Part shown: piece by piece, positions 1 to 64,000 of the stretch
How positions within the stretch are numbered: the first letter of the stretch is position 1
Layout: every line of letters begins with the position of its first letter
Source of the DNA: Mizuhopecten yessoensis
Taxonomy: Eukaryota
DNA: 64,000 bases
Direction of reading: 5' to 3'
Assembly: GCF_002113885.1 (NCBI RefSeq)
Contig: NW_018404696.1
Location: forward strand, 284,651-348,650
Notes under the pieces: generated by a model
The model's input: the letters and a program-made list of their open reading frames with translations, nothing else
The model's database searches: none
Told to the model about the DNA's origin: nothing
Made by a program: the position numbers and the translations under genes

Positions 1-608
1 ACAATACACGGGCACCAAGTTATATATAATACACAGGCACTAAGATACATACAATACATAGGCACTAAGTTACATACAATCCATAGGCACTAAGTTATAC
101 ATAATACACATGCACTAAGTTACCTACAATACACAGGCACTAAGTTACATACAATACATAGGCACTAAGTTATACATAATACACAGGCACTAAGTTATAT
201 ATAATACACAGGCACTAAGTTACATACAATACACAGGCACTAAGTTACCTACAATACACATGCACTAAGTTACATATAATATACAGGCACTAAGTTACAT
301 ACAATACCATACACAGGCACCAAGTTACATACAATACAATACACAGGCACTAAGTTACATATAATACACAGGCACCAAGTTACATACAATACACAGGCAC
401 TAAGTTACATACAATACGCAGGCACCAAGTTTTATACAATTCACAGGCACCAAGTTACATATAATACACAGGCACTAAGTTACATACAATACACAGGCAC
501 CAAGTTATATATAATACACGGGCACTAAGTTACATATAATACACAGGCACCAAGTTACATACAATACACAGGCACTAAGTTACATACAATACACAGGCAC
601 CAAGTTAC
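1..608. repeat. 25-bp minisatellite (ACAATACACAGGCACTAAGTTACAT)n, truncated by window start
   Basis: About 24 tandem copies read directly. Confidence 0.95.
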
Positions 609-1301
609 TTCAGTCTTACATACACACATATCTTTCATTCATTATCAAGATTTTAGAAAAATCAATATATATGACTGAAAATCTGTTTTTTGTGTGTATT
701 TCCTTATATAGGCATTGTAAGATAGCATGGCTGTTGACTTCAGGATGTTGAACTTTCAGTTTGATATAGAAGGTAGATACCTGGGTAAAAGATAATGACT
801 CATTATCCTCTTACATTTTTCCTGCTTTTTTTTGTTCCCTATTAAATTGTCTCCCTTACTTTTAATCCAAGATGAAAGATTGACATTAGGTAGTGAATGA
901 GTTTGTTACAGTGTTATCCTTGCGTGTTAAACATAGTATTGCCAGATTGCCGATATCCGGCCCGATTCTAAAACTCACAGCAGAACAACTTTTGGGAATT
1001 AAAAGCTTTTCTGTTTGAAAGTGTTGTCTAATGAAATATTGCTTGAATTCTGCTGAAATCAAATTGAAATATATAATTTCACCTGTTTTTGGCATCCATG
1101 TGTTAATTTTGATAAACATTATGTAGTTACGATTCAATGTAGGTGAGTGGGAGTTGCCTCCCCTGATTCATTTGGTTGACCCCTCTATGTAGTAAGAATT
1201 GGTTATAACGAGAGAAATTTCAGTCTCATTAACCTGGTTATATGTAGAGTTAATATATGGACATAGAGAGGGAGGTAGATGACATCCTCAGCAGTTATTT
1301 G

Positions 1302-1546
1302 ACAGTGCTCTTGTGTACTCGAACTGCCATTGCTCGAATAACAGTGTTCCTCAAAATCTGATATATCCCCATCCACTTTATACGGGTGTCAGCCAAACGT
1401 CGGAGGACCAGAGGATTAACGGCAGAACACTAAGTACCTGTTACCCAGTTGTAGCTGCATTATCATGTTGTGTGCATATGTATTATTTTCCGATGATGTT
1501 TGACATTGATGTTTGCGCGAGTTCAAATTAGTGGGGTTTTACTGTA
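1302..1546. mobile_element. Degenerate Tc1/mariner-type MITE remnant (CAGT...ACTG termini)
   Basis: Starts acagtg...ctcgaact and ends gagttcaaattagtggggttttactgta; imperfect inverted ends. Confidence 0.35.
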
Positions 1547-1615
1547 TATAGAATTACCAGGAGAATGTTACTATAAAATTGTTTATAAAGATATGATTTA
1601 CCTGTCTACCTGTAG

Positions 1616-1933
1616 AATTACCTGGAGGATGTATTGGCCAAGCAGAGCTCGTTAGACAAAGTGAATGAGAAGGCTCAGGCTTTACTCCAAACCAATGCTG
1701 ATGCCAAGACATCACATGCCATCACCCAGCTGACCACACGATACCAGGGAGTGATCGCTCTGTCCAAGGACATCGTCAAGAACCTAGAAGCCTACTTTGA
1801 ATATCACCGGACATACAAACAAAATTTGGAGGACTTCCAGCATTGGCTTCAAAACACTCAGCAAAATCTGCGTGAGGTTCAGGATTCGGCTGGTTCCAAA
1901 GATGATGTTGGAAGCAAGATCAGCAAGATTTCT
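1616..1933 (+). CDS. SYNE1: Nesprin-1/Msp300-like spectrin-repeat protein, internal exon A (106 aa, NYLEDVLAKQ...KISKIS)
   Basis: tgtag| acceptor, |gtaagt donor, phase 0/0, helix-A Trp motif FQHWL. Confidence 0.85.
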
Positions 1934-2414
1934 GTAAGTTTTCTCGTTTGTTAACCCCTTGTGTTATCTCAATAACAGTATTGCTTGATCAGCCTATTAG
2001 AAATAATGTATGTAAGTAGTCCTGCTTCTGAATCAACTTTTTAAAATAAATCTTTAAGGAAACTCTGAAATGTTAATGTCATTTGATCACATGTGAATTA
2101 ACTCTTTAACTAAAATCAGAAATGGTCTTGTAAGACTTGTTTTCTTGGATTTCAGCGATACTTAATTTCAATGACATCCTGTCATATCTTCACATGATTT
2201 CCCTGAAAGACTGACTTTGTCATTTGACTGACACTCTTATCTGGCCAAATGATTCGGTTCCATGTCGTGATATTCACTGCATAAAGTATTGATGTGGGAA
2301 TGCTACCACGCATTCCTCTTTCCAAGGTTTATGTTTACATTTTATAAAAGTAGATAGTATTTAAAGATCACTTGAAAAATCACCAAAAAATAAGTTATGT
2401 AATCTGTTGTTTAG

Positions 2415-2741
2415 GCGATACAAGCAGCGATGGACCAAGGACACAACTATCTACGAGCATTGTTAGAATGTTCCGAACGTGTACTACCTAACACGAACCA
2501 GCGTGGCTGCCTCGTTGTGAAACAGGAGACAGAGACGGCCAAACTTGATTATGAGAATCTCTTAACTGATGTGTCACAAGCTAAGCGTAACCTCGAGTCA
2601 GCACTAACCCAGTGGGGTGATTTTGATCGTCTGTATGACCACTTCAGCACCTGGTTGACCGATGTAGAGGCCAAACTGAAAGCTGACCCAGTACTCCGTA
2701 CCGATCTCCCAGAAAAACGGTCAAGTCTGGAAAAGAGCAAG
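2415..2741 (+). CDS. SYNE1: Nesprin-like exon B (109 aa, AIQAAMDQG...LEKSK)
   Basis: tttag|GCG and AAG|gtagat; phase 0; FSTWL spectrin motif; SERVLPNT..G motif typical of the nesprin-1/Msp300 rod. Confidence 0.88.
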
Positions 2742-2746
2742 GTAGA

Positions 2747-4600
2747 TGTCTATTACAATGTTTGATAATATTTGTATTACAATGTTTGATAAGGTGTCTA
2801 TTATAATGTTAAGGTGTCTATTACATTGTTTCATAAGGTATATATTACAATGTTTAAGTGTCCATTTCATTGTATGTTGAGGTGTTTATTATAATGTTAA
2901 GGTGTCTATTACAATGTTTGATAATGTGTCTATTACAATGTATGATAAGGTGTCTATTACAATGTATGATAAGGTGTCTATTACAATGTTTGATAAGGTG
3001 TCTATTACAATATATGTTAAGGTGTCTATTATAATGTTTGATAAGGTGTCTATTACAATGTTTGATAATGTGTCTATTACAATTTTTGATAAGGTGTCTA
3101 TTACAATGTTTGATAAGGTGTCTATTACAATGTATGATAATGTGTCTATTACAATGTTTGATAAGGTGTCTATTACATTGTATGATAAGGTGTCTATTAC
3201 AATGTATGATAAGGTGTCTATGACAATGTTTGATAAGGTGTCTATTACATTGTTTGATAATGTGTCTATTACAATGTTTGATAGGGTGTCTATTACATTG
3301 TATGATAAGGTGTCTATTACAATGTTTGATAATGTGTCTATTCCAATGTTTGATAAGGTGTCTATTACAATGTATGATAAGGGGTCTATTACAATGTATG
3401 ATAAGGTGTCTATTACAATGTTTGATAAGGTGTATATTACAATGTATGATAATGTGTCTATTACAATGTTTGATAAGGTGTCTATTCCAATGTTTGATAA
3501 GGTGTCTATTACAATGTATGATAGGGTGTCTATTACAATGGTTGATAAGGTGTCTATTACATTGTTTGATAATGTGTCTATTACAATGTTTGATCAGGTG
3601 TCTATTACAATGTTTGATAAGGTGTCTATTCCAATGTTTGATAAGGTGTCTATTACAATGTATGATAGGGTGTCTATTACAATGGTTGATAAGGTGTCTA
3701 TTACATTGTTTGATAATGTGTCTATTACAATGTTTGATAAGGTGTCTATTCCAATGTTTGATAAGGTGTCTATTACAATGTATGATAATGTGTCTATTAC
3801 AAAGTTTGATAAGGTGTCTATTACATTGTATGATAAGGTGTCTATTACAATGTTTGATAATGTGTCTATTCCAATGTTTGATAAGGTGTCTATTACAATG
3901 TATGATAAGGTGTCTATGACAATGTTTGATAAGGTGTCTATTACATTGTTTGATAATGTGTCTATTACAATGTTTGATAGGGTGTCTATTACATTGTATG
4001 ATAAGGTGTCTATTACAATGTATGATAATGTGTCTATTACAAAGTTTGATAAGGTGTCTATTACATTGTATGATAAGGTGTCTATTACAATGTATGATAA
4101 TGTGTCTATTACAATGTTTGATAAGGTGTATATTACAATGTATGATAATGTGTCTATTACAATGTATGATAAGGTGTCTATTACAATGTATGATGAGGTG
4201 TCTATTACAATGTATGATAAGGTGTCTATGACAATGTTTGATAAGGTGTCTATTACATTGTTTGATAATGTGTCTATTACAATGTTTGATAGGGTGTCTA
4301 TTACATTGTATGATAAGGTGTCTATTACAATGTTTGATAAGGTGTGTATTACATTGTATGATAAGGTGGCTATTACAATGTATGATAAGGTGTCTATTAC
4401 ATTGTTTGATAAGGTGTCTATTACAATGTATGATAGGGTGTCTATTACAATGGTTGATAAGGTGTCTATTACATTGTTTGATAATGTGTCTATTACAATG
4501 TTTGATCAGGTGTCTATTACAATGTTTGATAAGGTGTCTATTCCAATGTTTGATAAGGTGTCTATTACAATGTATGATAAGGTGTCTATTACATTGTTTT
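2747..4600. repeat. 24-bp minisatellite (TGTCTATTACAATGTTTGATAAGG)n
   Basis: More than 70 copies; accounts for ORFs 2902-4615. Confidence 0.97.
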
Positions 4601-4710
4601 GATATTTGTATTTAACCCAATTGTTAGGAATTTGCTATTTGATAATTGCATTTAGATTTAATGAGTTATATTTTTTTAAATGCAACCTTATGGTAATGTA
4701 GTTTTTGGTT

Positions 4711-4851
4711 GCATATAGTGAGACATGATAACTTTAGTTTGATTGATTTACCAGGCAGCATATAGTGAGACACGATAACTCTTGTTTGATTGATTTACCA
4801 GGCAGCATATAGTGAGACATGATAACTCTTGTTTGATTGATTTACCAGGCA
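4711..4851 (+). repeat. 47-bp x3 tandem repeat containing the 3' splice site of exon C
   Basis: GCATATAGTGAGACATGATAACTCTTGTTTGATTGATTTACCAGGCA at 4711, 4758 and 4805. Confidence 0.93.
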
Positions 4852-4989
4852 TTACAAGCAGACGTGGCTCTTCACAAAGATGCTCTTGCCAAGTTGGAGG
4901 ACAAATCTTCCCATTTGAGGGATGGACGTCCTCAAAGTGTGGCATCCAATCTCCGCTCTCGCTTCAACAAAGCAGCTAATCAATCTAAG
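4849..4989 (+). CDS. SYNE1: Nesprin-like exon C (47 aa, ALQADVALHK...NQSK)
   Basis: accag|GCA and AAG|gtgcgt; phase 0; spectrin helix B/C. Confidence 0.85.
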
Positions 4990-5079
4990 GTGCGTAAAGC
5001 AACTTCAACCAGTAAAACAGTGTTACTTCTACCTCATCATGTCAATCAAATAGACATATCATTTCTTTCCTTTTGATAT

Positions 5080-6228
5080 CTAGCTCGGCTGGCTTAAAGG
5101 GCCAAGTGAGTTATAACTTGAAACAGTTGAAATCTGCTCCCTATAACCATATCCACACATATACATACAGATTTAAATCCTATTCCCAATGAAGAATCTT
5201 TGGTCCCTTTGACTTGAGAATCAACTGTGTAAGGGAAGACTATGGCTCCCCTGGGGACTTAGCACAAAACAAGATCATTTGGATGTTCAATTATTTGAAG
5301 GTCTACTCCCCCTGAACAGTTGATCATATTTGAACCAAATTTACTGTAAGGCATCTTCTGGATCAGGGTATCAAATAGTGTAGAAATCAATTGTCTTGCC
5401 TCCCTAAATGCTGATGAGAGGCGGCCAAAATTGGAAAATATTTGCAACGTTAGGTTTTTAGGTCACCTGAGCTTTAGCTCAAGTGACCTATTGCTATCCG
5501 TTTTCGTCCGTCGTCGTCCGTCGTCCGTCGTCCGTCGTCCGTTAACATTTTACATTTCAAACTTAAAGTCAAGTTCTGCTGGGCCGATTGAACTGAAAGT
5601 TGGTAGGAATGATCGCCTCATGGTCCTGACAAAGTGTTGTTATTTTTCGGGTCGATCAGAAATCCAATATGGCCGCCACGGCCGCCATTTTGAAAACCTA
5701 TTTCAAACTTAAAGTCAAGTTCTGCTGGACCGATTGAACTGAAAGTTGGTAGGAATGATCGCCTCATGGTCCTGACAAAGTGTTGTTATTTTTCGGGTCG
5801 ATCAGAAATCCAATATGGCCGCCACGGCCGCCATTTTGAAAACCTATTTCAAACTTAAAGTCAAGTTCTGCTGGACCGATTGAACTGAAAGTTGGTAGGA
5901 ATGATCGCCTCATGGTCCTGACAAAGTGTTGTTATTTTTCGGGTCAATCAGAAATACAATTTGGCTGCCATGGCCGCTATTTTGCTACTAAGTTCTAATA
6001 GGCCGATCTCACTTAAAATTGGTCTAGGAATGATCAGCTCATGGTCCTGACAAAGTTAAGTTAACATTATACTATTTTTTACTCAAATTGGTACATATTT
6101 CAACAACAAAAATAAATACTATAGACTCAGGTGACCGTTAAGGCCCATGGGCCTCTTGTTATGAAAAAGGATTTCCTGTGGTTTTCTTAAGAAGTCAGGT
6201 GAGCAATACAGGCCTTCTGGGCCTTTTG
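5080..6228 (+). mobile_element. Older Helentron-type non-autonomous element (HINE/DINE-1-like), interrupted by a younger one
   Basis: 5' tagctcggctgg...ccaagtgagtta; 3' tcaggtgagcaatacaggccttctgggcct hairpin-like end. Confidence 0.5.
5458..6160 (+). mobile_element. Young Helentron-associated non-autonomous element (HINE/pearl-like) with internal 146-bp tandem repeats
   Basis: Subterminal inverted repeat GGTCACCTGAG (5461) / CTCAGGTGACC (6126); (CGTC)n microsatellite near the 5' end; 146-bp units at 5554, 5700, 5846; 3' palindrome AGGCCCATGGGCCT; T-rich insertion site. Confidence 0.85.
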
Positions 6229-6339
6229 TGCTTCTTGCACTTATTAATACATATATTGTATTCAGCAAATTTTTAATTATAAATAAATTCTTTGGCTTCT
6301 TCTAAAACATGTCTATAATGCTATGTTTTTGTGTATCAT

Positions 6340-6648
6340 ATGATGTCATGAAATATTGTTGTTTGATGACATCACAATGTGATTTTGTTGTTTGATGACA
6401 TCACAAAGTGATATTGTTGTTTGATGTCATCATAATGTTATTGTTGTTTGATGACATCACAATGTGATATTGTTGTTTGATGACATCACAATGAGATATT
6501 GTTGTTTGATGACATCACAATGTGATTTTGTTGTTTGATGACATCACAATGTGATTTTGTTGTTTGATGTCATCACAATGTTATCGTTGTTTGATGACAT
6601 CACAATGTGATATTGTTGTTTGATGACATCACAATGTGATATTGTTGT
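6340..6648. repeat. 29-bp minisatellite (TGATGACATCACAATGTGATATTGTTGTT)n
   Basis: About 10 copies; unit contains short palindromes. Confidence 0.93.
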
Positions 6649-6724
6649 ATGCTGGGCTTCCTATTCTCAAAAAATTTGCTGTCATTGTCTGCAAGTGAAA
6701 TGTTTGGGTGACCTTCAATTTTAG

Positions 6725-6889
6725 GAGATGACTGAGCGTCTGGAGGAACAAGTACAGAGCCATGAGGAGTATAGGCGTTCCTATATAGCCTGTCTCGACT
6801 GGCTCGCCAACAACCGACACCGTCTCCAACGTCTAAGTGACTACTCCGGGGATCGACGGACACTACAGGACAGACTTCAGCAGCTCAAG
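6725..6889 (+). CDS. SYNE1: Nesprin-like exon D (55 aa, EMTERLEEQV...LQQLK)
   Basis: tttag|GAG and AAG|gtaact; phase 0; CLDWL motif. Confidence 0.88.
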
Positions 6890-7605
6890 GTAACTTTCTT
6901 TGGCGGCTAGAATGTTGTATACAAACAAGTGATTGACATTTCAGGCATCATAGAAAATGTAATTTAAAAGAACAATTAGAAATGAAACCACAGTATAGCA
7001 ATATAACTCAAAACAGAATTTTCATCAATTTTCAGTCAAAAAGGTGTCACTTTGAAGATTTTTGGTCTCAAGATGTTTTGTGAATCAATAAGAAAATTAT
7101 ACATTTACAATAACCTCTGCAGTAAAGTTGGAAGTATGCTAGAAACAGCTTGTCTGTCTGTCTGTTGGTCCATGGATAACAGCTTGTTGAGACTACACCT
7201 CTTTATCCGATTTCAACGAAACTTTATAACTTTATAGTTTTTTGTGCAGTGTTGGATCACCACCCTGTTGTCTATTTCACACTGTCTGGTCATCTCTTCT
7301 TTTGTAATGTACAACATGGTTAGGTACAGCAAAACCTTGTTATATTGCCAGCATTTGTTCAAAGAAATGTTGGCATTATAAAGGGATTTGGCGATAGATT
7401 GAGGGAAATGTATAAAGGAATTCTTCAGAAAAACATAATTAAAGGAACTTGAAATATGTTGGTGATAAGCAAGGTGTCAAATTATTATAATTCTATATTT
7501 GAGGAAGAATTCACAAGCAAAACAAATATTTGTGAACTTTGGTAATCTCTTTTTACAATTTAAATATGTTCTCAATAAAACAAACCTCCATTTTCACTTT
7601 CCTAG

Positions 7606-7932
7606 GACTTCAAGGGTGAGATGCGACAGGGTCAGGACATGGTAAACAATGCCACACAGCTTGGTGAGCGTGTGTGTCAGACAACGGCTCCGCGGGGACA
7701 GGACGCCATACACAAGGAACTGACCAACCTGAAGGAAGACTGGAATGCTTTCGCCTCGTCTGTTAACGAGATGGAGGCTAACCTAGAGGCATGCATCGGA
7801 AACTGGCTAGAACTTGATGAGGAATACCAACGCTTCCACCAGTGGGCTGAGAAAATGGAAGGAAAGGTCAAAGGACTGCAAGAGAACAAGCCGGACCAGC
7901 AACACAAGGAACAGCAGCTCATGGAGGCAGAG
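7606..7932 (+). CDS. SYNE1: Nesprin-like exon E (109 aa, DFKGEMRQG...LMEAE)
   Basis: cctag|GAC and GAG|gtcagc; phase 0; FHQWA motif. Confidence 0.88.
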
Positions 7933-8076
7933 GTCAGCAACTTTGTTAATATGTTAATGAATATAAGAAATTTTATGATAAAAAAATTGATGAACTGACT
8001 AGAAACCATTTCTATTCTGAAATTCTGAGACCTGTAATGTGTTATGTCGTGTCTCCAATGTACGTTCTGTTTACAG

Positions 8077-8229
8077 GATGTTTTTGATGAGGTCCTGAAG
8101 AGGAAGGCGGCTCTGGACCACGTCAAGGACAGGACAGATGCTGTATCACAGAGGAGCTCTGATCCACGGGTGTCAAACAACATGATGCTACTCTCGGCAA
8201 AGTACCAAGGACTTGTGTCTGCCGCCAAG
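8077..8229 (+). CDS. SYNE1: Nesprin-like exon F (51 aa, DVFDEVLKRK...VSAAK)
   Basis: tacag|GAT and AAG|gtctgt; phase 0. Confidence 0.85.
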
Positions 8230-8470
8230 GTCTGTATTGGTGTTAGGAATGGGTTATATAGCTGAACTGTAACATCTATGTTTTAAGTTTGTCAGGCCTA
8301 GCTTTGGTTGGATGTTTAATCTCCTGTTCAAGGTAAAATTGATACAGTAAGAAATATTTGCAGATGTAACAGTATTTGAGAATAAATTGAATGTTTTCCC
8401 ATTAAAAGATAAATCTCACTGATGTATAACAGGAATACGTAGTCAACATGTTTGTCAATCGTCTCAACAG

Positions 8471-8635
8471 GGAATGGTACATAGACTGTCAGAGAACGCC
8501 AAAGACCACAAAAGTTACAACACAGCCTTCGACGAGGCTGCTGATTGGCTGTCAGAAGTTGATGAGCGTGTCACTGTATGTAACGACACGTCAGGTGACT
8601 GGCATGCCGTTCAGGATCGAATGGATGATATCAAG
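8471..8635 (+). CDS. SYNE1: Nesprin-like exon G (55 aa, GMVHRLSENAKDHKSYNTAFDEAADWLSEV...MDDIK); this frame is absent from the ORF track
   Basis: aacag|GGA and AAG|gtagaa; hand translation is open and has the AADWL spectrin motif. Confidence 0.87.
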
Positions 8636-9350
8636 GTAGAATTACCTCACTGACTTAATATAAATTATTAGAACTTTTGGTCCTTTATAAGAAAAATAAA
8701 TTTATTGATTTTAGAACAAATTATCTGTTTAAAATGGAGGTCTTACGACTAGTCTAGTACTGAGATAATAAGCAAATTTAATGTTCTGCAAAGGCTAATA
8801 TCCCACACTTTTGGAGAAAACAGGTGATCTTAAATTGGGTGTCGGTATGTCAGACTTGGTTTCTGAGATATAACCTCTCTAAAATTGGTTCAATTTCAAC
8901 CAAATTGGGTCTGCACATTCACATTGACAAATAAGTGTCAAGTTTGATTGCTATTTTAATAATGAGGCTACCAACGTACGATTAGTTTATTGTCTCCCAT
9001 TCAATAACGGACCTAAATATGATGATGGGGACTGTGGGAAATCCTACGTCCAAACAAAGTGTTAAGTGGAGTCCTGGGTTACCCAGCAGACAGATTCCTC
9101 GAGAAATACACGCGTCCAACTGTAAATAGAGTAATTGATGGACAAAGATGACCCATGATAATGTCCAGCTGGGATTTACAGCTTTAATCAAAATATCAGA
9201 AGAAGAAACAAAGAGTCTGAGATAAAATTAGAAATGCAGTACACAGTTGTTTGGTTGGTAAAAATAACAAATTATAAAAACTTGATATGGATGATGATTA
9301 TACATAATGTTTCTATATTGATGATCTGTCTACTGAGTAACTGTTGTATG

Positions 9351-9466
9351 TTAATGGGATACTAACACATTGTGTATGATGTGTACTGAGTTAATGGGAT
9401 ACTAACATATTGTGTATGATGTGTACTGTGTTAATGGGATACTAACACATTGTGTATGATGTGTAC
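9351..9466 (+). repeat. 40-bp x3 repeat carrying TACTAAC, just upstream of the exon H acceptor
   Basis: TTAATGGGATACTAACACATTGTGTATGATGTGTACTG at 9351, 9391 and 9431. Confidence 0.9.
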
Positions 9467-9471
9467 AACAG

Positions 9472-9798
9472 GACATTACAACAAACATGGACGAGGGACT
9501 GAGAAAGGTGAACCTGGTCTGTGACCTTGCTGAGAGAATTCTACCCAACACATCATCTGATGGTAAGCGGATCATTGAACAACAGGTGACAGAGCTGACA
9601 AACGAGTGGGAGAAACTGAACCAGGCTATCTCCGAGTGTTCAGCCATGTTGGAGGGGGTTCAGGATCGCTGGAATGATTATGAGGAGTATTATGGCAGTC
9701 TGATCAAATGGCTTGCGGACATGGAGAACCAGCTGGCCATGGACCCCGAACCACGGGCCCAGCTTGTAGAGAAAAAGACACAACTTGACAAATTCAAG
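9472..9798 (+). CDS. SYNE1: Nesprin-like exon H (109 aa, DITTNMDEG...LDKFK)
   Basis: aacag|GAC and AAG|gtgagt; phase 0; LIKWL motif; AERILPNTSSDG. Confidence 0.88.
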
Positions 9799-10338
9799 GT
9801 GAGTATTGCAAAATACATAAATATAGTAAAATACTGGTGTGGTGAATTTCCCAACAAACTGTTTACTTTGTCCTGAACAAAATATTGTCACATTTTACTT
9901 ACATGTTAAGTCCTCTATAGAGTTCCTTGTAAACATGTTTTACTATAGAGATTTTAAATTTAAAACCAACTACAATTTATCTAAATTCGTGAAGATAGTC
10001 TGTCTGCAATACGGGAGTAGTAAATTGTATATTTTATTATTTTGTTGAAGTTAACAAACTATGAGTGGTAGTCCCAATGAACCAATAATCAAGTTGGCGT
10101 GCTTCCACTGTATAGTCTCTTACCTTATACACTTACACTTAGGTAGAATATTTTGATTACAAAATTATCAATTTCATAAGATTTTGAAATACAAATCTGG
10201 TAAAGCATGCATTTACATTCCTGGAGTGTGCTATTTTATACCAGTAGATCATGACCCCGTTATATAACATGACAACAAAAGTTTGAGCGTATAAAATTGT
10301 ACAAGATGAACAGTGTGTGATAATGTTTGTATTGCCAG

Positions 10339-10491
10339 CTGGTGATGAGTGATGTTGAAAACCACAACCGCCTCGTCAATGAGTTAGCAGAACGTGTTGC
10401 TAATCTAGAGGCTCTGAGTGAGAACCAGGAGGTGGCTGATACCCTGGCTAACGTTCGCGACCGATACGACAGAGTCCACACCCGAGTACAG
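10339..10491 (+). CDS. SYNE1: Nesprin-like exon I (51 aa, LVMSDVENHN...HTRVQ)
   Basis: gccag|CTG and CAG|gtaggg; phase 0. Confidence 0.86.
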
Positions 10492-10800
10492 GTAGGGCTA
10501 ACCCCTCCTTCCCCTATCATTGCCTGATAATGACGGGTATAAAACCTGCTCTTGTTGCAGGGAATGTTCCGTGTGTCAACTATTTCTCTAAAATGTACAA
10601 GTTTCCATTACCATCAGTGCCTACATCTGTGGTGTGTTAAAGATGTTTGCCATGAAATGAATAGTGTATTTCAAATATCCTTGGGAAATTATCTGGTACC
10701 TAAATCTGACTTGAGATGAGGAATAATTAGGTGATAATAAAACGTTTATAGGGATTTGTTGAGTGTACCACAGAGATGATCATTGTGTTTACATTGACAG

Positions 10801-10968
10801 GAGATTGTGGCCCATCTGGAGCAAGCTTACCACGATCACCTCGACTTCCACGAGGCTCAGCAGGACAGCGAGAAATGGCTGCTACAGACGTCATTCAAAC
10901 TGATGTCCCACAACTCCCTCAATGTCAGCACCATGGAACTTACACAGCGACAAATCGACAAACACCGG
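10801..10968 (+). CDS. SYNE1: Nesprin-like exon J (56 aa, EIVAHLEQAY...IDKHR)
   Basis: gacag|GAG and CGG|gtaagt; phase 0; EKWLLQTSFKLMSHNSL. Confidence 0.88.
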
Positions 10969-11167
10969 GTAAGTTATTATTATTATCATCAATGCTTAAC
11001 GACCCATCAACACAGGATAGGTCATTAGGGCCAACAACTGGTTGAACCACTGGGTAAGGTTTCTAATAACACTCTTGCCGAGTCACACAAAAAACTTTTT
11101 CCGTATTTGAAAGTGATAATTATTTTTTCATACTAATGTTTATAATTTGGTTGTGTTCATATCCCAG

Positions 11168-11344
11168 GGCCTGATCAAGGATATAGAGACATACAGGTCA
11201 ACACTGGACGAGGTGTCCAACCGGGGTCGTAATCTGGTCCAGGACAATGTCCGAGTGCCTAAGATGGCACAACAGGTCCAGTCACAGATGCAGAATTTGG
11301 AGGAAAGTTATCTCAACTTACAAACAACAGCCGAGCAGATCAGG
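11168..11344 (+). CDS. SYNE1: Nesprin-like exon K (59 aa, GLIKDIETYR...AEQIR)
   Basis: cccag|GGC and AGG|gtgagt; phase 0. Confidence 0.87.
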
Positions 11345-14300
11345 GTGAGTGTGTTTAATCTTTATGCATGTGTAGAGAGCGATCCTCATCTTCACTATTG
11401 CTCTGTATTCTTTAAATTTTAAACAAATGTTTACAGTTTAACTTAGAACTGTGTTTTGAGATTTAAATTTGCAAGATGAACTTTTTAAATGTTTACAAAA
11501 TTTGATAAGTTTTGACTTCACCAAATATACTTTTTTTGTTGTAAGAAGTTTTGACTTCACCAAATATACTTTTTTTGTTGTAAGAAAAGTTAAGCAACAC
11601 AGTTGATTGTGATTCTATATATTTTAATTATAATTTTGGCTAATTAAATGATACGGTTATGAATATATTTGGTGAATTTTATGTCAAAGTGTAAAAGTCA
11701 GGGATGCACCATTCTCCATCAGCTCTTAGTCTCACATCATCATCATCTTACGCACCAGCAGTAACATTTCTAGTGTAAATGCTCAACCTAGGGCTCGCAG
11801 CCATAGTGACCTTGACATGACCTTAGGGTCAGTGATCGGTCGTCAAGTAGAATCCTACAGGTGAAACAGCTAATGCTTGTGTAGAGAACAGACATGTTAT
11901 GGAGGGTCAAGTTTGTAAGTAAAGCCTGGAAGACATGCACACAAAGGATGGTCAAAGGGGTCATGTGGGGTCATGTGTCAGGGGTCAATGTTTTTTGCAG
12001 GGACTGTTAGTTGCCTTGGTAACATGATGTAAAGTCTAGGGTAAAAGTATATTGCTACGACTCAAAATGTACATATTTTTTAAGTATCCTGAAATTAATT
12101 TTGTATTCTGACATAAATCCTTCCTACCTTTTCTTTTCTTTTGCCTCTGATTTAAATATGATTGTTAACTTGTAAGATATTTCATGAGATAATGAAGACT
12201 GTTTATAGATATATAGATACATTTTTGATAAACAGAGCTTAAGCATGTTGGTGTCCTGTTCTGTATATGCTTGCCTGACGTTTGTAGGTTTCTGTGATGC
12301 CCCCCCNAATGCATTTCTCACATCATCAACTACTTGTTTGGCATTCTGTTACAATAACATTAGTTTGTCAAAGAAATTAAAATTGCTGTTGAATAACTAT
12401 TTTTCCCGAGTTTATATATTTTGACTTTGGTGTCAACCACCACTAATTAGTGTCTGCTGCTACAGATATATATCGGATATCTTACTCTGTCTCTTGTTTT
12501 ATATCCTAGCCCTAGTTGGTAGTATTGTTAACCGGAATACCGTACCATACCTTCTCTAGTTAGTGAAATCTTCTCTATCGTAGCTACCATTATAGTGCCT
12601 ACCTGACAAGGTGTGAGTCTGTTGTTACTGTGAGTCGTATGTTATCTCATCTTTGTTTTGTACTTGGGTTTGGATTGGCCATCCTTTGCTTTACTTCTAG
12701 AGCACCTGTTCTGTTTGCCCCCAAGTTTGGTTTACCTTTGTTTTCTTGCAAAGAGTTTGAAATATTTTATTACCAAAAGATTGAAAACAGTACAAAAAGT
12801 TTCGTATTTTTCTTTTTTGTTCGTTTCACAGAGTTTTTTCTCTTTGACTTCCGTTGTTTGATCAAAAGATCTTGTTGTTTTAAGATTTTAGGTATATTGA
12901 TAATCTCTCAGGTGAAAAGCAAACTGATTATTGTAGGTTTGTTCTGATTTTCTACTTTTGATAACGTCACTTGCACAAATTCAATTTTCATTTTTAAAGC
13001 ACATTAGAAGAGAGTAGTGTTCTGGATCCACTGTCATCTTAATCAGGTGAAGGATTGTCAAAAATGTTTACCCCCTCGCAGAACGAGGTTCAGTAAAACT
13101 GCTATTCAGTTATTGTTTTGTATGTTAATCAAGATTAGTTTAAAGTCATGAAGAAATATTCTACTTTACAAAAGTATTCTTTATCAGAAATCAGAAAGTT
13201 TTATCACCAATTAATACCATGCATTTGCTAGGAAAATTAGACCCTGCCTACACTTTTGATTAATTCCTAGCTTTCAACCCAGCCTCATTGCTAGTAAGTG
13301 TGTGGGTGAATATTACTGGTATAATGATGCTTTCATTGTTAATTCAGGAATTGAAACGTAAACCAAATAGACAGCAGTGGATCAGGGTTAATCTGGGCTG
13401 TACTCATGGTTCAGGCTTAAATACAGTCCTAGTCTTATTAGATGTAAGAAATCTACTTCATGCTAAATTATTGCTTAATAATTTTATAATTTCATAGAGC
13501 GCAAGTTTTTTGTCTTTACATGAGTATTTTTTGTGTGGTGATTTTAACTTTTTGTCAGTAACCTAGAATGCTTCAGTTCAGCTTTGGGTTGCCTTGGATC
13601 CACCTCTGTTGTCATTTGAATGTCTAATTAGGGAGCCAATTAGTGATGTTTACTTGTGGAACTGTGTGTGTACATTTAAGACATGTTGAGGTTGTGAGTG
13701 AGACTCTTTGTTAATCTCCTTCACAGGTAGTTTTGGATCACATTGATCTCTACTGGTATTGACCTGATCAGTCCCCGGTCACCTCTGGTCACTCCGGTCA
13801 CCTCTGGTCATTCCGGGTAACTCCGCCACACTTCGGTTAGTTCTTACACTCCATCGATGACTTTCATGTCATTTGCTTCCAAACTGATAACCACAAACTC
13901 TGCTGAAGACAGCTGTTGCTATGTGATGACCTACAGATATAAGTGATACCATGACAGTGTACTCTGTGACCTTTGTGTACCAACAATAATTATTTCACCT
14001 GGAGGCAGGCTCACTTTCTAGGATTCCAGGGATGGAACAGTGTTTTATGGAAACCATGGATACATGTGGACACTGGACATTTTTACACTTTTGTTTGCAA
14101 ACATTCCAAATGTTCAGGGGAAAAAAAACTTGTGATATCAAAAAAATGTGATAGAACTATGTGTAAGGTGTATATTATCTACATTCTATTCTGATATTTT
14201 ACCTGGAGATTATTCTCTCGTTAGCTGTTCTCTGTGCCATTCCAGCGGTGGTCCCATGTGATCTGTCCGAGTGGCCATTGTCAGATCACAAGTGTGTGTA

Positions 14301-15454
14301 AAATAGCCAATAGTATTTATTATCATGTAAATTATATAATGTTACTTATATCAATATTTTCATCAAATTATGTTTGGTGCTTACACCTGTACGTAACGGC
14401 GTTGATAGGAAATTTGTTATCGATAGACTGTTTAGAGCTATCACGTGTTGCATCCGTCCAGAGAAGATTTTATATTTTTCAGTATTTTATTTATACATGA
14501 TGTTGTAGTTTTATATGTGTGTGTTAGGGACTTTTATATTTGCCAGTTTATGTGTTATGTTGCCAAGATTTTATTTGTACTGATGTTTGAACCTTCGGCT
14601 GTTGTGCCTGAGAAAAGTTGGTTCAAGTAACACTACTTAACAACTGTGTTTGTCTGGTTTGGGTTGCTAACAGAATCTTACCTGCATGTGTCCGTGGGAA
14701 TGCCCCGTCCTTTTAGGTCCAATGTTGACCCTTTTAACCTTGACCTCTGTGATATTTGTCCTCACGTTTTAATCAATTTCATCAACCTCCATGCATGATT
14801 GAATGTTCTAACGAGCACCAGATATTTTTCACCTGTAGGATTCACCATGAAAACTTGCCACTCATATATGGCGCTAAATGTATGTATTATTATAAATGTC
14901 ACATTCCATTGCAGAACCATGTTTTTAGGTTGTTTACCAATGTTACTGTTGAGCCCTAGGTTGTGCCTTCCATGATGAGCCTTAATGTACCCAAATTTAG
15001 ACCTCATTTCGCTCATTTGAGATATGTTGCCATTGAAATGATTCAAATTCTATGTAAAATTTCTTCCAGCTCTTATAAGTTTAGTATATCATTTGAAAGG
15101 TTTTTTAACCATTCCAAAAGCTTTTCAATGCTTTTTAAAAGACCATTTTATTTTAACACTGCCTAAGAATCTCAAAATCATGTATCTTTCAAAAATTGAA
15201 ATTAATTTTTCATCCTCTATAATGTGGATTTTTTTAAAATTTAAAATCAAAATGGCGATATTATCTGAAAACAGTTTGAAGATTACAGCTGTTTGGTAAT
15301 GGTGTGTTGTCTGATTGGACAGTGATAGACTTGTATACAGTGATAGACAATGATAGACTAGCAGTATTACAACATTTAAACAGGATCATGTCTCATATAT
15401 TTAAATATTTAATAAAGTATTAAATCAAATGAAATTGAAGATTTATTTTTGATG

Positions 15455-15820
15455 ATTAGCACACCATCATCAGTTGGTGGGCTCTTCAAATCGCCTTGCG
15501 TCCATGGTCCGTCTGTCATCCCTTACTTCAACAATTCTTGTTGTCGCTGTTTCTCGGAAAATTCGCGAGGGATGTTTCTCTCATTTCATATGTAGATTAA
15601 CCTTGGTCTCTTGTTGTGCATGTTTACTTTTGTGACTGATCGGATAAACAAAATGGCTGGCAGATAGTCATCTTGATTTTAGCAGTAAAGGTTTGTTTTT
15701 ACTATTTCTCAGAAATTTATGGAAGGATTTTTCTCAAACTGAAAATGTCAGTTCCCTTTGGTCTGTAGTTGTAAATGAAGAAACAAGGGAGATCATCCTA
15801 GAAGGAGGTTTGCATCCAAC
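15455..15820 (+). mobile_element. Degenerate HINE-like element remnant
   Basis: Starts ttagcacaccatcatcagttggtgggct, followed by gtccgtctgtc microsatellite-like sequence and two related internal units. Confidence 0.4.
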
Positions 15821-16244
15821 ATCAAAGGATCTTTATGAGACCTATAAAAGACAATATTTAAATTCTTTGCTCTCCACCTCCTTACAGGTACTACCACCTA
15901 TGCTAGAAATCCAAAATGGGAGTCTTGTACATTAACTTCCACCTAGCAATGTTGTGGTATATGCCACCATGGTGTATAAGAATTGCAGAAATATATGCAA
16001 AATGCTTCAAATGTTTAATTCTGATATATAAGAGGTTCTCTCAAACAGATTAATTATCATTAGGGCCAGGGGTATTTTTAACAAAAGGAACATACATATT
16101 TAATTTGAGAAGGATCCCTCCAATACTTTCAGAGATAATAAACCCTACTATAAAAATCCAAGATGGATGTTGGTCAGCCTTTTTTCAGTCTCAAAAGTAA
16201 ACATTTGTATGCCTATTGATCTGCAGTTTTCATTGATAGTGATT

Positions 16245-18450
16245 GGTATACAGGCCATCAATAAGTACTATATTACACTGGTATGCAGGCCATCAAAAGG
16301 CACTGGTATACAAGCCATCAATTAGTACCATATTACACTGGTATACAGGCCATCAATTAGTATCATAATTATTACACTGGTATACAGGCCATCAATTAGT
16401 ACCATATTACACTGGTTTAAAGGCCATCAATTAGTACCATATTACACTGGTATACAGGCTATCAATTAGTATCATATTACACTGGTATACAGGCCATCAA
16501 TTAGTACCATATTCCACTGGTTTAAAGGCCATCAATTAGTACCATATTACACTGGTATACAGGCCATCAATCAGTATCATATCATACTGGTATACAGGCT
16601 ATCACTTAGTATCATATTACACTGGTATACAGGCCATCAATTAGTACCATATTACACTGGTATACAGGCCATCAATCAGTATCATATTACACTGGTATAC
16701 AGGCTATCACTTAGTACCATAATACACTGGTATACAGACCATCAATTAGTACCATATTACACTGGTATACAGGCTATCATTTAGTACCATAATACACTGG
16801 TATACAGACCAATTAGTACCATATTACACTGGTATACAGGCCATCAATTAGTACTGTATTTCACTAGTATATATGCCATCAATTAGTACCATATTGCACT
16901 GGTATACAGGTCATAAGTTAGTATCTTATTACATTGGTATACAGGTCATTAATTAATATATTATTACATTGGTATACAGGCCATCAATTAGTACCATATT
17001 ACATTGGTATACATGCCATCAATTAGTACCATTATACACTGGTATACTGGCCATCACTTAGTATCATATTACACTGGTATACAGGCCATCAATTAGTACC
17101 ATAATACACTGGTATACACACCATCAATTAGTACCATATTACACTGGTTTAAAGGCCATCAATTAGTATCCTATTATACTGGTATACAGGCTATCAATTA
17201 GTATCATATTACACTGGTATACAGGCCATCAATTAACATCATATCACACTGGTATACATGCCATCAATTAACATCATATCACACTGGTATACATGCCATC
17301 AAATAGTACTATATTACACTGGTATGCAGGCCATCAAAAGGCACTGGTATATACAGGCCATCAATTAGTACCATATTTCACAAGTATATAAGCCATCAAT
17401 AAGTATCATAATTCTTACACTGGTATACAGGCCAACAGTTAATACCATATTACACTGGTATACAGGCCAACAGTTAATACCATATTACACTGGTATACAT
17501 GTCATTAGTTAGTATTTTATTACATTGGTATACAGGTCATTAATTAGTATCTTATTACATTGGTATACAGGTTATCAATTAGTACCATATTACACTGGTA
17601 TAAAGGCAATCAATTAGTACCATATTTCACTAGAATACAGATCACCAATTAGTACCATATTACACTGGTATACAGGTCATCAAATTGTACCATATTACAC
17701 TGGTATATAGGCCAACAAATAATACCATATTACACTGGTATACAGGTCATCAATTAGTACCATATTACACTGGTGTACAGACCATCAAATAATACCATAT
17801 TGATTCTTCTGACTGACCATCAAATAATACCATATTACATTGGTATACAGGTCATCAAATTGTACCATATTACACTGGTATACAGGTCATCAATTAGTAC
17901 CATATTACACTGGTATACAGACCATCAAATAATACCATATTACACTGGTATACAGGCCATCAATTAGTTTCATATTTCACTGGTTTACAGACCATCAATT
18001 AATACCATATTACTTTGGTATAAAGGCCATCAATTAATACCATATTACACTGGTATAAAGGCCAACAGCTAGTACCATAATACACTGGTATACAGGCCAA
18101 CAGCTAGTCCCATATTACACTGGTTTAAAGGCAATCGATTAGTTCCATATTACACTGGTTTAAAGGCTTTTGATTAGTTCCATATTACACTGGTTTAAAG
18201 GCTATCAATAAGTACCATATTACGCTGGTATACAGGCCATCAAATAATACCAAATTACACAGGTATACAGGTAATCAATTAGTACCATATTACACAGGCA
18301 TACAGGCAATCAATTATAACCATATTACACTGGTATACAGGTCATCAATTAGTACCATATTACACTGGTTTTAAGGCCATTAATTAGTATCATATAACAC
18401 TGATATACAGGTCATCAGTTAGTGCCATCTACCAGTCAACAGGTCATCAA
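16245..18450. repeat. 35-bp minisatellite (ACTGGTATACAGGCCATCAATTAGTACCATATTAC)n
   Basis: About 60 diverged copies. Confidence 0.96.
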
Positions 18451-18575
18451 TTAATTTTATGTTACACTGTATACCAATTGGTAAGTTCAGCCATTATGAA
18501 TGCAGTACCTTGTAGAGGTCAGTTTGTAGATCAGGTTACATTGTCTTTGACCTGTGATGGTCACTCTTTGCACAG

Positions 18576-18737
18576 AATCGACTTGGTGATGTCATGCAGC
18601 GCTGGCAGGACTACAAGGATCTACTTGACAAAAATGACCATTACCTTAATGAAGAATTCCCTCGTTGGCTTGGAGACTGTGATGCTCAGGTGCCTGATAA
18701 CCTACAGGTTGCTCAGAACAAACTTGACAACATAAGG
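18576..18737 (+). CDS. SYNE1: Nesprin-like exon L (54 aa, NRLGDVMQRW...LDNIR)
   Basis: cacag|AAT and AGG|gtaagt; phase 0; FPRWL motif. Confidence 0.85.
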
Positions 18738-19301
18738 GTAAGTTGTAATTCCCTTGAAGTCAAGAAGGCACAGAGTTTCTGTCATGAATGATTCTAAATT
18801 TGTTGTAAAATAGACATTTTTGATATACATTTATTTTATTAACTGGTAATTTTGTAGATTGCTCTATTTCTGTCAATATAGACCTTCTATTTTACTCTCT
18901 TAGTTTGTGGCCTCTAAAGTTAAGGGGTATGGATGGTATCTGAGTCCTGTTTAACTCCAGTGACCAAAGATACAGGTTAAATGTTATAGCTGGAAAATGT
19001 TGTAACAAGTCACTTAGAATTCAGGTGAATTGTTCACAGTGGTTTGTACTCTTAACTCTTCATTACCATCTATTGATTCAACGAACTTGGCCTTACATCC
19101 CCTTTCCTATGTTCCATATTATTGCCAGATTGTGTGAAGAATTTGTATAACATAAAAGAGCTTAAACAAAAACTAGTAAAATCATCAAGTTAGGTTTTCC
19201 TGTAACTAGTGATAAAAAAAGTTGTCAAGCATTATTCAGAATTGAAGTTCATTCTACCAGACATGGCACACACCCTATGGTGTATCCTTGCCAGTAGTAA
19301 T

Positions 19302-20702
19302 TTTAGCTCACCTTTCCTTAGGGCAAGTGACCTTAGGTCATGGTTTGGCATCTATTGTCCATCTGTCGACTTTTCACTTAAAAGACTACTAGTCTAGAAT
19401 GGCTGAATGGATTTTTACTAAATTTGGTTGGGAGCATAGTTAGGCTATGGGAGCTTAACATCGTAGAAATGAAAGGTGTGGCCCCTCTGGGGGGAGAGGG
19501 GCAGGGTCTATGAAGGGAAACATAGGTAAATCTTTAAACATTTCAACTGTTTGAGTATGGGTACAATCACATGGATCCAAACCTACACTGATTTAGATCA
19601 TAGCATCCTTGGCCAAAGGCGACTCGAAGTCCAAGGGGGGTCAACTTCTGAATAATAGAAATACCTAACATTGTGATACTTTGCCAGTAATTTGATGGCT
19701 TAGAGTGCTACTAAGTTTGCATATAGAAATAACCTGGACTCATATCGAAGGTCACAAGGGGTCAGATCTGTGAAAACACTTTACCATCTTCTAAATAACT
19801 CCCTCTGAATAATAGAAAGACTACGAGTGCTACAAAATTTGGAAAGAAGAATGACCTTGACATATATTCAAAGTCATAGGGGTCAAATTAGGGGGGGGGG
19901 GATTCTTCTGAAGAACGGAAAAACCCACAGTCATGACATTTGGTTAATAACTTGCTTGCATAAGTGCTACAAAATTTGCATAAAGAAATGACCTTGATGT
20001 ATATTTAAGGTCACAGGGTAAAATTTGTTAACTTCTGATGAAGAGTAGAAAGACCTGGAGTTGCGATATTTGTCCAGGAACTTGTATAGAGTAAAACATG
20101 AAATGACCATGACCCATTTTTATAGTCATAGGGGTCTAATTTGTTAAAATACTTTTTCTGAATACAGGAACAACATCCTCAGTTTCATGATATTTTATCA
20201 GTAACTTGCTGACAGGAAGTGCTACAAAGTTTGCAAAAACTATATTCATGGTCATGGGAGTCAAATTTAAACACAAAAAATTAAACAAATTATTCTGAAG
20301 AATGGAAAAACCTACAGCCATGATGTTTGGCCAGTATCTTTCTTTGTATGGAGTGCTACAAAGTGTGCAAAAAGAAATGACCTTGTCCAATATTCAAGAT
20401 CACAGGGGTGAAACTTATTTAAAACTAAATTATTTTTTCTGAAAAGCAGAAAGACCTTAAGTCATGATATTTGACCAGTAACTTGTTTGGAGTGTTTAAG
20501 GTTTGAGAATTGAAATAATCTGGACATATAGTTAAGGGCATAAAGGTCTGATTTGTCAAAAAACTTGAATGCCTTCTCCTGAGGAACCAAAAGGCTTAGG
20601 ACGATGATTATTTGCCAGTAACTTGTTGTTATGGAATGCTAAAAGTTTGTAATGAAAGGTAACATTGATCAGGGGAGGGTCTTCAGAACCAATGGGCCTT
20701 TT
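19302..20702 (+). mobile_element. Old HINE-like element with degenerate internal tandem repeats
   Basis: 5' ttttagctcacct...caagtgacc; recurring gtgctacaaa...atgaccttgac...ggtcacagggg units; hairpin-like 3' end ccaatgggcct. Confidence 0.55.
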
Positions 20703-20777
20703 CCTACATTTGATTTCTTTTTCTTTCATATGTTATAGAACATCTCTTTATTGTTATTGTGTTTTTTTACCCTATAG

Positions 20778-20948
20778 ACAATGTGGGAGAAATTGAATGG
20801 GTTGAAACAAGAAATGGCGAACGCATGTCATCGTTGTGACAATCTGGGTAGCATGGACAGTCTTGACCAGAGTGACAAGGAGCTGCCATCGCCAATGTCA
20901 CAGCTTGCTGATCAAGTTAACTCTGAACTCAAAGAAGCCATATCACAG
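20778..20948 (+). CDS. SYNE1: Nesprin-like exon M (57 aa, TMWEKLNGLK...EAISQ)
   Basis: tatag|ACA and CAG|gtaatt; phase 0. Confidence 0.82.
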
Positions 20949-21111
20949 GTAATTGAATTTCTTTTGTCATCTATGTATCCTAAAATTGATAAAAATTACA
21001 TTCATCACTTGAAAAAATACCCATGGAACCGTTCACAGTACAAAAGCCATACCTGTATGGCTAATGAGATAAGTGATAGCAATATTTCATGGCCACTCCA
21101 CTGTGCTCCAG

Positions 21112-21288
21112 GTTGAGAAGCGGATGGAAAACGTGAGGGATACGATTGGTCAGTGGGAATCTGTTGATCGTCAGAGGACTGACCTAAGGAACTGGCTGCA
21201 CAGCAAACAGGAGAACCTCCAGGAAATGGAGCAGCGACCTGCTAAACTTCATGCTGAGGCAGCCGAGCTGGAAATCGCAAATTTACAG
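21112..21288 (+). CDS. SYNE1: Nesprin-like exon N (59 aa, VEKRMENVRD...IANLQ)
   Basis: tccag|GTT and CAG|gtaaaa; phase 0; LRNWL motif. Confidence 0.87.
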
Positions 21289-22096
21289 GTAAAAGCTTTC
21301 AAGATCATGATATATATATATTAGAAATTTGGGGCAAGTCTTCAGAGAAATTTATGTTGTAATACTGACATAATCATCAATTTTTTCAATTTTTTATTTT
21401 TTTTGTCCACCCCCATACTTAGCATAAAATTCACATTTATGATACAACAAAAATAACAGGAGTTTAGATTCATAGCATTTATTCATACAACAATGTTTGG
21501 CAACCTAAGGGTACTCACACATGCTGCACATAACCTAATCAGGAACTTTGAAGTCTCGACAAAGTGACATAGGCCTGGCCAAAAACGTAATTACTAAGGG
21601 GGCAGAAGCTGAGTTACACTGGAGTGATAGGCCTCTGATGGTGTGTTCAGTGTTCTTAGAGGACCAACCTTAGATGAGAAGGTGACTTGAATCGGAAAGT
21701 TTGGGGGTATGTCTGGACAGCTCACTGACAGTTGTAAAACTGATGCAGCTAGTGTATCAAACCTTAGATTCGGGAGTCATGTGACGATTACTTATTGCTT
21801 GTGTTGAGGTATGACGTAGCATTTGTCAGTTGGACATATAGGGCTTCATGTTTGTTACAGGATACTGCTGGACAAAACCCTTAACAAAGGGATGTTATCT
21901 TGTTTTGGTCTTTACAAACACCCACACTGTAGATAGAGGTGGGGAAACCATTAAGTACCAGACTGTGTTGTGTCTTAATTCTAACTCACATAAGAAATAA
22001 AGATGAGGAGTTTTGTTTAAATGTTGTTTCACAAACCACGTTACTTCAGTATTGATTGTTGTCGTGTTGTAAATAGACCTGTTTTTATGATTACAG

Positions 22097-22402
22097 GCTT
22101 TGAGAGAAGAGGTCCAAGGGCGAGGACCAGCCATTGATGCGTTCCTGAACCGGTACCGTGAACTGACCCAGCACAACCCTGCCCTTGTGGACCCAGTGAT
22201 GCGTGCAGTGCGTGAGGACTGGGAAGAACTTCTCGGGCAAATTGAAAATCTTCTAGAGGATAGGGAACAAGCTCTCCAGTGTAACCGCGACCTCCAGGAG
22301 CAGCAGACTGACATGGACCAGGATCTGGCCAATTTTGTGGACGAGCTTGAGAAGATAGAAGCTGCAGACGTAGCTGTCGTGGAAAAGTCTGCCCAGCTAA
22401 AG
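22097..22402 (+). CDS. SYNE1: Nesprin-like exon O (102 aa, ALREEVQGRG...SAQLK)
   Basis: tacag|GCT and AAG|gtatgt; phase 0; EDWEEL helix C. Confidence 0.87.
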
Positions 22403-25400
22403 GTATGTGGACGTAGTCTAGACAGCGTCAGGCAAGGCCTCATTCTGTATCAACTCCAAAAAACAAGCCAAAAGTAATGTCGGAAAGAGGGGGAAATCAT
22501 AACTGCATAAATGGGTCAGTTTTCTGTATCTTCCTAGGGTATTATGAATGTTTTTTGTACATAGTTATGTCCTCTTGTAGGTATTTATTTTAAAAAGATA
22601 ATGAACCAGATGTTGGAAGGAAGCTTGAGTTAAGCATTTTGTTTTAATTCTCACTGTTTAAGGAAATGATAGAGTGTGATGCCTTGCCCAGCTGATTTTA
22701 CTTAAGAGCTGATGTGTGTATCTAAACTGTGTGACAATTGCTGCATTACTAACGGTTGTCTCCTTAACATTGAAATCGTAACAAAATTGCTGTGGGTATA
22801 CCTTTTTATACTAAACATGAAAAATCACACAATCTTTTTATCAAGAAATGCCTTTTATTTGTTAATATGATTACACTGAAAACACGACATAAAGATATGA
22901 TAAAGGCACTATCATAAGTGTGATTTCAATAAAGGTTGCCATCGTCTAGTTTACGGCTAGTTATCTCCCTTGTTTTAAAGACGGCGGCAGACATTGGCAG
23001 ATGTTAAATACAGTTTACATACATACATTTTATACTGTGTTTGCTAATAAGAGTTATGTTTATATAGTTGCCCACTTGCTTTGCATGCCTGTTGAGATCA
23101 ATGTCCCGGTACAACAGTACCTACAGCCCATACAAATAAACCCTGCTCCACACTTGGACGGGTTATGGATCAAAATTGTCGATCAGTTTAAGCACATGTC
23201 ACCATTTTGTTTATATTTCCTTTATCATCTTGAACTACGCTCTCATTGAGGCTATCAATGACTGTCTCCTAGTCGTTGGAGTGTTGAGAGAACATGTGTA
23301 TCACTGTTGTAAATCACTTAATATTATCTCAATGACTTTTCACCTCCGCAATTCAAATCCAGTGCTCACTCTTCACCCCATGCTCGTAGTTAAATCTCTA
23401 CAGTAAAAATTCTGTTGTTTTAATTTTCATAAACTGTTGTAGCTTTATTCATTAATATGAAGCTTCTGAACACAGATACAAGTCAATATAAAACTTGTGC
23501 AGTCTTCCTTCGATGCTATAAAAAGCTTTTGAATACAAGATTTACAGTCTATTCCATACCCGTATAAAACATATAGATTTATATTCATCAGAGTGTAAAC
23601 CCTAGCTACATATACCTTGTGTTTGTCGGTTGGCTGAGAAGAAAGGCTGGGTAACACGGGCCGGGGTAAGCCATTGATTTAGGGGCGTAATCAATAACAC
23701 TGACTGACAGAACCTAGGGTGTCGGACGGATTGTATATTGGAACGGCAAACATAAAATGTACACGCTTTTATCTCGCTGATTACGGCTGGCAGCTACCCA
23801 GGTAAATACACATGAGACTCCGCAGACTAGCTGGTTGGTTGGTTTGACCATAAGACAGTTACCTTACCCCGATAGAGAGGCAGGTTTAAGCATGCGATGG
23901 GATTAAATGGTATGGCTTTACAACAATGGGAAAGTTGTTGGGAGTTAAAGGTCTGATTATACTGGTATGTAGTGTATCAGGAGGCCGCATCATCCTTGTT
24001 AAAGCAGTGGCATGGTTATACTAGGGAAATAATGAACCATTCTTGTCTGTGAACAATCTAAAGTAATAGAGATCAGTGTGTGTGGATGACTGGCTGGCTA
24101 GATCTCTACAACACGTTCATTCAGAATTGAGTAAGTATGATCACAACAAACTGAAGTGGTAAATGATAAATGAGCATGTTCTCCTGGCTCTGTCTCTGAC
24201 TTCCCATTATCTCTGAGCTTTAATTTCTATCCAGCCTTACCTGAGCTTTGAATACACGATCAATTCTCCTGTCGACTGATCGTCAGCTGCTGCAGAATTT
24301 ATTTATACACCTTTTGTATTATATCAAGTATCTCACTGTTTATTTACCTCTTTTATTTACCTGCTTTAATCTACTACCTGTTATCTTGTTAGCTCACTAA
24401 CTCTGTCAAGTAGAGGTAAAATCCTCAGCCCTGTGTTTAGGTAGGTCAGATCGTTAAATCTATTATAATTTGGCGGGAAAGGGATTACCAGTAAATTTGA
24501 AACTTGTTCCAACATGTCCAACAAACTTGTATATTGGATCAATACGGAGACAAATAATTCATTTTAGTTTGCTTGAATGCCTGTCAGCTATGGAGGTCTA
24601 CCCTTAGGTACGTTAACGTGAACTGGACAGGTGTATCACAGGGAAAGTCTGTTAGATTTCTCTCCTACTCATGTCAGCAATCTGTGGCCATAACATTGGC
24701 ACTTGGTGTGTAGCACTAGCCTTAAGTAGGTGAGTTACCACTGCCTCTATCCTCTATCATTGCCTATCTGCTTACACTTGTTCCTCTTTCTTCCTTTTCC
24801 TGGTGTGGTTGTAGAAATCTATTTATGGTGACCTGTGTATATTGAGGTAAGTGGTCGTTAAGCATTAAAAAAAAAAAAAAAAAAAATGAAAAAAAAAACC
24901 TAAAATACACATTTTTTCTTTCCCTATGCAGTAAATACCATTGGTGAAACCTTTTTGAATTCCAATGTTTAAATCTTCCTGCACTCGGTGCCTCTTTACG
25001 CAGCATTCCAAATGCAAAGCAAGTCAGCAACTGTCCTAGTACATTAAGATAGAGGTGTAGCTAGCTAGTTGGGGGTATTTTGTGTGATTTGGTAGGGCTC
25101 TGCATCCATGGTGCTTGCTCTGTGTGTTATTCAATGTTATCTTTTCTTCCTTATAACTTTACATCTCATTTATTTACCACTTCCTGTTGACTTTGTTGGA
25201 GGGACAATGAGTAAGATAAAAATAAAGGAATTTTATTTGAAAATATCTATGTTCCATTTTCTTGTCCATTTATATTTTTGACTAATGGCTTGGTAATCAT
25301 AATTTTAATGAAATATTTTGTTGAATGGTTTGGTGCTAATTCTGCTTTTATTGACTGTTTGAGGGTGTCTAAAGTGGACTGACTTTTCAGCGGTTTTTGA

Positions 25401-25465
25401 CACTAATTCCTCCTTTGTTGATTATATAAGATATAATGTCATTCCTCCAATCATCTACCCTGCAG

Positions 25466-27190
25466 AGACGCAAGTGCCGTTCCACACAAACACCAGACCC
25501 ATCTGCCAGGTCATCTGGGCGACGCAGCAATCTCCTTGGATCACGCCACAGTGATGACGACGATGATGATGACGATGGTGATGACAGTGTGTTTAGATAT
25601 CCTCCCTCAGTACGTGGCGGCCGTGGCAGTACGCCCAGTAAACGTAAAATAAGGCGTGGTCTAGGGAGCCAGCCCCACACTCCCCATTCAGCACGTCGCT
25701 CACATAGCAGCAGACCTGATCATGATCTGAAGAAAGGTGGCGCTGCTGCAGGATGTGAGTCAGAGAGCGAAGAGTCTGGATATGGTGAGACGTACTATAC
25801 CATGCATGCTTCGAGTTTTGATACAGTCGACGTTTTTGGTTCTCAGACTTTAGATACAATGAGAGGTACACCCAGCCAGTTGTTGCTAGAAGCTGTGTCG
25901 GACGCCGAGTCCACTGGTAGTTATATAATCGGAGATTTTCCACAAATCAACCCAGATGATCTCCAGGATGCGGCATGTCAGACACCTGCCCATGCCCGCA
26001 CACAGACCCCCAGCAACATGTGGGGCGGTAGCTCGCGTAACATCAGTACACAAGTGCCACGCACCATGCAAACCCAAACTGAAAGTCTGCCACAGAACAC
26101 ATCAATGCAGACATCCAACCTGTCTCTTAACTCTGTCGGTAATCAAACCCGGAGGTCCCTTGGAGGCTCCAGGACAGACTTGTTAAAGAGTATACTAATG
26201 GACGTTAAAACCCTCAAGGCCCAGCGGGGTATTGGCTCAGACACCCCAACAGATGATGCACGGTCTGTAGCCTCTAATGGGAGCCTGCCGCGAGAAATGC
26301 TTCAATCTCTGAGCTCTGATGTACGGACACTAAAACATGCAGGCAGTCATGGAGTTGCTGCCACACAAACTCTCTCAGAGCAGGGAACGCAAACTGGAAT
26401 GAAAATATTTCCAGAAGGTGATCCCGTAAGGAACTCACGTCATGGACGTCTTCGTGATCTTATGTCTGATGTTAAAGACATGAAGGATGGGAATGACACT
26501 CGGTCGCAGCACAGTCTTGACATGCCATACGAGAGGAGCAGACCAATGTCAAGTGTAAGTGGGCTTCGTAACTCCCCCGTACGATTTGCCACTCCTGTTC
26601 CTCCACCTTCAAGACAAAATCGTGCTCTACCACCTCATCCTCCTCAAGAGAATGGGTTTGATAATTATGCACCCCCTGCAGGTTACTACCAGCCTATGCC
26701 AGTGCCAATGCCCAACCAGCCAATGGTAAATCTGAATTCCACAGCCCCAGCCACATTTGGACCGATGCCACACATGAACGGTCATCCTCCATACCCTACA
26801 GGAAGAGTCACCCAGGATGATCTTAATGCGATTAGTGACCGAGTTAATCGCTTACGTAACTACCAGATCCCTCCCCGTCGACAGTTACCTCCTCCTCCAC
26901 CCCCTCAGTATGTTGTGCCAGTGTTCTCAGCCCCACCAAGACGTCGTGTACGCATCCAAGAATTCCCCCAATCTTTCGATGACCAACAGGATGGATTTAT
27001 GTCCGACGAAAGTGAATATGATGGAGGTCGTGCTCCGAGGAGGAGGGGTCATGGGAGAGGTCATGGAGTACAGGATCGCTATGGACTAGATGGAGTACTC
27101 TCTGAGGCCAGTGAGGCCGCACGAGAACTCAAAATTCTTTCAAAGAAAATGAGAGATTCTCTTAGAGATGAACTCCTTAACGGTCCGTAA
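25466..27190 (+). CDS. Putative alternative terminal exon: 574-aa disordered Ser/Pro/Arg-rich tail with multiple TQT/QT motifs and a C-terminal amphipathic helix
   Basis: 1.75-kb non-repetitive ORF, GC-richer than its flanks; strong acceptor tcattcctccaatcatctaccctgcag|AGA in phase 0, matching the exon O donor; ends TAA at 27188-27190. Coding status is well supported; linkage to nesprin is inferred. Confidence 0.75.
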   Translation, partial: RRKCRSTQTPDPSARSSGRRSNLLGSRHSDDDDDDDDGDDSVFRYPPSVRGGRGSTPSKRKIRRGLGSQPHTPHSARRSHSSRPDHDLKKGGAAAGCESESEESGYGETYYTMHASSFDTVDVFGSQTLDTMRGTPSQLLLEAVSDAESTGSYIIGDFPQINPDDLQDAACQTPAHARTQTPSNMWGGSSRNISTQVPRTMQTQTESLPQNTSMQTSNLSLNSVGNQTRRSLGGSRTDLLKSILMDVKTLKAQRGIGSDTPTDDARSVASNGSLPREMLQSLSSDVRTLKHAGSHGVAATQTLSEQGTQTGMKIFPEGDPVRNSRHGRLRDLMSDVKDMKDGNDTRSQHSLDMPYERSRPMSSVSGLRNSPVRFATPVPPPSRQNRALPPHPPQENGFDNYAPPAGYYQPMPVPMPNQPMVNLNSTAPATFGPMPHMNGHPPYPTGRVTQDDLNAISDRVNRLRNYQIPPRRQLPPPPPPQYVVPVFSAPPRRRVRIQEFPQSFDDQQDGFMSDESEYDGGRAPRRRGHGRGHGVQDRYGLDGVLSEASEAARELKILSKKMRDSLRDELLNGP

Positions 27191-28002
27191 TACAAAATGT
27201 GTCTTGGCTCTCATCCAAGATTATTCCCCCAATCTTGTGATGTTGAACCACTTCATGTTTAGGAACCAAACTTTTACACAAAATGTATGATTTCCCACAT
27301 ATTTGACCATGAGTGTTTGTTGAGTCTGTAAACCATTCCTATAGGATGTACTTTTTTACTTAAATATTTAAATGATAATGAAATCATTTCTAACAACGAT
27401 TATAGATGTATTATACAATAGTTTTCAAGAGAAGGTAATCTTATATAATTTTTAATAAATTTAATGTGTTTTTCGTCCTATTTTTCAAAGTGAACTGTGA
27501 TACCTATTCCACTGTACGCAACAGTTGTGTGAAATACTGTCCAACATAATGTGTATGTGAATGTCAAAATATTTTCATATCATAAGACTTTTATACCAAT
27601 ACAGGTATTTGTTTTTCCACAAGACGCTTATTTTGTACTAGAAAAAACATTGTTCACAGGGTTTTGTGAGAAAACCTCATTGATATCAGTCTCTAACATA
27701 ACAATAGAAGGGAATGAATCCTTTATGTAATTTCGTTTAAAAGGGTTGGTCATTGAGAAAGCCGAAAGGACCCTTTAAATTGTATGCCATGCTTAGTCTG
27801 CTATAGCACACTATATACATTAATTGTGATCACGTCATTTTTACAAGCCTAATGTCATATTTACCATTATGTTTTGAGAAGGTTTGAATTTTATTCTTCA
27901 ATCAACAATTCTTTTTCTTCATTTTTTTCTTTTGTGAAAATATGATTGATTTTGATAAGATTTTAGATATGTGTATTTGATATGAAGGGTGTTTGTGTGA
28001 TA

Positions 28003-28105
28003 CTGTGCTGGTGTTACATTGCCGTGGCTAAACCTTCATGGCTACACAGGTTTTGTGCTGGTGTTACATTGCAGTGGCTAAACCTTCATGGCTACACAGG
28101 TTTTC
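28003..28105. repeat. About 51-bp tandem duplication
   Basis: tgtgctggtgttacattgc(c/a)gtggctaaaccttcatggctacacaggtttt x2. Confidence 0.9.
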
Positions 28106-28357
28106 TAGTGGGATTTATTTTTTAAATTCATTGTTAACACTACAACTGTTGAGATGCAAAATAAAAGTTGTGTAGTCTGTTTTAAAATTCAATGATGTGT
28201 CAACTGAAAACTTGAACACCACTGTAGACCATAATGGGGTGAAAGGGTTAAGTGTAGCTTATTATGTTTTGGTGATTACTATAATTGGTAAGGAAAACTA
28301 GTGTGGTTACTGTTTCTTACTTGGCAGTTTAGCTAGTTTAATTTGGTGAAATGTTTG

Positions 28358-28590
28358 GTTCCAACTTTGTGGTGTAGCCATATTCTCATTCTGTGATACA
28401 TCTGTTTCCAACTTTGTGGTGTAGCCATATTCTCATTCTGTGATATATTTGTTTCCAACTTTGTGGTGTAGCCATATCCTCATTCTGTGATATATCTGTT
28501 TCCAACTTTGTGGTGTAGCCATATTCTCATTCTGTGATATATTTGTTTCCAACTTTATGGTGTAGCCATATCCTAACTCTGTGATATATT
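28358..28590. repeat. 47-bp minisatellite x5
   Basis: ttccaactttgtggtgtagccatattctcattctgtgatatat... repeated. Confidence 0.92.
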
Positions 28591-30465
28591 TTATTCCTAC
28601 TCGTTGATTAAGCCATATTGTAATTGATCATCACATTCTGTGATAGTGTTTTTAACTGTCCTTTTAGGTGCTTGTTCTAATTTTATTGTTTCACATTGCA
28701 AAGAAGAATAAATTTTTATACTATTTTTATCAAATTCAAAGAAAGGTTATAAAGCTCGAAAACTTAACTTTCTTGATGGTTGTTGATTGTCATTTATATT
28801 TTATCAAATATTTTAAATGATCCAATAGAATCCTGAGAAGACACTGTCTGGTGACACTGACCTCTGACCTCCAGTTGATAGGATATTTAGTCAGTTTGAT
28901 CAAGCCGTGGATCTTGAAAGATCAATATATGGTGGAGTTGTTTTTGTCAGCAGGGTTAAAGATATACATGTACGTTAACATTGAATTCCTATTGGCTAGT
29001 TTGTATAGGGTGTAGTCGTAGTGGTGGACAGAAACACGTAGGTCACCTGATCACTTAGGGTTTTTTGTGATGTTAATTATTTTTATGTGATAACAGTATT
29101 TATTTGTTTACAAACAAGATCTGAATTTATATTTATCAAAAGGCTATTGTTTTTAAGTTGTTTTAACTTGATAACTTAAACTATACAAGTATTTTTTATT
29201 GAGCATTTTAAAACCCTGCTATGGTTTATGAATTTTAATGAATAGCATTGCATTAAGGATATTTACACTTCCTACAGATCAGCCTTTATTGTTTTTCCAT
29301 TGTATTTTTATAACCTTACCCGTACTGGTTATATAAAGGACATTTCTGGCTGCCAGGATAGCTTTATATCAAATGTATGTGCCCTGAGGTTTATTATTTC
29401 ACTGCCATTTCTGTCCAACAGGTTCTGTGAAGCCGTCATTAGGCTGCAGTGTTAATGATAGATCATTATGTAATTATTGATAGTGTTAGGTTTATAATCA
29501 AACAAAAACACAGCCCACAGCTTTAGATATTGGCCAGATATTAACCCGCCATTGCTGGTAGCTGGTAGGTAAATGTCATCAACCTTTTGATGATTGGGCA
29601 GAACTGTCAGTGTGGAGGATATCAGGGTTTTGTTTAAATGGATCTTACTGATGGGTCATGTAGAAACGATTGTGTATTTATTGTATTTTTCCAGTAAGAT
29701 GTAATATTCTGTAGCTGTCACTGTAGTGAATGCTAGTTCTGTGACACACATGTCATCAATGAATGTAACATTGTTCTTATGAACAGGTGTATATTTGTGT
29801 ATTGAAGTTGAAAGGGTGTTTAGAATTGTCATAAATGTTTTGGTAAGAGGACTTTTTTGGAGTCAGTTAGAGATGTTTTATATTAAAAAATAGATCTTTT
29901 GGAGAGTAAATGTATTAATGCGTTCCTGTAGTTACAACTCAGAAACTGTAGTTATTTAATAGCAAAAAAATAACCATTTTGATTGTGTATTACTAATTTA
30001 TTATTTATTCATTTCTGTGATTATATACATCATTCCAAACTCCTAGGCATAGAAATGCTTGATTTTTTTCAAATATGTTTTTACAAGGTGATTTCAACAT
30101 CCAATAAGTAAAGGCTGTTTGATATTTACATTCTAGAGAATAACTTCACATTTATTTATCCTGCCTGTAATCATATATGTGTATTTCAGTTACAAATATA
30201 TCCTAGATATATTTAGAATTTTTCATAAATTAAAAAGAAATCTTATTTATTGTGTCAGATAGATGTTAAGCTATAATGAACAGTTTTGGTTATTGTGTCA
30301 GATGATATTTGTGCCTTTAACTGAATGCCTTTACAAGTTATTTTCACTAAGCAGCTGTTAGTTTACCTAACCATATCTATCTATATAAATTCCGTCCTTA
30401 CTGGGTACTAGTTGTCTGGGGCAGTTTGTGTCTGCCTGTGAACAGTGTTAGGAAAGATTGTTATG

Positions 30466-30530
30466 AATAAAAAAGATATTATCAAGTTTTGAAGTGCTTT
30501 GTCTTTATTAAGAGTGACTTGTGTCTTTTG
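30466..30530 (+). terminator. Candidate polyadenylation signal
   Basis: AATAAA at 30466-30471 followed about 20-60 nt later by GU/U-rich gtgctttgtcttt...ttgtgtcttttgt. Confidence 0.45.
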
Positions 30531-31133
30531 TAGAAATCTATCAACCAGCCAGTTATCCAATCAGATCACTATACATATAGCTACTTTCTCTCTATAAACT
30601 GCAATATATTCACCCTTACTTATTTATATTCTGGCCATTTCAAATATAATCAAATGGTAACGATTCTACGATTTTAAATTGTATAAATGTTCATAGATAA
30701 AAACAAATTCATGTTTGAATTGCACTGCAATTCAAGAGCAAATGGGGACAAAAAGTTGCCTGTTTTACAATAATCATGTGAGCATTACCAGCCAATCAGC
30801 TAGCCAGCCAATCAGGTATCTAGCATTCCTCTGTGGATGTCTAAAAGTATGTTTTATCCTGCCTTGGTTTCACAATCATATTGATATCTATGAATTGTAA
30901 TTAATTGTGAACTGATATTTTTTCGATAAGATTGTGAAATTATGGCATGACAACAAGCCTATGAATTGATCAGACGAAGAGATATATTTCAAGAAACCGA
31001 TGTTGTAGTTGAGCCTTTGTCACAACACTGCTGAACAAAGTACTACAACAGTAAGTGACTTTATTTGTCACTGGACACAATCTCCGTGGATCTACCTGAC
31101 GTAGTGATTCATATCCATAACCATGTCCTGTCT

Positions 31134-32667
31134 GTACAGGTCTAATGATGGACATTCATTGAACAGGTCTAATGATGGACATTTATTGAACAGGTCTAAT
31201 GATGAACATTCATTGAACAGGTCTAATGATGGACATTCATTGAACAGGTCTAATGATGGACATTTATTGAACAGGTCTAATGATGGACATTCATTAACAG
31301 GTCTAATGATGGACATTCATTAACAGGTCTAATGATGGACTTTCATTGAACAGGTCTAATGATGGACATTTATTGAACAGGTCTAATGATGGACATTTAT
31401 TGAACAGGTCTTATGATGGACATTTATTGAACAGGTCTAATGATGGACATTCATTGAACAGGTCTAATGATGGACATTTATTGAACAGGTCTAATGATGG
31501 ACATTCATTGAACAGGTCTAATGATGGACATTTATTGAACAGGTCTAATGATGGACATTCATTGAACAGGTCTAATGATGGACATTTATTGAACAGGTCT
31601 AATGATGGACATTCATTGAACAGGTCTAATGATGGACATTTATTGAACAGGTCTAATGATGGACATTCATTGAACAGGTCTAATGATGGACATTTATTGA
31701 ACAGGTCTAATGATGGACATTCATTAACAGGTCTAATGATGGACATTCATTAACAGGTCTAATGATGGACTTTCATTGAACAGGTCTAATGATGGACATT
31801 TATTGAACAGGTCTAATGATGGACATTCATTGAACAGGTCTAATGATGGACATTCATTGAACAGGTCTAATGATGGACATTCATTGAACAGGTCTAATGA
31901 TGGACATTCATTGAACAGGTCTAATGATGGACATTCATTGAACAGGTCTAATGATGGACTTTTATTGAACAGGTCTAATAATGGACATTTATTGAACAGG
32001 TCTTATGATGGACTTTCATTGAACAGGTCTAATGATGGACATTTATTGAACAGATCTTATGATGGACATTCATTGAACAGGTCTAATGATGGACATTCAT
32101 TGAACAGGTCTTATGATGGACATTTATTGGACAGGTCTAATGATGGACATTTATTGTACAGGTCTAATGATGGACATTTATTGAACAGGTCTAATGATGG
32201 ATATCATTGAACAGGTGTAATGATGGACATTCATTGAACAGGTCTAATGATAGACATTTATTAAACAGGTCTAATGATGGACATTCATTGAACAGGTCTA
32301 ATAATGGACATTTATTGAACAGGTCTAATGATGAACATTCATTGAACAGGTCTAATGATGGACATTTATTGAACAGGTCTAATGATGGATATCATTGAAC
32401 AGGTCTAATGATGGACATTCATTGAACAGGTCTAATGATAGACATTTATTGAACAGGTCTAATGATGGACATTCATTGAACAGGTCTAATAATGGACATT
32501 TATTGAACAGGTCTGATGATGGACATTCATTGAACAGGTCTAATGATGGACATTTATTGAACAGGTCTAATGATGGACATTCATTCATATCTTATACATT
32601 AAATCTCCCATTGAACAGGTCTGATGATGGACATTCATTGAACAGGTCTAATGATGGACATTTATTG
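31134..32667. repeat. 27-bp minisatellite (AACAGGTCTAATGATGGACATT(C/T)ATTG)n
   Basis: About 55 near-identical copies. Confidence 0.97.
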
Positions 32668-32984
32668 AGATTAAATTCTCAGGCTAGTTTTTTTTAATGT
32701 TTGCATGACATGAACCAACTTCAAAGTTAGTATGACAGAAAGTTATAGGAAGTTAATAGTCACCTGTATGAACATTTTTTTCGACGTGAACCTTTGAAAT
32801 TGTTTTTGGATTTCATTGCATCAAAGATTTTGTGAATTGATTCACAAAACAGTTTCTGCAAAGTACAAACTTTGTTATAAAATTAATAGATTAATACAAT
32901 GGAACCATATCATTATATTTGCTTTGTATAGTAAAAAAATGGCTACACGCTTCATATGTTTACACCTCTCAGTTTACATCAAAG

Positions 32985-34888
32985 TATCATATCTCACATC
33001 ATATCTTATGCATCAAATCTCACATCATATCTTATACATCAAATCTCACAGCATATCTTATGCATCAAATCTCACATCATATCTTATACATCAAATCTCA
33101 CAGCATATCTTATGCATCAAATCTCACAGCATAACTTATACATTAAATCTTACATTATATCTTATACATTAAATCTTACATCATATCTTATACATTAAAT
33201 CTCCCATTACAATTATATATCTCAGTTTACATCAATTAAAGTATATCTCACAGCATATCTTATGCATCAAATCTCACAGCATATCTTATGTATCAAATCT
33301 CACAGCATATCTTATGCATCAAATCTCACATCATATCTTATACATTAAATCTCCCATTACAATTATATATCTCAGTTTCCACCAATTAAAGTATATCTCA
33401 CAGCATATCTTATGCATCGAATATCACAGCATATATTATACATCAAGTCTCACAGCATATCTTATGCATCGAATATCACAGCATATCTTATACCTCAAAT
33501 CTCACAGCATAACTTATACATTAAATCTTACATCATATCTTATACAGTAAATCTCCCATTACAATTATATATCTCAGTTTACATCAATTAAAGTATATCT
33601 CACAGCATATCTTAAACATCAAATCTCACAGCGTATCTTATGCATCAAATATCACAGCATATCTTATACATCAAATCTCACAGCATATCTTATGCATCAA
33701 ATATCACAGCATATATTATACATCAAATCTCACAGCATATCTTATACATCAAATCTCACAGCATATCTGATACGTCAAATCTCACAGCATATCTTATACA
33801 TCAAATCTCACAGCATATCTTATACATCAAATCTCACAGCATATCTTATACATCAAATCTCACAGCATATCTTATACATCAAATCTCACAGCATATCTTA
33901 TACATCAAATCTCACAGCATATCTTATACATCAAATCTCACAGCATATCTTATACATCAAATCTCACAGCATATCTTATACATCAAATCTCACAGCATAT
34001 CTTATACATCAAATCTCACAGCATATCTTATACATCAAATCTCACAGCATATCTTATACATCAAATCTCACAGCATATCTTATACATCAAATCTCACAGC
34101 ATATCTTATACATCAAATCTCACAGCATATCTTATACATCAAATCTCACAGCATATCTTATACATCAAATCTCACAGCATATCTTATACATCAGATCTCA
34201 CAGCATATCTTATATACATCAGATCTCACAGCATATCTTATATACATCAGATCTCACAGCATATCTTATATACATCAGATCTCACAGTATATCTTATATA
34301 CATCAGATCTCACAGTATATCTGATATACATCAGATCTCACAGTATATCCTATACATCAGATCTCACAGCATATCTTATACATCAGATCTCACAGCATAT
34401 CTTATATACATCAGATCTCACAGCATATCTGATATACATCAGATCTCACAGTATATCTTCTATACATCAGATCTCACAGCATATCTTATACATCAGATCT
34501 CACAGCATATCTTATATACATCAGATCTCACAGCATATCTGATATACATCAGATCTCACAGTATATCTTATATACATCAGATCTCACAGCATATCTTATA
34601 CATCAGATCTCACAGCATATCTTATATACATCAGATCTCACAGCATATCTTATATACATCAGATCTCACAGCATATCTTATATACATCAGATCTCACAGC
34701 ATATCTGATATACATCAGATCTCACAGTATATCTTATATACATCAGATCTCACAGCATATCTTATACATCAGATCTCACAGCATATCTTATATACATCAG
34801 ATCTCACAGCATATCTTATATACATCAGATCTCACAGCATATCTTATATACATCAGATCTCACAGCATATCTGATATACATCAGATCT
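32985..34888. repeat. 26-bp minisatellite (CATCAAATCTCACAGCATATCTTATA)n grading into a 28-bp variant
   Basis: Unit changes to CATCAGATCTCACAGCATATCTTATATA after about 34190. Confidence 0.97.
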
Positions 34889-35282
34889 CCCGTTACAATC
34901 TCTCAGCTGCCTCAAGAATAACAGGGAAATCAAAGGTTGATTTGATATTGTTCCGTATTTGATCAAACTGATTTGGCAATATCAAATATGGTTTTCACAT
35001 AGAAAATGATAAAACGATGGATTTCACATAGAAAATAATAAAAATGTGTGTTAAAATGTTGCTGCAATTATTTATTTTCCATCACAACCATCCTATTTTT
35101 TAGTTTGCACACACTAACATTATCTAGGTCCAGCACGAATCTAATCTAACAAAATTCACATGTGTTTGTACAGTATCATGTATCAGGGTGTATACTTAGT
35201 GTGGAATTAACTACAAACAGTTGACATTGTTATTGAACAGAATATGTGATCACCCACTTTTTGAAAATGAAACTTTAAGCAA

Positions 35283-36525
35283 GGGTCTGTACAAGGCTAC
35301 TCTAGACCTGTTGCTGACGGGTACAATCTTCTGTCAGGTGACTGTACCAGATCAGGCTACTCTCGACCTGTTGCTGACAGGTACAATCTTCTGTCAGGTG
35401 ACTGTACCAGATCAGGCTACTCTAGACCTGTTGCTGACAGGTACAATCTTCTGTCAGAGTCTGTACAAGGCTACTCTAGACCTGTTGCTGACGGGTACAA
35501 TCTTCTGTCAGGTGACTGTACCAGATCAGGCTACTCTCGACCTGTTGCTGACAGGTACAATCTTCTGTCAGGTGACTGTACCAGATCAGGCTACTCTAGA
35601 CCTGTTGCTGACAGGTACAATCTTCTGTCAGAGTCTGTACAAGGCTACTCTAGACCTGTTGCTGACAGGTACAATCTTCTGTCAGAGTCTGTACCAGGCT
35701 ACTCTAGACCTGTTGCTGACAGGTACAATCTTCTGTCAGAGTCTGTACCAGGCTACTCTAGACCTGTTGCTGACAGGTACAATCTTCTGTCAGAGTCTGT
35801 ACCAGGCTACTCTAGACCTGTTGCTGACAGGTACAATCTTCTGTCAGAGTCTGTACCAGGCTACTCTAGACCTGTTGCTGACAGGTACAATCTTCTGTCA
35901 GAGTCTGTACCAGGCTACTCTAGACCTGTTGCTGACAGGTACAATCTTCTGTCAGAGTCTGTACCAGGCTACTCTAGACCTGTTGCTGACAGGTACAATC
36001 TTCTGTCAGAGTCTGTACCAGGCTACTCTAGACCTGTTGCTGACAGGTACAATCTTCTGTCAGAGTCTGTACCAGGCTACTCTAGACCTGTTGCTGACAG
36101 GTACAATCTTCTGTCAGAGTCTGTACCAGGCTACTCTAGACCTGTTGCTGACAGGTACAATCTTCTGTCAGGGTCTGTACCAGGCTACTCTAGACCTGTT
36201 GCTGACAGGTACAATCTTCTGTCAGGGGTCTGTACCAGGATACTCTAGACCTATGTTGCTGACAGGTACAATCTTCTGTCAGGGGTCTGTACCAGGCTAC
36301 TCTAGACCTGTTGCTGACAGGTACAATCTCCTGTCAGTGGTCTGTACCAGGCTAATCTAGACCTGTTGATGACAGGTACAATCTTCTGTCAGGGGTCTGT
36401 ACCAGGCTAATCTAGACCTGTTGCTGACAGGTACAATCTTCTGTCCGGGATCTGTACCAGATCAGGCTACTCTAAACGGGTTGCTGACAGGTACAGTCTC
36501 CTGTCAGGGGTCTGTACCAGATCGG
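35283..36525. repeat. 54-bp (with 60-bp variants) minisatellite containing a CTGACAG...CTGTCAG inverted repeat
   Basis: (CTGTACCAGGCTACTCTAGACCTGTTGCTGACAGGTACAATCTTCTGTCAGAGT)n. Confidence 0.97.
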
Positions 36526-36802
36526 GCTATCTGTATTATGGAAGGTGACCTATATATCCCATTCAATCTAATTTGGCTGTTATCTTGTATGTGCAAACAT
36601 TTTTCATATTATGCCTTTGTCATCATTTCACAAAAATCTGCACTTGTTTTATTATTTCTGATGTGGTGGGCAGTTGTCCTCTTATTGCCTGCATGTTAGC
36701 TGAGGTATATTTGAGAGGAGGATATCTGCCTCATAATTTGTTATAATCGTTAATATATGAGACATGAGAATGCTGTCTTGAACATGTCAAAATAGATCCA
36801 AT

Positions 36803-37250
36803 TTCTTCTTCTTCTTCTGGTTCTTCTAATCGCAACTTGTCCGGGCCATAACTTTTAAACCGTTAAAGATATCTTGATGGAACTTTAGGTATGAATGCAT
36901 CGCCCACAGAAGGTGTGCAGTGCACTAGAATTAGGTCACTGTGACTTTCAACTCAAGGCAAAGGTCAAATAGGTGCAACATTTTCAGAAAATTCTTGTCC
37001 AGCCCTTAGATATTAAACCGTTAAAGATATCTTGATCAAACTTGAAGTATACTTGCATCACCCACAGAAGGTGTGCAGTGCACTGGAATTAGGTCACGTG
37101 CTTCACTCTGTACTAAATTATGTCCCTTTGTTTAATTTTAATACCGAAGGTTTTCCAGATCATAAGTTCCATGTTATTTCACCTACGTTGACCAAACTTA
37201 CCATATTTATGTATCTTGGGAAGGCGAAATCTCACGCACTCAAATCAGGT
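36803..37250 (+). mobile_element. Non-autonomous interspersed element remnant with a (CTT)n head and two internal related units
   Basis: cttcttcttcttctgg...cttgtccgggccataact; duplicated aaaccgttaaagatatcttgat...cccacagaaggtgtgcagtgcact. Confidence 0.45.
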
Positions 37251-37965
37251 TAAATTTGCTGTCACAGACAGGTTATATTTGGTATCACAGACATATAATA
37301 TTTGCTATCACAGACAGGTGATTTTTGCTATCAAAGACAGGTTAATATTTGCTGTCAAAGACAGGTAAATATTTGCTGTCACAGACAGATTATATTTGCT
37401 ATCACAGACAGGTTATATTTGTTATCACAGACAGGCAATATATGCTATCACAGACAGGTTATATTTGTTATCACATACAGATAATATATGCTATCACAGA
37501 CAGGTAATATTTAGTATTACAAACAGGTAATATTTGCTATCATAGACAGGTTATATTTGCTATTACAGACAAGTGATATTTGCTTTTACAGGCAGGTAAT
37601 ATTTGCTATTACAGACAGGCAATATATTCTATTACAGACAGGCAATATATGCTATCACAGACAGGCAATATATGCTATCACAGACAGGCAATATATGCTA
37701 TCACAGACAAGCAATATATGTTATCACAGACAGGCAATATATTCTATTACAGACAGGTAATATTTTCTATTACAGACAGGTAATATATGCTATCAAAGAC
37801 AGGCAATATATGCTATTACAGACAGGCAATATCTGCTATCACAGACAGGCAATATCTGCTATTACAGACAGGCAATATATGTTATTACAGACAGGCAATA
37901 TATGCTATCACAGACAGGCAATATATGCTATCACAGACAGGCAATATATGCTATTACAGACAGGT
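37250..37965. repeat. 23-bp minisatellite (TATCACAGACAGGCAATATATGC)n
   Basis: About 30 copies. Confidence 0.95.
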
Positions 37966-38364
37966 GTACCAGATAATTCGTATCAGTGTTGATGTGGCCT
38001 GGCCATATTGTATACCTGGTATGGTAAGATACCCTGACAATAATAAGGTGTTAGATACCTTTACAAGCCCTTGAGATGTGTGCGGTACCTGTTGCCAAGA
38101 AACTTCCGTCGCTGTTTGTGCCAGATGAGATATAAGGCATCGCTACAGGTATCTCACAGGAAGGTGTAAGAATGATGGACAGATTGGAGGGCTACCTCAC
38201 TGATAAACATGTGTACCTGTTCGTGTGTGGGCGGTTACCTGAGAGGTTTGTGATTAAGTTGTCTGTGATGATGCTGTATTATCTGTCCAGGTGATCTGTA
38301 AGGTGAGACTAAGGACTAATACACATCGCATTCTCACCTTTAAGATGTATGTATAGGAACGAAA

Positions 38365-39200
38365 TATGTATAAATATATATATATATAGATACAGAATAT
38401 ATATATATAGATAGAGAATGTATAATAAATGTATATATATAATAAATGTATAGAATATATATATATATATTTACAGAATATATAATGAATGTACATATAG
38501 ATACAGAATATAGTCCGCCTGAAGAAGCCCTAGAACTTAGAAGGCAGAAAGGCCTAAGAGGCGATCTGAAAAAATTATGTTTTTATTCTATATTTTCCTT
38601 CGCAAGGACTTAATTATNNNNNNNNNNNNNNNNNNNNNNNNNNNNNNNNNNNNNNNNNNNNNNNNNNNNNNNNNNNNNNNNNNNNNNNNNNNNNNNNNNN
38701 NNNNNNNNNNNNNNNNNNNNNNNNNNNNNNNNNNNNNNNNNNNNNNNNNNNNNNNNNNNNNNNNNNNNNNTATAGATACAGAATATATAATAAATGTACA
38801 TATAGGCACAGAATATATAATAAATGTATGTTTAGGTACAGAATATATATAAAATATATATTAAGGTACAAAATATATAAATAATGTATATTTAGGTACA
38901 GAATACATAAAAATTGTATATTTAAGTATGAAATATATAATAAAAGTATGTTTAGATACAAAATAAATAATAATTGTATATTTAGGTACGGAATATATTT
39001 AAAATTTATACTAAGGTATATAATATATAATAAACGTATAATAAGGTACAGAATATATAATATATGTATATTTAGGTACAGAATATATATTATATGTATA
39101 TTTAGGTACAGAATATATATTATATGTATATTTAGGAACAAAATATATAATAAATGTATATTTAGGAACAGAAGATGTAGGTAAATATTGTGTATAGGTA
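38365..39200. repeat. AT-rich minisatellite of about 30 bp (TATTTAGGTACAGAATATATAATAAATGTA)n spanning an assembly gap
   Basis: Degenerate copies on both sides of the N run. Confidence 0.8.
38618..38770. other. Assembly gap (153 N)
   Basis: Run of n characters. Confidence 0.99.
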
Positions 39201-39778
39201 CAGGAGAAATATTAAATGTTGATGAACGTTTGATTTGATTTATACATGTTAGAAAAATTGCAAGTTCATCACATTAAATGTGTCAATCTTGTGATAATTT
39301 TATAGTGTATAATAGCTAATCTAGGACTCTGCCACTAAACAGATTAAATGTCAATACCACGACTTATCTAACTGTACAACACAGCCATTATAACACTTTT
39401 GTACACCTCATTTACTTCTTGATAGAATTAAATCCGCTCAAAATCATTCTCGGATAATAATCTTCTTGGTGATAAAGCCTGGGTGTACTAGGGTGAAAAT
39501 GTTGTGTCAGCGTTATTTAGCCTGTAGGCTATAGAAAAGGAACCTATGCATTCCTTTAAATACAAATATTAATGATACTTAAAACGTATGGCTATTATTG
39601 CATGAATAAAGTTGTTTTCCTGTCTGAACATATACACCTTATATATTTGGGCCTGTCCCTGTATGAGACATACTTTGTTGAATAAGTATAATAAACTTAA
39701 AACTAAAAATACAAATAATATTCAATAATTCAAAACCCACACTAATGACACCATTATGATGTTTTGTGTATTATATGT

Positions 39779-39976
39779 ATAATAATAATAAATAATATGA
39801 TGTTCTTATATACCGCTTTATCACAACCTAGTTCGTAGGTCGCCTTAAAAATTATTAGCCGTGGTTATAGAGCCCTTTGCAACCAGCCAATACCTTTCTC
39901 AACTCCCTGCCGTGATTCGAACCTGCAACCCTTCGGTGACGAGCCCGGCGTCCTACCACTAGACTACCGTGCCTGC
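39779..39976 (-). mobile_element. tRNA-derived SINE, apparently full length (about 200 bp)
   Basis: Minus strand: A box TAGTCTAGTGG, B box GGTTCGAATC, unique body, tail AAAGCGGTATATAAGAAC...(ATT)n. Confidence 0.8.
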
Positions 39977-40539
39977 TTTATGTTAGTTGAGAATAAAAAC
40001 ACTACAAGTGACTAAAGGTGACTAAAGGCAAGGTGTTATGTGATAGCTGCTTTCATTGAAGAAAAAGAAAAACAGGAAAATGTTTTTGTCTGAAAAGAAA
40101 TCAATGTTACTTTATACAATTTGATACTTCTTCAATTTCCACAAAAGTTTATTTCAAGAGCATCAAAACTTTTTGGAAGGTACTTTGTCAGATTTAACAT
40201 TTCACTGATTTAAGCAAATATACAAACTGTTTTGTCCAATAAATATTACAGATTAACCAGATCAGGTAGTAAGACCTATATGATTGGTCATTCTCTGTAT
40301 GAACACAATCTCTGAACTGTATCTGAGTATTTTTGTGTGTGAACAAATTTTCTCTTCTAAATTTCATGACAATAGTAACAAGTACTGTATTGAGTAATTG
40401 AGTTTTGTGTACAACATAGTGATACGTGTCCCAGGTTTCACAGTTAGAGCACATGTGTCCTTATACAATGCTGTCCTTAGGTAGGATTTGGCTTCGTGAA
40501 AACTTTTTAGCTAAATCTACATTTTTAACAATCTTCACT

Positions 40540-41472
40540 TTGTACTTATAGACGTTTAGAGGATTGTTATAGATATGAACATTGATATATGTAGGTTTGT
40601 TTATTTAATCCACAAGTCTACATTTAACCCCAGTACGGTGAAGGGATTGGATAACTAGTGTCATAACTCAGAGCTTCATTTAAATTAGTGTGACTAACAT
40701 TACAAAGACAACGTATTTATATATTCTGAGAACAATTTGTACAGAATAAAAGCAGCTATTTATTTTCAAATCATATTTGAAATGATGGAAATTCTACAGT
40801 CAAAGGGAAATAACTGCATGTTGTTAAATAGCTGTTTTACTTGTGACTATAGTTTACTAAAACTTTTTACTTGTAAATCAAATGTATGAAGGAAAGGAAA
40901 TGTTAAAGAAAAGGGAATTCAGACTAAAGCTCCCTTATACAGTGGACACATCTACCAATCACATATTTACACTTATAGACATTTAGAGGATTGTTAAATA
41001 ATGTAGGTTTGTTTATTTAATACACAATTCTACATTTAACTCTTTGACTGAATGTTTCTACAAGTAAAAATACAGAAGAATTGAGACAAGGTATAAGGCT
41101 GACATGAAATGATAGTGAGATCCTTGTGACGGTACAACCTCCATCCCAGTACGGTGAAGGGATTGGATAATTGGTGTCATAAATCAGAGCTTCATTTAAA
41201 CTAGAGTGATTAACAGTACAAAGACAACATATCTATATATTCTAAACAATTTGTACAGAATAAAAGCAGCTATTTATTTTCACATCGTATATTTGAAATG
41301 ATGGAAATTCTACAGTCAAAGGGAAATAACTGCATGTTGTTAAATAACTGTTTTACTTGTGACTATATAGTTTACCTAACTTTTTTCCTTGTAACTAAAA
41401 TGTATAAAGGGATATAAAGGTTCATTAGAAGGAAACTCCGACTAAAGCTCCCTTATACAGTGGACACATCTC
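40540..41472. repeat. Local tandem duplication of about 420 bp; the second copy carries about 105 bp extra
   Basis: acttatagac...gaggattgtt through ctcccttatacagtggacacatct occurs twice (about 40546-40953 and 40970-41472). Confidence 0.88.
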
Positions 41473-42337
41473 ATTACATCAGCACTTTAATGGATATACT
41501 ACAAAAATTGTCCTGTTCAAAAGACAAAGTAATTTTAGAGAAATTTCTAGGCAGACTTACCGGACCTCTGATAAACTTAAATGAACGTAGCTGGGTGTTT
41601 TTTTGCGTATGATTTACAATTTAATTTTGCCTACATATTTCCAGACCTAGATTTTGTATTGTTTTACTAAAAGTATGCAACAAAATATAATTTCTGAAAA
41701 CTCATTAAAATCCAAAGCATATAAAAATAGAATTTAAATGAAAAGATGTTTATATTCCTTTTTTTTATTGATGTTTATGAACAGTACAATCTTTCATAAA
41801 CAGCACATGCAGTTTCACAAACTTATTGTGTAGTTTCATCACATTAAAAGCCACCTAACGTTTAACCTGTGAGGTCCAGATCAACAGTTCGAGGATTATA
41901 ACGTGTTCGACAAGTCCACCATTCTGTATTCAACTATGTTAATTTTCTGGAATAAAAAAAAAGAGAGGAACTGTTTGATACTTCTAATGTTGAATCCATT
42001 TTATTATAATGCTGATTTATAACGTAATTAACGATCAAAACATATTTAAGTTAAAAACATCTTTAAAGATAGCTAAGAATCCACTATGTGATTCTGATTG
42101 TCCATTCCTACAAATACGATTTTACACACCAAGTAAATGAGTACTTCTGTGGTATCACTGTAATACATCGGGGTGAAATAATAAATAAGCACACTTAATG
42201 ATAAATCAACTACAACAGGGTAACGATACAAGCACTTAAATTGTTAATCCTTCAGCTATGTCATGTCTGGCTGACACCTATGTAAACACAATGAGCACAG
42301 ACTGCAGTCTGTCTAGAGGTACCATACTTAGACGGCA

Positions 42338-43432
42338 TGCAGAAGGTGTGATACACAGATGGTGTGATACACAGAAGGTTTAATACACAGGTGTGATACA
42401 CAGATGATGTGATACAGAGATGGTGTGATACACAGATGATGTGATACACAGATGGTATGATACACAGAAGGTGTGATACACAGATTGTGTGATACACAGA
42501 AGGTGTGATACACAGATTGTGTGATACACAGATGATGTGATACACAGATGGTGTGATACGCACAAGGTGTGATACACAGATGGTGTGATAAACAGATAGT
42601 GTGATACACAGAAGGTGTGATACACCATCTGTGTATCACACCTTCTGTGATACACAGATGGTGTGATAAACAGATAGTGTGATACACAGAAGGTGTGATA
42701 CACATATGGTGTGATAAACAGATGGTGTGATAAACAGAAGGTGTGATACACAGAAGGTGTGATACACAGATTGTGTGATACACAGAAGGTGTGATACACC
42801 ATCTGTGTATCACACCTTCTGTGATACACAGATGGTGTGATAAACAGATAGTGTGATACACAGAAGGTGTGATACACAGAAGGTGTGATACACCATCTGT
42901 GTATCACACCTTCTGTGATACACAGATGGTGTGATAAACAGATGGTGTGATACACCTTCTGTGTATCACACCATCTGTTTATCACACCATCTGTGTATCA
43001 CAGAAGGTGTGATACACAGATGGTGTGATACACAGATGATGTGATACACAGAAGGTGTGATACACAGATGGTGTGATAAACAGATGGTGTGATACACAGA
43101 AGGTGTGATACACAGATGGTGTGATTCACAGAAGGTGTAATACACATGTGTGATACACAGATGGAGTGATACACAGAAGGTGGGATACACAGATGGTGTG
43201 AGACACAGATGGTGTGATACCCAGAAGGTGTGATACACAGATTGTGTGATACACAGATGATGGGATACAAAGATGGTGTGATACACAGTAGGTGTGATAC
43301 ACAGATTGTGTGATACACAGATGGGGTGATACACAGAAGGTGTAATACACATGTGTGATACACAGATGGCGTGATACACAGAAGGTGTGATACACAGATG
43401 GTGTGATACACAGAAGGTGTGATACACAGATT
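42338..43432. repeat. 16-bp minisatellite (GTGTGATACACAGA(T/A)G)n with internal inverted monomers
   Basis: Direct reading; inverted blocks near 42621, 42796, 42889 and 42951-43000. Confidence 0.96.
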
Positions 43433-43919
43433 TGAATACCTGTTAAACAAATGGAAAGGATAATACTAAGGACTTAAGCTATCAAGGATAAGATAGAGTT
43501 CCATAAACACAGGGTATTTGAGCAATAGCAGTTGGAGTAATCCAAGGTTACTTTACAAAGAACCTAGCAGAACACAGTCCAGAAAACTATTTGACAAATG
43601 GGTGCATTCAAGTAATGAGAGTTTGAGGAAGCGAGGTTTCACTGTACTTCTGTAGTGTACTACATATCGATAGCTGTGTCAGCAGTGAACTTTGTTTTTA
43701 TCTTCGTAAAGTTATGATTCTTTCCATTGTAGATGTCAGTACAACACTCAGTAACGATTAAATTATGCGTAATGTTAAGTGGTTTTAGAAAACACTCTAT
43801 AAGATATTGAAAATCTATGTTTAACATGCCTGGAACACTTATATGTAATACTTAGTGTTATCATCTTGTTTCTAATTTAGCCACAAACAAAATGTATGAT
43901 AAAGACTAAATAGTTTTCT

Positions 43920-45015
43920 AAGCTGAGTGGTTTTATGGTGAGCACATGTAGGGATCTTGTAATTAGCTACGTGGTTATATGTTGGGCACAGAGGGGTTAG
44001 GTAATGAGCAAAGTGGTTTAATATTGAGCACATAGGGGTTTTGTTATGAACAAAGCTGTTTAGTGTTGAGCACATAAGGGTTTTGTAATGAGCTAAGATG
44101 TTTTATGTTGAGCACAGAGAGGTTTTGTAATGAGCTAAGTGGTTTAATGTTGAGTACAGAGGGGTTTTGTAATGAGCTAAGTGGTTTAATGATGAGCACA
44201 GAGGGGTTTGGTAATGAGCTAAGAGGTTAACTGTTGAGCACAGATGGGTTTTTTAATGAGCAAAGTGGTTTAATATTGAGCACATAGGGGTTTTGTTATG
44301 AACAAAGCTGTTTAGTGTTGAGCACATAAGGGTTTTGTAATGAGCTAAGTGGTTTAATGTTGAGCACAGAGGGGTTTGGTAATGAGCTAAGTGGTTTAAT
44401 GTTGAGCACAGATGGGTTTTGTAATGAGTTAAGTGGTTAAATGTTGAGCACAGATGGGTTTTGTAATGAGCAAAGTGGTTTAATATTGAGCACATAGGGT
44501 TTTGTTATGAACAAAGCTGTTTAGTGTTGAGCACATAAGGGTTTTGTAATGAGCTAAGATGTTTTATGTTGAGCACAGAGGGGTTTGGTAATGAGCTAAG
44601 TGGTTTAATGTTGAGCACAGAGGTGTTTTGGTAATGAGCTAAGTGGTTTAATGTTGAGCACAGAGGGATTTGGTAATGAGCTAAGAGGTTAACTGTTGAG
44701 CACATAAGGGTTTTGTAATGAGCTAAGAGGATAACTGTTGAGCACATAAGGGTTTTGTAATGAGCTAAGTGGTTTTTTGTCGAGCCCAAAAGAGATTGGT
44801 AATGAGCTAAGGGGTTTAATGTTGAGCGCAGAGGTGTTTTGGTAATGAGCTATGTGGTTTAATGTTGAGCACAGGGGTTTGGTAATGAGCTAAGTGGTTT
44901 AATGTTGAGCACAGACGGGTTTGGTAATGAGCTAAGTGGTTTTTTGTCGAGCCCAAAAGAGTTTGGTAATGAGCTAAGTGTTTTTTTGTCGAGCACAGAA
45001 GAGTTTTGTAATGAG
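43920..45015. repeat. 42-bp minisatellite (GTAATGAGCTAAGTGGTTTAATGTTGAGCACAGAGGGGTTTG)n
   Basis: About 26 copies. Confidence 0.95.
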
Positions 45016-45084
45016 GTACTCTGGGTTTTATTTTAACATGTAAAGTTTGAGAGTCGAGTAGTTTTCATATTGAGGAAAGATTCT

Positions 45085-45470
45085 TATTAAGAGCACAGCA
45101 CAGTGTTTTCCCGAAGAGTACAGAGAGTTTTCTGATGAGCTGGAGGGGTTTCTGATTAGCTGGAGAGTTTTCTTATTAGCACAGAGAATTTTCTTATGAG
45201 CACAGAGTTTTCTGATGAGCACAGAGAGTTATCTGATGAGCACACAGTTTTCCGATGAGCACAGGGTTTTCTGATGAGCCCAGAGAGTTTTTCGATGAGC
45301 ACAGAAAATTTTCTGATGAGCATACAGTTTTCTGTTGAGCACAGGGTTTTCTGATGAGCCCAGAGAGTTTTTCGATGAGCACAGAAAATTTTCTGATGAG
45401 CATACAGTTTTCTGTTGAGCATACAGTCTTCTGTGGAGCATGCACAGAGAGATATCTGATGGACACAGAA
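45085..45470. repeat. 20-22-bp minisatellite (TTTTCTGATGAGCACAGAG)n
   Basis: Shares GAGCACAG with the adjacent 42-bp array. Confidence 0.9.
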
Positions 45471-45704
45471 AGGATTCTGGTGAGAGAGAACAATGGTTCA
45501 TTAAATAGATAGGTATACAATCACTGTTGTTAATATTCCTACTAAATCAATTGTTTGACCTCACAATAACCTTTGTTGGAGTTTTTCCAGTAAAGTGCCA
45601 TTACTTCCCTTTATGGGTTTCATAATTACCATACAGATCAATTGAGGGTAATGAAGTCTTCAAGGCCTTATAGAGCTGTTTCATGTATTGATAAAGAGAG
45701 GGCA

Positions 45705-46922
45705 AAGGCACATTAGAGCAGGCTAGGTCTGGCATAGTACAGTAGAGCAAGCTAGCCCAGACAAAGTACAGTAGAGCAAGCTAGGTCTGGCAAAGTACAG
45801 TAGAGCAAGCTAGGTCTGGCAAAGTACAGTAGAGCAGGCTAGGTCTGGCAAAGTACAGTAGAGCAAGCTAGCCCAGACAAAGTATAGTAGAGCAGGCTAG
45901 GTCTGGCAAAGTACAGTAGAGCAGGCTAGGCCAGGCAAAGTACAGTAGAGCAAGCTAGGTCTGCCAAAGTACAGTAGAGCAGGCTAGGTCCGGCAAAGTA
46001 CAGTAGATCAAGCTAGGTCGGGCAAAGTACAGTAGAGCAGGCTAGGGCTGGCATAGTATAGCATAGCAGGCTAGGTCTGGCAAAGTACATTAGAGAAAGC
46101 TAGCCCAGACAAAGTATAGTAGAGCATGCTAGGTCTGGTAAAGTACAGTAGAGCAGGCTAGGTCTGGTAAAGTACAGTAGAGCAGGCTAGGTCCGGCAAA
46201 GTACAGTAGATCAAGCTAGGTCGGGCAAAGTACAGTAGAGCAGGCTAGCCCAGGCAAAGTACAGTAGAGCAGGCTAGGCCAGGCAAAGTACAGTAGAGCA
46301 AGCTAGGCCAGACAAAGTACAGTAGAGCAGGCTAGGGCTGGCATAGTATAGCATAGCAGGCTAGGTCTGTCAAAGTACAGTAGAGCAGGCTAGGTATGGC
46401 ATAGTATAGCATAGCAGGCTAGGTCTGGCAAAGTACATTAGAGAAAGCTAGCCCAGACAAAGTATAGTAGAGCATGCTAGGTCTGGCATAGTATAGCAGA
46501 GCAGGCTAGGTCTGGCAAAGGACAGTAGAGCAGGCTAGGTCAGGCAAAGTACAGTAGAGCAGGCTAGGTATGGCATAGTATAGCATAGCAGGCTAGGTCT
46601 GGCAAAGTACATTAGAGAAAGCTAGCCCAGACAAAGTATAGTAGAGCATGCTAGGTCTGGTAAAGTACAGTAGAGCAGGCTAGGTCAGGGAAAGTACAGT
46701 AGAGCAAGCTAGCCCAGACAAAGTACAGTAGAGCAGGCTAGGGCTGGCATAGTATAGCATAGCAGGCTAGGTCTGTCAAAGTACAGTAGAGCAGGCTAGG
46801 TCCGGCAAAGTACAGTAGAGCAGGCTAGGGCTGGCAAAGGACAGTAGAGCAGGCTAGGTCTGGCATAGGATAGCATAGCAGGCTAGGTCTGGCAAAGTAC
46901 AGTAGAGCAAGCTAGGTCAGGC
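45705..46922. repeat. 29-bp minisatellite (GCAGGCTAGGTCTGGCAAAGTACAGTAGA)n
   Basis: About 42 copies. Confidence 0.96.
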
Positions 46923-47264
46923 TACTGTTATTATTACTGTATTGTTCAACCATGGTGTAGTGTGTGCATCAGTAGTCCCTCCGCAGCATTTTTTTTAAGA
47001 CTGGTTATCAAGATTTGCCAACCAAATACAGTCTAGAATATCTTTATGTAAAGGAGGTTGTTGCTTTAAGCATCTTTTTCTCTGGAACTTTGACATGAAT
47101 ACTATCCGCATATTGTTGAAATCTTCCTCAGGTAGATTGGACTCAATCTTTTACATGTAGAAGGGCTGTCCCATAAGGAATTTAAGGATGGTGTAGAAAT
47201 GGGGTTATATATAACATGGACATGTTGGAGAATAAATATATATACAGATATCTTTTACCAGGAT

Positions 47265-48240
47265 TGGCCTCTAGGTCCGGCCTGTCCTTGGTCAGACCTG
47301 CCGTTGGTCCACCCTGTCCTTGGTCAGACCTGTCCTTTGTCCGACCTGTCCTTGGTCAGACCTGTCCTTGGTCGAGCCTGTCCTTAGTCCGACCTGCCCT
47401 TGGTCAGACCTGCCCTTGGTCCAGCCTGTTTTTGGTCAGACCTGCCCTTGGTTCAGCCTTTTCTTGGTCCGACCTGCCCTTGGTCCAGCCTGTCCTTGGT
47501 CAGACCTGCCCTTGGTCTGGCCTGTCATTGGCCTGGCCTGTCCTTTGTCAGACCTGTCTTTGGTCAGACCTGCCTTTGGAAAGACCTGCCCTTGGTCCGT
47601 CCTGTCCTTGGTCCAGCCTGTCCTTGGTCAGACCTACCCTTAGTCAGACCTCCCCTTGGTCAGACCTACCCTTGGTCCGGCCTGCCCTTGGCCAGACCCG
47701 CCCTTGGTCTGGCCTGTCCTTGGTCAGACCTTCCCTTGGTTCAGCCTGGCCTTGGTCAGACCTGTCCTTAGTCAAGCCTTTTTTTGGTCCGACATGTCCT
47801 TGGTCAGAACTGCCCTTGGTCTGGCCTGTCGTTGGTCTGGCCTGCCGTTGGTCTGGCCTGTCGTTGGTCTGGCCTGTCCTTTGTCAGACCTGTCCTTGGT
47901 CAGACCTGCCCTTGGAAAGACCTGCCCTTGGTCCGGCCTGTCCTTGGTCTGGCCTGTCCTTGGTCAGACCTACCCTTGGTCAGACCTGTCCTTGGTCAGA
48001 CCTACCCTTGGTCCGGCCTGCCCTGGATCAGACCTCCCCTTGGTCAGACCTCCCCTTGGTCAGACCTCCCCTTGGTTCAGCCTGCCCTTGGTCTGGCCTG
48101 TCCTTAATGCTAAATCAGACCTGCCCTTGGTCTGGCCTGTCCTTGGTCTAGCCTGTCCTTAATGCTAAATCAGACCTGCCCTTGGTCCGGCCTGTCCTTG
48201 GTCTGGCCTGTCCTTAATGCTAAATCAGACCTGCCCTTTG
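47265..48240. repeat. 16-bp GC-rich minisatellite (CCTG(T/C)CCTTGGTCAGA)n
   Basis: About 60 copies; accounts for ORFs 47199-48377. Confidence 0.96.
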
Positions 48241-48408
48241 ATGTATTCCCAGTGTCATACATGGAAACGGTTGAGAGCCCTGCATCATGTATACAATTGC
48301 TGAGTTCAATAAACATTAGCTACCCTTATTGGTTCATGGATAGCCCCACCCCTGGAGACTTAGTCTCTAGGTCATAACTTTGAAATAGTCAAGATTCCTA
48401 CCACTTAA

Positions 48409-49176
48409 CTCTTTCTGAACTCTTTCTGACCGCAAATCCAGTCCGGATTCCGTACGGGATGTCCTTACTAGACTCACCCCCGTGCAAATAACAAAATGGC
48501 AGATTATTTATGTTTTTTTTAAACGAGGTGTAATTGCTGCAAGAATTAAACAGGTAACCGAGAACAAATATCATTATTATTTCATGTTATTGTTTTTAGA
48601 CACACACCTCTTCATTTTCACAGCATAATGACTAACTGGCAGCTAATTATGACTGAGGAATTGACATCTGTTCGGCAACAAACGATACAAAACCTTGTTT
48701 TCAAAACAGCGTTGTAGTGCAGGTTCCTAATATAGATTGATTATTGTTTACGAATGCGAAAGTCGTTATTTTTTTTTCTAATTACAAGTAGATTTCATTA
48801 AGACTTATATTAATATTCATATTTACTTCCATAAGTCTAAATAAATATTTGGTGATGAATTTACGAGTGTTCATGTCGAATTAAGTTGCCGCCATATTGT
48901 CAAAACAATAGGTCACAAAATATAAATTGTGTACTCTGCATCTATAAAACTATTTCATTTCAACTGATAGGTGCTGATTTTAGCAACACATAATTGTATT
49001 ACGCGATTGTCGTGTGCCATAACCAGCTAAACATCAGACAAGTTAAACAAAAGTCTGTTGTCGTGTGTACATGACAACTGGGATGAGACGGCCTATTATT
49101 TTGTCGTCTGTACACGACAACGGGGACCAGGATGACATATTGTTGTCGTGTGTACATGACAACGGTACGGAAAGAG
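48409..49176. mobile_element. piggyBac-type non-autonomous DNA transposon (MITE)
   Basis: TTAA|CTCTTTC ... GAAAGAG|TTAA termini with TTAA target site; subterminal ttgtcgt...acatgacaac repeats at the right end. Confidence 0.65.
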
Positions 49177-50350
49177 TTAAGGAGGTATACAATGGCTGGG
49201 TATCAATAGAAAATTATTATAATCATGCTATCAGTTTTAGCCTCTGGGTCTGCCCCTACTCTTAGGGACTTAGTCCCTCATCATAACACAGAAACGGTCG
49301 AGATCCCCACCCTAGAACAATACATACAATGTACTGACCAGGAGATGCCATGCAGTCTGGTCCCATACCTTTGGAATTTATTTGCAATAATACTTTTAAT
49401 GAAAATGTCAAGATTTTTTTATAAATCCTGCATGAGCCTCTTGATTCCGAAGGAGTGTAAATTGGAAAATATCTCTATGACCAATTATCATAGCTAGTAG
49501 GGTTTAACAGAAATATATTTTATTTTCAAACAATATCCTTTTAAAGAAATATCCATGCATAAAAAAAACCACCCGGTTAAGTTTACCTTTAAATAAAGGT
49601 AAGTGAACACCTGTGAATGAGTCGGTCTGTGTACCAGTCACAAACAAACAAGGTGATTGTTTACAAACATTGCCTTCAGTTTCCTTTGCATGATACAAGC
49701 TACCAATTGTCAATACACAATCAAAAGGTTTCAGACCAGTTATTTGAAACTATTTTTAATTGAATGTGATTGATTTTTTTTATGTGACTTGAATAAATTT
49801 GATAATTTTTTAGGTCAAAAATTGCTTTCATCATAATTTCAAAATTTCAAACACGATAAATGTTCAGTAGAATAAGTTTATTTTGGATTTAAGTGGTTAA
49901 ATTGATAGTTGTACAATAGTATTAACAACGTTGGTTTAATTGTTGTTCAACAGTCAACATTTCATATTATGTTCAGTATCAAGTCTGTGGGTTTCAATTC
50001 TCTCAATTATATAATGAAAATGTAACACACATCGCCTAATAGCTATAAGTTTCTTTACATGTTAAAAGTTAGGATACAGACCTTGTTGGTCTTTATTTAA
50101 ATAGTCGATTTTAAATAAATAATTGCAGAATTGTAAAGACTTCTTGTGTATCGAAGCATTGTTATGTCTCCATCGGTTATAAGGAACAGTTTAATCTTTA
50201 TGAAGCTTTCTACACCTAGAGATATCAATGACCTGCTAAAGGATCCCCGTACCACTGCCAGAAAAAGGAAACTTGCATTCGATACGTATTGTTCAGTATG
50301 ACTATAGCTCAACAGAGATGAAATAAGGAACATTTAATCAACAAACATGT

Positions 50351-50480
50351 TCCCTCGGGTACTCTGGTTTCCTCCCACCAACATTAAGCCCCCTCTGTGC
50401 GCTAACATCTAGGCCAGTAAGAGTGATTTATATAAGTTGAAATAACTTATTGTTGTAAAATAAATAAAATTTATATTATA
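50351..50480 (+). mobile_element. 5'-truncated SINE fragment with a V-domain-like core
   Basis: cgggtactctggtttcctcccac resembles the V-SINE core (GGGTACTCCGGTTTCCTCCCAC); AT-rich tail. Confidence 0.55.
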
Positions 50481-50484
50481 ATAA

Positions 50485-50767
50485 TGTTCTAAAGCATTCC
50501 TGGGCTAAGTGGAATCAAGGGAGGATGTGCCCCCCCCCCCCCCCCCCCCCCAGGAGCAGAGGGGCAGGGCCCAATAGGGGAAAGTTAGGTAGATGTTTAA
50601 AACCCAACCCCCTCCATGGGGGCAGAAAGAAGAGACCCAATGATGGGTGTGGCTGAGAGACAGGGCCAATATTTTGAAACGGTTGCAGTATTATTTGTAA
50701 TGAAAATATTTTGACGATTTTGCTTAATTATCCAGGCTAACTATACAAGCCCTTTGGGCCTGTTGTT
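50485..50767 (+). mobile_element. HINE-like 3' remnant
   Basis: ggggcagggcccaatagggg motif related to the 19.5-kb element; ends caagccctttgggcctgttgtt. Confidence 0.4.
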
Positions 50768-51350
50768 TGTTCTTTTATCTTGATCATGTAAGAGTTGTAT
50801 ACTTACTGCAAAGACCAGGTAGGTGAATAGTTAACGAGAATACTTACCTGGATCCCTGAATTACCGTTATATATGTACAGCAGAGGTAGTTCTATAAATA
50901 CAAAACAAGGTTTCATTGGATTGTGTATTGGGACCATAACATTGGGTAGATCAGCATACAAATACACCTATTGTATTAGGTATACTCAACATCAGTGGAC
51001 TTTTATACTATATACTATGGAGGGGTGTGCAGGTTTGAGCTTGTGTACATTTGAGATCTCTGGTCCATAACCAGATTTATATATTCACCTAATGGATTTT
51101 CTGCTGTCAGGACCTGCCACACCCTGTACAAGGAATGGAATGATCGGACAGTTACACGGGTCATAGTTCTAACTATAGGTGGAGTTGTGGGAGAGAGTAT
51201 GGTCATTTAAATCAGACGGACAGGTATACTTTCTCATGAGCATGCATTACACACTTTCGGAAATGTGATTTTTTTCGACCTTTTGGATTATTATTTGGTG
51301 ACATAGTAGTGTTGATTTTGTTGGGTGTTATGACCCATGTGTAATGTATA

Positions 51351-51437
51351 ATGGGAAACACAGTAACTCACTGTGGAGGGAAAAGGTCCAAGAAAAGGAA
51401 GAAGAAAGATACTAAACAGAACAACAATGAGAAAAAG
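51351..51437 (+). CDS. Putative alternative first coding exon, MGNTVTHCGGKRSKKRKKKDTKQNNNEKK (myristoylation/palmitoylation/polybasic signal)
   Basis: Kozak ataATGG; 29 codons; AAG|gtaaat phase-0 donor compatible with the acceptor at 63615; M-G-x-x-x-T consensus, Cys8, KRSKKRKKK. Confidence 0.62.
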
Positions 51438-51512
51438 GTAAATTTTAATTATCTGTTATTGTTACTCAAGTTTTTCTTCATCCTCACACAATTAATATCC
51501 TCCATCAGTATT

Positions 51513-51625
51513 GCTGACTGTGGACATTGATACTTTCAGTACGGCTGCTGACTGTGGACATTGATACTTTCAGTACGGCTGCTGACTGTGGACATTGATA
51601 TTTTCAGTACGGCTGCTGACTATGT
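51513..51625. repeat. 34-bp tandem repeat, about 3.3 copies
   Basis: gctgactgtggacattgatactttcagtacggct. Confidence 0.9.
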
Positions 51626-53403
51626 GGACTGAAATAACATTATTTCAACAAGATGATCTTAACCTATATTTTCAAAGTTTGGTTAACTGTGAAATCCTGA
51701 AATACCCGTTCTGTTATGATAGATAGTCTGTTGGTGCTGTGTTTTTATGTCAGCTAGACTTACCCCAGGTCACACGTAGTAATCAGATGATTCTGTTGGT
51801 AGATTATACTTACCTGAGTGGTAGTTTATCCTAATCTTCAGGATTAATTAGTACAAAGGCGAATTTTTCAAGTGTTAACAATGCATTTGATACATTCAGA
51901 TTCATGCTAACAGGAAATAAAGATTAATAGAAATTGAGAGAGCCCCCTTCACTCCCTTTTATATCCCTTACCCCAATGATTGCAGTGTTATTGTTGTGCT
52001 TTTAGAATTATCCATATTTGAAAATCCATTTAATTGCTAAAAAAAGGAGGAAAGAAACAGACAAATGATTACACTGTCCTAGGTCTATAGTGCGGTAGGC
52101 TCGTGTGTTATAACATTGCTGAAGTTTCATGTTAGTTTATATCTATCTGGGGTGAGACAGAAAAATGTTTCTCTGGCTGGAACTGTCAATATCTCTGTCT
52201 GGTGGGGGAGAAAGTCACATCTGCACAATTTTATTAGGACTGATGAGGTAATTATTTGGTGGTTACCAATTCTCGCTAAGTCAGTTGTTAAATAAGGGAC
52301 AGGTGATGGTCATCTAACAGTTGGGATTAATTAGTACAGGTAATCTTTGTTCCTGTATAAATCATTTAACAGAACTGTTACCCTGGTAAGGTACAAACTG
52401 TTGGGTGAACGTTGGCTTTATTAATTTGTACAGGTAAGACGTTTTCAGATAGAACAGGTTGGTTTACCTATAGGGCGGCAGGTACCAATTGTTTGATGTT
52501 TGGTTTCCTTAATTATCCCCATATACTATAAAGTGCAGCTTTTACACCTGCAGCAGTCATGTGTATATCATAATGTGTGTACAAAGACTGTCTAAATATT
52601 TAATGAGCACCCCAAGATCATCTGTACGGCAATAATGTCAATAAGCTTTCGACAGAAGTTACCGCTTTATCACTCAATTTTCTAATTTCAAATTCCCCGT
52701 AAGTTAAGGGAAATGTGTACCTTACCTACCTTAGTATGTTGTGGTACAAAGTGGACAGTCCCTGCAATATGAATTTATCAGAGGAAGTGGCAGAGAAGTG
52801 CTTGTTAGACTGTTGATTTTTTCACCATGATTTTGCTTTATATTTACAAATATATCTTTGGATGTAACTTTCTGTAAGGTTGATAAGTATCCATTACAGC
52901 ATGATTGTGACAGACTTCGGTCACAGAACTGAATATCATCCTTTGTACATGCATTGACAATATCCTTTAAGGTAAAGAGTACCACTACATCAGCCAGTAT
53001 CCTTTAAGGTAAAGAGTACCTCTAAATCAGTTTTAATCACAGAAGAGTTCTACTCATATTTTTACTGACTTGGAGTAATCTCCCCTCTATATAAAAGATG
53101 AGTAACCTAAAGGAGAGTAACTTCCCCTGTCAAATTATCCGTAGGCTTTGTGGCTATAAATTGGACACCGATTTTGATGCTGTGCTTGTGTAATTCTTGT
53201 ATGGCAACATTGGTTAAGTGTAGGCTTTGTATGTAAAGGTTACCCGTCAGTTTGAACCTTGCAATTTTTTTATTTTTTTTTTAAATTTTTTTCCCCCCCT
53301 TAAATTTCAAACAGACATGATTCTGTCAAATGCATGGCAACATGTGATTTTTATGAAAAATTCTCTTGAAAATGTCTGAAACAAATATTTTACCACAGAG
53401 ACA

Positions 53404-53521
53404 TTGGTGGTGATGATATAGTGTTAAGTCGTTGGTGGTGATGATATAGTGTTAAGTCGTTGGTGGTGATGATATAATGTTAAGTCGTTGGTGGTGATGA
53501 TATAGTGTTAAGTCGTTGGTG
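53404..53521. repeat. 28-bp tandem repeat x4
   Basis: ttggtggtgatgatatagtgttaagtcg. Confidence 0.92.
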
Positions 53522-56500
53522 CCCTTTATCTGTATTGGCTGAAACAGTGGTCTGCCATAAGGTACAGAATTAAATAGTCCACCAGTTCGAAAATAACAGA
53601 GAATCTGTCAGTATAATTAATGAATACTTAAAGTTAGGTATAAATCGAAAATAACTGAGTAAGCTCAAATCTTCCAATTTCAAATATTTGTGTTCAACTT
53701 CAGAATTTAAAGAAAAGTACATCATAGTGAAATCTAGCCCATGGAATAAGGATGTAAATGTTTGAGGACTCACTGTTACTGAATGTGTAATTAAGTGAGC
53801 AATAACTTCACACAACAAAGAGTTCCACTGACCCTGATGTAATTATATAGATAGGCCGAGGTCCTGTATGGAGGCTCCACATCCAAATAGCCCACCTGGA
53901 CATCACCTGTAATGTTTGTAAACTGTTATTAGATCAACAGTAGACATTGAACATGTAAGTCCAGTAAACAGCATAGAATTTCATTGTAATACAGATTGTC
54001 TGTAAAACTGAAATACAGATAAGTGTGGGTTTTATGGAACTATAAATGGGTTGTTTTACCCTTCAGTGAGCAAACGTTAACATCCTTCAATACTTATTAT
54101 TGAGGAGGAGAAGTGGTTGACTTTAACAGCCCATGTCCAGAAACATTCACCTACTAACTGGTCCCATACATTAAAATCACATGAAACATTTGTAATTACC
54201 AATTAACATATTTGCATGTTTGTAAATTCAAATATTCAGTAAACTGTTTACCAAGAAATGTTCACTGCAGTTTAACTTAATTCCACTTCTTCTGCGCTCC
54301 ATAATGAGGGCGAATTTATCATGACAAGAAATAAGGTTAAACAAGCATATATCCTGATGAATATTCTAGTGACACAATTTATATTAATTTAACTGCTTTG
54401 ACAACAAAATCAATAATAATATATCTCTCACCTTCACTGAAAATAGACCTTTTGTAAACCTTTCTTTTTTGTATCTACAGCAGCATGCATTATTGAACGT
54501 GTTTGCTGAGAGATTTGAAAACACTTGTATTTTACTGACTTTACTATAATGAATGGTAAAATAACCCTGACCTCCTTTTTGTATCACCTACAAAGCAGAG
54601 AGGTGACATGTAGGAAACCTCCATAATCTTTGACAAAACAAATGGTTTCCATGCCGTTACCTTTAACGATTTTCAGGAATTTACATGATCAATTACCTGC
54701 TCAAGTTTGATTTTAATCCCAAATCTGAAAAATCAACATGGCTGTCAGTGGCCTTTTGGGGTACAGACAGTCTGAAATGTATTATTGTTAGAAAGATTTA
54801 ATAGCAAAATTTGTTCTCTGCAAATTTCATGAGAAATATTTTTGGTATTTCATTGTTAGTTCATTTATTCATTTCCCAGGTAATTGTAATGGTCAGTAAT
54901 AACAAGTGTTGGCTTCCTCTGACAGCACAGAACATGTTATATGGCTGGGTGCTTTCTCTTCTGAATGGTTCATAATATACATTCGTTCATTAAATGTATT
55001 GAAAACCAAATGAGATAATAAATTACTGAACATGTTAAACACTCTGGACATGCCTGGTAAATGTTAACTTTATGTAAATGATGGTCATGGTCAATGGGAT
55101 GTGTCATTAGCTAGATCTGTTGTCCGTGGTTCAGTCTGTCTAGCTAGATCATCCCCCAGGTGTAGTACATGTACATGTGTATGTATTCCATTAGACATTG
55201 ACCCGCCAATAACCCGTTTCTGGTAGAGGTAAAACAGGCGTCAAACATAAGTAAAAATCACTACCAACGTTCTCAGGGATGTGCTTAGGAAAATACCTTT
55301 AAAATAAAACAAAAAACTTAAACAGTCATATTCTATACATACATTGTAGAAACAGGTATTGAAGGAGGAGGGAGTGAAAAACAGCTGTCAGGGACCATGG
55401 GATTTAGATTTTGGTGATCATCAGTCAAGGTTAAAAGGTTAAAGTCATACACAATCTCTGACGATGGAGGAGGAGGGGGAGGGGTATAGCTATATATGTG
55501 GGCCCAAGCTCACTTTGTTGTATTTTTTACTTCAATACATGTACAGGTACATCGGTCACCTGACTTTTACTGGTAGAGAAATTGCCTGTATAACTGTTAG
55601 ACTTAAAAGGATAGCTCAGTACATAATGTTCACCACACTCCAAAATCATGTGTTTTTGTATATGCATACTTACAGTGTGTACCTCTGTGTGCTGTTTACT
55701 TAATACATAGCTGGTACATGTATATCTAACAAAACAAATTGAAGATTTAAGGACATGATAATGCATAACTTAACCCACAAATCCTTATCTTATACTATTT
55801 AAATCAAAACAGACGTTGACTGGAGAGTTCCATATATCGTTATTAGCAGGACATAATATCTCTGAGTCATATCATAGCTACACTTGTTACACAGCAGAAA
55901 TTAGCTGGTATTTGTAACTTTCATCTGAGAGTGAGGTCATTGGTGTATATGGTTATTATACATCTGGTACAAAGTTATTTTGTACCATTTAAACTTCAAA
56001 ACGTGATATTCAGTTGCTCATTGTGGTAAAATGGTATTTGATTACTGGGATTGATTAGTATTGTTAGAAAAGTATCATAGACTTGTATTCATATGTAAAC
56101 ATGAGAACCCAACAGTTCAATTGTTGGTGAAAAAAGTAAAAGTGATATAATTTTGGATATCATTATCAATTACAATTTTGAATTCCCATTAAGTATGTAC
56201 AGTTCAAAAGGTTAAGGATAAGAACACCTTTATACTTTTGTAGCATTTGTTTTTGTGAACTTTTACATGGAACAGAAGGTGGAGAATGTTTAAAGTACAT
56301 TTTCGTGTATAATGGTCAATAGAGAATGTCTGAAATACAAAACAGGTTTTGAAAAGTGTAAGTTCTAGACCAAATAAACTTTCAGTATAGATTCATCTTC
56401 AGCAGATTCCAAACATCAGATGCTGTGTAGGTCCTGCTCTGTTTGGACCAGCAATGTGACGTTTCTGTGTTTTACACTGATGCTCCAACTCATTGCTGTT

Positions 56501-56735
56501 GATGGTATGATGGGGGACAGGCCAGACATGAAACCCCAAGGAATTCCTCTCTCCCTTGATTGTATAAGTGTAATAGCAACAGCAGTAAACTAGTGTCAAT
56601 TTGAGGTTCAAGAGATATTGGACCTAGGGCTTGTACCAACATATATAGAGCACAGAATTCTCTATAAATCAAGGCTTATCAACCTTTGTATGACTGGTCC
56701 AACTTTGCGTTTAATTGATAAACATTGTATAGATA

Positions 56736-57670
56736 CAGAATGATTTCAGTGTCCTAGAGGTCTATAGAATGATTTCAGTGTACTAGAGTTCGATAGGATG
56801 ATTTCAGTGTCCTAGAGGTCTATAGGATGATTTCAGTGCCCTAGAGGTCTATAGAATGATTTCAGTGCCCTAGAGGTCTATAAAATGATTTCAGTGTCCT
56901 AAAGGTCTATAGAATGATTTCAGTGCCCTAGAGGTCTATAGAATGATTTCAGTGTCCTAGAGGTCTATAGGATGATTTCAGTGTCCTAGAGGTCTATAGA
57001 ATGATTTCAGTGCCCTAGAGGTCTATAGAATGATTTCAGTGCCCTAGAGGTCTATAGAATGATTTCAGTGTCCTAGAGGTCTATAGAATGATTTCAGTGT
57101 CCTAGAGGTCTATAGAATGATTTCAGTGCCCTAGAGGTCTATAGAATGATTTCAGTGCCCTAGAGGTCTATAGAATGATTTCAGTGTCCTAGAGGTCTAT
57201 AGAATGATTTCAGTGTCCTAGAGGTCTATAGAATGATTTCAGTGCCCTAGAGGTCTATAGAATGATTTCAGTGCCGTAGAGGTTTATAGAATGATTTCAG
57301 TGTCCTAGAGGTCTATAGGATGATTTCAGTGTCCTAGAGGTTATATAGAATGATTTCAGTGCCCTAGAAGTCTAGAGAATGATTTCAGTGCCCTAGAGGT
57401 CTAGAGAATGATTGCAGTGTCCTAGGGGTCTAGAGAATGATTTCAGTGCCCTAGAGGTCTATAGAATGATTTCAGTGTCCTAGAGGTCTATAGAATGATT
57501 TCAGTGCCCTAGAGGTCTAGAGAATGATTTCAGTGCCCTAGAGGTCTAGAGAATGATTTCAGTGCCCTAGAGGTCTAGAGAATGATTTCAGTGTCCTAGA
57601 GGTCTATAGAATAATTTCAGTGCCCTAGGGGTCTAGAGAATTATTTCAGTGCCCTAGAGGTCTAGAGAAT
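56736..57670. repeat. 29-bp minisatellite (AGAATGATTTCAGTG(T/C)CCTAGAGGTCTAT)n
   Basis: About 32 copies. Confidence 0.97.
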
Positions 57671-60134
57671 GTTTTTTTCCCTTTTCTATTAAACACTGCA
57701 ATCGGTGTACATATGAACAATGTAAGAACAGTTTAACTTTATGAAGTTTTGCCTTTTGGTTTGAAAAACATTTTTCTAAATTGTGAAACGTTAATTGCAA
57801 CAAGGTCATCAAGAAGTAACGAAGGTCAGTGGCATAGGACTTAAAATGTCTGAAAGCAGAGGAGATTGATCTTTTACAATTTCAACAAGCTATAAAGTAC
57901 TGATGGAAATACTCAGCCGTAATTTAACGTCTGTTGAGCTATTTTGATTCGGTTAGTTTAAATCAACTTCAGTTATGAGTAAATAATCCAAAACTATGAT
58001 AACAAAGGAAATCAAATATTTAAGGAAATATGAGGAATGTGGTTAAGTTTTACCGGTGGAGTATATAGACAGGGATAAGGGGCAGTGAGATTATCACAGG
58101 AGATTTACACACGTCTCACTGGTTCTACTCTTAAAAACAGGTTTATCAATGGGAAGTATTCACCTCGTATCGGGGAAAAACAATATCCTAAGTACAAGTA
58201 AATCTTTCATATCTAATTGTTCCTTAAATCCAACCTGATAGCTACTAATATACACAAGGAGCTTATTAATCAGAGACGGGTGTTGGCATTAATCCAGCAT
58301 TATTGTACAGTTTTCTGTGGTGCTGGTTGATAGAGACAGTCTGGTCAGCTTGGAATAGTTGTAATAGAAATAGGTACCTAGGTTTGAAACTGTTAAAGGA
58401 ATTATACATGAGGATTCAAAATATCCCTGAGGCAGCAGCATAGAAAATGTTCCTATTTTCTTTAAGATTGAAAACAAAACAAAAACTTCTTGGTGGTTGA
58501 GACACCATGTTCAGTATTGAAGGTGAAGCAATTTGATTCCAGTTAAACGTACTGGTAGACAGACTGGTAAGACGCCATAACAATATATCTATACACTATT
58601 GTGTTATATGTTCTTAGACTGTAATATAGTTTATACAAGAAAACAAATCTCACGGAAAATGTATTTGACTAAGCAAAATAAATGTAAAATGTCTATCACA
58701 ACAGTGTCATTGAAATCCTGTGGTGGTGTTGTCCTTATGGTGTCACTTTCTCTATTACAGCAGTGTTGTGAACATTCTATCTTGTGTGGAAATGTCACTT
58801 TAAGATTAAATTTTCATTTACTTCATAAACAAACCCTGAGTATGGAGACATCATGTCCATTTGTTTATCCTTTTGCTGACCGCCCAAATGTGTGAAGTTT
58901 AAATATACATTTTACGTAACTGACCTCCATCAGTGTTCAGGCCAATTTTTCTGGTCAAGCTTTAATTTATACCTATAGTTTTTATTGACTGACCACATTC
59001 CGTAGTATTTGAGTGAATTCCCTGGCCCCTATACTACACACTGATATAGGTAAGCCTCTGTATTGTACCCACTGTGGCTCTGAAGACTAAGCACTTCTCC
59101 TTATGCGATTATTTCTTATATTTGAATTTAAACAAACAAATCCATTGTGGTCAGATTGAAAAGAAAAAATATGAAATGAATACTTCACTGAGCTGGTTTT
59201 TCAGTCCTATCCTTAGAGATCAGCAGTTACCAGTACTCTGTGTATACAGTGCAGTGGTGATTTCACCAAACTTTGTCAAGTTAGGTGAGGATTGAAGATG
59301 GGCATGATATATAGATATTACTAAGTTAGAGACATTTTTTATGTTCCTCAAAGCACGGAACATCAATGCCACAAGTTAACCTGGTCGGAAGCTGTAAGTG
59401 TAGTGTACCATGTAAATTCTACTACTGACACCACCAACGACAAATCAGAAACATCCCCTTGAGCAGGTTTCCCCCCTCAGCCTTCATGTAAGGTTGATCA
59501 AATGTAAGTCCTATGGCCATGGGATCTACCTCTTACGATGACTGGCTCCGAGTAATCTGATCTTCTCAGTTCTATAGGAAACTGTTTTAAGCTAAAAATG
59601 TTTGCATCATTATTTATATTTGATAAATCATTGAAATAGTAAGTACATGTTGTTGGATTAGTTCAACTGAATCATAAATGTTATTCTTATACATATTGAT
59701 GTAGAGGAATTTAACGCGAGCCGTATAATTAAATAATGTACTGCTGCTTCGCTAAAGTCGACTAATATATGTATGTAGAATGTTGAAGAAATGTGCATCA
59801 GGGTTTCAATAAAGATAGTGAATTCATGTATAAAATTGTATCCGGAGGCATGCTACCCAGGTATTGGTGTAACTTGTCTGAGTGGGTGGATATTGATTGC
59901 AGTAGATGTACCTGTAATGTATCATTAATTAAAATGTAATACTTATCTGAGAACTCCATCGGTGAACAGCTAATAGACTGAAAGGATCATAGCAGCCAGG
60001 AACTAACATGCTGTGTATTAATTAAGTCGCACTAAGGAGGTTTGACATATCAATATCTTATTGATTATGCAGGAAAAAAATCTATAGTTTCTTAAAATTT
60101 GTGATGCAACATTCTTACAACAAAATACAGGTAC

Positions 60135-61203
60135 ACAATGTTTTCTCAACAGGGGAATCAAACCATAAATTTTCTACAGGGACATCAAACCATATATTAT
60201 CTACAGGGACATCAAACCATATATTATCTACAAGGGAATAAAACAATGTTTTCTCAACAGGGGAATCGAACAATGTATTATCTACAGGGACATTAACAAT
60301 GTATTCTCTACAGGGACATCAAACAATGTATTATCTACCGGGACATCAAACAATGTATTATCAACAGGGACATCAAACAATGTATTGTCTACAGGGACAT
60401 CAAACAATGTACTATCTACAGGGACATCAAACAATGTATTTACTACAGGGAAAGCAAACAATGTATTTTCTACAGGGGCATCAAACAATGTATTCTCTAC
60501 AGGGACTTCAAACATTGTATTATTGACAGGGACATCAAACAATGTATTTACTACAGGGAAAGCAAACAATGTATTTTCTACAGGGACATCAATCAATGTA
60601 TTTTCTACAGGGAAATCAAACAATGTATTTTCTACAGAGAAATCAAACAATGTATTTTCTACAGAGAAATCAAACAATGTATTTTCTACAGGGGCATCAA
60701 ACAATGTATTCTCTACAGGAACATCAAACAATGTATTATCCACAGGGACATCAAACAATGTATTCTCTACGGGGACATTAAACAATGTATTCTCTACGGG
60801 GACATTAAACAATGTATTCTCTACAGGGAAATTAAACAATGTATTCTCTACAGGAACATCAAACAATGTATTATCCACAGGGACATCAAACAATGTATTT
60901 TCTACAGAGAAATCAAACAATGTATTTTCTACACGGAAATCAACCAATGTATTCTCTACAGGGACATCAAACAATTTATTCTCTACAGGGACATCAAACA
61001 ATTTATTCTCTACAGGGACATCAAACAATTTATTCTCTACAGGGACATCAAACAATGTATTCTCTACAGGGACATCAATCAATGTATTTTCTACAGGGAA
61101 ATCAAACAATGTATTATCTACAGGGAAATCAAACAATGTATTTTCTACAGGGACATCAATCAATGTATTATCTACAGGGACATTAAACAATGTATTCTCT
61201 ACA
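60135..61203. repeat. 27-bp minisatellite (CTACAGGGACATCAAACAATGTATTCT)n
   Basis: About 39 copies; accounts for ORFs 60282-61394. Confidence 0.96.
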
Positions 61204-61402
61204 GATAAACTTATGTTATATATCACAGATAAACTTATGTGATATATCACAGATGAACTTATGTGATATATCACAGATAAACTTATGTTATATATCACAG
61301 ATAAACTTATGTGATATATCACAGATAAACTTAAGTTATATATCACAGATAAACTTATGTTATATATCACAGATAAACTTATGTTATATATCACAGATAA
61401 AC
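61200..61402. repeat. 24-bp minisatellite (TCACAGATAAACTTATGTTATATA)n fused to the preceding array
   Basis: About 8 copies; the junction shares ACAG. Confidence 0.94.
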
Positions 61403-61964
61403 CTTGGTAATATTCGTAGATTCCCAGCTATTATAAATCCATGACTGACTTTAGCTTCCGACCCTAATGAATATTCATGATGTAAAATAAATCAACCAAG
61501 TTCCTTTGTATGGGATTATGAGATATTGATGATTCTAACAATATTTCTGGTTCACCTGGTATGTATACACCTGTATGTTATTACATTGAGTAGGTATCTG
61601 TTTGTGTCTGTGTACTGGACAATTGATCAATTTATACTGGTCGCTAGGACCAGGTATACCTTATGTAACAGTGTTTCATTGAGTCTCCATGTTAAGTTTA
61701 CCTATATATTCCTCATGATGATGTTCTGACAGTTATATCAGCCCTTAATTTGTAATACCTGTAATACAAACATGTCACGTACGTGTCACCCCACCACTAA
61801 CCCTGTAACATCAACATGTCCCCCCACCTTAGCTCATTCGAATTCATACCTGAACTTTCATAATGAACTATTCCAACCTTTGAATTGGAGGAATTCAAAA
61901 GTATCTTCAGGGGTAAATGAGTTCACCTATCACATCAATATGTCCCCCTGCATTTATATATATA

Positions 61965-62345
61965 TATACCCTGTAACATCATCATGTCACCCTGAGTTAA
62001 CCCTGTAACATCATCATGTCGCCCTGAGTTAACCCTGTAACATCGACATGCCCTCTACATTAACCCTGTAACATCGACATGCCCCCTATGTTTACCCTGT
62101 AACATCGACATGCCCCCTATGTTTACCCTGTAACATCGCCGTGCCCTCTACATTAACCCTGTAACATGGCCGTGCCCTCTACATTAACCCTGTAACATCG
62201 CCGTGCCCTCTACATTAACCCTGTAACATCGCCGTGGCCTCTACATCAACCCTGTAACATCGACATGCCCCCTATGTTTACCCTGTAACATCGACATGCC
62301 CCCTATGTTTACCCTGTAACATCGACATGCCCCCTATATTAACTA
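61965..62345. repeat. 31-bp minisatellite (ACCCTGTAACATCGACATGCCCCCTATGTTT)n
   Basis: About 12 copies. Confidence 0.93.
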
Positions 62346-63397
62346 TGTTGTATTGTAAAGTGTACTGTAGTTACACAAATGGGTTGGTTCACTACTTAAT
62401 TAATTCACTATTTATAGGATGTAAGATAAAGGTAGACATTAGATAATATCACACTCTGGGGATCCATTGAGCATGAAATTAGCGTGTTGTCCCTCAATCA
62501 AAGGTCAAGTAGGTCGCTGGGGTGGTATATATCTCAATTAAACGGCTCCACTGTAACACTGACAGGTAATCGTTGACAGCCATGCCTCACAAGCTTAATG
62601 TATTCCACATACCTCTTCATGTTTCTAGATTACAACCCAATGGTATCATTTCAGAGTCAGGTACCCCGCTATTAAAAGGCTGTAGGTGCCTGATTTCCTG
62701 TTTGGCTCTATCTGTTGGAGTAGTAACCTGACAATGGATGCCCATTCACCTGTGTCAAACTCACAAATTGGCTGTCACTGCTCACCTGTAGCTGTGTAAA
62801 CAAGGAAATAAAATCTATTTGTGGTTTCTCAGTTTGATTAATAACATTGTATTGAGACTTCAATGTTATATCTACCTGTTTCAATATGCTATCTATCGAG
62901 TTTGATTTGAAAATTTCTTACCTAAATGTACCTGGCTTGCCTTTGTACGTTGAAATCCATTGGTGAGGCGTACCTATATACCAGTATGTTTGAACTTGAT
63001 AACGACTTTCTTACGCTCATTTTAGAACCTATCTGATTTCAATTTCATTCCAAACAAGTCACTTCCATTGCTGTACCTCTCATTCTACTGCTTTATAAAG
63101 TTAATAAATGACTCACTTTTGAGTTTATTTCTTTTTCTGTCTTATTGAAGGTATTGTGTTGTTCTGCCTTTCTGTCTTTTTGAAGGTATTGAGTTGTTCT
63201 GTCGTTCTGTCTTATTGTGTTTATGTGTTCCACGAGTCATTGAGGGTGTAACATAACAGAAAGATATTACCATATCTCCAGCTGCTAAATTGCCTGTGAG
63301 GATTTTCATTGGTTTGAATCAATTGACATTGCCTGAATAACATACAGCATAGATTTCCGACCTCCTGTACATTGATTGTCATAGATACATTGTCAGG

Positions 63398-63520
63398 GGA
63401 GGGGGCTCCTGTAGATACATGGGGTCAGGGGTCAGAGGTGATCAGGGATCCTCTACCTGGAGGGGGCTCCTGTAGATACATGGGGTCAGGGGTCAGAGGT
63501 GATCAGGGATCCTCTACCTA
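63398..63520. repeat. About 61-bp tandem duplication
   Basis: gggggctcctgtagatacatggggtcaggggtcagaggtgatcagggatcctctacct x2. Confidence 0.9.
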
Positions 63521-63614
63521 CCAAGTCCTCTGACAATAAGCAATACTAAAAGATTATGTAGAAAATTGTCTCATTCATAATTGTTATTACATTACATGTG
63601 TTTTATTTTTTTAG

Positions 63615-63733
63615 AACCTGTCTGATCAACTTGACCTCCGGCGTGATGCTGTGGATGGACTGCGGACAAAATCGGGTGATACACTCAAACGTGTCAGCCA
63701 AGCCGACCGTGAACTGGTGGAGGGACAAATCAA
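63615..63733 (+). CDS. SYNE1: Nesprin-like exon Q (NLSDQLDLRRDAVDGLRTKSGDTLKRVSQADRELVEGQI...), resuming the spectrin repeat after a 41.2-kb intron
   Basis: Strong acceptor ttttattttttttag|AAC, phase 0; helix B-C sequence that completes the repeat left open at exon O; probable donor AA|gttagt (phase 2). Not in the + strand ORF track. Confidence 0.78.
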
Positions 63734-63869
63734 GTTAGTTTTACCTACTGCTGAAATGATGTAAACTGTACAAATGAATACAGTGGAACATTGTTTATCA
63801 GAACTCCAATGAGCTGACAAACACTTCAAAAATATAGAATACTGGATTGCTGAAATCAGAGCTGATACA

Positions 63870-64000
63870 TGTACCACTCAATCAATAGTCCCCCACTAGT
63901 TACCGGGGGGAGGGGGTACCACTCAATCAATAGTCCCCCACTAGTTACCAGGGGGAGGGGGTACCACTCAATCAATAGTCCCCCACTAGTTACCAGGGGG
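63870..64000. repeat. About 45-bp tandem repeat, truncated by window end
   Basis: gtaccactcaatcaatagtcccccactagttacc(g/a)ggggg x3. Confidence 0.9.

What the first reader, a model, noticed from the sequence alone, without database searches (positions are those of the whole stretch)
22403..63614. One 41-kb intron may split a giant nesprin into two differently anchored half-proteins
Seen: the other introns here are 0.14-7.2 kb; this one is 41.2 kb and interrupts a spectrin repeat in phase 0. It contains, in the required order, a phase-0 terminal exon with stop and poly(A) signals (25466-30490) and then an ATG-bearing exon with a phase-0 donor (51351-51437). Established: nesprin-1/Msp300 proteins have N-terminal CH actin-binding domains and a C-terminal KASH anchor, and use alternative starts and ends. 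Inference: three products. (1) Full length. (2) An N-terminal, KASH-less half capped by an LC8-binding disordered tail. (3) A C-terminal half that swaps the actin-binding head for a lipid anchor, which could tether a cellular membrane directly to the nuclear envelope. I do not know of this combination having been described, but cannot search to confirm.
Basis: partly seen in the sequence, partly recalled or inferred. Interest (0 to 1): 0.9.

Follow-up and report, generated by a model that had tools for sequence, protein, structure and literature searches.

The report
Nesprin intron hiding two alternative exons
A roughly 41-kb intron in a mollusc nesprin gene holds two exons that are conserved in other molluscs, one ending the protein early with a disordered tail full of LC8-type motifs and one starting it late with a lipid-anchor-like peptide, so one gene probably makes differently anchored proteins, as vertebrate and fly nesprin genes do.

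Summary
The sequence features are real. The donor at 22402|GT, the acceptor AG|63615, the tail exon (25466-27190) and the ATG exon (51351-51437) are all in phase 0.

**Tail exon.** It encodes 574 mostly disordered residues with five TQT motifs (0.13 expected). Detectable homologues come from molluscs, where their source is named. It sits after the same spectrin exon in three other assemblies. Four protein entries from other molluscs (three named models, one UniParc fragment) and one cDNA-like oyster contig join it to that exon.

**ATG exon.** An independent gap-free bivalve contig keeps the order spectrin exon, tail exon, ATG exon, next exon across about 40 kb. Its ATG exon is also 29 codons, starts Met-Gly with S/T at position 6, has a Cys-Gly pair, a polybasic run and a phase-0 donor. 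The flanking DNA does not align.

**Limits.**
- The poly(A) signals occur at background frequency.
- The assembly gap lies in a minisatellite and touches no exon.
- CH and KASH domains lie outside the window.
- No transcript of this species was available.
- The tail may also belong to a short isoform.

**Prior work.** Alternative starts and ends are known for nesprins, and a potential N-myristoylation site was predicted on a human KASH-bearing variant. I rate this a new variant of a known kind.

The parts
22097..22402 (+). Last spectrin-repeat exon before the large intron (102 codons, both ends in phase 0)
   Evidence: It is 77% identical to Mytilus coruscus 'SYNE1' P0002 and collinear with P0026, P0028 and P0044. 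Its donor position is conserved in about 20 mollusc genomic ORFs, which all read Val (GT) straight after the last codon.
22403..63614 (+). Large intron, 41.2 kb as assembled (length approximate because of the gap)
   Evidence: Donor and acceptor were read directly. About 13.7 kb is minisatellite arrays. The corresponding intron in bivalve contig ctg5015 is about 40.0 kb.
25466..27190 (+). Alternative terminal exon, coding part: 574 codons plus stop. It encodes a disordered tail.
   Evidence: The acceptor is CAG| in phase 0. There is no Pfam match. There are 29 and 23 homologues; those whose source is named are molluscs. Synteny holds in L001, L002 and L006. In the AlphaFold model 416 of 574 residues have pLDDT below 50.
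25484..25492 (+). TQT motif 1 (C-R-S-T-Q-T-P), at the very start of the tail
   Evidence: C4, T7, Q8 and T9 are nearly invariant across 11 mollusc sequences.
26000..26008 (+). TQT motif 2 (R-T-Q-T-P)
   Evidence: Q180 is invariant and T181 nearly invariant.
26072..26080 (+). TQT motif 3 (M-Q-T-Q-T)
   Evidence: Q204 and T205 are nearly invariant.
26363..26395 (+). Twin TQT motifs 4 and 5 (A-T-Q-T-L-S-E-Q-G-T-Q-T)
   Evidence: T300, Q301, T302, Q309 and T310 are invariant in all 11 sequences.
27083..27178 (+). Conserved C-terminal amphipathic helix of the tail (residues 540-571)
   Evidence: The 10-residue blocks covering the helix have mean pLDDT of 76-91. L545, A548, L555, K556, M562 and L566 are invariant.
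27191..30490 (+). Proposed 3'UTR of the terminal exon; its end is not verified
   Evidence: AATAAA occurs at 27454, 28160, 28707 and 30466, which is the background rate. Nothing here is conserved with ctg5015.
38618..38770 (.). Assembly gap (153 N) inside the intron
   Evidence: The same AT-rich minisatellite lies on both sides and no exon is near. I did not fill it.
51351..51437 (+). Alternative first coding exon: 29 codons with a Met-Gly start, Thr6, Cys8-Gly9, a polybasic run and a phase-0 donor
   Evidence: There is an in-frame stop three codons upstream. It is the only polybasic ORF meeting the myristoylation consensus in 128 kb. Its homologue in ctg5015 (L009 18653-18739) has the same length and phase, also has an upstream stop, and the peptide similarity beats composition-preserving shuffles.
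63615..63733 (+). Next exon: 119 nt, acceptor in phase 0, donor GTTAGT
   Evidence: It is the top codon-usage candidate. A 119-nt homologue with the same boundaries lies 13.45 kb after the ATG exon in ctg5015 (44% identity, E 1.6e-8).

Best explanation
The window carries part of a mollusc nesprin (SYNE-like) gene. The intron after exon 22097-22402 is a conserved place where isoforms are chosen.

(a) Splicing 22402 to 25466 ends the protein with a 574-residue, mostly disordered tail and drops everything downstream. That gives a KASH-less isoform if, as in other nesprins, KASH is at the far C-terminus. The tail carries five conserved TQT sites. I infer that these bind LC8 dimers, which would pair two tails side by side and stiffen them, helped by a conserved C-terminal helix.

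(b) Transcription starting inside the intron yields a first coding exon (51351-51437) spliced to 63615. Its peptide starts Met-Gly with Thr at position 6, followed by Cys-Gly and a Lys/Arg run. This is the pattern of N-myristoylated proteins that bind membranes through lipid plus charge. It would give the actin-head-less C-terminal part a membrane anchor.

(c) Skipping both exons (22402 to 63615) gives the long form.

Shown: the exons, their phases, and their conservation and synteny. Inferred: use of the junctions in this species, LC8 binding, lipid modification, and the presence of CH domains upstream and KASH downstream.
For: - Nesprin identity: Pfam Spectrin_SYNE1 hits on upstream exons, and source names SYNE1 and nesprin-1-like on homologues.
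- Tail junction: P0002, P0026, P0028 and P0044 all read ...QLK/VQ followed by R-x-C-R-S-T-Q-T-P. The oyster Logan contig L005 joins the two exons without an intron, whereas a closely related oyster genomic ORF (P0059) reads into an intron at that point.
- Tail acceptor: the AG is conserved, but the upstream ATG is not (CTG in L001, TTG in L003).
- Tail synteny: it follows the same exon in L001, L002 and L006.
- TQT motifs: 5 observed against 0.13 expected, with 2-6 per homologue (4-6 in eight of nine) at aligned positions.
- Disorder: shown by the structure prediction.
- ATG exon: contig ctg5015 has a 29-codon homologue, with a phase-0 donor and an upstream in-frame stop. It lies 18.2 kb after the tail exon and 13.45 kb before the 119-nt homologue of 63615-63733.
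- ATG exon peptide similarity: shuffle p below 5e-5, or 4.5e-4 with Met-Gly held fixed.
- Flanking DNA does not align, so the conservation is at the protein level.
Against: - No transcript of the window's own species could be found.
- L005 has a one-base shortfall (A6 where A7 is needed) exactly at the junction. It also has another A-run frameshift and an unexplained 5' end, so it is suggestive only.
- All the long homologues are database entries of unknown evidence, mostly gene predictions.
- The ATG exon is confirmed in only one other species. It is short, A-rich and of low complexity.
- Three models start just before the 18576 exon, so the tail may cap a short isoform rather than an N-terminal half.
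- CH and KASH domains are outside the window.
- The 40-residue query from 63615 found nothing in the protein database.
Confidence: 0.6

Rival explanations
1. The tail exon belongs mainly to a short isoform of about 870 residues that starts from an internal promoter in the 7.2-kb intron before exon 18576. It would comprise about two spectrin repeats plus the tail. It does not cap a CH-bearing N-terminal half. This reading is not exclusive of the main explanation.
For: Three independent models (Mytilus coruscus P0002, Plakobranchus P0026, oyster P0028) all begin immediately before the equivalent of exon 18576 and end with the tail. No protein longer than 878 residues carrying the tail appeared among 1.84 billion representatives.
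Against: P0044 continues upstream into the equivalent of exon 11168-11344. The N-termini of the three models are unrelated to one another. That of P0002 ends ...SVSFK, which reads like a translated polypyrimidine tract plus AG, so these starts may be artefacts of gene predictors that had to begin a new gene. No Met-Gly or basic ATG exon with a phase-0 donor lies in 11400-18575 of the window.
Confidence: 0.3
2. The 29-codon ATG exon is real and conserved, but it is not a lipid anchor on a KASH protein. Its Lys/Arg run could be a nuclear localisation signal. Alternatively the exon could be spliced elsewhere, or the downstream part could lack KASH.
For: K-R-S-K-K-R-K-K-K also fits a classical basic nuclear localisation pattern (own knowledge). 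No junction evidence exists, and KASH is not in the window.
Against: Gly2, Ser/Thr6 and the Cys-Gly pair are kept in both species alongside the basic run. The next conserved exon downstream has a phase-0 acceptor in both species. It is the only good exon candidate in the window.
Confidence: 0.2
3. The ATG exon is a chance ORF in A-rich intron DNA, and its match in the other species is a low-complexity coincidence.
For: There are 42 ATGs with phase-0 donors in this part of the intron. Lys-rich ORFs arise easily from A-rich DNA. The feature was picked out after the fact. tblastx with low-complexity masking did not report the match.
Against: In a species whose introns do not align, the homologue has the same 29-codon length, the same phase, an upstream stop, the same strand and the same place between the same two exons. 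The shuffle p-value is 4.5e-4 even with Met-Gly fixed. ORFs meeting the myristoylation consensus are rare: 2 per 128 kb in the window and 3 in the 31.7-kb interval of ctg5015, of which only this one is basic.
Confidence: 0.1
4. The tail ORF is an independent single-exon gene nested in the intron, starting at the ATG at 25436.
For: An in-frame ATG lies 10 codons upstream of the acceptor. ORF callers report stand-alone proteins of about 500 residues in many genomes.
Against: That ATG is not conserved (CTG in L001, TTG in L003), and the upstream peptides differ. The polypyrimidine tract and the AG are conserved. Four protein entries and L005 splice the tail to the spectrin exon.
Confidence: 0.05
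5. The arrangement is an assembly artefact: the sequence on the two sides of the gap at 38618-38770 was joined wrongly.
For: The gap length is only estimated and the gap lies in a minisatellite.
Against: A gap-free contig of another bivalve (0 N in 44 kb) has the same order, strand and similar spacing of all four exons.
Confidence: 0.03

Closest known systems
Human nesprin-1/nesprin-2 variant system (Rajgor et al. 2012, PMC3388047)
   Same: One giant spectrin-repeat gene uses many internal start and termination sites. These give KASH-less, CH-less and rod-only variants with unique end peptides.
   Different: Here both the alternative end and the alternative start sit in a single intron. The end peptide is a 574-residue tail whose source-named homologues are all molluscs, not a short intron-derived peptide. 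Nothing is validated at the RNA level.
Human p931KASH-Nesp1 variant with a predicted N-myristoylation site (PMC3388047)
   Same: It is a KASH-bearing, CH-less nesprin whose unique N-terminus was noted to contain a potential N-myristoylation site.
   Different: In the passage I read, the human site is only an ELM motif prediction. Here Met-Gly, Ser/Thr6, Cys-Gly and the polybasic run are conserved between two bivalves. Homology between the human and mollusc exons was not tested.
Drosophila Msp300 isoforms (Morton et al., PMC11230431)
   Same: An invertebrate nesprin gene with at least eleven isoforms, including a KASH-less one with few spectrin repeats and a derived function.
   Different: The unique parts show no detected sequence relationship. 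None of the 23 database hits to the tail is named as anything but a mollusc protein.
Multivalent LC8 clients: ASCIZ, GKAP, KANK1 linker L2 (PMC5963919, PMC12797016, PMC12803091)
   Same: Long disordered regions with several TQT-type sites that LC8 dimers bind, so that two chains pair into a ladder or rod (abstracts).
   Different: LC8 binding of the mollusc tail is untested. No paper in the searchable library links nesprin with LC8 and TQT.
Myristoyl plus polybasic membrane anchors (Src, MARCKS type; own knowledge)
   Same: Met-Gly-x-x-x-Ser/Thr followed by a Lys/Arg cluster, and here a nearby Cys that could be palmitoylated.
   Different: No modification was shown. The Cys is at position 8 or 10 rather than position 3.

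Membership tests
Nesprin / SYNE giant KASH proteins | Tandem spectrin repeats of the nesprin type | tested here: met
   Pfam PF25034 Spectrin_SYNE1 hits four upstream exons. The ORF at 9460-9873 scores 42.8 bits against a cut-off of 35; the other exons fall below the cut-off on their own. Homologues are named SYNE1 or nesprin-1-like by their sources.
Nesprin / SYNE giant KASH proteins | C-terminal KASH domain | not testable with these tools
   The window ends at 64000, one exon after the intron. No downstream sequence was available.
Nesprin / SYNE giant KASH proteins | N-terminal paired CH actin-binding domains (giant isoform) | not testable with these tools
   The window starts inside the spectrin-repeat region.
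Alternative 3' terminal exon | Acceptor in frame with the upstream exon, own stop codon, conserved position | tested here: met
Alternative 3' terminal exon | Transcripts using the junction, and a functional poly(A) site | tested here: inconclusive
   Oyster contig L005 joins the exons but has a one-base shortfall in an A-run at the junction. AATAAA occurs at background frequency.
Alternative first exon | ATG after an in-frame stop, donor phase matching the next exon, conserved in an orthologous locus | tested here: met
Alternative first exon | Promoter or transcription start upstream, and the junction to 63615 in RNA | not testable with these tools
   No RNA data were available for this species. 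No non-coding sequence is conserved upstream.
N-myristoylated proteins | Met-Gly start fitting G-{EDRKHPFYW}-x(2)-[STAGCN]-{P} | tested here: met
   The window peptide starts M-G-N-T-V-T-H and the ctg5015 peptide starts M-G-A-T-A-S-A.
N-myristoylated proteins | Actual lipid attachment by N-myristoyltransferase | not testable with these tools
   This needs a labelling experiment.
LC8 (DYNLL) clients | TQT anchor motifs in a disordered segment, conserved | tested here: met
   Five TQT sites against 0.13 expected, at aligned and partly invariant positions. All five lie in segments with pLDDT below 50.
LC8 (DYNLL) clients | Physical binding to LC8 | not testable with these tools
   This needs a pull-down or calorimetry experiment.

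The most novel reading that the evidence does not exclude
Mollusc nesprin genes keep two products encoded in one ~40-kb intron. One is a KASH-less form whose five-site TQT tail is paired by LC8. The other is an N-myristoylated, polybasic, KASH-bearing form. Being fixed at both ends, the second would tie a cellular membrane directly to the outer nuclear membrane without using actin.
Probability: 0.3. Interest if true: 0.7.

Novelty: new variant of a known kind. Interest (0 to 1): 0.55.

Why it matters
Nesprins link the nucleus to the cytoskeleton. How their many isoforms are anchored decides what the nucleus is tied to.

If the Met-Gly/polybasic exon is used and a KASH domain lies downstream, the protein would be a direct membrane-to-nucleus tether. 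That idea was previously raised only as a motif prediction for one human variant. Here it becomes testable because the key residues are conserved between two bivalves.

The multi-TQT tail would add nesprin to the clients of the LC8 hub. I found no paper reporting that link.

On the practical side, ORF callers and gene predictors split this locus into separate proteins. The result shows how those pieces belong together.

Tried and rejected
- **Pfam on the tail, the ATG exon and the 63615 exon:** no match.
- **phmmer of the 63615 exon against the window's own spectrin exons:** nothing significant.
- **Database search with the 40-residue 63615 exon:** no candidate. This says little because of the length filter.
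- **Search with exon 22097-22402 for short fragments spanning the next junction:** 19 of 20 hits are genomic ORFs that read into the intron. Only P0070/L005 crosses to the tail, and none shows the skipping junction.
- **Contig look-ups for P0002 and P0044:** not on record.
- **The 10 kb downstream of the tail exon in L002, L003, L006, L007 and L008:** no ATG exon and no next exon. These were found only by walking 32 kb along ctg5015.
- **The Met-Gly/basic start of P0002 as a second example of a lipid-anchored isoform:** rejected as evidence, because its end looks like a translated acceptor region.
- **Poly(A) signals:** rejected as evidence.
- **Nested-gene and misassembly readings:** rejected.
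- **Dispersed-repeat origin of the ATG exon region:** no other copy in the window.
- **Joined-exon searches:** All searches were exon by exon, by reference.
- **Human sequence:** no contig looked human.


Full report
**What the window is.** The + strand carries a run of spectrin-repeat exons. Four of them hit Pfam PF25034 (Nesprin-1 spectrin repeats); the ORF at 9460-9873 scores 42.8 bits, above the 35-bit cut-off. The closest named proteins are Mytilus coruscus 'SYNE1' and Plakobranchus 'nesprin-1-like'. This is part of a mollusc nesprin gene. The best tail matches are only 50-60% identical, so the species itself is poorly represented in the databases.

**The observation.**
- The donor (CTAAAG|GTATGT after 22402) and the acceptor (T-rich tract, AG before 63615) are as stated.
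- The tail exon starts at 25466 after a polypyrimidine tract and CAG. It runs in phase 0 to a stop at 27188-27190.
- The ATG exon 51351-51437 has 29 codons, an in-frame TAA three codons upstream and an AAG|GTAAAT donor in phase 0.
- Refined boundaries: the upstream exon is 22097-22402 and the downstream exon is 63615-63733 (119 nt).
- The 7.2-kb intron (11345-18575) and a 163-nt intron are confirmed.
- About 13.7 kb of the large intron is minisatellite arrays.

**The gap.** Positions 38618-38770 lie between copies of one AT-rich 30-bp minisatellite. No exon or reading frame comes near it, so it affects only the intron's length. I did not fill it or look its letters up. A gap-free contig of another bivalve shows the same order and orientation of the exons on either side.

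**What is weak in the observation.** AATAAA is no more frequent after the stop than in the rest of the intron (1.2 against 1.09 per kb). The 3' end at 30490 is therefore a guess. An ATG exon with a phase-0 donor is not rare in itself; there are 42 candidate ATGs in 27191-63614.

**The tail exon.**
- Its 574 residues have no Pfam family.
- A full HMMER scan of 1.84 billion representatives found 23 relatives of 67-679 residues. Only one of those looked up carries an organism name, the land snail Candidula. A word-indexed search found 29 relatives. Those with source names are molluscs: Mytilus, Dreissena, Magallana and Plakobranchus.
- In genomic contigs the tail ORF lies directly downstream of the equivalent of exon 22097-22402. 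The intervening intron is about 1.85 kb in L001, 8.9 kb in L002 and 6.7 kb in L006.
- The DNA just upstream keeps the pyrimidine tract and the AG. The in-frame ATG of the window is CTG in L001 and TTG in L003. The ORF is therefore entered by splicing, not by initiation.
- Four protein entries (P0002, P0026, P0028, P0044) read ...QLK or ...VQ followed directly by R-x-C-R-S-T-Q-T-P.
- The oyster Logan contig L005 joins the same two exons with no intron, whereas the genomic ORF of a closely related oyster (P0059) reads straight into an intron. L005 has six A where seven are needed for the frame. It also has a second A-run frameshift and an odd 5' end, so I treat it as suggestive cDNA evidence only.

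**What the tail looks like.**
- AlphaFold with an 11-sequence alignment gives mean pLDDT 47.6, with 416 of 574 residues below 50. There are a few helices, the best at 450-465 and 540-571.
- It has five TQT triplets against 0.13 expected from composition. Homologues have 2-6 (4-6 in eight of nine) at aligned positions. The twin A-T-Q-T...G-T-Q-T pair is invariant in all 11 sequences, and the opening C-R-S-T-Q-T is nearly invariant.
- TQT in a disordered chain is the anchor of LC8-binding motifs, and several sites in a row are typical of LC8 clients such as ASCIZ, GKAP and KANK1. The opening motif resembles the K-S-T-Q-T site of Bim (own knowledge).
- I infer that LC8 dimers pair two tails. This is not shown. 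No paper in the searchable library links nesprin with LC8 and TQT.

**The ATG exon.**
- Within the window it is one of only two ORFs on either strand that start Met-Gly, fit the N-myristoylation consensus and end at a phase-0 donor. It is the only one rich in Lys/Arg (11 of 29).
- It is the second-best codon-usage candidate in the intron, but with a modest score.
- It is not part of a dispersed repeat.
- The decisive test was comparative. I walked 32 kb along contig ena:ERZ25069866:ctg5015 (loci L006, L009, L010, L011). On the same strand, 18.2 kb after the tail exon, I found an ORF reading MGATASALNCGSKRKDKKKKSEKDKNSNQ followed by GTGTGG. It is again exactly 29 codons, with a phase-0 donor and an in-frame stop five codons upstream.
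- Compared with MGNTVTHCGGKRSKKRKKKDTKQNNNEKK in the window, Gly2, Thr4, Ser/Thr6, the Cys-Gly pair and the basic run are kept.
- The alignment score is never reached in 20,000 composition-preserving shuffles. With Met-Gly held fixed it is reached in 0.045% of shuffles.
- The surrounding DNA does not align at all. The similarity is therefore maintained at the protein level.

**The next exon.**
- In the window, 63615-63733 is by far the best exon candidate in 27191-64000 (32 bits).
- In ctg5015 a homologue (44% identity, E 1.6e-8) lies 13.45 kb after the ATG exon. It has the same 119-nt length, a TTTCAG| acceptor in phase 0 and a GTAATG donor.
- The whole intron there is about 40.0 kb, against 41.2 kb here. 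The order spectrin exon, tail exon, ATG exon, next exon is shared.
- A translated comparison of the two loci shows no other conserved island.

**What remains open.**
- No RNA from this species was available, so no junction is shown directly.
- Three models (P0002, P0026, P0028) start just before the equivalent of exon 18576. The tail may therefore cap a short isoform of about 870 residues rather than, or as well as, a CH-bearing N-terminal half.
- P0044 extends one exon further upstream. The three model N-termini look like predictor artefacts; P0002's ends in what reads as a translated acceptor.
- CH and KASH domains are outside the window.
- The basic run could also act as a nuclear localisation signal.
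Continuity of the spectrin repeat across 22402/63615 is therefore not tested.
- No contig looked human.

**Comparison with what is known.**
- Human nesprin-1 and nesprin-2 use many internal start and termination sites. These give KASH-less, CH-less and rod-only variants with unique end peptides. The same paper notes a potential N-myristoylation site at the N-terminus of the KASH-bearing p931KASH-Nesp1 variant (PMC3388047).
- Drosophila Msp300 has at least eleven isoforms, including a KASH-less one with few repeats (PMC11230431).
- The principle, and even the lipid-anchor idea, are therefore not new.
- What appears new is threefold. First, a long multi-TQT tail, seen so far only in molluscs, serves as the alternative end. 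Second, the Met-Gly/Cys/polybasic start exon is conserved. Third, both sit in one conserved ~40-kb intron.

**Verdict.** This is a new variant of a known kind, of moderate interest.

Noticed in passing
L006 675-1904 (+); its end is also at L002 1-92: A 409-codon ORF lies about 550 nt upstream of the equivalent of exon 21112-21288, inside the nesprin gene of another bivalve. It starts M-G-Q-N-Q-G-K followed by a long Lys-rich run. It has no Pfam family. The last ~30 residues are 72% identical in L002. The window has no counterpart; its intron at that place is only 163 nt. It could be another Met-Gly/polybasic alternative first exon or a nested gene.
   Followed up: partly
P0002 residues 1-38 (Mytilus coruscus 'SYNE1'): This model starts M-G-N-K-S-S with a basic run, like the window's ATG exon, but is joined to the equivalent of exon 18576. 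Its last residues (S-V-S-F-K) read like a translated pyrimidine tract plus AG, so the start may be a prediction artefact.
   Followed up: partly
L005 1-1060 (Logan SRR4183539): This oyster contig joins the spectrin exon to the tail. It has two frameshifts in A-runs, lacks 12 nt (residues D-P-V-V) relative to K1QUR5, and has an unrelated 5' end of about 135 nt.
   Followed up: partly
window 26138-26230, 26291-26347, 26423-26488 (tail residues 225-255, 276-294, 320-341): Three predicted helices share the pattern L-x-x-[IL]-x-x-D-V-[KR]-x-[LM]-K. They lie within about 80 residues of the TQT sites, the third about 10 residues after the twin pair. This suggests an internally repeated module in the tail.
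   Followed up: partly
window 2881-4599 and 31136-63519 (many arrays): There are very many minisatellite arrays with periods of 16-61 bp. They create long spurious ORFs on both strands, for example 2902-4602, 33640-34542, 35221-36360 and 60282-61394.
   Followed up: partly
window 12307: A single N lies inside the 7.2-kb intron.
   Followed up: no
P0061 and P0072 (relatives of exon 22097-22402): In some species the equivalent exon is split by an extra intron after ...E-Q-A-L-Q. P0061 is the closest relative of the window found for this exon (89% identity over 61% of the query).
   Followed up: no
L002 13416-17030 (-); L003 1172-2221 (-): In other bivalves the corresponding introns hold a LINE-type ORF (reverse transcriptase plus endonuclease, downstream of the tail exon in L002) and a mariner-type transposase (upstream of it in L003).
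   Followed up: no

Follow-up and report, generated by a model that had tools for sequence, protein, structure and literature searches.

An LC8-type motif array in a probable alternative tail exon of a molluscan nesprin-1-like gene

The segment 25466-27190 on the + strand of the Mizuhopecten yessoensis DNA analysed here (a 64,000-nucleotide stretch, hereafter the window) probably serves as an alternative 3' exon, ending in a stop codon, of a molluscan nesprin-1-like (SYNE) gene, and encodes a tail with an array of QT motifs through which the dimeric hub protein LC8 (the light chain DYNLL) would be bound. The exon comprises 574 codons followed by a stop (27188-27190), and all nine motifs quoted in the initial annotation are present in the translation of 25466-27187 (+). 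The QT anchors of these motifs, six to eight of which are conserved, are the best conserved residues of the disordered part of the tail (about 40 homologues), which makes the tail, as judged from its sequence, a credible candidate for a new LC8-zippered scaffold in a family of nuclear-positioning proteins.

Gene context of the tail exon

The tail exon lies 3' of a series of spectrin-repeat exons, all on the + strand. Searches by tblastn with mollusc gene models (P0002, P0026, P0028 and P0041) placed a spectrin-repeat exon of the nesprin-like gene at 18576..18738 (acceptor cacag/AAT, donor AGG/gtaagt), two more with approximate boundaries at 20781..20951 and 21109..21291, the latter matching the Mytilus model at 77% identity, and the final one 5' of the tail at 22091..22402. 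The donor of this last exon (CTAAAG/gtatgt) and the acceptor of the tail exon at 25466 (ccctgcag/AGA) are both phase 0. Further upstream, the Pfam family PF25034 (Spectrin_SYNE1) matches the exon at 9487-9873 with 41.8 bits (cut-off 35), and sub-threshold spectrin-repeat matches of 24-28 bits are seen in three other exons upstream of the tail, the exons of the window having been searched individually. The repeats are of the nesprin type, and the source databases label relatives SYNE1 or nesprin-1-like. The N-terminal calponin-homology actin-binding domains of a nesprin would be encoded upstream of the window. Two stretches of N occur in the window, at 12307 and 38618-38770.

Relatives of the tail are confined to bivalves and gastropods. 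A profile search of 1.84 billion representative proteins recovered 24, of which all those with a named source are molluscs. No Pfam family matched the tail below E=0.1, Pfam analysis of 20 homologues returned a single chance match in one member, and a PDB sequence search with the tail gave no match at E up to 10. All but one of the 24 library relatives match in the tail region only, and the longest has at most 679 residues, no giant isoform carrying the tail being among them; across the databases searched, every relative is either a stand-alone ORF or a short model, none longer than 878 residues. A look-up of the contigs encoding P0002 and P0041 found none.

These short relatives would be expected if the ORF were a single-exon gene of its own within a nesprin intron, a reading that would allow an LC8 array but no nesprin isoform. 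An in-frame ATG at 25436, ten codons 5' of the tail exon, and the annotation of the Dreissena ORF as a separate hypothetical protein also fit such a gene. However, the position of the upstream ATG varies among homologues and the codon is missing in some, while Q almost always precedes the conserved start of the tail, which a CAG acceptor would produce. The matched donor and acceptor phases likewise argue for splicing, and spectrin-repeat exons are in fact joined to the tail in four mollusc models (Mytilus, Magallana, Plakobranchus and the UniParc entry P0041). A counterpart of exon 22091..22402 precedes the tail exon also in the loci L001, L002, L003 and L004, the exon order being kept in five loci with that of the window. 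In Dreissena an 8746-residue gene model spans the tail ORF and runs on the same strand. We therefore consider a nested gene unlikely, and favour an alternative terminal exon of the nesprin-like gene.

The initial annotation had proposed a truncated nesprin isoform that ends in this tail instead of KASH. Support for this is indirect: homologues share the end point of the tail, the stop is conserved, and the Dreissena ORF lies within the span of the 8746-residue model. A transmembrane or KASH-like end to the tail is ruled out, as at most 11 of the 19 residues in any 19-residue segment are A, I, L, M, F, V, W, C or G. A KASH domain, with its transmembrane helix and a luminal peptide ending in PPPx, would mark the C-terminus of a KASH-bearing form, but no ORF with PPPx before its stop after a hydrophobic stretch is found on the + strand from 27191 to 64000, i.e. 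within 36.8 kb downstream of the tail. An AATAAA at 27454..27459 (+), 264 nt 3' of the stop, is a candidate polyadenylation signal; two additional AATAAA lie near 28160 and 28708. At the far end of the window a candidate downstream exon of spectrin-repeat-like composition is seen at 63615..63733 (+; ttttttag/AAC ... ATCAA/gttagt). It has no Pfam match and no homologue in the downstream flanks compared; indeed, comparison of the window with 10 kb of Dreissena, Plakobranchus and Candidula, and with about 4 kb of L002, revealed no shared exon downstream of the tail. The nesprin-like gene probably continues past the end of the window.

Composition and conservation of the motif array

Published rules for LC8 motifs require a mid-sized hydrogen-bonding or hydrophobic residue at -1, Gln at 0 and Thr or Val at +1, with preferences for a large or basic residue at -3, a polar residue at -4 and P, D or E, not a hydrophobic residue, at +2. 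The nine sites of the tail (S1 to S9, all on the + strand) conform to these rules to different degrees. S1 (KCRSTQTP, residues 3-10, 25472..25495) stands alone near the start of the tail and is the best in quality, with R at -3 and P at +2, its TQT being present in all 21 covering homologues. The other eight lie within residues 167-311 (144 aa), in line with the dense packing described in the initial annotation. S2 (QDAACQTP, residues 167-174, 25964..25987) has C, S or T at -1 and keeps QT in 38/38 homologues, eight of them with TQT, and its twin S3 (AHARTQTP, residues 175-182, 25988..26011), eight residues on, keeps Q[TV] in 37/38 and TQT in 35/38. S4 (RNISTQVP, residues 191-198, 26036..26059) has good flanks; it sits in an insertion relative to most homologues, with an aligned TQV or TQM in P0005 and P0006 only. 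S5 (RTMQTQTE, residues 199-206, 26060..26083) has a canonical TQT, preceded by M at -3 and followed by E at +2 (Q[TV] in 35/37 and TQT in 34/37). The hydrophobic -1 position of S6 (QNTSMQTS, residues 210-217, 26093..26116) is M, L, V or I, and its QT is found in 19 of 24 covering homologues and deleted in a Dreissena-like clade, while S7 (NSVGNQTR, residues 222-229, 26129..26152) is non-canonical, with N or A at -1 and a basic residue at +2, and is present as QT in 33/39 but lost in the Mytilus clade. Last come the twins S8 (GVAATQTL, residues 296-303, 26351..26374; TQT in 37/40) and S9 (SEQGTQTG, residues 304-311, 26375..26398; TQT in 38/40). A tenth QT, GSQTL at residues 125-129, is not conserved and was absent from the original list.

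In all, the TQT anchor is found in S1, S3, S5, S8 and S9 and TQV in S4, whereas S2, S6 and S7 depart from the canonical Thr at -1; no site has Pro anywhere from -4 to +1. The tail thereby contains 5 TQT, 6 TQ[TV] and 10 QT, compared with means of 0.13, 0.22 and 2.07 in 200,000 composition-preserving shuffles, none of which reached the observed TQT (P<5e-6) or TQ[TV] counts (P=1.5e-5 for QT). Disorder and a richness in Ser, Pro and Arg might suggest that the motif count reflects chance or composition in a Thr- and Gln-containing low-complexity region, but T makes up only 6.3% and Q 5.7% of the tail, and in bivalves and gastropods alike the sites line up column by column. Full-length homologues all carry 4-6 TQT, against 0.13-0.45 expected. 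The shuffles, the conservation of anchors over flanks and the homologue counts at each site together refute a compositional origin, to which we assign a negligible probability.

Conservation is selective for the QT anchors, so that the condition by which the initial annotation would have been refuted, QT motifs no better conserved than their flanks, does not hold. Among 31 non-redundant sequences their mean top-residue frequency is 0.72, against 0.44 for the flanks (P=6e-6) and 0.41 for other Q and T residues (P=1e-5). Q172 and T173, T179, Q180 and T181, and Q204 and T205 are at least 90% conserved, and T300, Q301 and T302 of S8 and T308, Q309 and T310 of S9 are invariant in the alignment A1, accounting for six of its only 24 invariant columns. 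Of the nine proposed sites seven are conserved, the exceptions being RNISTQVP, seen in two relatives only, and the MQT site, lost in one clade.

The motifs might instead be read as an SQ/TQ cluster domain for ATM/ATR-type kinases. Five S/T-Q occur in residues 126-225, satisfying the formal definition of at least three per 100, and ASCIZ shows that the two readings can coincide. The pattern of constraint is nevertheless not that of a kinase site. The +1 Thr equals the Q in conservation and exceeds the -1 residue (0.77 vs 0.63), and QT is kept where -1 varies among C, S and T, or, in S6 and S7, among the non-phosphorylatable residues M, L, V and I, or N and A. Outside a helix, S/T-Q with no following T is poorly conserved (0.07 for SQP, 0.40 for the Q of SQH), and a cytoplasmic spectrin-repeat scaffold would be an unlikely PIKK substrate. 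The density of an SQ/TQ cluster is present, but it is Q and the +1 Thr that are constrained, and the -1 residue is often neither Ser nor Thr; such a cluster is accordingly rejected as very improbable. That the +1 Thr is no less conserved than the -1 residue fits the anchor logic of LC8.

Of TQT peptides assayed on their own, about half fail to bind LC8, and the flanks of the sites are uneven. At -3, -4 and +2, S1 has R, C and P, S4 has I, N and P, and S5 has M, T and E, all in line with the preferences; S2, S3 and S9 agree with them in part, and S8, which has A at -3, V at -4 and L at +2, does not. S1 is similar to the verified binder ...TRSTQTT and S4 to ...DISTQTS, but S8, with A at -3 and -2 and a hydrophobic +2, and S9, with G at -2, resemble the weak or non-binding peptides ...TATQTT, ...SGTQTV and ...NGTQTP. 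That the best conserved sites, S8 and S9, have flanks scoring poorly by the LC8 rules, in a tail with several further conserved blocks, would be consistent with QT motifs conserved for some other partner or modification, such as Thr phosphorylation or O-GlcNAc, their LC8 likeness being coincidental. We regard this as improbable, though it deserves some weight. The fit of S1, S4 and S5 to LC8 at -3 and +2 speaks against it, multivalent LC8 clients, KANK1 and ASCIZ among them, typically include weak sites, and we know of nothing else that reads a repeated [T/x]QT triplet in disordered sequence.

The spacing of the sites also bears on how an LC8 array might be used. Multivalent clients are recognised by three or more motifs on one disordered chain, near enough to each other for a duplex to form cooperatively and in register, and the tail has seven conserved sites. 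S2-S7 span 63 residues, with linkers of 3 and 4 residues between S5 and S6 and between S6 and S7. Three twin pairs (Q172/Q180, Q196/Q204 and Q301/Q309) have a Q-to-Q spacing of 8, i.e. a zero-residue linker between 8-mers. Given that the shortest linker found in the literature is one residue, both members of such a twin may not be occupied together, and because three pairs are so placed the usable valency is probably 3-6, below nine.

Disorder and helices of the tail

AlphaFold2, run on a 24-sequence alignment, bears out the disorder assigned to the array at the outset. LC8 motifs occupy intrinsically disordered segments that can take up a beta-strand, and residues 1-35, 168-235 and 293-318, in which all nine sites lie, have pLDDT below 50 and no secondary structure. 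Short helices are predicted between and beyond these segments. Helix H1 (residues 236-254, 26171..26227, +) is the first copy of an LLxxILxDVKxLK mini-zipper, with conserved L240, I243, L244, V247 and K251 in a block of pLDDT up to 76; H2 (residues 276-294, 26291..26347, +) and H3 (residues 320-340, 26423..26485, +) are the second and third copies. These three amphipathic helices, each of two heptads, flank the S8/S9 twin. Towards the C-terminus a conserved helix H4 (residues 450-464, 26813..26857, +; the VTQDDLNAISDR... block) has a block pLDDT of about 92, and the C-terminal amphipathic helix H5 (residues 541-572, 27086..27181, +; block pLDDT 87-95) is conserved up to the stop. Between S1 and the main array lies a conserved acidic Ser/Tyr block, ESESEESGYGETYYTMHASSFD (25757..25822, +), in which the columns S99-D119 are nearly invariant.

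A predicted LC8-dependent assembly and its relatives

From these features we infer how the isoform might assemble. The tail exon would be joined in phase 0 to the spectrin-repeat exon ending at 22402, so that the protein would end in a 574-residue, mostly disordered C-terminal tail with neither a transmembrane nor a KASH segment. Its sites would form three groups: the strong S1 (CRSTQTP), the cluster S2-S7 with five to six sites in about 60 residues, and the invariant S8/S9 (ATQT-x5-TQT). Each LC8 homodimer would bind one motif strand from each of two tails, and several such dimers, probably three to six and not nine, would ladder the two tails in parallel and in register. This laddering would dimerise the nesprin isoform, give S2-S7 the stiffness of a short bead-like rod and draw helices H1-H3 near enough to pair.

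Nesprins and other KASH proteins are known recruiters of dynein and kinesin, and in C. elegans the DLC-1-binding region of UNC-83 serves nuclear migration, which would accord with QT motifs that bind LC8 to bring the dynein motor to nesprin as a cargo adaptor, and not to dimerise or stiffen the tail. Yet 6-8 sites on one chain fit a ladder better than a single tether, and multivalent clients work by dimerisation. In a dynein-bound LC8 dimer, moreover, the intermediate chains fill both grooves. We think dynein recruitment quite unlikely to be the function of the array, and prefer the laddered dimer. UNC-83 is itself an outer-nuclear-membrane linker-family protein tied to an LC8 light chain, and so is an earlier instance of a KASH protein connected with LC8; it differs from the tail in having KASH and in acting with BICD-1/EGAL-1 in dynein regulation, and is neither a spectrin-repeat giant nor homologous.

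Closer likenesses to the array are found among multivalent LC8 clients. ASCIZ/ATMIN also combines many TQT-type motifs of mixed quality in long disorder with mixed linkers, down to one residue in the human protein, and its weak sites are rescued by neighbours. It is, however, a zinc-finger transcription factor that senses LC8 concentration, with no sequence homology to the tail, in which the array stands at the C-terminus of a spectrin-repeat scaffold, interleaved with short helices. In the Nup159 DID and the KANK1 L2 linker, stacked LC8 dimers stiffen consecutive motifs, separated by 3-5 residues, into a structural rod, and the linkers of S5-S6-S7 are similar. The candidate cluster in the tail is shorter (about 60 residues) and has zero-linker twins, and its anchors are mostly canonical TQT whereas the KANK1 sites are non-canonical. 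Alternative termination of a giant nesprin gene also has parallels, as vertebrate nesprin-1/2 variants and the Drosophila Msp300 isoforms B/E/F acquire unique C-termini by it and act away from the LINC complex. No LC8 motifs have been reported in those KASH-less tails, and the LC8-type tail described here is mollusc-only. We found no report of an interaction between LC8 and nesprin/SYNE in the literature, and no SYNE entry in the LC8Pred supplements.

More tentatively, and at odds we would put somewhat below even, LC8 may govern both the stiffness and the oligomeric state of a KASH-less nesprin isoform that arose in molluscs, with LC8 dimers on S2-S7 and S8/S9 clamping two tails and zipping the three mini-helices together; this would be the first LC8-dependent parallel dimer in a spectrin-repeat or LINC-family protein. 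Its valency might be tuned as sites are gained and lost in particular lineages, and perhaps also where internal splicing takes out S2-S7, as seen in the oyster model. The reach of the finding is limited, as tail relatives are not detectable outside molluscs, but the array provides an evolutionarily clean case for the study of multivalent motif arrays, with gain (S4), loss (S6, S7) and zero-linker twins. If LC8 binding is true, nesprin would join the short list of structural proteins, Nup159 and KANK1, with dimeric rods of stacked LC8, and the tail would show a route to self-association for a KASH-less nesprin.

The tail exon as a probable part of a nesprin-like gene

GC content is 31-42% across most of the window, in which coding ORFs are short and broken up and minisatellites are numerous, features that point to eukaryotic genomic DNA; N stretches lie at 12307 and 38618-38770. 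The + strand carries a series of helical exons with matches to Pfam Spectrin_SYNE1 (PF25034), the exon at 9487-9873 reaching 41.8 bits against a curated cut-off of 35 and three further exons remaining below threshold. The closest database proteins, by which the contig is molluscan, most likely bivalve and not human, are from molluscs (Mytilus coruscus 'SYNE1', Plakobranchus 'nesprin-1-like', and entries from Dreissena, Magallana, Elysia and Candidula). A composition scan found additional spectrin-repeat-like exons of the same gene, absent among the listed ORFs of 90 aa or more, on the + strand at 4837-5073, 6725-6907, 8038-8262, 8423-8650, 10324-10524 and 10798-11025, with approximate boundaries. 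Long minisatellite arrays, each with a different unit of 16-54 bp in up to 78 copies, crowd the introns and the downstream region (1-608, 2744-4604, 16244-18428, 31136-32668, 32986-34889, 35285-36520, 37246-37965, 42340-43431, 43921-45015, 45701-46922, 47281-48215, 56737-57675 and 60135-61204) and are the source of most long spurious ORFs.

The tail is encoded by one long exon (25466-27190, + strand), preceded by a polypyrimidine tract and the acceptor ccctgcag/AGA at 25465/25466, and its frame runs for 574 codons to a stop at 27188-27190. Mollusc models containing both spectrin repeats and tail map to the chain 11171-11344, 18576-18738, 20781-20951, 21109-21291, 22091-22402 and the tail, each exon being searched singly. 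The donor CTAAAG/gtatgt at 22402/22403 and the tail acceptor are both phase 0, and the predicted junction ...QLK/RRKCRSTQTP agrees with that in Mytilus, oyster and gastropod models. The order of last spectrin exon, intron of 2.4 to ~17.5 kb and tail exon recurs in Dreissena, Plakobranchus, Candidula and a Logan contig. The C-termini of all homologues coincide to within a few residues, just past a conserved amphipathic helix, an AATAAA lies 264 nt 3' of the stop, and a same-strand Dreissena gene model of 8746 residues spans the tail ORF and extends beyond it on both sides. The tail exon is therefore best read as one of the alternative ends of a giant nesprin gene, a terminal exon with its own stop. 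No stretch of the tail is hydrophobic, and a search of the + strand at 27191-64000 gave no KASH-like ORF.

In the Dreissena polymorpha locus (CM035917.1, 1-21239) the tail ORF is annotated as hypothetical protein DPMN_088543, and the equivalents of window exons 21109-21291 and 22091-22402 are contiguous. This Dreissena annotation, and an ATG at 25436, would suit a nested independent gene, but the splice phases match, a CAG-encoded Gln is conserved at the exon boundary and four models join spectrin exons to the tail, making such a gene improbable. The composition scan, which recovers all known spectrin exons, also selects an ORF at 63615-63733 (+), 36 kb downstream of the tail, with a strong acceptor (ttttttag/AAC), a GTTAGT donor and spectrin-repeat-like composition; Pfam and homology comparisons gave this candidate exon no support, and it may be the restart of a giant isoform.

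Residues 1-33 of the Mytilus coruscus SYNE1 model (P0002) comprise an MGNKSS... start and a polybasic stretch resembling a myristoylation-plus-basic membrane signal, a possible sign of a short isoform held at the membrane and made from an internal promoter; the window yielded nothing corresponding. Compared with window 25466-26290, the oyster model P0028 (Magallana gigas K1QUR5) joins the first motif (…KRKCRSTQTPRD) straight to the second mini-helix, skipping motifs S2-S7 and the first mini-helix (H1). Either the gene model is in error here or the exon is spliced internally, in which case LC8 valency would change.

Selective conservation of the QT motifs

All nine QT-type motifs that the initial annotation proposed as LC8 sites are present in this single exon: S1 KCRSTQTP (residues 3-10), S2 QDAACQTP (167-174), S3 AHARTQTP (175-182), S4 RNISTQVP (191-198), S5 RTMQTQTE (199-206), S6 QNTSMQTS (210-217), S7 NSVGNQTR (222-229), S8 GVAATQTL (296-303) and S9 SEQGTQTG (304-311), with anchor Gln at 8, 172, 180, 196, 204, 215, 227, 301 and 309. 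In a tail of 6.3% T and 5.7% Q, TQT occurs five times against 0.13 expected, a count reached in 0/200,000 shuffles, and QT ten times against 2.07 (P=1.5e-5), excluding a chance origin, to which we attach a negligible probability. Each full-length homologue contains 4-6 TQT, where 0.13-0.45 are expected.

Neither the tail as encoded here nor 20 homologues of it match a Pfam family, and the tail has no PDB relative. A 24-sequence tail profile recovered only 24 proteins, each of at most 679 residues, from 1.84 billion representatives, and all named relatives are bivalve or gastropod. The tail is either a mollusc-restricted invention or, at the least, a sequence diverged elsewhere past HMM reach, and its confinement to molluscs limits the reach of the finding.

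In one homologue alignment, T300 Q301 T302 and T308 Q309 T310 supply six of only 24 invariant columns, and Q172 T173, T179 Q180 T181 and Q204 T205 are each at least 90% conserved. When a second alignment, of 42 sequences, was cut to 31 non-redundant rows, the mean top-residue frequency was 0.72 at QT anchors, 0.44 at flanks (Mann-Whitney P=6e-6) and 0.41 at all other Q/T residues (P=1e-5). Counted by site, S1 keeps TQT in 21/21 sequences, S3 in 35/38, S5 in 34/37, S8 in 37/40 and S9 in 38/40; S2 keeps QT in 38/38, S7 in 33/39 and S6 in 19/24. From the invariant columns, frequencies and counts together, the anchors are conserved beyond their flanks, as the LC8 proposal needs. S4 is common to the window sequence and only two relatives, S6 is deleted in the Dreissena-like clade and the Mytilus clade has lost S7; as read from these sequences, individual sites turn over and the array as a whole stays, which is usual for multivalent linear-motif arrays.

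Other blocks of the tail are also conserved. An acidic Ser/Tyr block, ESESEESGYGETYYTMHASSFD (25757-25822, residues 98-119), is nearly invariant and equals the QT sites in conservation. Its appearance suggests a docking motif regulated by phosphorylation, with an SSFDxV end similar to a LIR-type core. The C-terminal third (26813-27181) has conserved helices at 450-464 and 541-572, a poly-Pro run with a PPxY-like PPPQY, an SDESEY block and an Arg run, and no known domain matches these blocks.

Resemblance to LC8 sites and predicted assembly

Counting from the anchor Gln, published LC8 rules describe a TQT-like anchor whose -1 and +1 Thr are buried, a -3 residue that is large or basic, a polar one at -4, and P/D/E favoured over a hydrophobic residue at +2 (PMC6607443). 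S1, S4 and S5 fit well and resemble verified binders in that work (...TRSTQTT, ...DISTQTS, ...DKQTQTP). Ala stands at -3 in both S2 and S3, and -1 is M in S6 and N/A in S7. In S8 the -3 and -2 residues are small and +2 is hydrophobic, and in S9 Gly occupies -2; peptides like S8 and S9 (...TATQTT, ...SGTQTV, ...NGTQTP, ...TGTQTN), when isolated, bound weakly or not at all. The lowest-scoring known LC8 binders belong to multivalent clients, however, and KANK1, whose sites cannot be detected singly, still recruits 15 or more LC8 dimers. The invariance of S8/S9 calls for some explanation and would count in favour of LC8 despite their weak flanks.

Conservation of the +1 Thr (0.77) equals or exceeds that of the -1 residue (0.63), and QT is kept where -1 is non-phosphorylatable, a pattern that fits LC8 and makes an SQ/TQ kinase-substrate cluster very improbable. 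That the motifs serve another reader or a modification is unlikely. The UNC-83/DLC-1 link is a precedent for recruitment of the motor via LC8, but both grooves of dynein's LC8 are filled, and we consider such recruitment decidedly unlikely.

AlphaFold2, run with the family alignment, predicts coil with pLDDT <50 at residues 1-35, 168-235 and 293-318, which hold all the sites. It predicts helices at 236-254, 276-294, 320-340, 450-464 (pLDDT ~92) and 541-572 (pLDDT ~94). The first three (H1-H3; 26171-26227, 26291-26347 and 26423-26485) are copies of one two-heptad amphipathic motif, LLxxILxDVKxLK, interleaved with the QT sites and flanking the S8/S9 twin, and probably serve for weak self-association. 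Three twin pairs are spaced at eight residues, leaving zero linker between 8-mers; the shortest linker that we found reported, in human ASCIZ, is one residue. Twins may therefore give alternative registers, not two simultaneous sites, and two tails are expected to share 3-6 LC8 dimers, not nine.

The initial annotation proposed that a truncated nesprin isoform ends in an LC8-dependent dimerising or rigidifying scaffold instead of KASH. This is supported in part, in that the motifs, their selective conservation, the disorder and the alternative-terminal-exon context hold. A three-step mechanism is, with some confidence, the most likely form of the scaffold. LC8 dimers would bridge two parallel tails in register; once bound, they would stiffen the S2-S7 segment; and the raised local concentration of H1-H3 would enable these short helices to pair, so that the KASH-less nesprin would end C-terminally in a defined dimer. 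Such a combination of LC8 binding and weak self-association is standard LC8 logic.

A candidate LC8 client among nesprins

Functionally the array is like the ASCIZ/ATMIN domains that bind LC8 and the Nup159 and KANK1 segments that form rods, and its linkers of three (S5-S6) and four (S6-S7) residues fall in the range reported for the Nup159 and KANK1 rods. Its gene context is like that of the isoforms of vertebrate nesprin-1/2 and of Drosophila Msp300 that lack KASH. As we found no literature report tying LC8 motifs to any nesprin, the tail would be of an LC8-client type new to nesprins: a candidate multivalent client, mollusc-restricted, in a family not known to use LC8. Its relatives form a clean evolutionary series of site gain, site loss and zero-linker twins.

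Follow-up and report, generated by a model that had tools for sequence, protein, structure and literature searches.

Background

Nesprins are thought to reach membranes via their C-terminal KASH and the cytoskeleton via their N-termini. The membrane anchors of Src and MARCKS consist of a myristate plus a nearby basic cluster. To our knowledge, spectraplakin isoform 3 is the sole giant spectrin-repeat cytolinker with a documented lipid-anchored N-terminus, and for one human nesprin-1 variant such an anchor has been predicted. In the spectraplakin BPAG1a3, an alternative first exon encodes a conserved N-myristoylation motif (PMC3352950). The nesprin-1 prediction was obtained with ELM, which marked the N-terminus of human p931KASH-Nesp1 as potentially N-myristoylated (Rajgor et al., 2012; PMC3388047).

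Here we analyze a stretch of 64,000 nucleotides from Mizuhopecten yessoensis (contig NW_018404696.1, positions 284,651 to 348,650 of the forward strand), which is referred to as the window in the following. A preliminary description had proposed that it holds a hidden micro first exon encoding a Src/MARCKS-style membrane anchor in frame with a spectrin rod, so that an N-lipidated nesprin isoform would arise.

The nesprin gene in the window

As judged from similarity, the plus strand of the window carries a molluscan nesprin (SYNE1-like) gene. Its spectrin repeats are of the nesprin type, with SYNE1 and nesprin-1-like proteins as the closest named relatives, and the Pfam model Spectrin_SYNE1 matches four upstream exons (1634-9873), of which 9487-9873 alone passes the curated cutoff, at E 1.2e-10. 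The following features of this gene are relevant here:

18576-18737, plus strand: spectrin exon NRLGDVMQRWQDYKDLL..., whose Mytilus and Pinctada orthologues are preceded by an MG-basic exon 0.6-0.8 kb upstream
22100-22402, plus strand: upstream constitutive spectrin exon, ending ...VVEKSAQLK/GTATGT in phase 0; normal partner of the exon at 63615 in the long isoform
25466-27190, plus strand: disordered alternative terminal exon encoding about 574 aa, with acceptor ctgcag/AGA in phase 0, ending ...RDELLNGP and a stop
63598-63614, plus strand: polypyrimidine tract with acceptor, tgttttatttttttag, in front of the exon at 63615
63615-63734, plus strand: constitutive nesprin spectrin-rod exon NLSDQLDLRRDAVDGLRTKSGDTLKRVSQADRELVEGQIK, starting in phase 0

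The last of these exons is preceded by a T-rich tract and TAG directly before 63615 and continues with NLSDQLDLRRDAVDG..., which is open in phase 0. The nesprin-1-like protein X5 from Babylonia areolata (P0046, 4904 aa) skips the terminal exon and reads ...GVQMQK followed by FVDEVDQKRQGVEELRNKASELLPSLSQHDTQLVQEHMR. The spliced model was searched one exon at a time. Aligned locally against all 4904 aa, the 63615 exon matched best to Babylonia residues 1753-1789, directly past the orthologue of the 22402 junction, with a score of 68 versus 39 for the next best and none of 2000 shuffles reaching 68. This junction-exact alignment identifies 63615 as the constitutive exon that follows donor 22402, and the spectrin rod that had been placed there is thus a real nesprin exon. 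It follows that the candidate first exon sits in the 41.2-kb intron between 22402 and 63615, 3' of the alternative terminal exon. The single match of the 63615 exon, P0001 (40-aa query against 1.84 billion representative proteins), was rejected as spurious, because this is a tandem-repeat protein aligned in 12 weak stretches. Up to its end at 64000, the window shows a single exon downstream of the candidate, the one at 63615. No GT is present directly after 63734 (...GQIK, AAG/TTAGTT); possible donors of this exon are CTG/GTGGAG after 63716, TTA/GTTTTA after 63737 and GAT/GTAAAC after 63760 (phase 2).

The 584-aa open reading frame at 25436-27187 yielded SYNE1/nesprin-1-like matches at 33-52% identity in the protein collection and none closer; they come from Mytilus, Pinctada, Sinanodonta, Magallana, Dreissena and gastropods. 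All matched proteins stop at the same point (...DSLRDELL..stop), which makes this reading frame a conserved terminal exon and led us to reject it as an internal one. In Mytilus, Pinctada, Sinanodonta and Magallana as well as in gastropods, the C-terminus occupies a conserved position, and long isoforms skip the terminal exon. That the gene continues downstream is evident from M. californianus, whose terminal-exon locus is spanned on either side by a RefSeq gene with a product of 10,854 aa. In RefSeq, part of the terminal exon is listed in three Mytilus species as a separate 'uncharacterized protein' of 428-429 aa nested in the giant gene. A heterodont assembly (ERZ25073285) features a mariner-type transposase (DDE_3, Transposase_1, HTH_48; L003:1172-2221, minus strand) about 8 kb 5' of the terminal exon.

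The 41-kb intron is packed with minisatellites with periods of 16-61 nt (window 27000-64000), for example at 31136-32668, 32986-34889, 35285-36520, 42340-43431 and 43921-45015 and further at 45701-46922, 47281-48215, 56737-57675 and 60135-61402, and these account for the long spurious reading frames in the ORF list. Ambiguous bases in the window comprise a single N at 12307 and a run of 153 N at 38618-38770.

A candidate first exon at 51351-51437

The proposed exon and its immediate surroundings comprise three features:

51330-51350, plus strand: cluster of three upstream ATGs (51330, 51337 and 51344) with an in-frame TAA at 51342-44
51351-51437, plus strand: candidate alternative first coding exon, peptide MGNTVTHCGGKRSKKRKKKDTKQNNNEKK, 29 codons, ending in phase 0
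51438-51443, plus strand: donor GTAAAT (AAG/GTAAAT with the last exon bases), GT at 51438-39

What had been read from the sequence in the preliminary description proved accurate. The start codon at 51351-51353 (ATG GGA, 51351-51356) lies in a good context, an A occupying position -3 (51348) and a G position +4, and opens a frame of 29 residues that ends in AAG/GTAAAT. This donor agrees with MAG/GTRAGT at eight of the nine positions; for comparison, confirmed donors of the same gene read AAG/GTATGT at 22402 and AGG/GTAAGT at 18737. The claimed compatibility with 63615 holds as well, both the end of the candidate and the start of the 63615 exon being in phase 0. To call the exon hidden was fair. 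The genomic reading frame from ATG 51351 to its stop encodes 59 aa and the default minimum of the ORF list is 60 aa.

The TAA at 51342-44 is in frame two codons 5' of ATG 51351, and the candidate frame is therefore not enterable from upstream. With a stop just 5' and no usable acceptor, the candidate can only be a first exon; an internal cassette exon was rejected for these two reasons and for the missing pyrimidine tract. The combination that was found, i.e. a consensus donor, phase 0 into phase 0 and a frame closed on the 5' side, is the one expected for an alternative first exon. The candidate consists of unique sequence without repeat copies in the window, and an origin from a repeat or transposon was rejected, as only a 57-nt fragment (50545-50601) recurs within the window. 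This fragment is shared between 50530-50601 and 19482-19538 (75% identity over 57 nt), adjoins a poly-C run of about 23 nt, lies about 0.8 kb 5' of the candidate and probably derives from an interspersed repeat. On the other side, a 34-nt unit is repeated 3.2 times with 98% identity at 51512-51621, 75 nt 3' of the candidate donor.

The predicted peptide agrees with the N-myristoyltransferase consensus that had been ascribed to it: Gly2, Asn3, Thr6 and His7 satisfy the rule G-{EDRKHPFYW}-x(2)-[STAGCN]-{P} (a PROSITE PS00008-type pattern), with an uncharged, non-aromatic residue at position 3 (N3), an allowed residue at position 6 (T6) and a residue other than proline at position 7 (H7). The polybasic cluster is also present. 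Residues K11-K19 read KRSKKRKKK, equivalent to eight K/R in nine residues with Ser13 inside, and the 29-mer altogether contains 11 K/R and 2 D/E. A cysteine had been suggested as an additional membrane-targeting signal, and this suggestion stands in part: Cys8 exists and is the sole cysteine of the head, but Cys3 or Cys5/6 next to Gly2 are lacking. As canonical dual acylation uses Cys3, or Cys5/6, palmitoylation of Cys8 would be possible but non-canonical, and we regard this residue as a weak candidate.

At this point, it has to be considered whether the candidate might be the first exon of an independent small gene within the nesprin intron rather than of a nesprin isoform. Nested genes are common in large introns and RefSeq, as outlined above, annotates the terminal exon nearby as a gene of its own in Mytilus. 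Against this, neither strand between 49.2 and 63.6 kb contains another coding-like reading frame with a Pfam match, the reading frames in this region look non-coding or are minisatellites, and the phase of the candidate suits the next nesprin exon. We therefore consider a nested gene very improbable indeed.

Upstream ATGs and the use of the start codon

Six upstream ATGs are situated within 115 nt of ATG 51351 (51236, 51242, 51263, 51330, 51337 and 51344). Three of them fall within 21 nt, such that ATG 51351 is one of four ATGs at 7-nt spacing in AT-rich sequence. The ATG at 51344 has G at -3 and starts an out-of-frame reading frame of 23 codons which ends at 51415, overlaps the start at 51351 and would divert scanning ribosomes from it. 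The upstream ATGs argue for an attenuated use of ATG 51351. Upstream of the candidate, a convincing core promoter was not identified, the only TATA-like element being TTTAAAT at 51205-51211; a scan for bacterial promoters and terminators is irrelevant, as the DNA is eukaryotic.

These observations touch on a second way of reading the exon, namely as a transcribed first exon without a lipid anchor. Translation would then start mainly at the upstream ATGs or further downstream, or the head would stay unmyristoylated and KRSKKRKKK would serve as a classical nuclear localization or inner-nuclear-membrane signal. The overlapping, out-of-frame ATG at 51344 and its neighbors at 51330 and 51337 speak for this reading. 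So does the basic run, which fits the monopartite nuclear localization core K-K/R-x-K/R and for which the preliminary description had already named this alternative; as a pattern in the sequence, the alternative is sound. In addition, short vertebrate nesprin isoforms have been reported at the inner nuclear membrane. However, the context of ATG 51351 (A at -3, G at +4) is the best among the four ATGs, upstream ATGs also precede the comparable exon in Mytilus (see below), and Gly2, Asn3 and Thr6 constitute an unforced match to the N-myristoyltransferase consensus that is common to the Mytilus and Pinctada heads. We judge a first exon without a lipid anchor to be quite improbable; should myristoylation fail, a nuclear localization role of the basic run would be the main functional rival.

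Comparable exons in other bivalves

Two gene models, CAC5390745.1 from M. coruscus (878 aa) and CAG2199470.1 from M. edulis (863 aa), open with MGNKSSTRKQRSS... (MGNKSS...). Exons of this type are:

L001:47330-47443, L002:2194-2307 and L005:57792-57869: MG-basic candidate first exons of Mytilus and Pinctada, 0.6-0.8 kb upstream of the orthologue of the exon at 18576; the first is the Mytilus exon described next

The Mytilus head, MGNKSSTRKQRSSTKL..., is encoded by a basic 38-aa exon that ends in AAG/GTAAGA and is joined in phase 0 to the spectrin exon NRLQDVLQKWQ..., the orthologue of window exon 18576. In M. californianus, the reading frame of this exon is intact. Three synonymous and no non-synonymous differences occur in codons 1-16, while codons 17-38 show no synonymous and four non-synonymous differences, and the 100 nt 5' of the exon are 98% identical. 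The Mytilus exon also has upstream ATGs, each of them closed after one or two codons. In Pinctada imbricata, MGSMKSKTGVSKNLSKSSKLKLERKK... is found 590 nt 5' of the 18576-orthologous exon and is followed by weak donors; by its relative place, MGSMKSKTGVSKNLSK... is likely the counterpart of the Mytilus exon. The Pinctada head reads MGSMKSKTGVSK... Exons of this type would endow Mytilus and Pinctada with a myristoylated, KASH-less short nesprin. The MG-basic exon is absent from the Sinanodonta locus, and no counterpart of the Mytilus exon was found 5' of exon 18576 in the window, where a 35-nt satellite (63 copies, 16244-18428) fills its place.

The Mytilus models resemble the candidate in several respects: they stem from the same gene and feature a basic MG first exon that ends in phase 0 and is followed by a partner starting with N. 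The Mytilus exon, however, resides about 0.8 kb upstream of the 18576 orthologue and gives an 878-aa product that closes with the KASH-less terminal exon, whereas the candidate is located one intron further downstream, past the terminal exon. Homology between the two was detected neither by tblastn nor by blastn or MAFFT. Given the different intron and the lack of detectable homology, the candidate would head another isoform, one that contains the downstream rod, and not the KASH-less 878-aa form. By analogy, the Mytilus exon raises the prior for MG-basic first exons in bivalve nesprins, short of proving the exon at 51351.

Searches for closer relatives of the candidate did not yield any. With the 59-aa reading frame as the query of a word index, no protein of 32-103 aa among 5.8 billion shared three 5-residue words, and a scan of metagenomes with a degenerate DNA pattern for MGNTVTHCGG gave no match. 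In Mytilus, Pinctada, Sinanodonta and the heterodont, the 10-19 kb that follow the terminal exon contain no MG exon and end short of the 63615 orthologue. Likewise, annotated assemblies lack a called gene in the 10-kb flank 3' of the terminal exon, and a further 9 kb 3' in the ENA assembly ERZ25073285 hold nothing.

Rarity of the configuration

The most serious objection is that a purine-rich intronic patch may start with ATGGGA and end with AAG/GT by accident and would never be used as an exon. The candidate tract is 77% purine and 52% A. Such a composition favors K/R codons, keeps stops few and creates AAG/GT, and the features of the candidate are thus non-independent. The start is one of four ATGs at 7-nt spacing in AT-rich DNA, homologues are missing from the protein word-index, representative and metagenome searches, homology to the Mytilus exon is lacking, and the candidate was picked out of many windows for being striking.

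We therefore looked at how often such a configuration arises. On both strands of the window, 8 of 2851 ATGs fit the myristoylation consensus, and solely that at 51351 has an open frame up to a phase-0 AG/GTRA donor. Across all six frames, stretches with at least eight K/R in nine residues are found at two loci, namely the candidate and a poly-A tract at 24868. As an empirical null, we scanned both strands of the window and of six further nesprin loci (770 kb) for consensus ATGs followed by at least 15 codons with at least six K/R and by any GTR donor in any phase. Five ATGs qualified. Four of them, one each from M. coruscus, M. californianus, Pinctada and the window, are in the sense orientation of nesprin, and the fifth is an antisense chance case in Sinanodonta with poor donors, an example of what accident can produce. 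A rough estimate by hand calculation puts the chance expectation for the 41-kb intron at about one in a thousand.

These counts speak against an accidental reading frame, as the joint configuration appears about once per several hundred kb even when weak donors and any phase are allowed, and an AG/GTRA donor in the phase required by the next exon is unique to the candidate within the window. Moreover, the candidate occupies the sense strand of the nesprin gene, and in mussels the orthologue has the same type of exon. Taken together, we regard a chance origin as somewhat unlikely.

The proposed isoform

Considering all of the above, we lean towards regarding 51351-51437 as a genuine alternative first exon that encodes a myristoyl-polybasic anchor. 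As a whole, the reading put forward in the preliminary description is partly supported: the sequence facts, the motif, the phase, the nesprin exon and the rarity bear it out, and the rest, i.e. transcription, splicing, use of the start codon, lipidation and localization of the isoform, we infer from them.

An internal promoter in the 41-kb intron (22402 to 63615) would drive the candidate exon and the donor after 51437 would be joined to 63615 in phase 0. The product would carry a unique head of 29 residues on a shorter nesprin composed of the downstream spectrin rod and the C-terminus encoded past the window. Upon removal of Met1, N-myristoyltransferase would acylate Gly2 co-translationally (consensus G2-N3-x-x-T6-H7), and electrostatic binding of K11-K19 to acidic phospholipids would reinforce the weak myristate anchor as in Src and MARCKS. 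Ser13 within the basic cluster is a plausible phospho-switch and Cys8 may serve as a non-canonical palmitoylation site. If this is true, the lipid-anchored N-terminus would provide a direct membrane attachment at the end of the rod opposite KASH.

It is a tentative extension, and one that we place clearly on the unlikely side, that the 51351 isoform also keeps KASH. It would then comprise a rod of about 3000 residues with KASH in the outer nuclear membrane and the myristoyl-polybasic head at the other end, where this switchable head would sit in an acidic membrane such as the plasma membrane. In this case, the isoform would represent a direct, regulatable tether between membrane and nucleus. 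Together with the MG exons of Mytilus and Pinctada, such an isoform would mean that pteriomorph bivalves have repeatedly given nesprin isoforms lipid anchors. More generally, short first exons below the cut-offs for open reading frames can hold the entire targeting information of an isoform.

Comparison with known systems

A lipid-anchored nesprin would not establish a new category; it would extend the known myristoylation motifs on alternative first exons, as in BPAG1a3, to the nesprins. Spectraplakin isoform 3 (BPAG1a3/dystonin-a3 and MACF1 isoform 3) is similar in that, through one of several alternative first exons, a giant spectrin-repeat cytolinker gene provides a short unique head with a myristoylation motif. 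It differs by belonging to the plakin/GAR-domain family and not to the KASH nesprins, and it does not share sequence homology with the candidate. Furthermore, the spectraplakin motif is conserved across vertebrates.

The comparison with Src and MARCKS made in the preliminary description is apt as a resemblance in design and does not extend to homology. As in Src-family proteins and MARCKS, Gly2 and Ser/Thr6 are followed within about 20 residues by a basic cluster with a phosphorylatable Ser, and the Pinctada head MGSMKSK... comes close to the Src-type consensus. In contrast, a spectrin rod would make up the remainder of the candidate protein, in place of a kinase or actin-crosslinking effector domain, and dually acylated Src-family kinases have Cys at position 3 while the candidate has it at position 8.

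Among the nesprins themselves, short isoforms from internal promoters, such as nesprin-1-alpha and the variants of Rajgor et al., are alike in that the genes use many internal starts, which provide C-terminal portions of the rod with N-terminal peptides of their own. The site in p931KASH-Nesp1 is a predicted one without a described polybasic partner, and the molluscan exon, which combines both elements, is unrelated to it in sequence and position.
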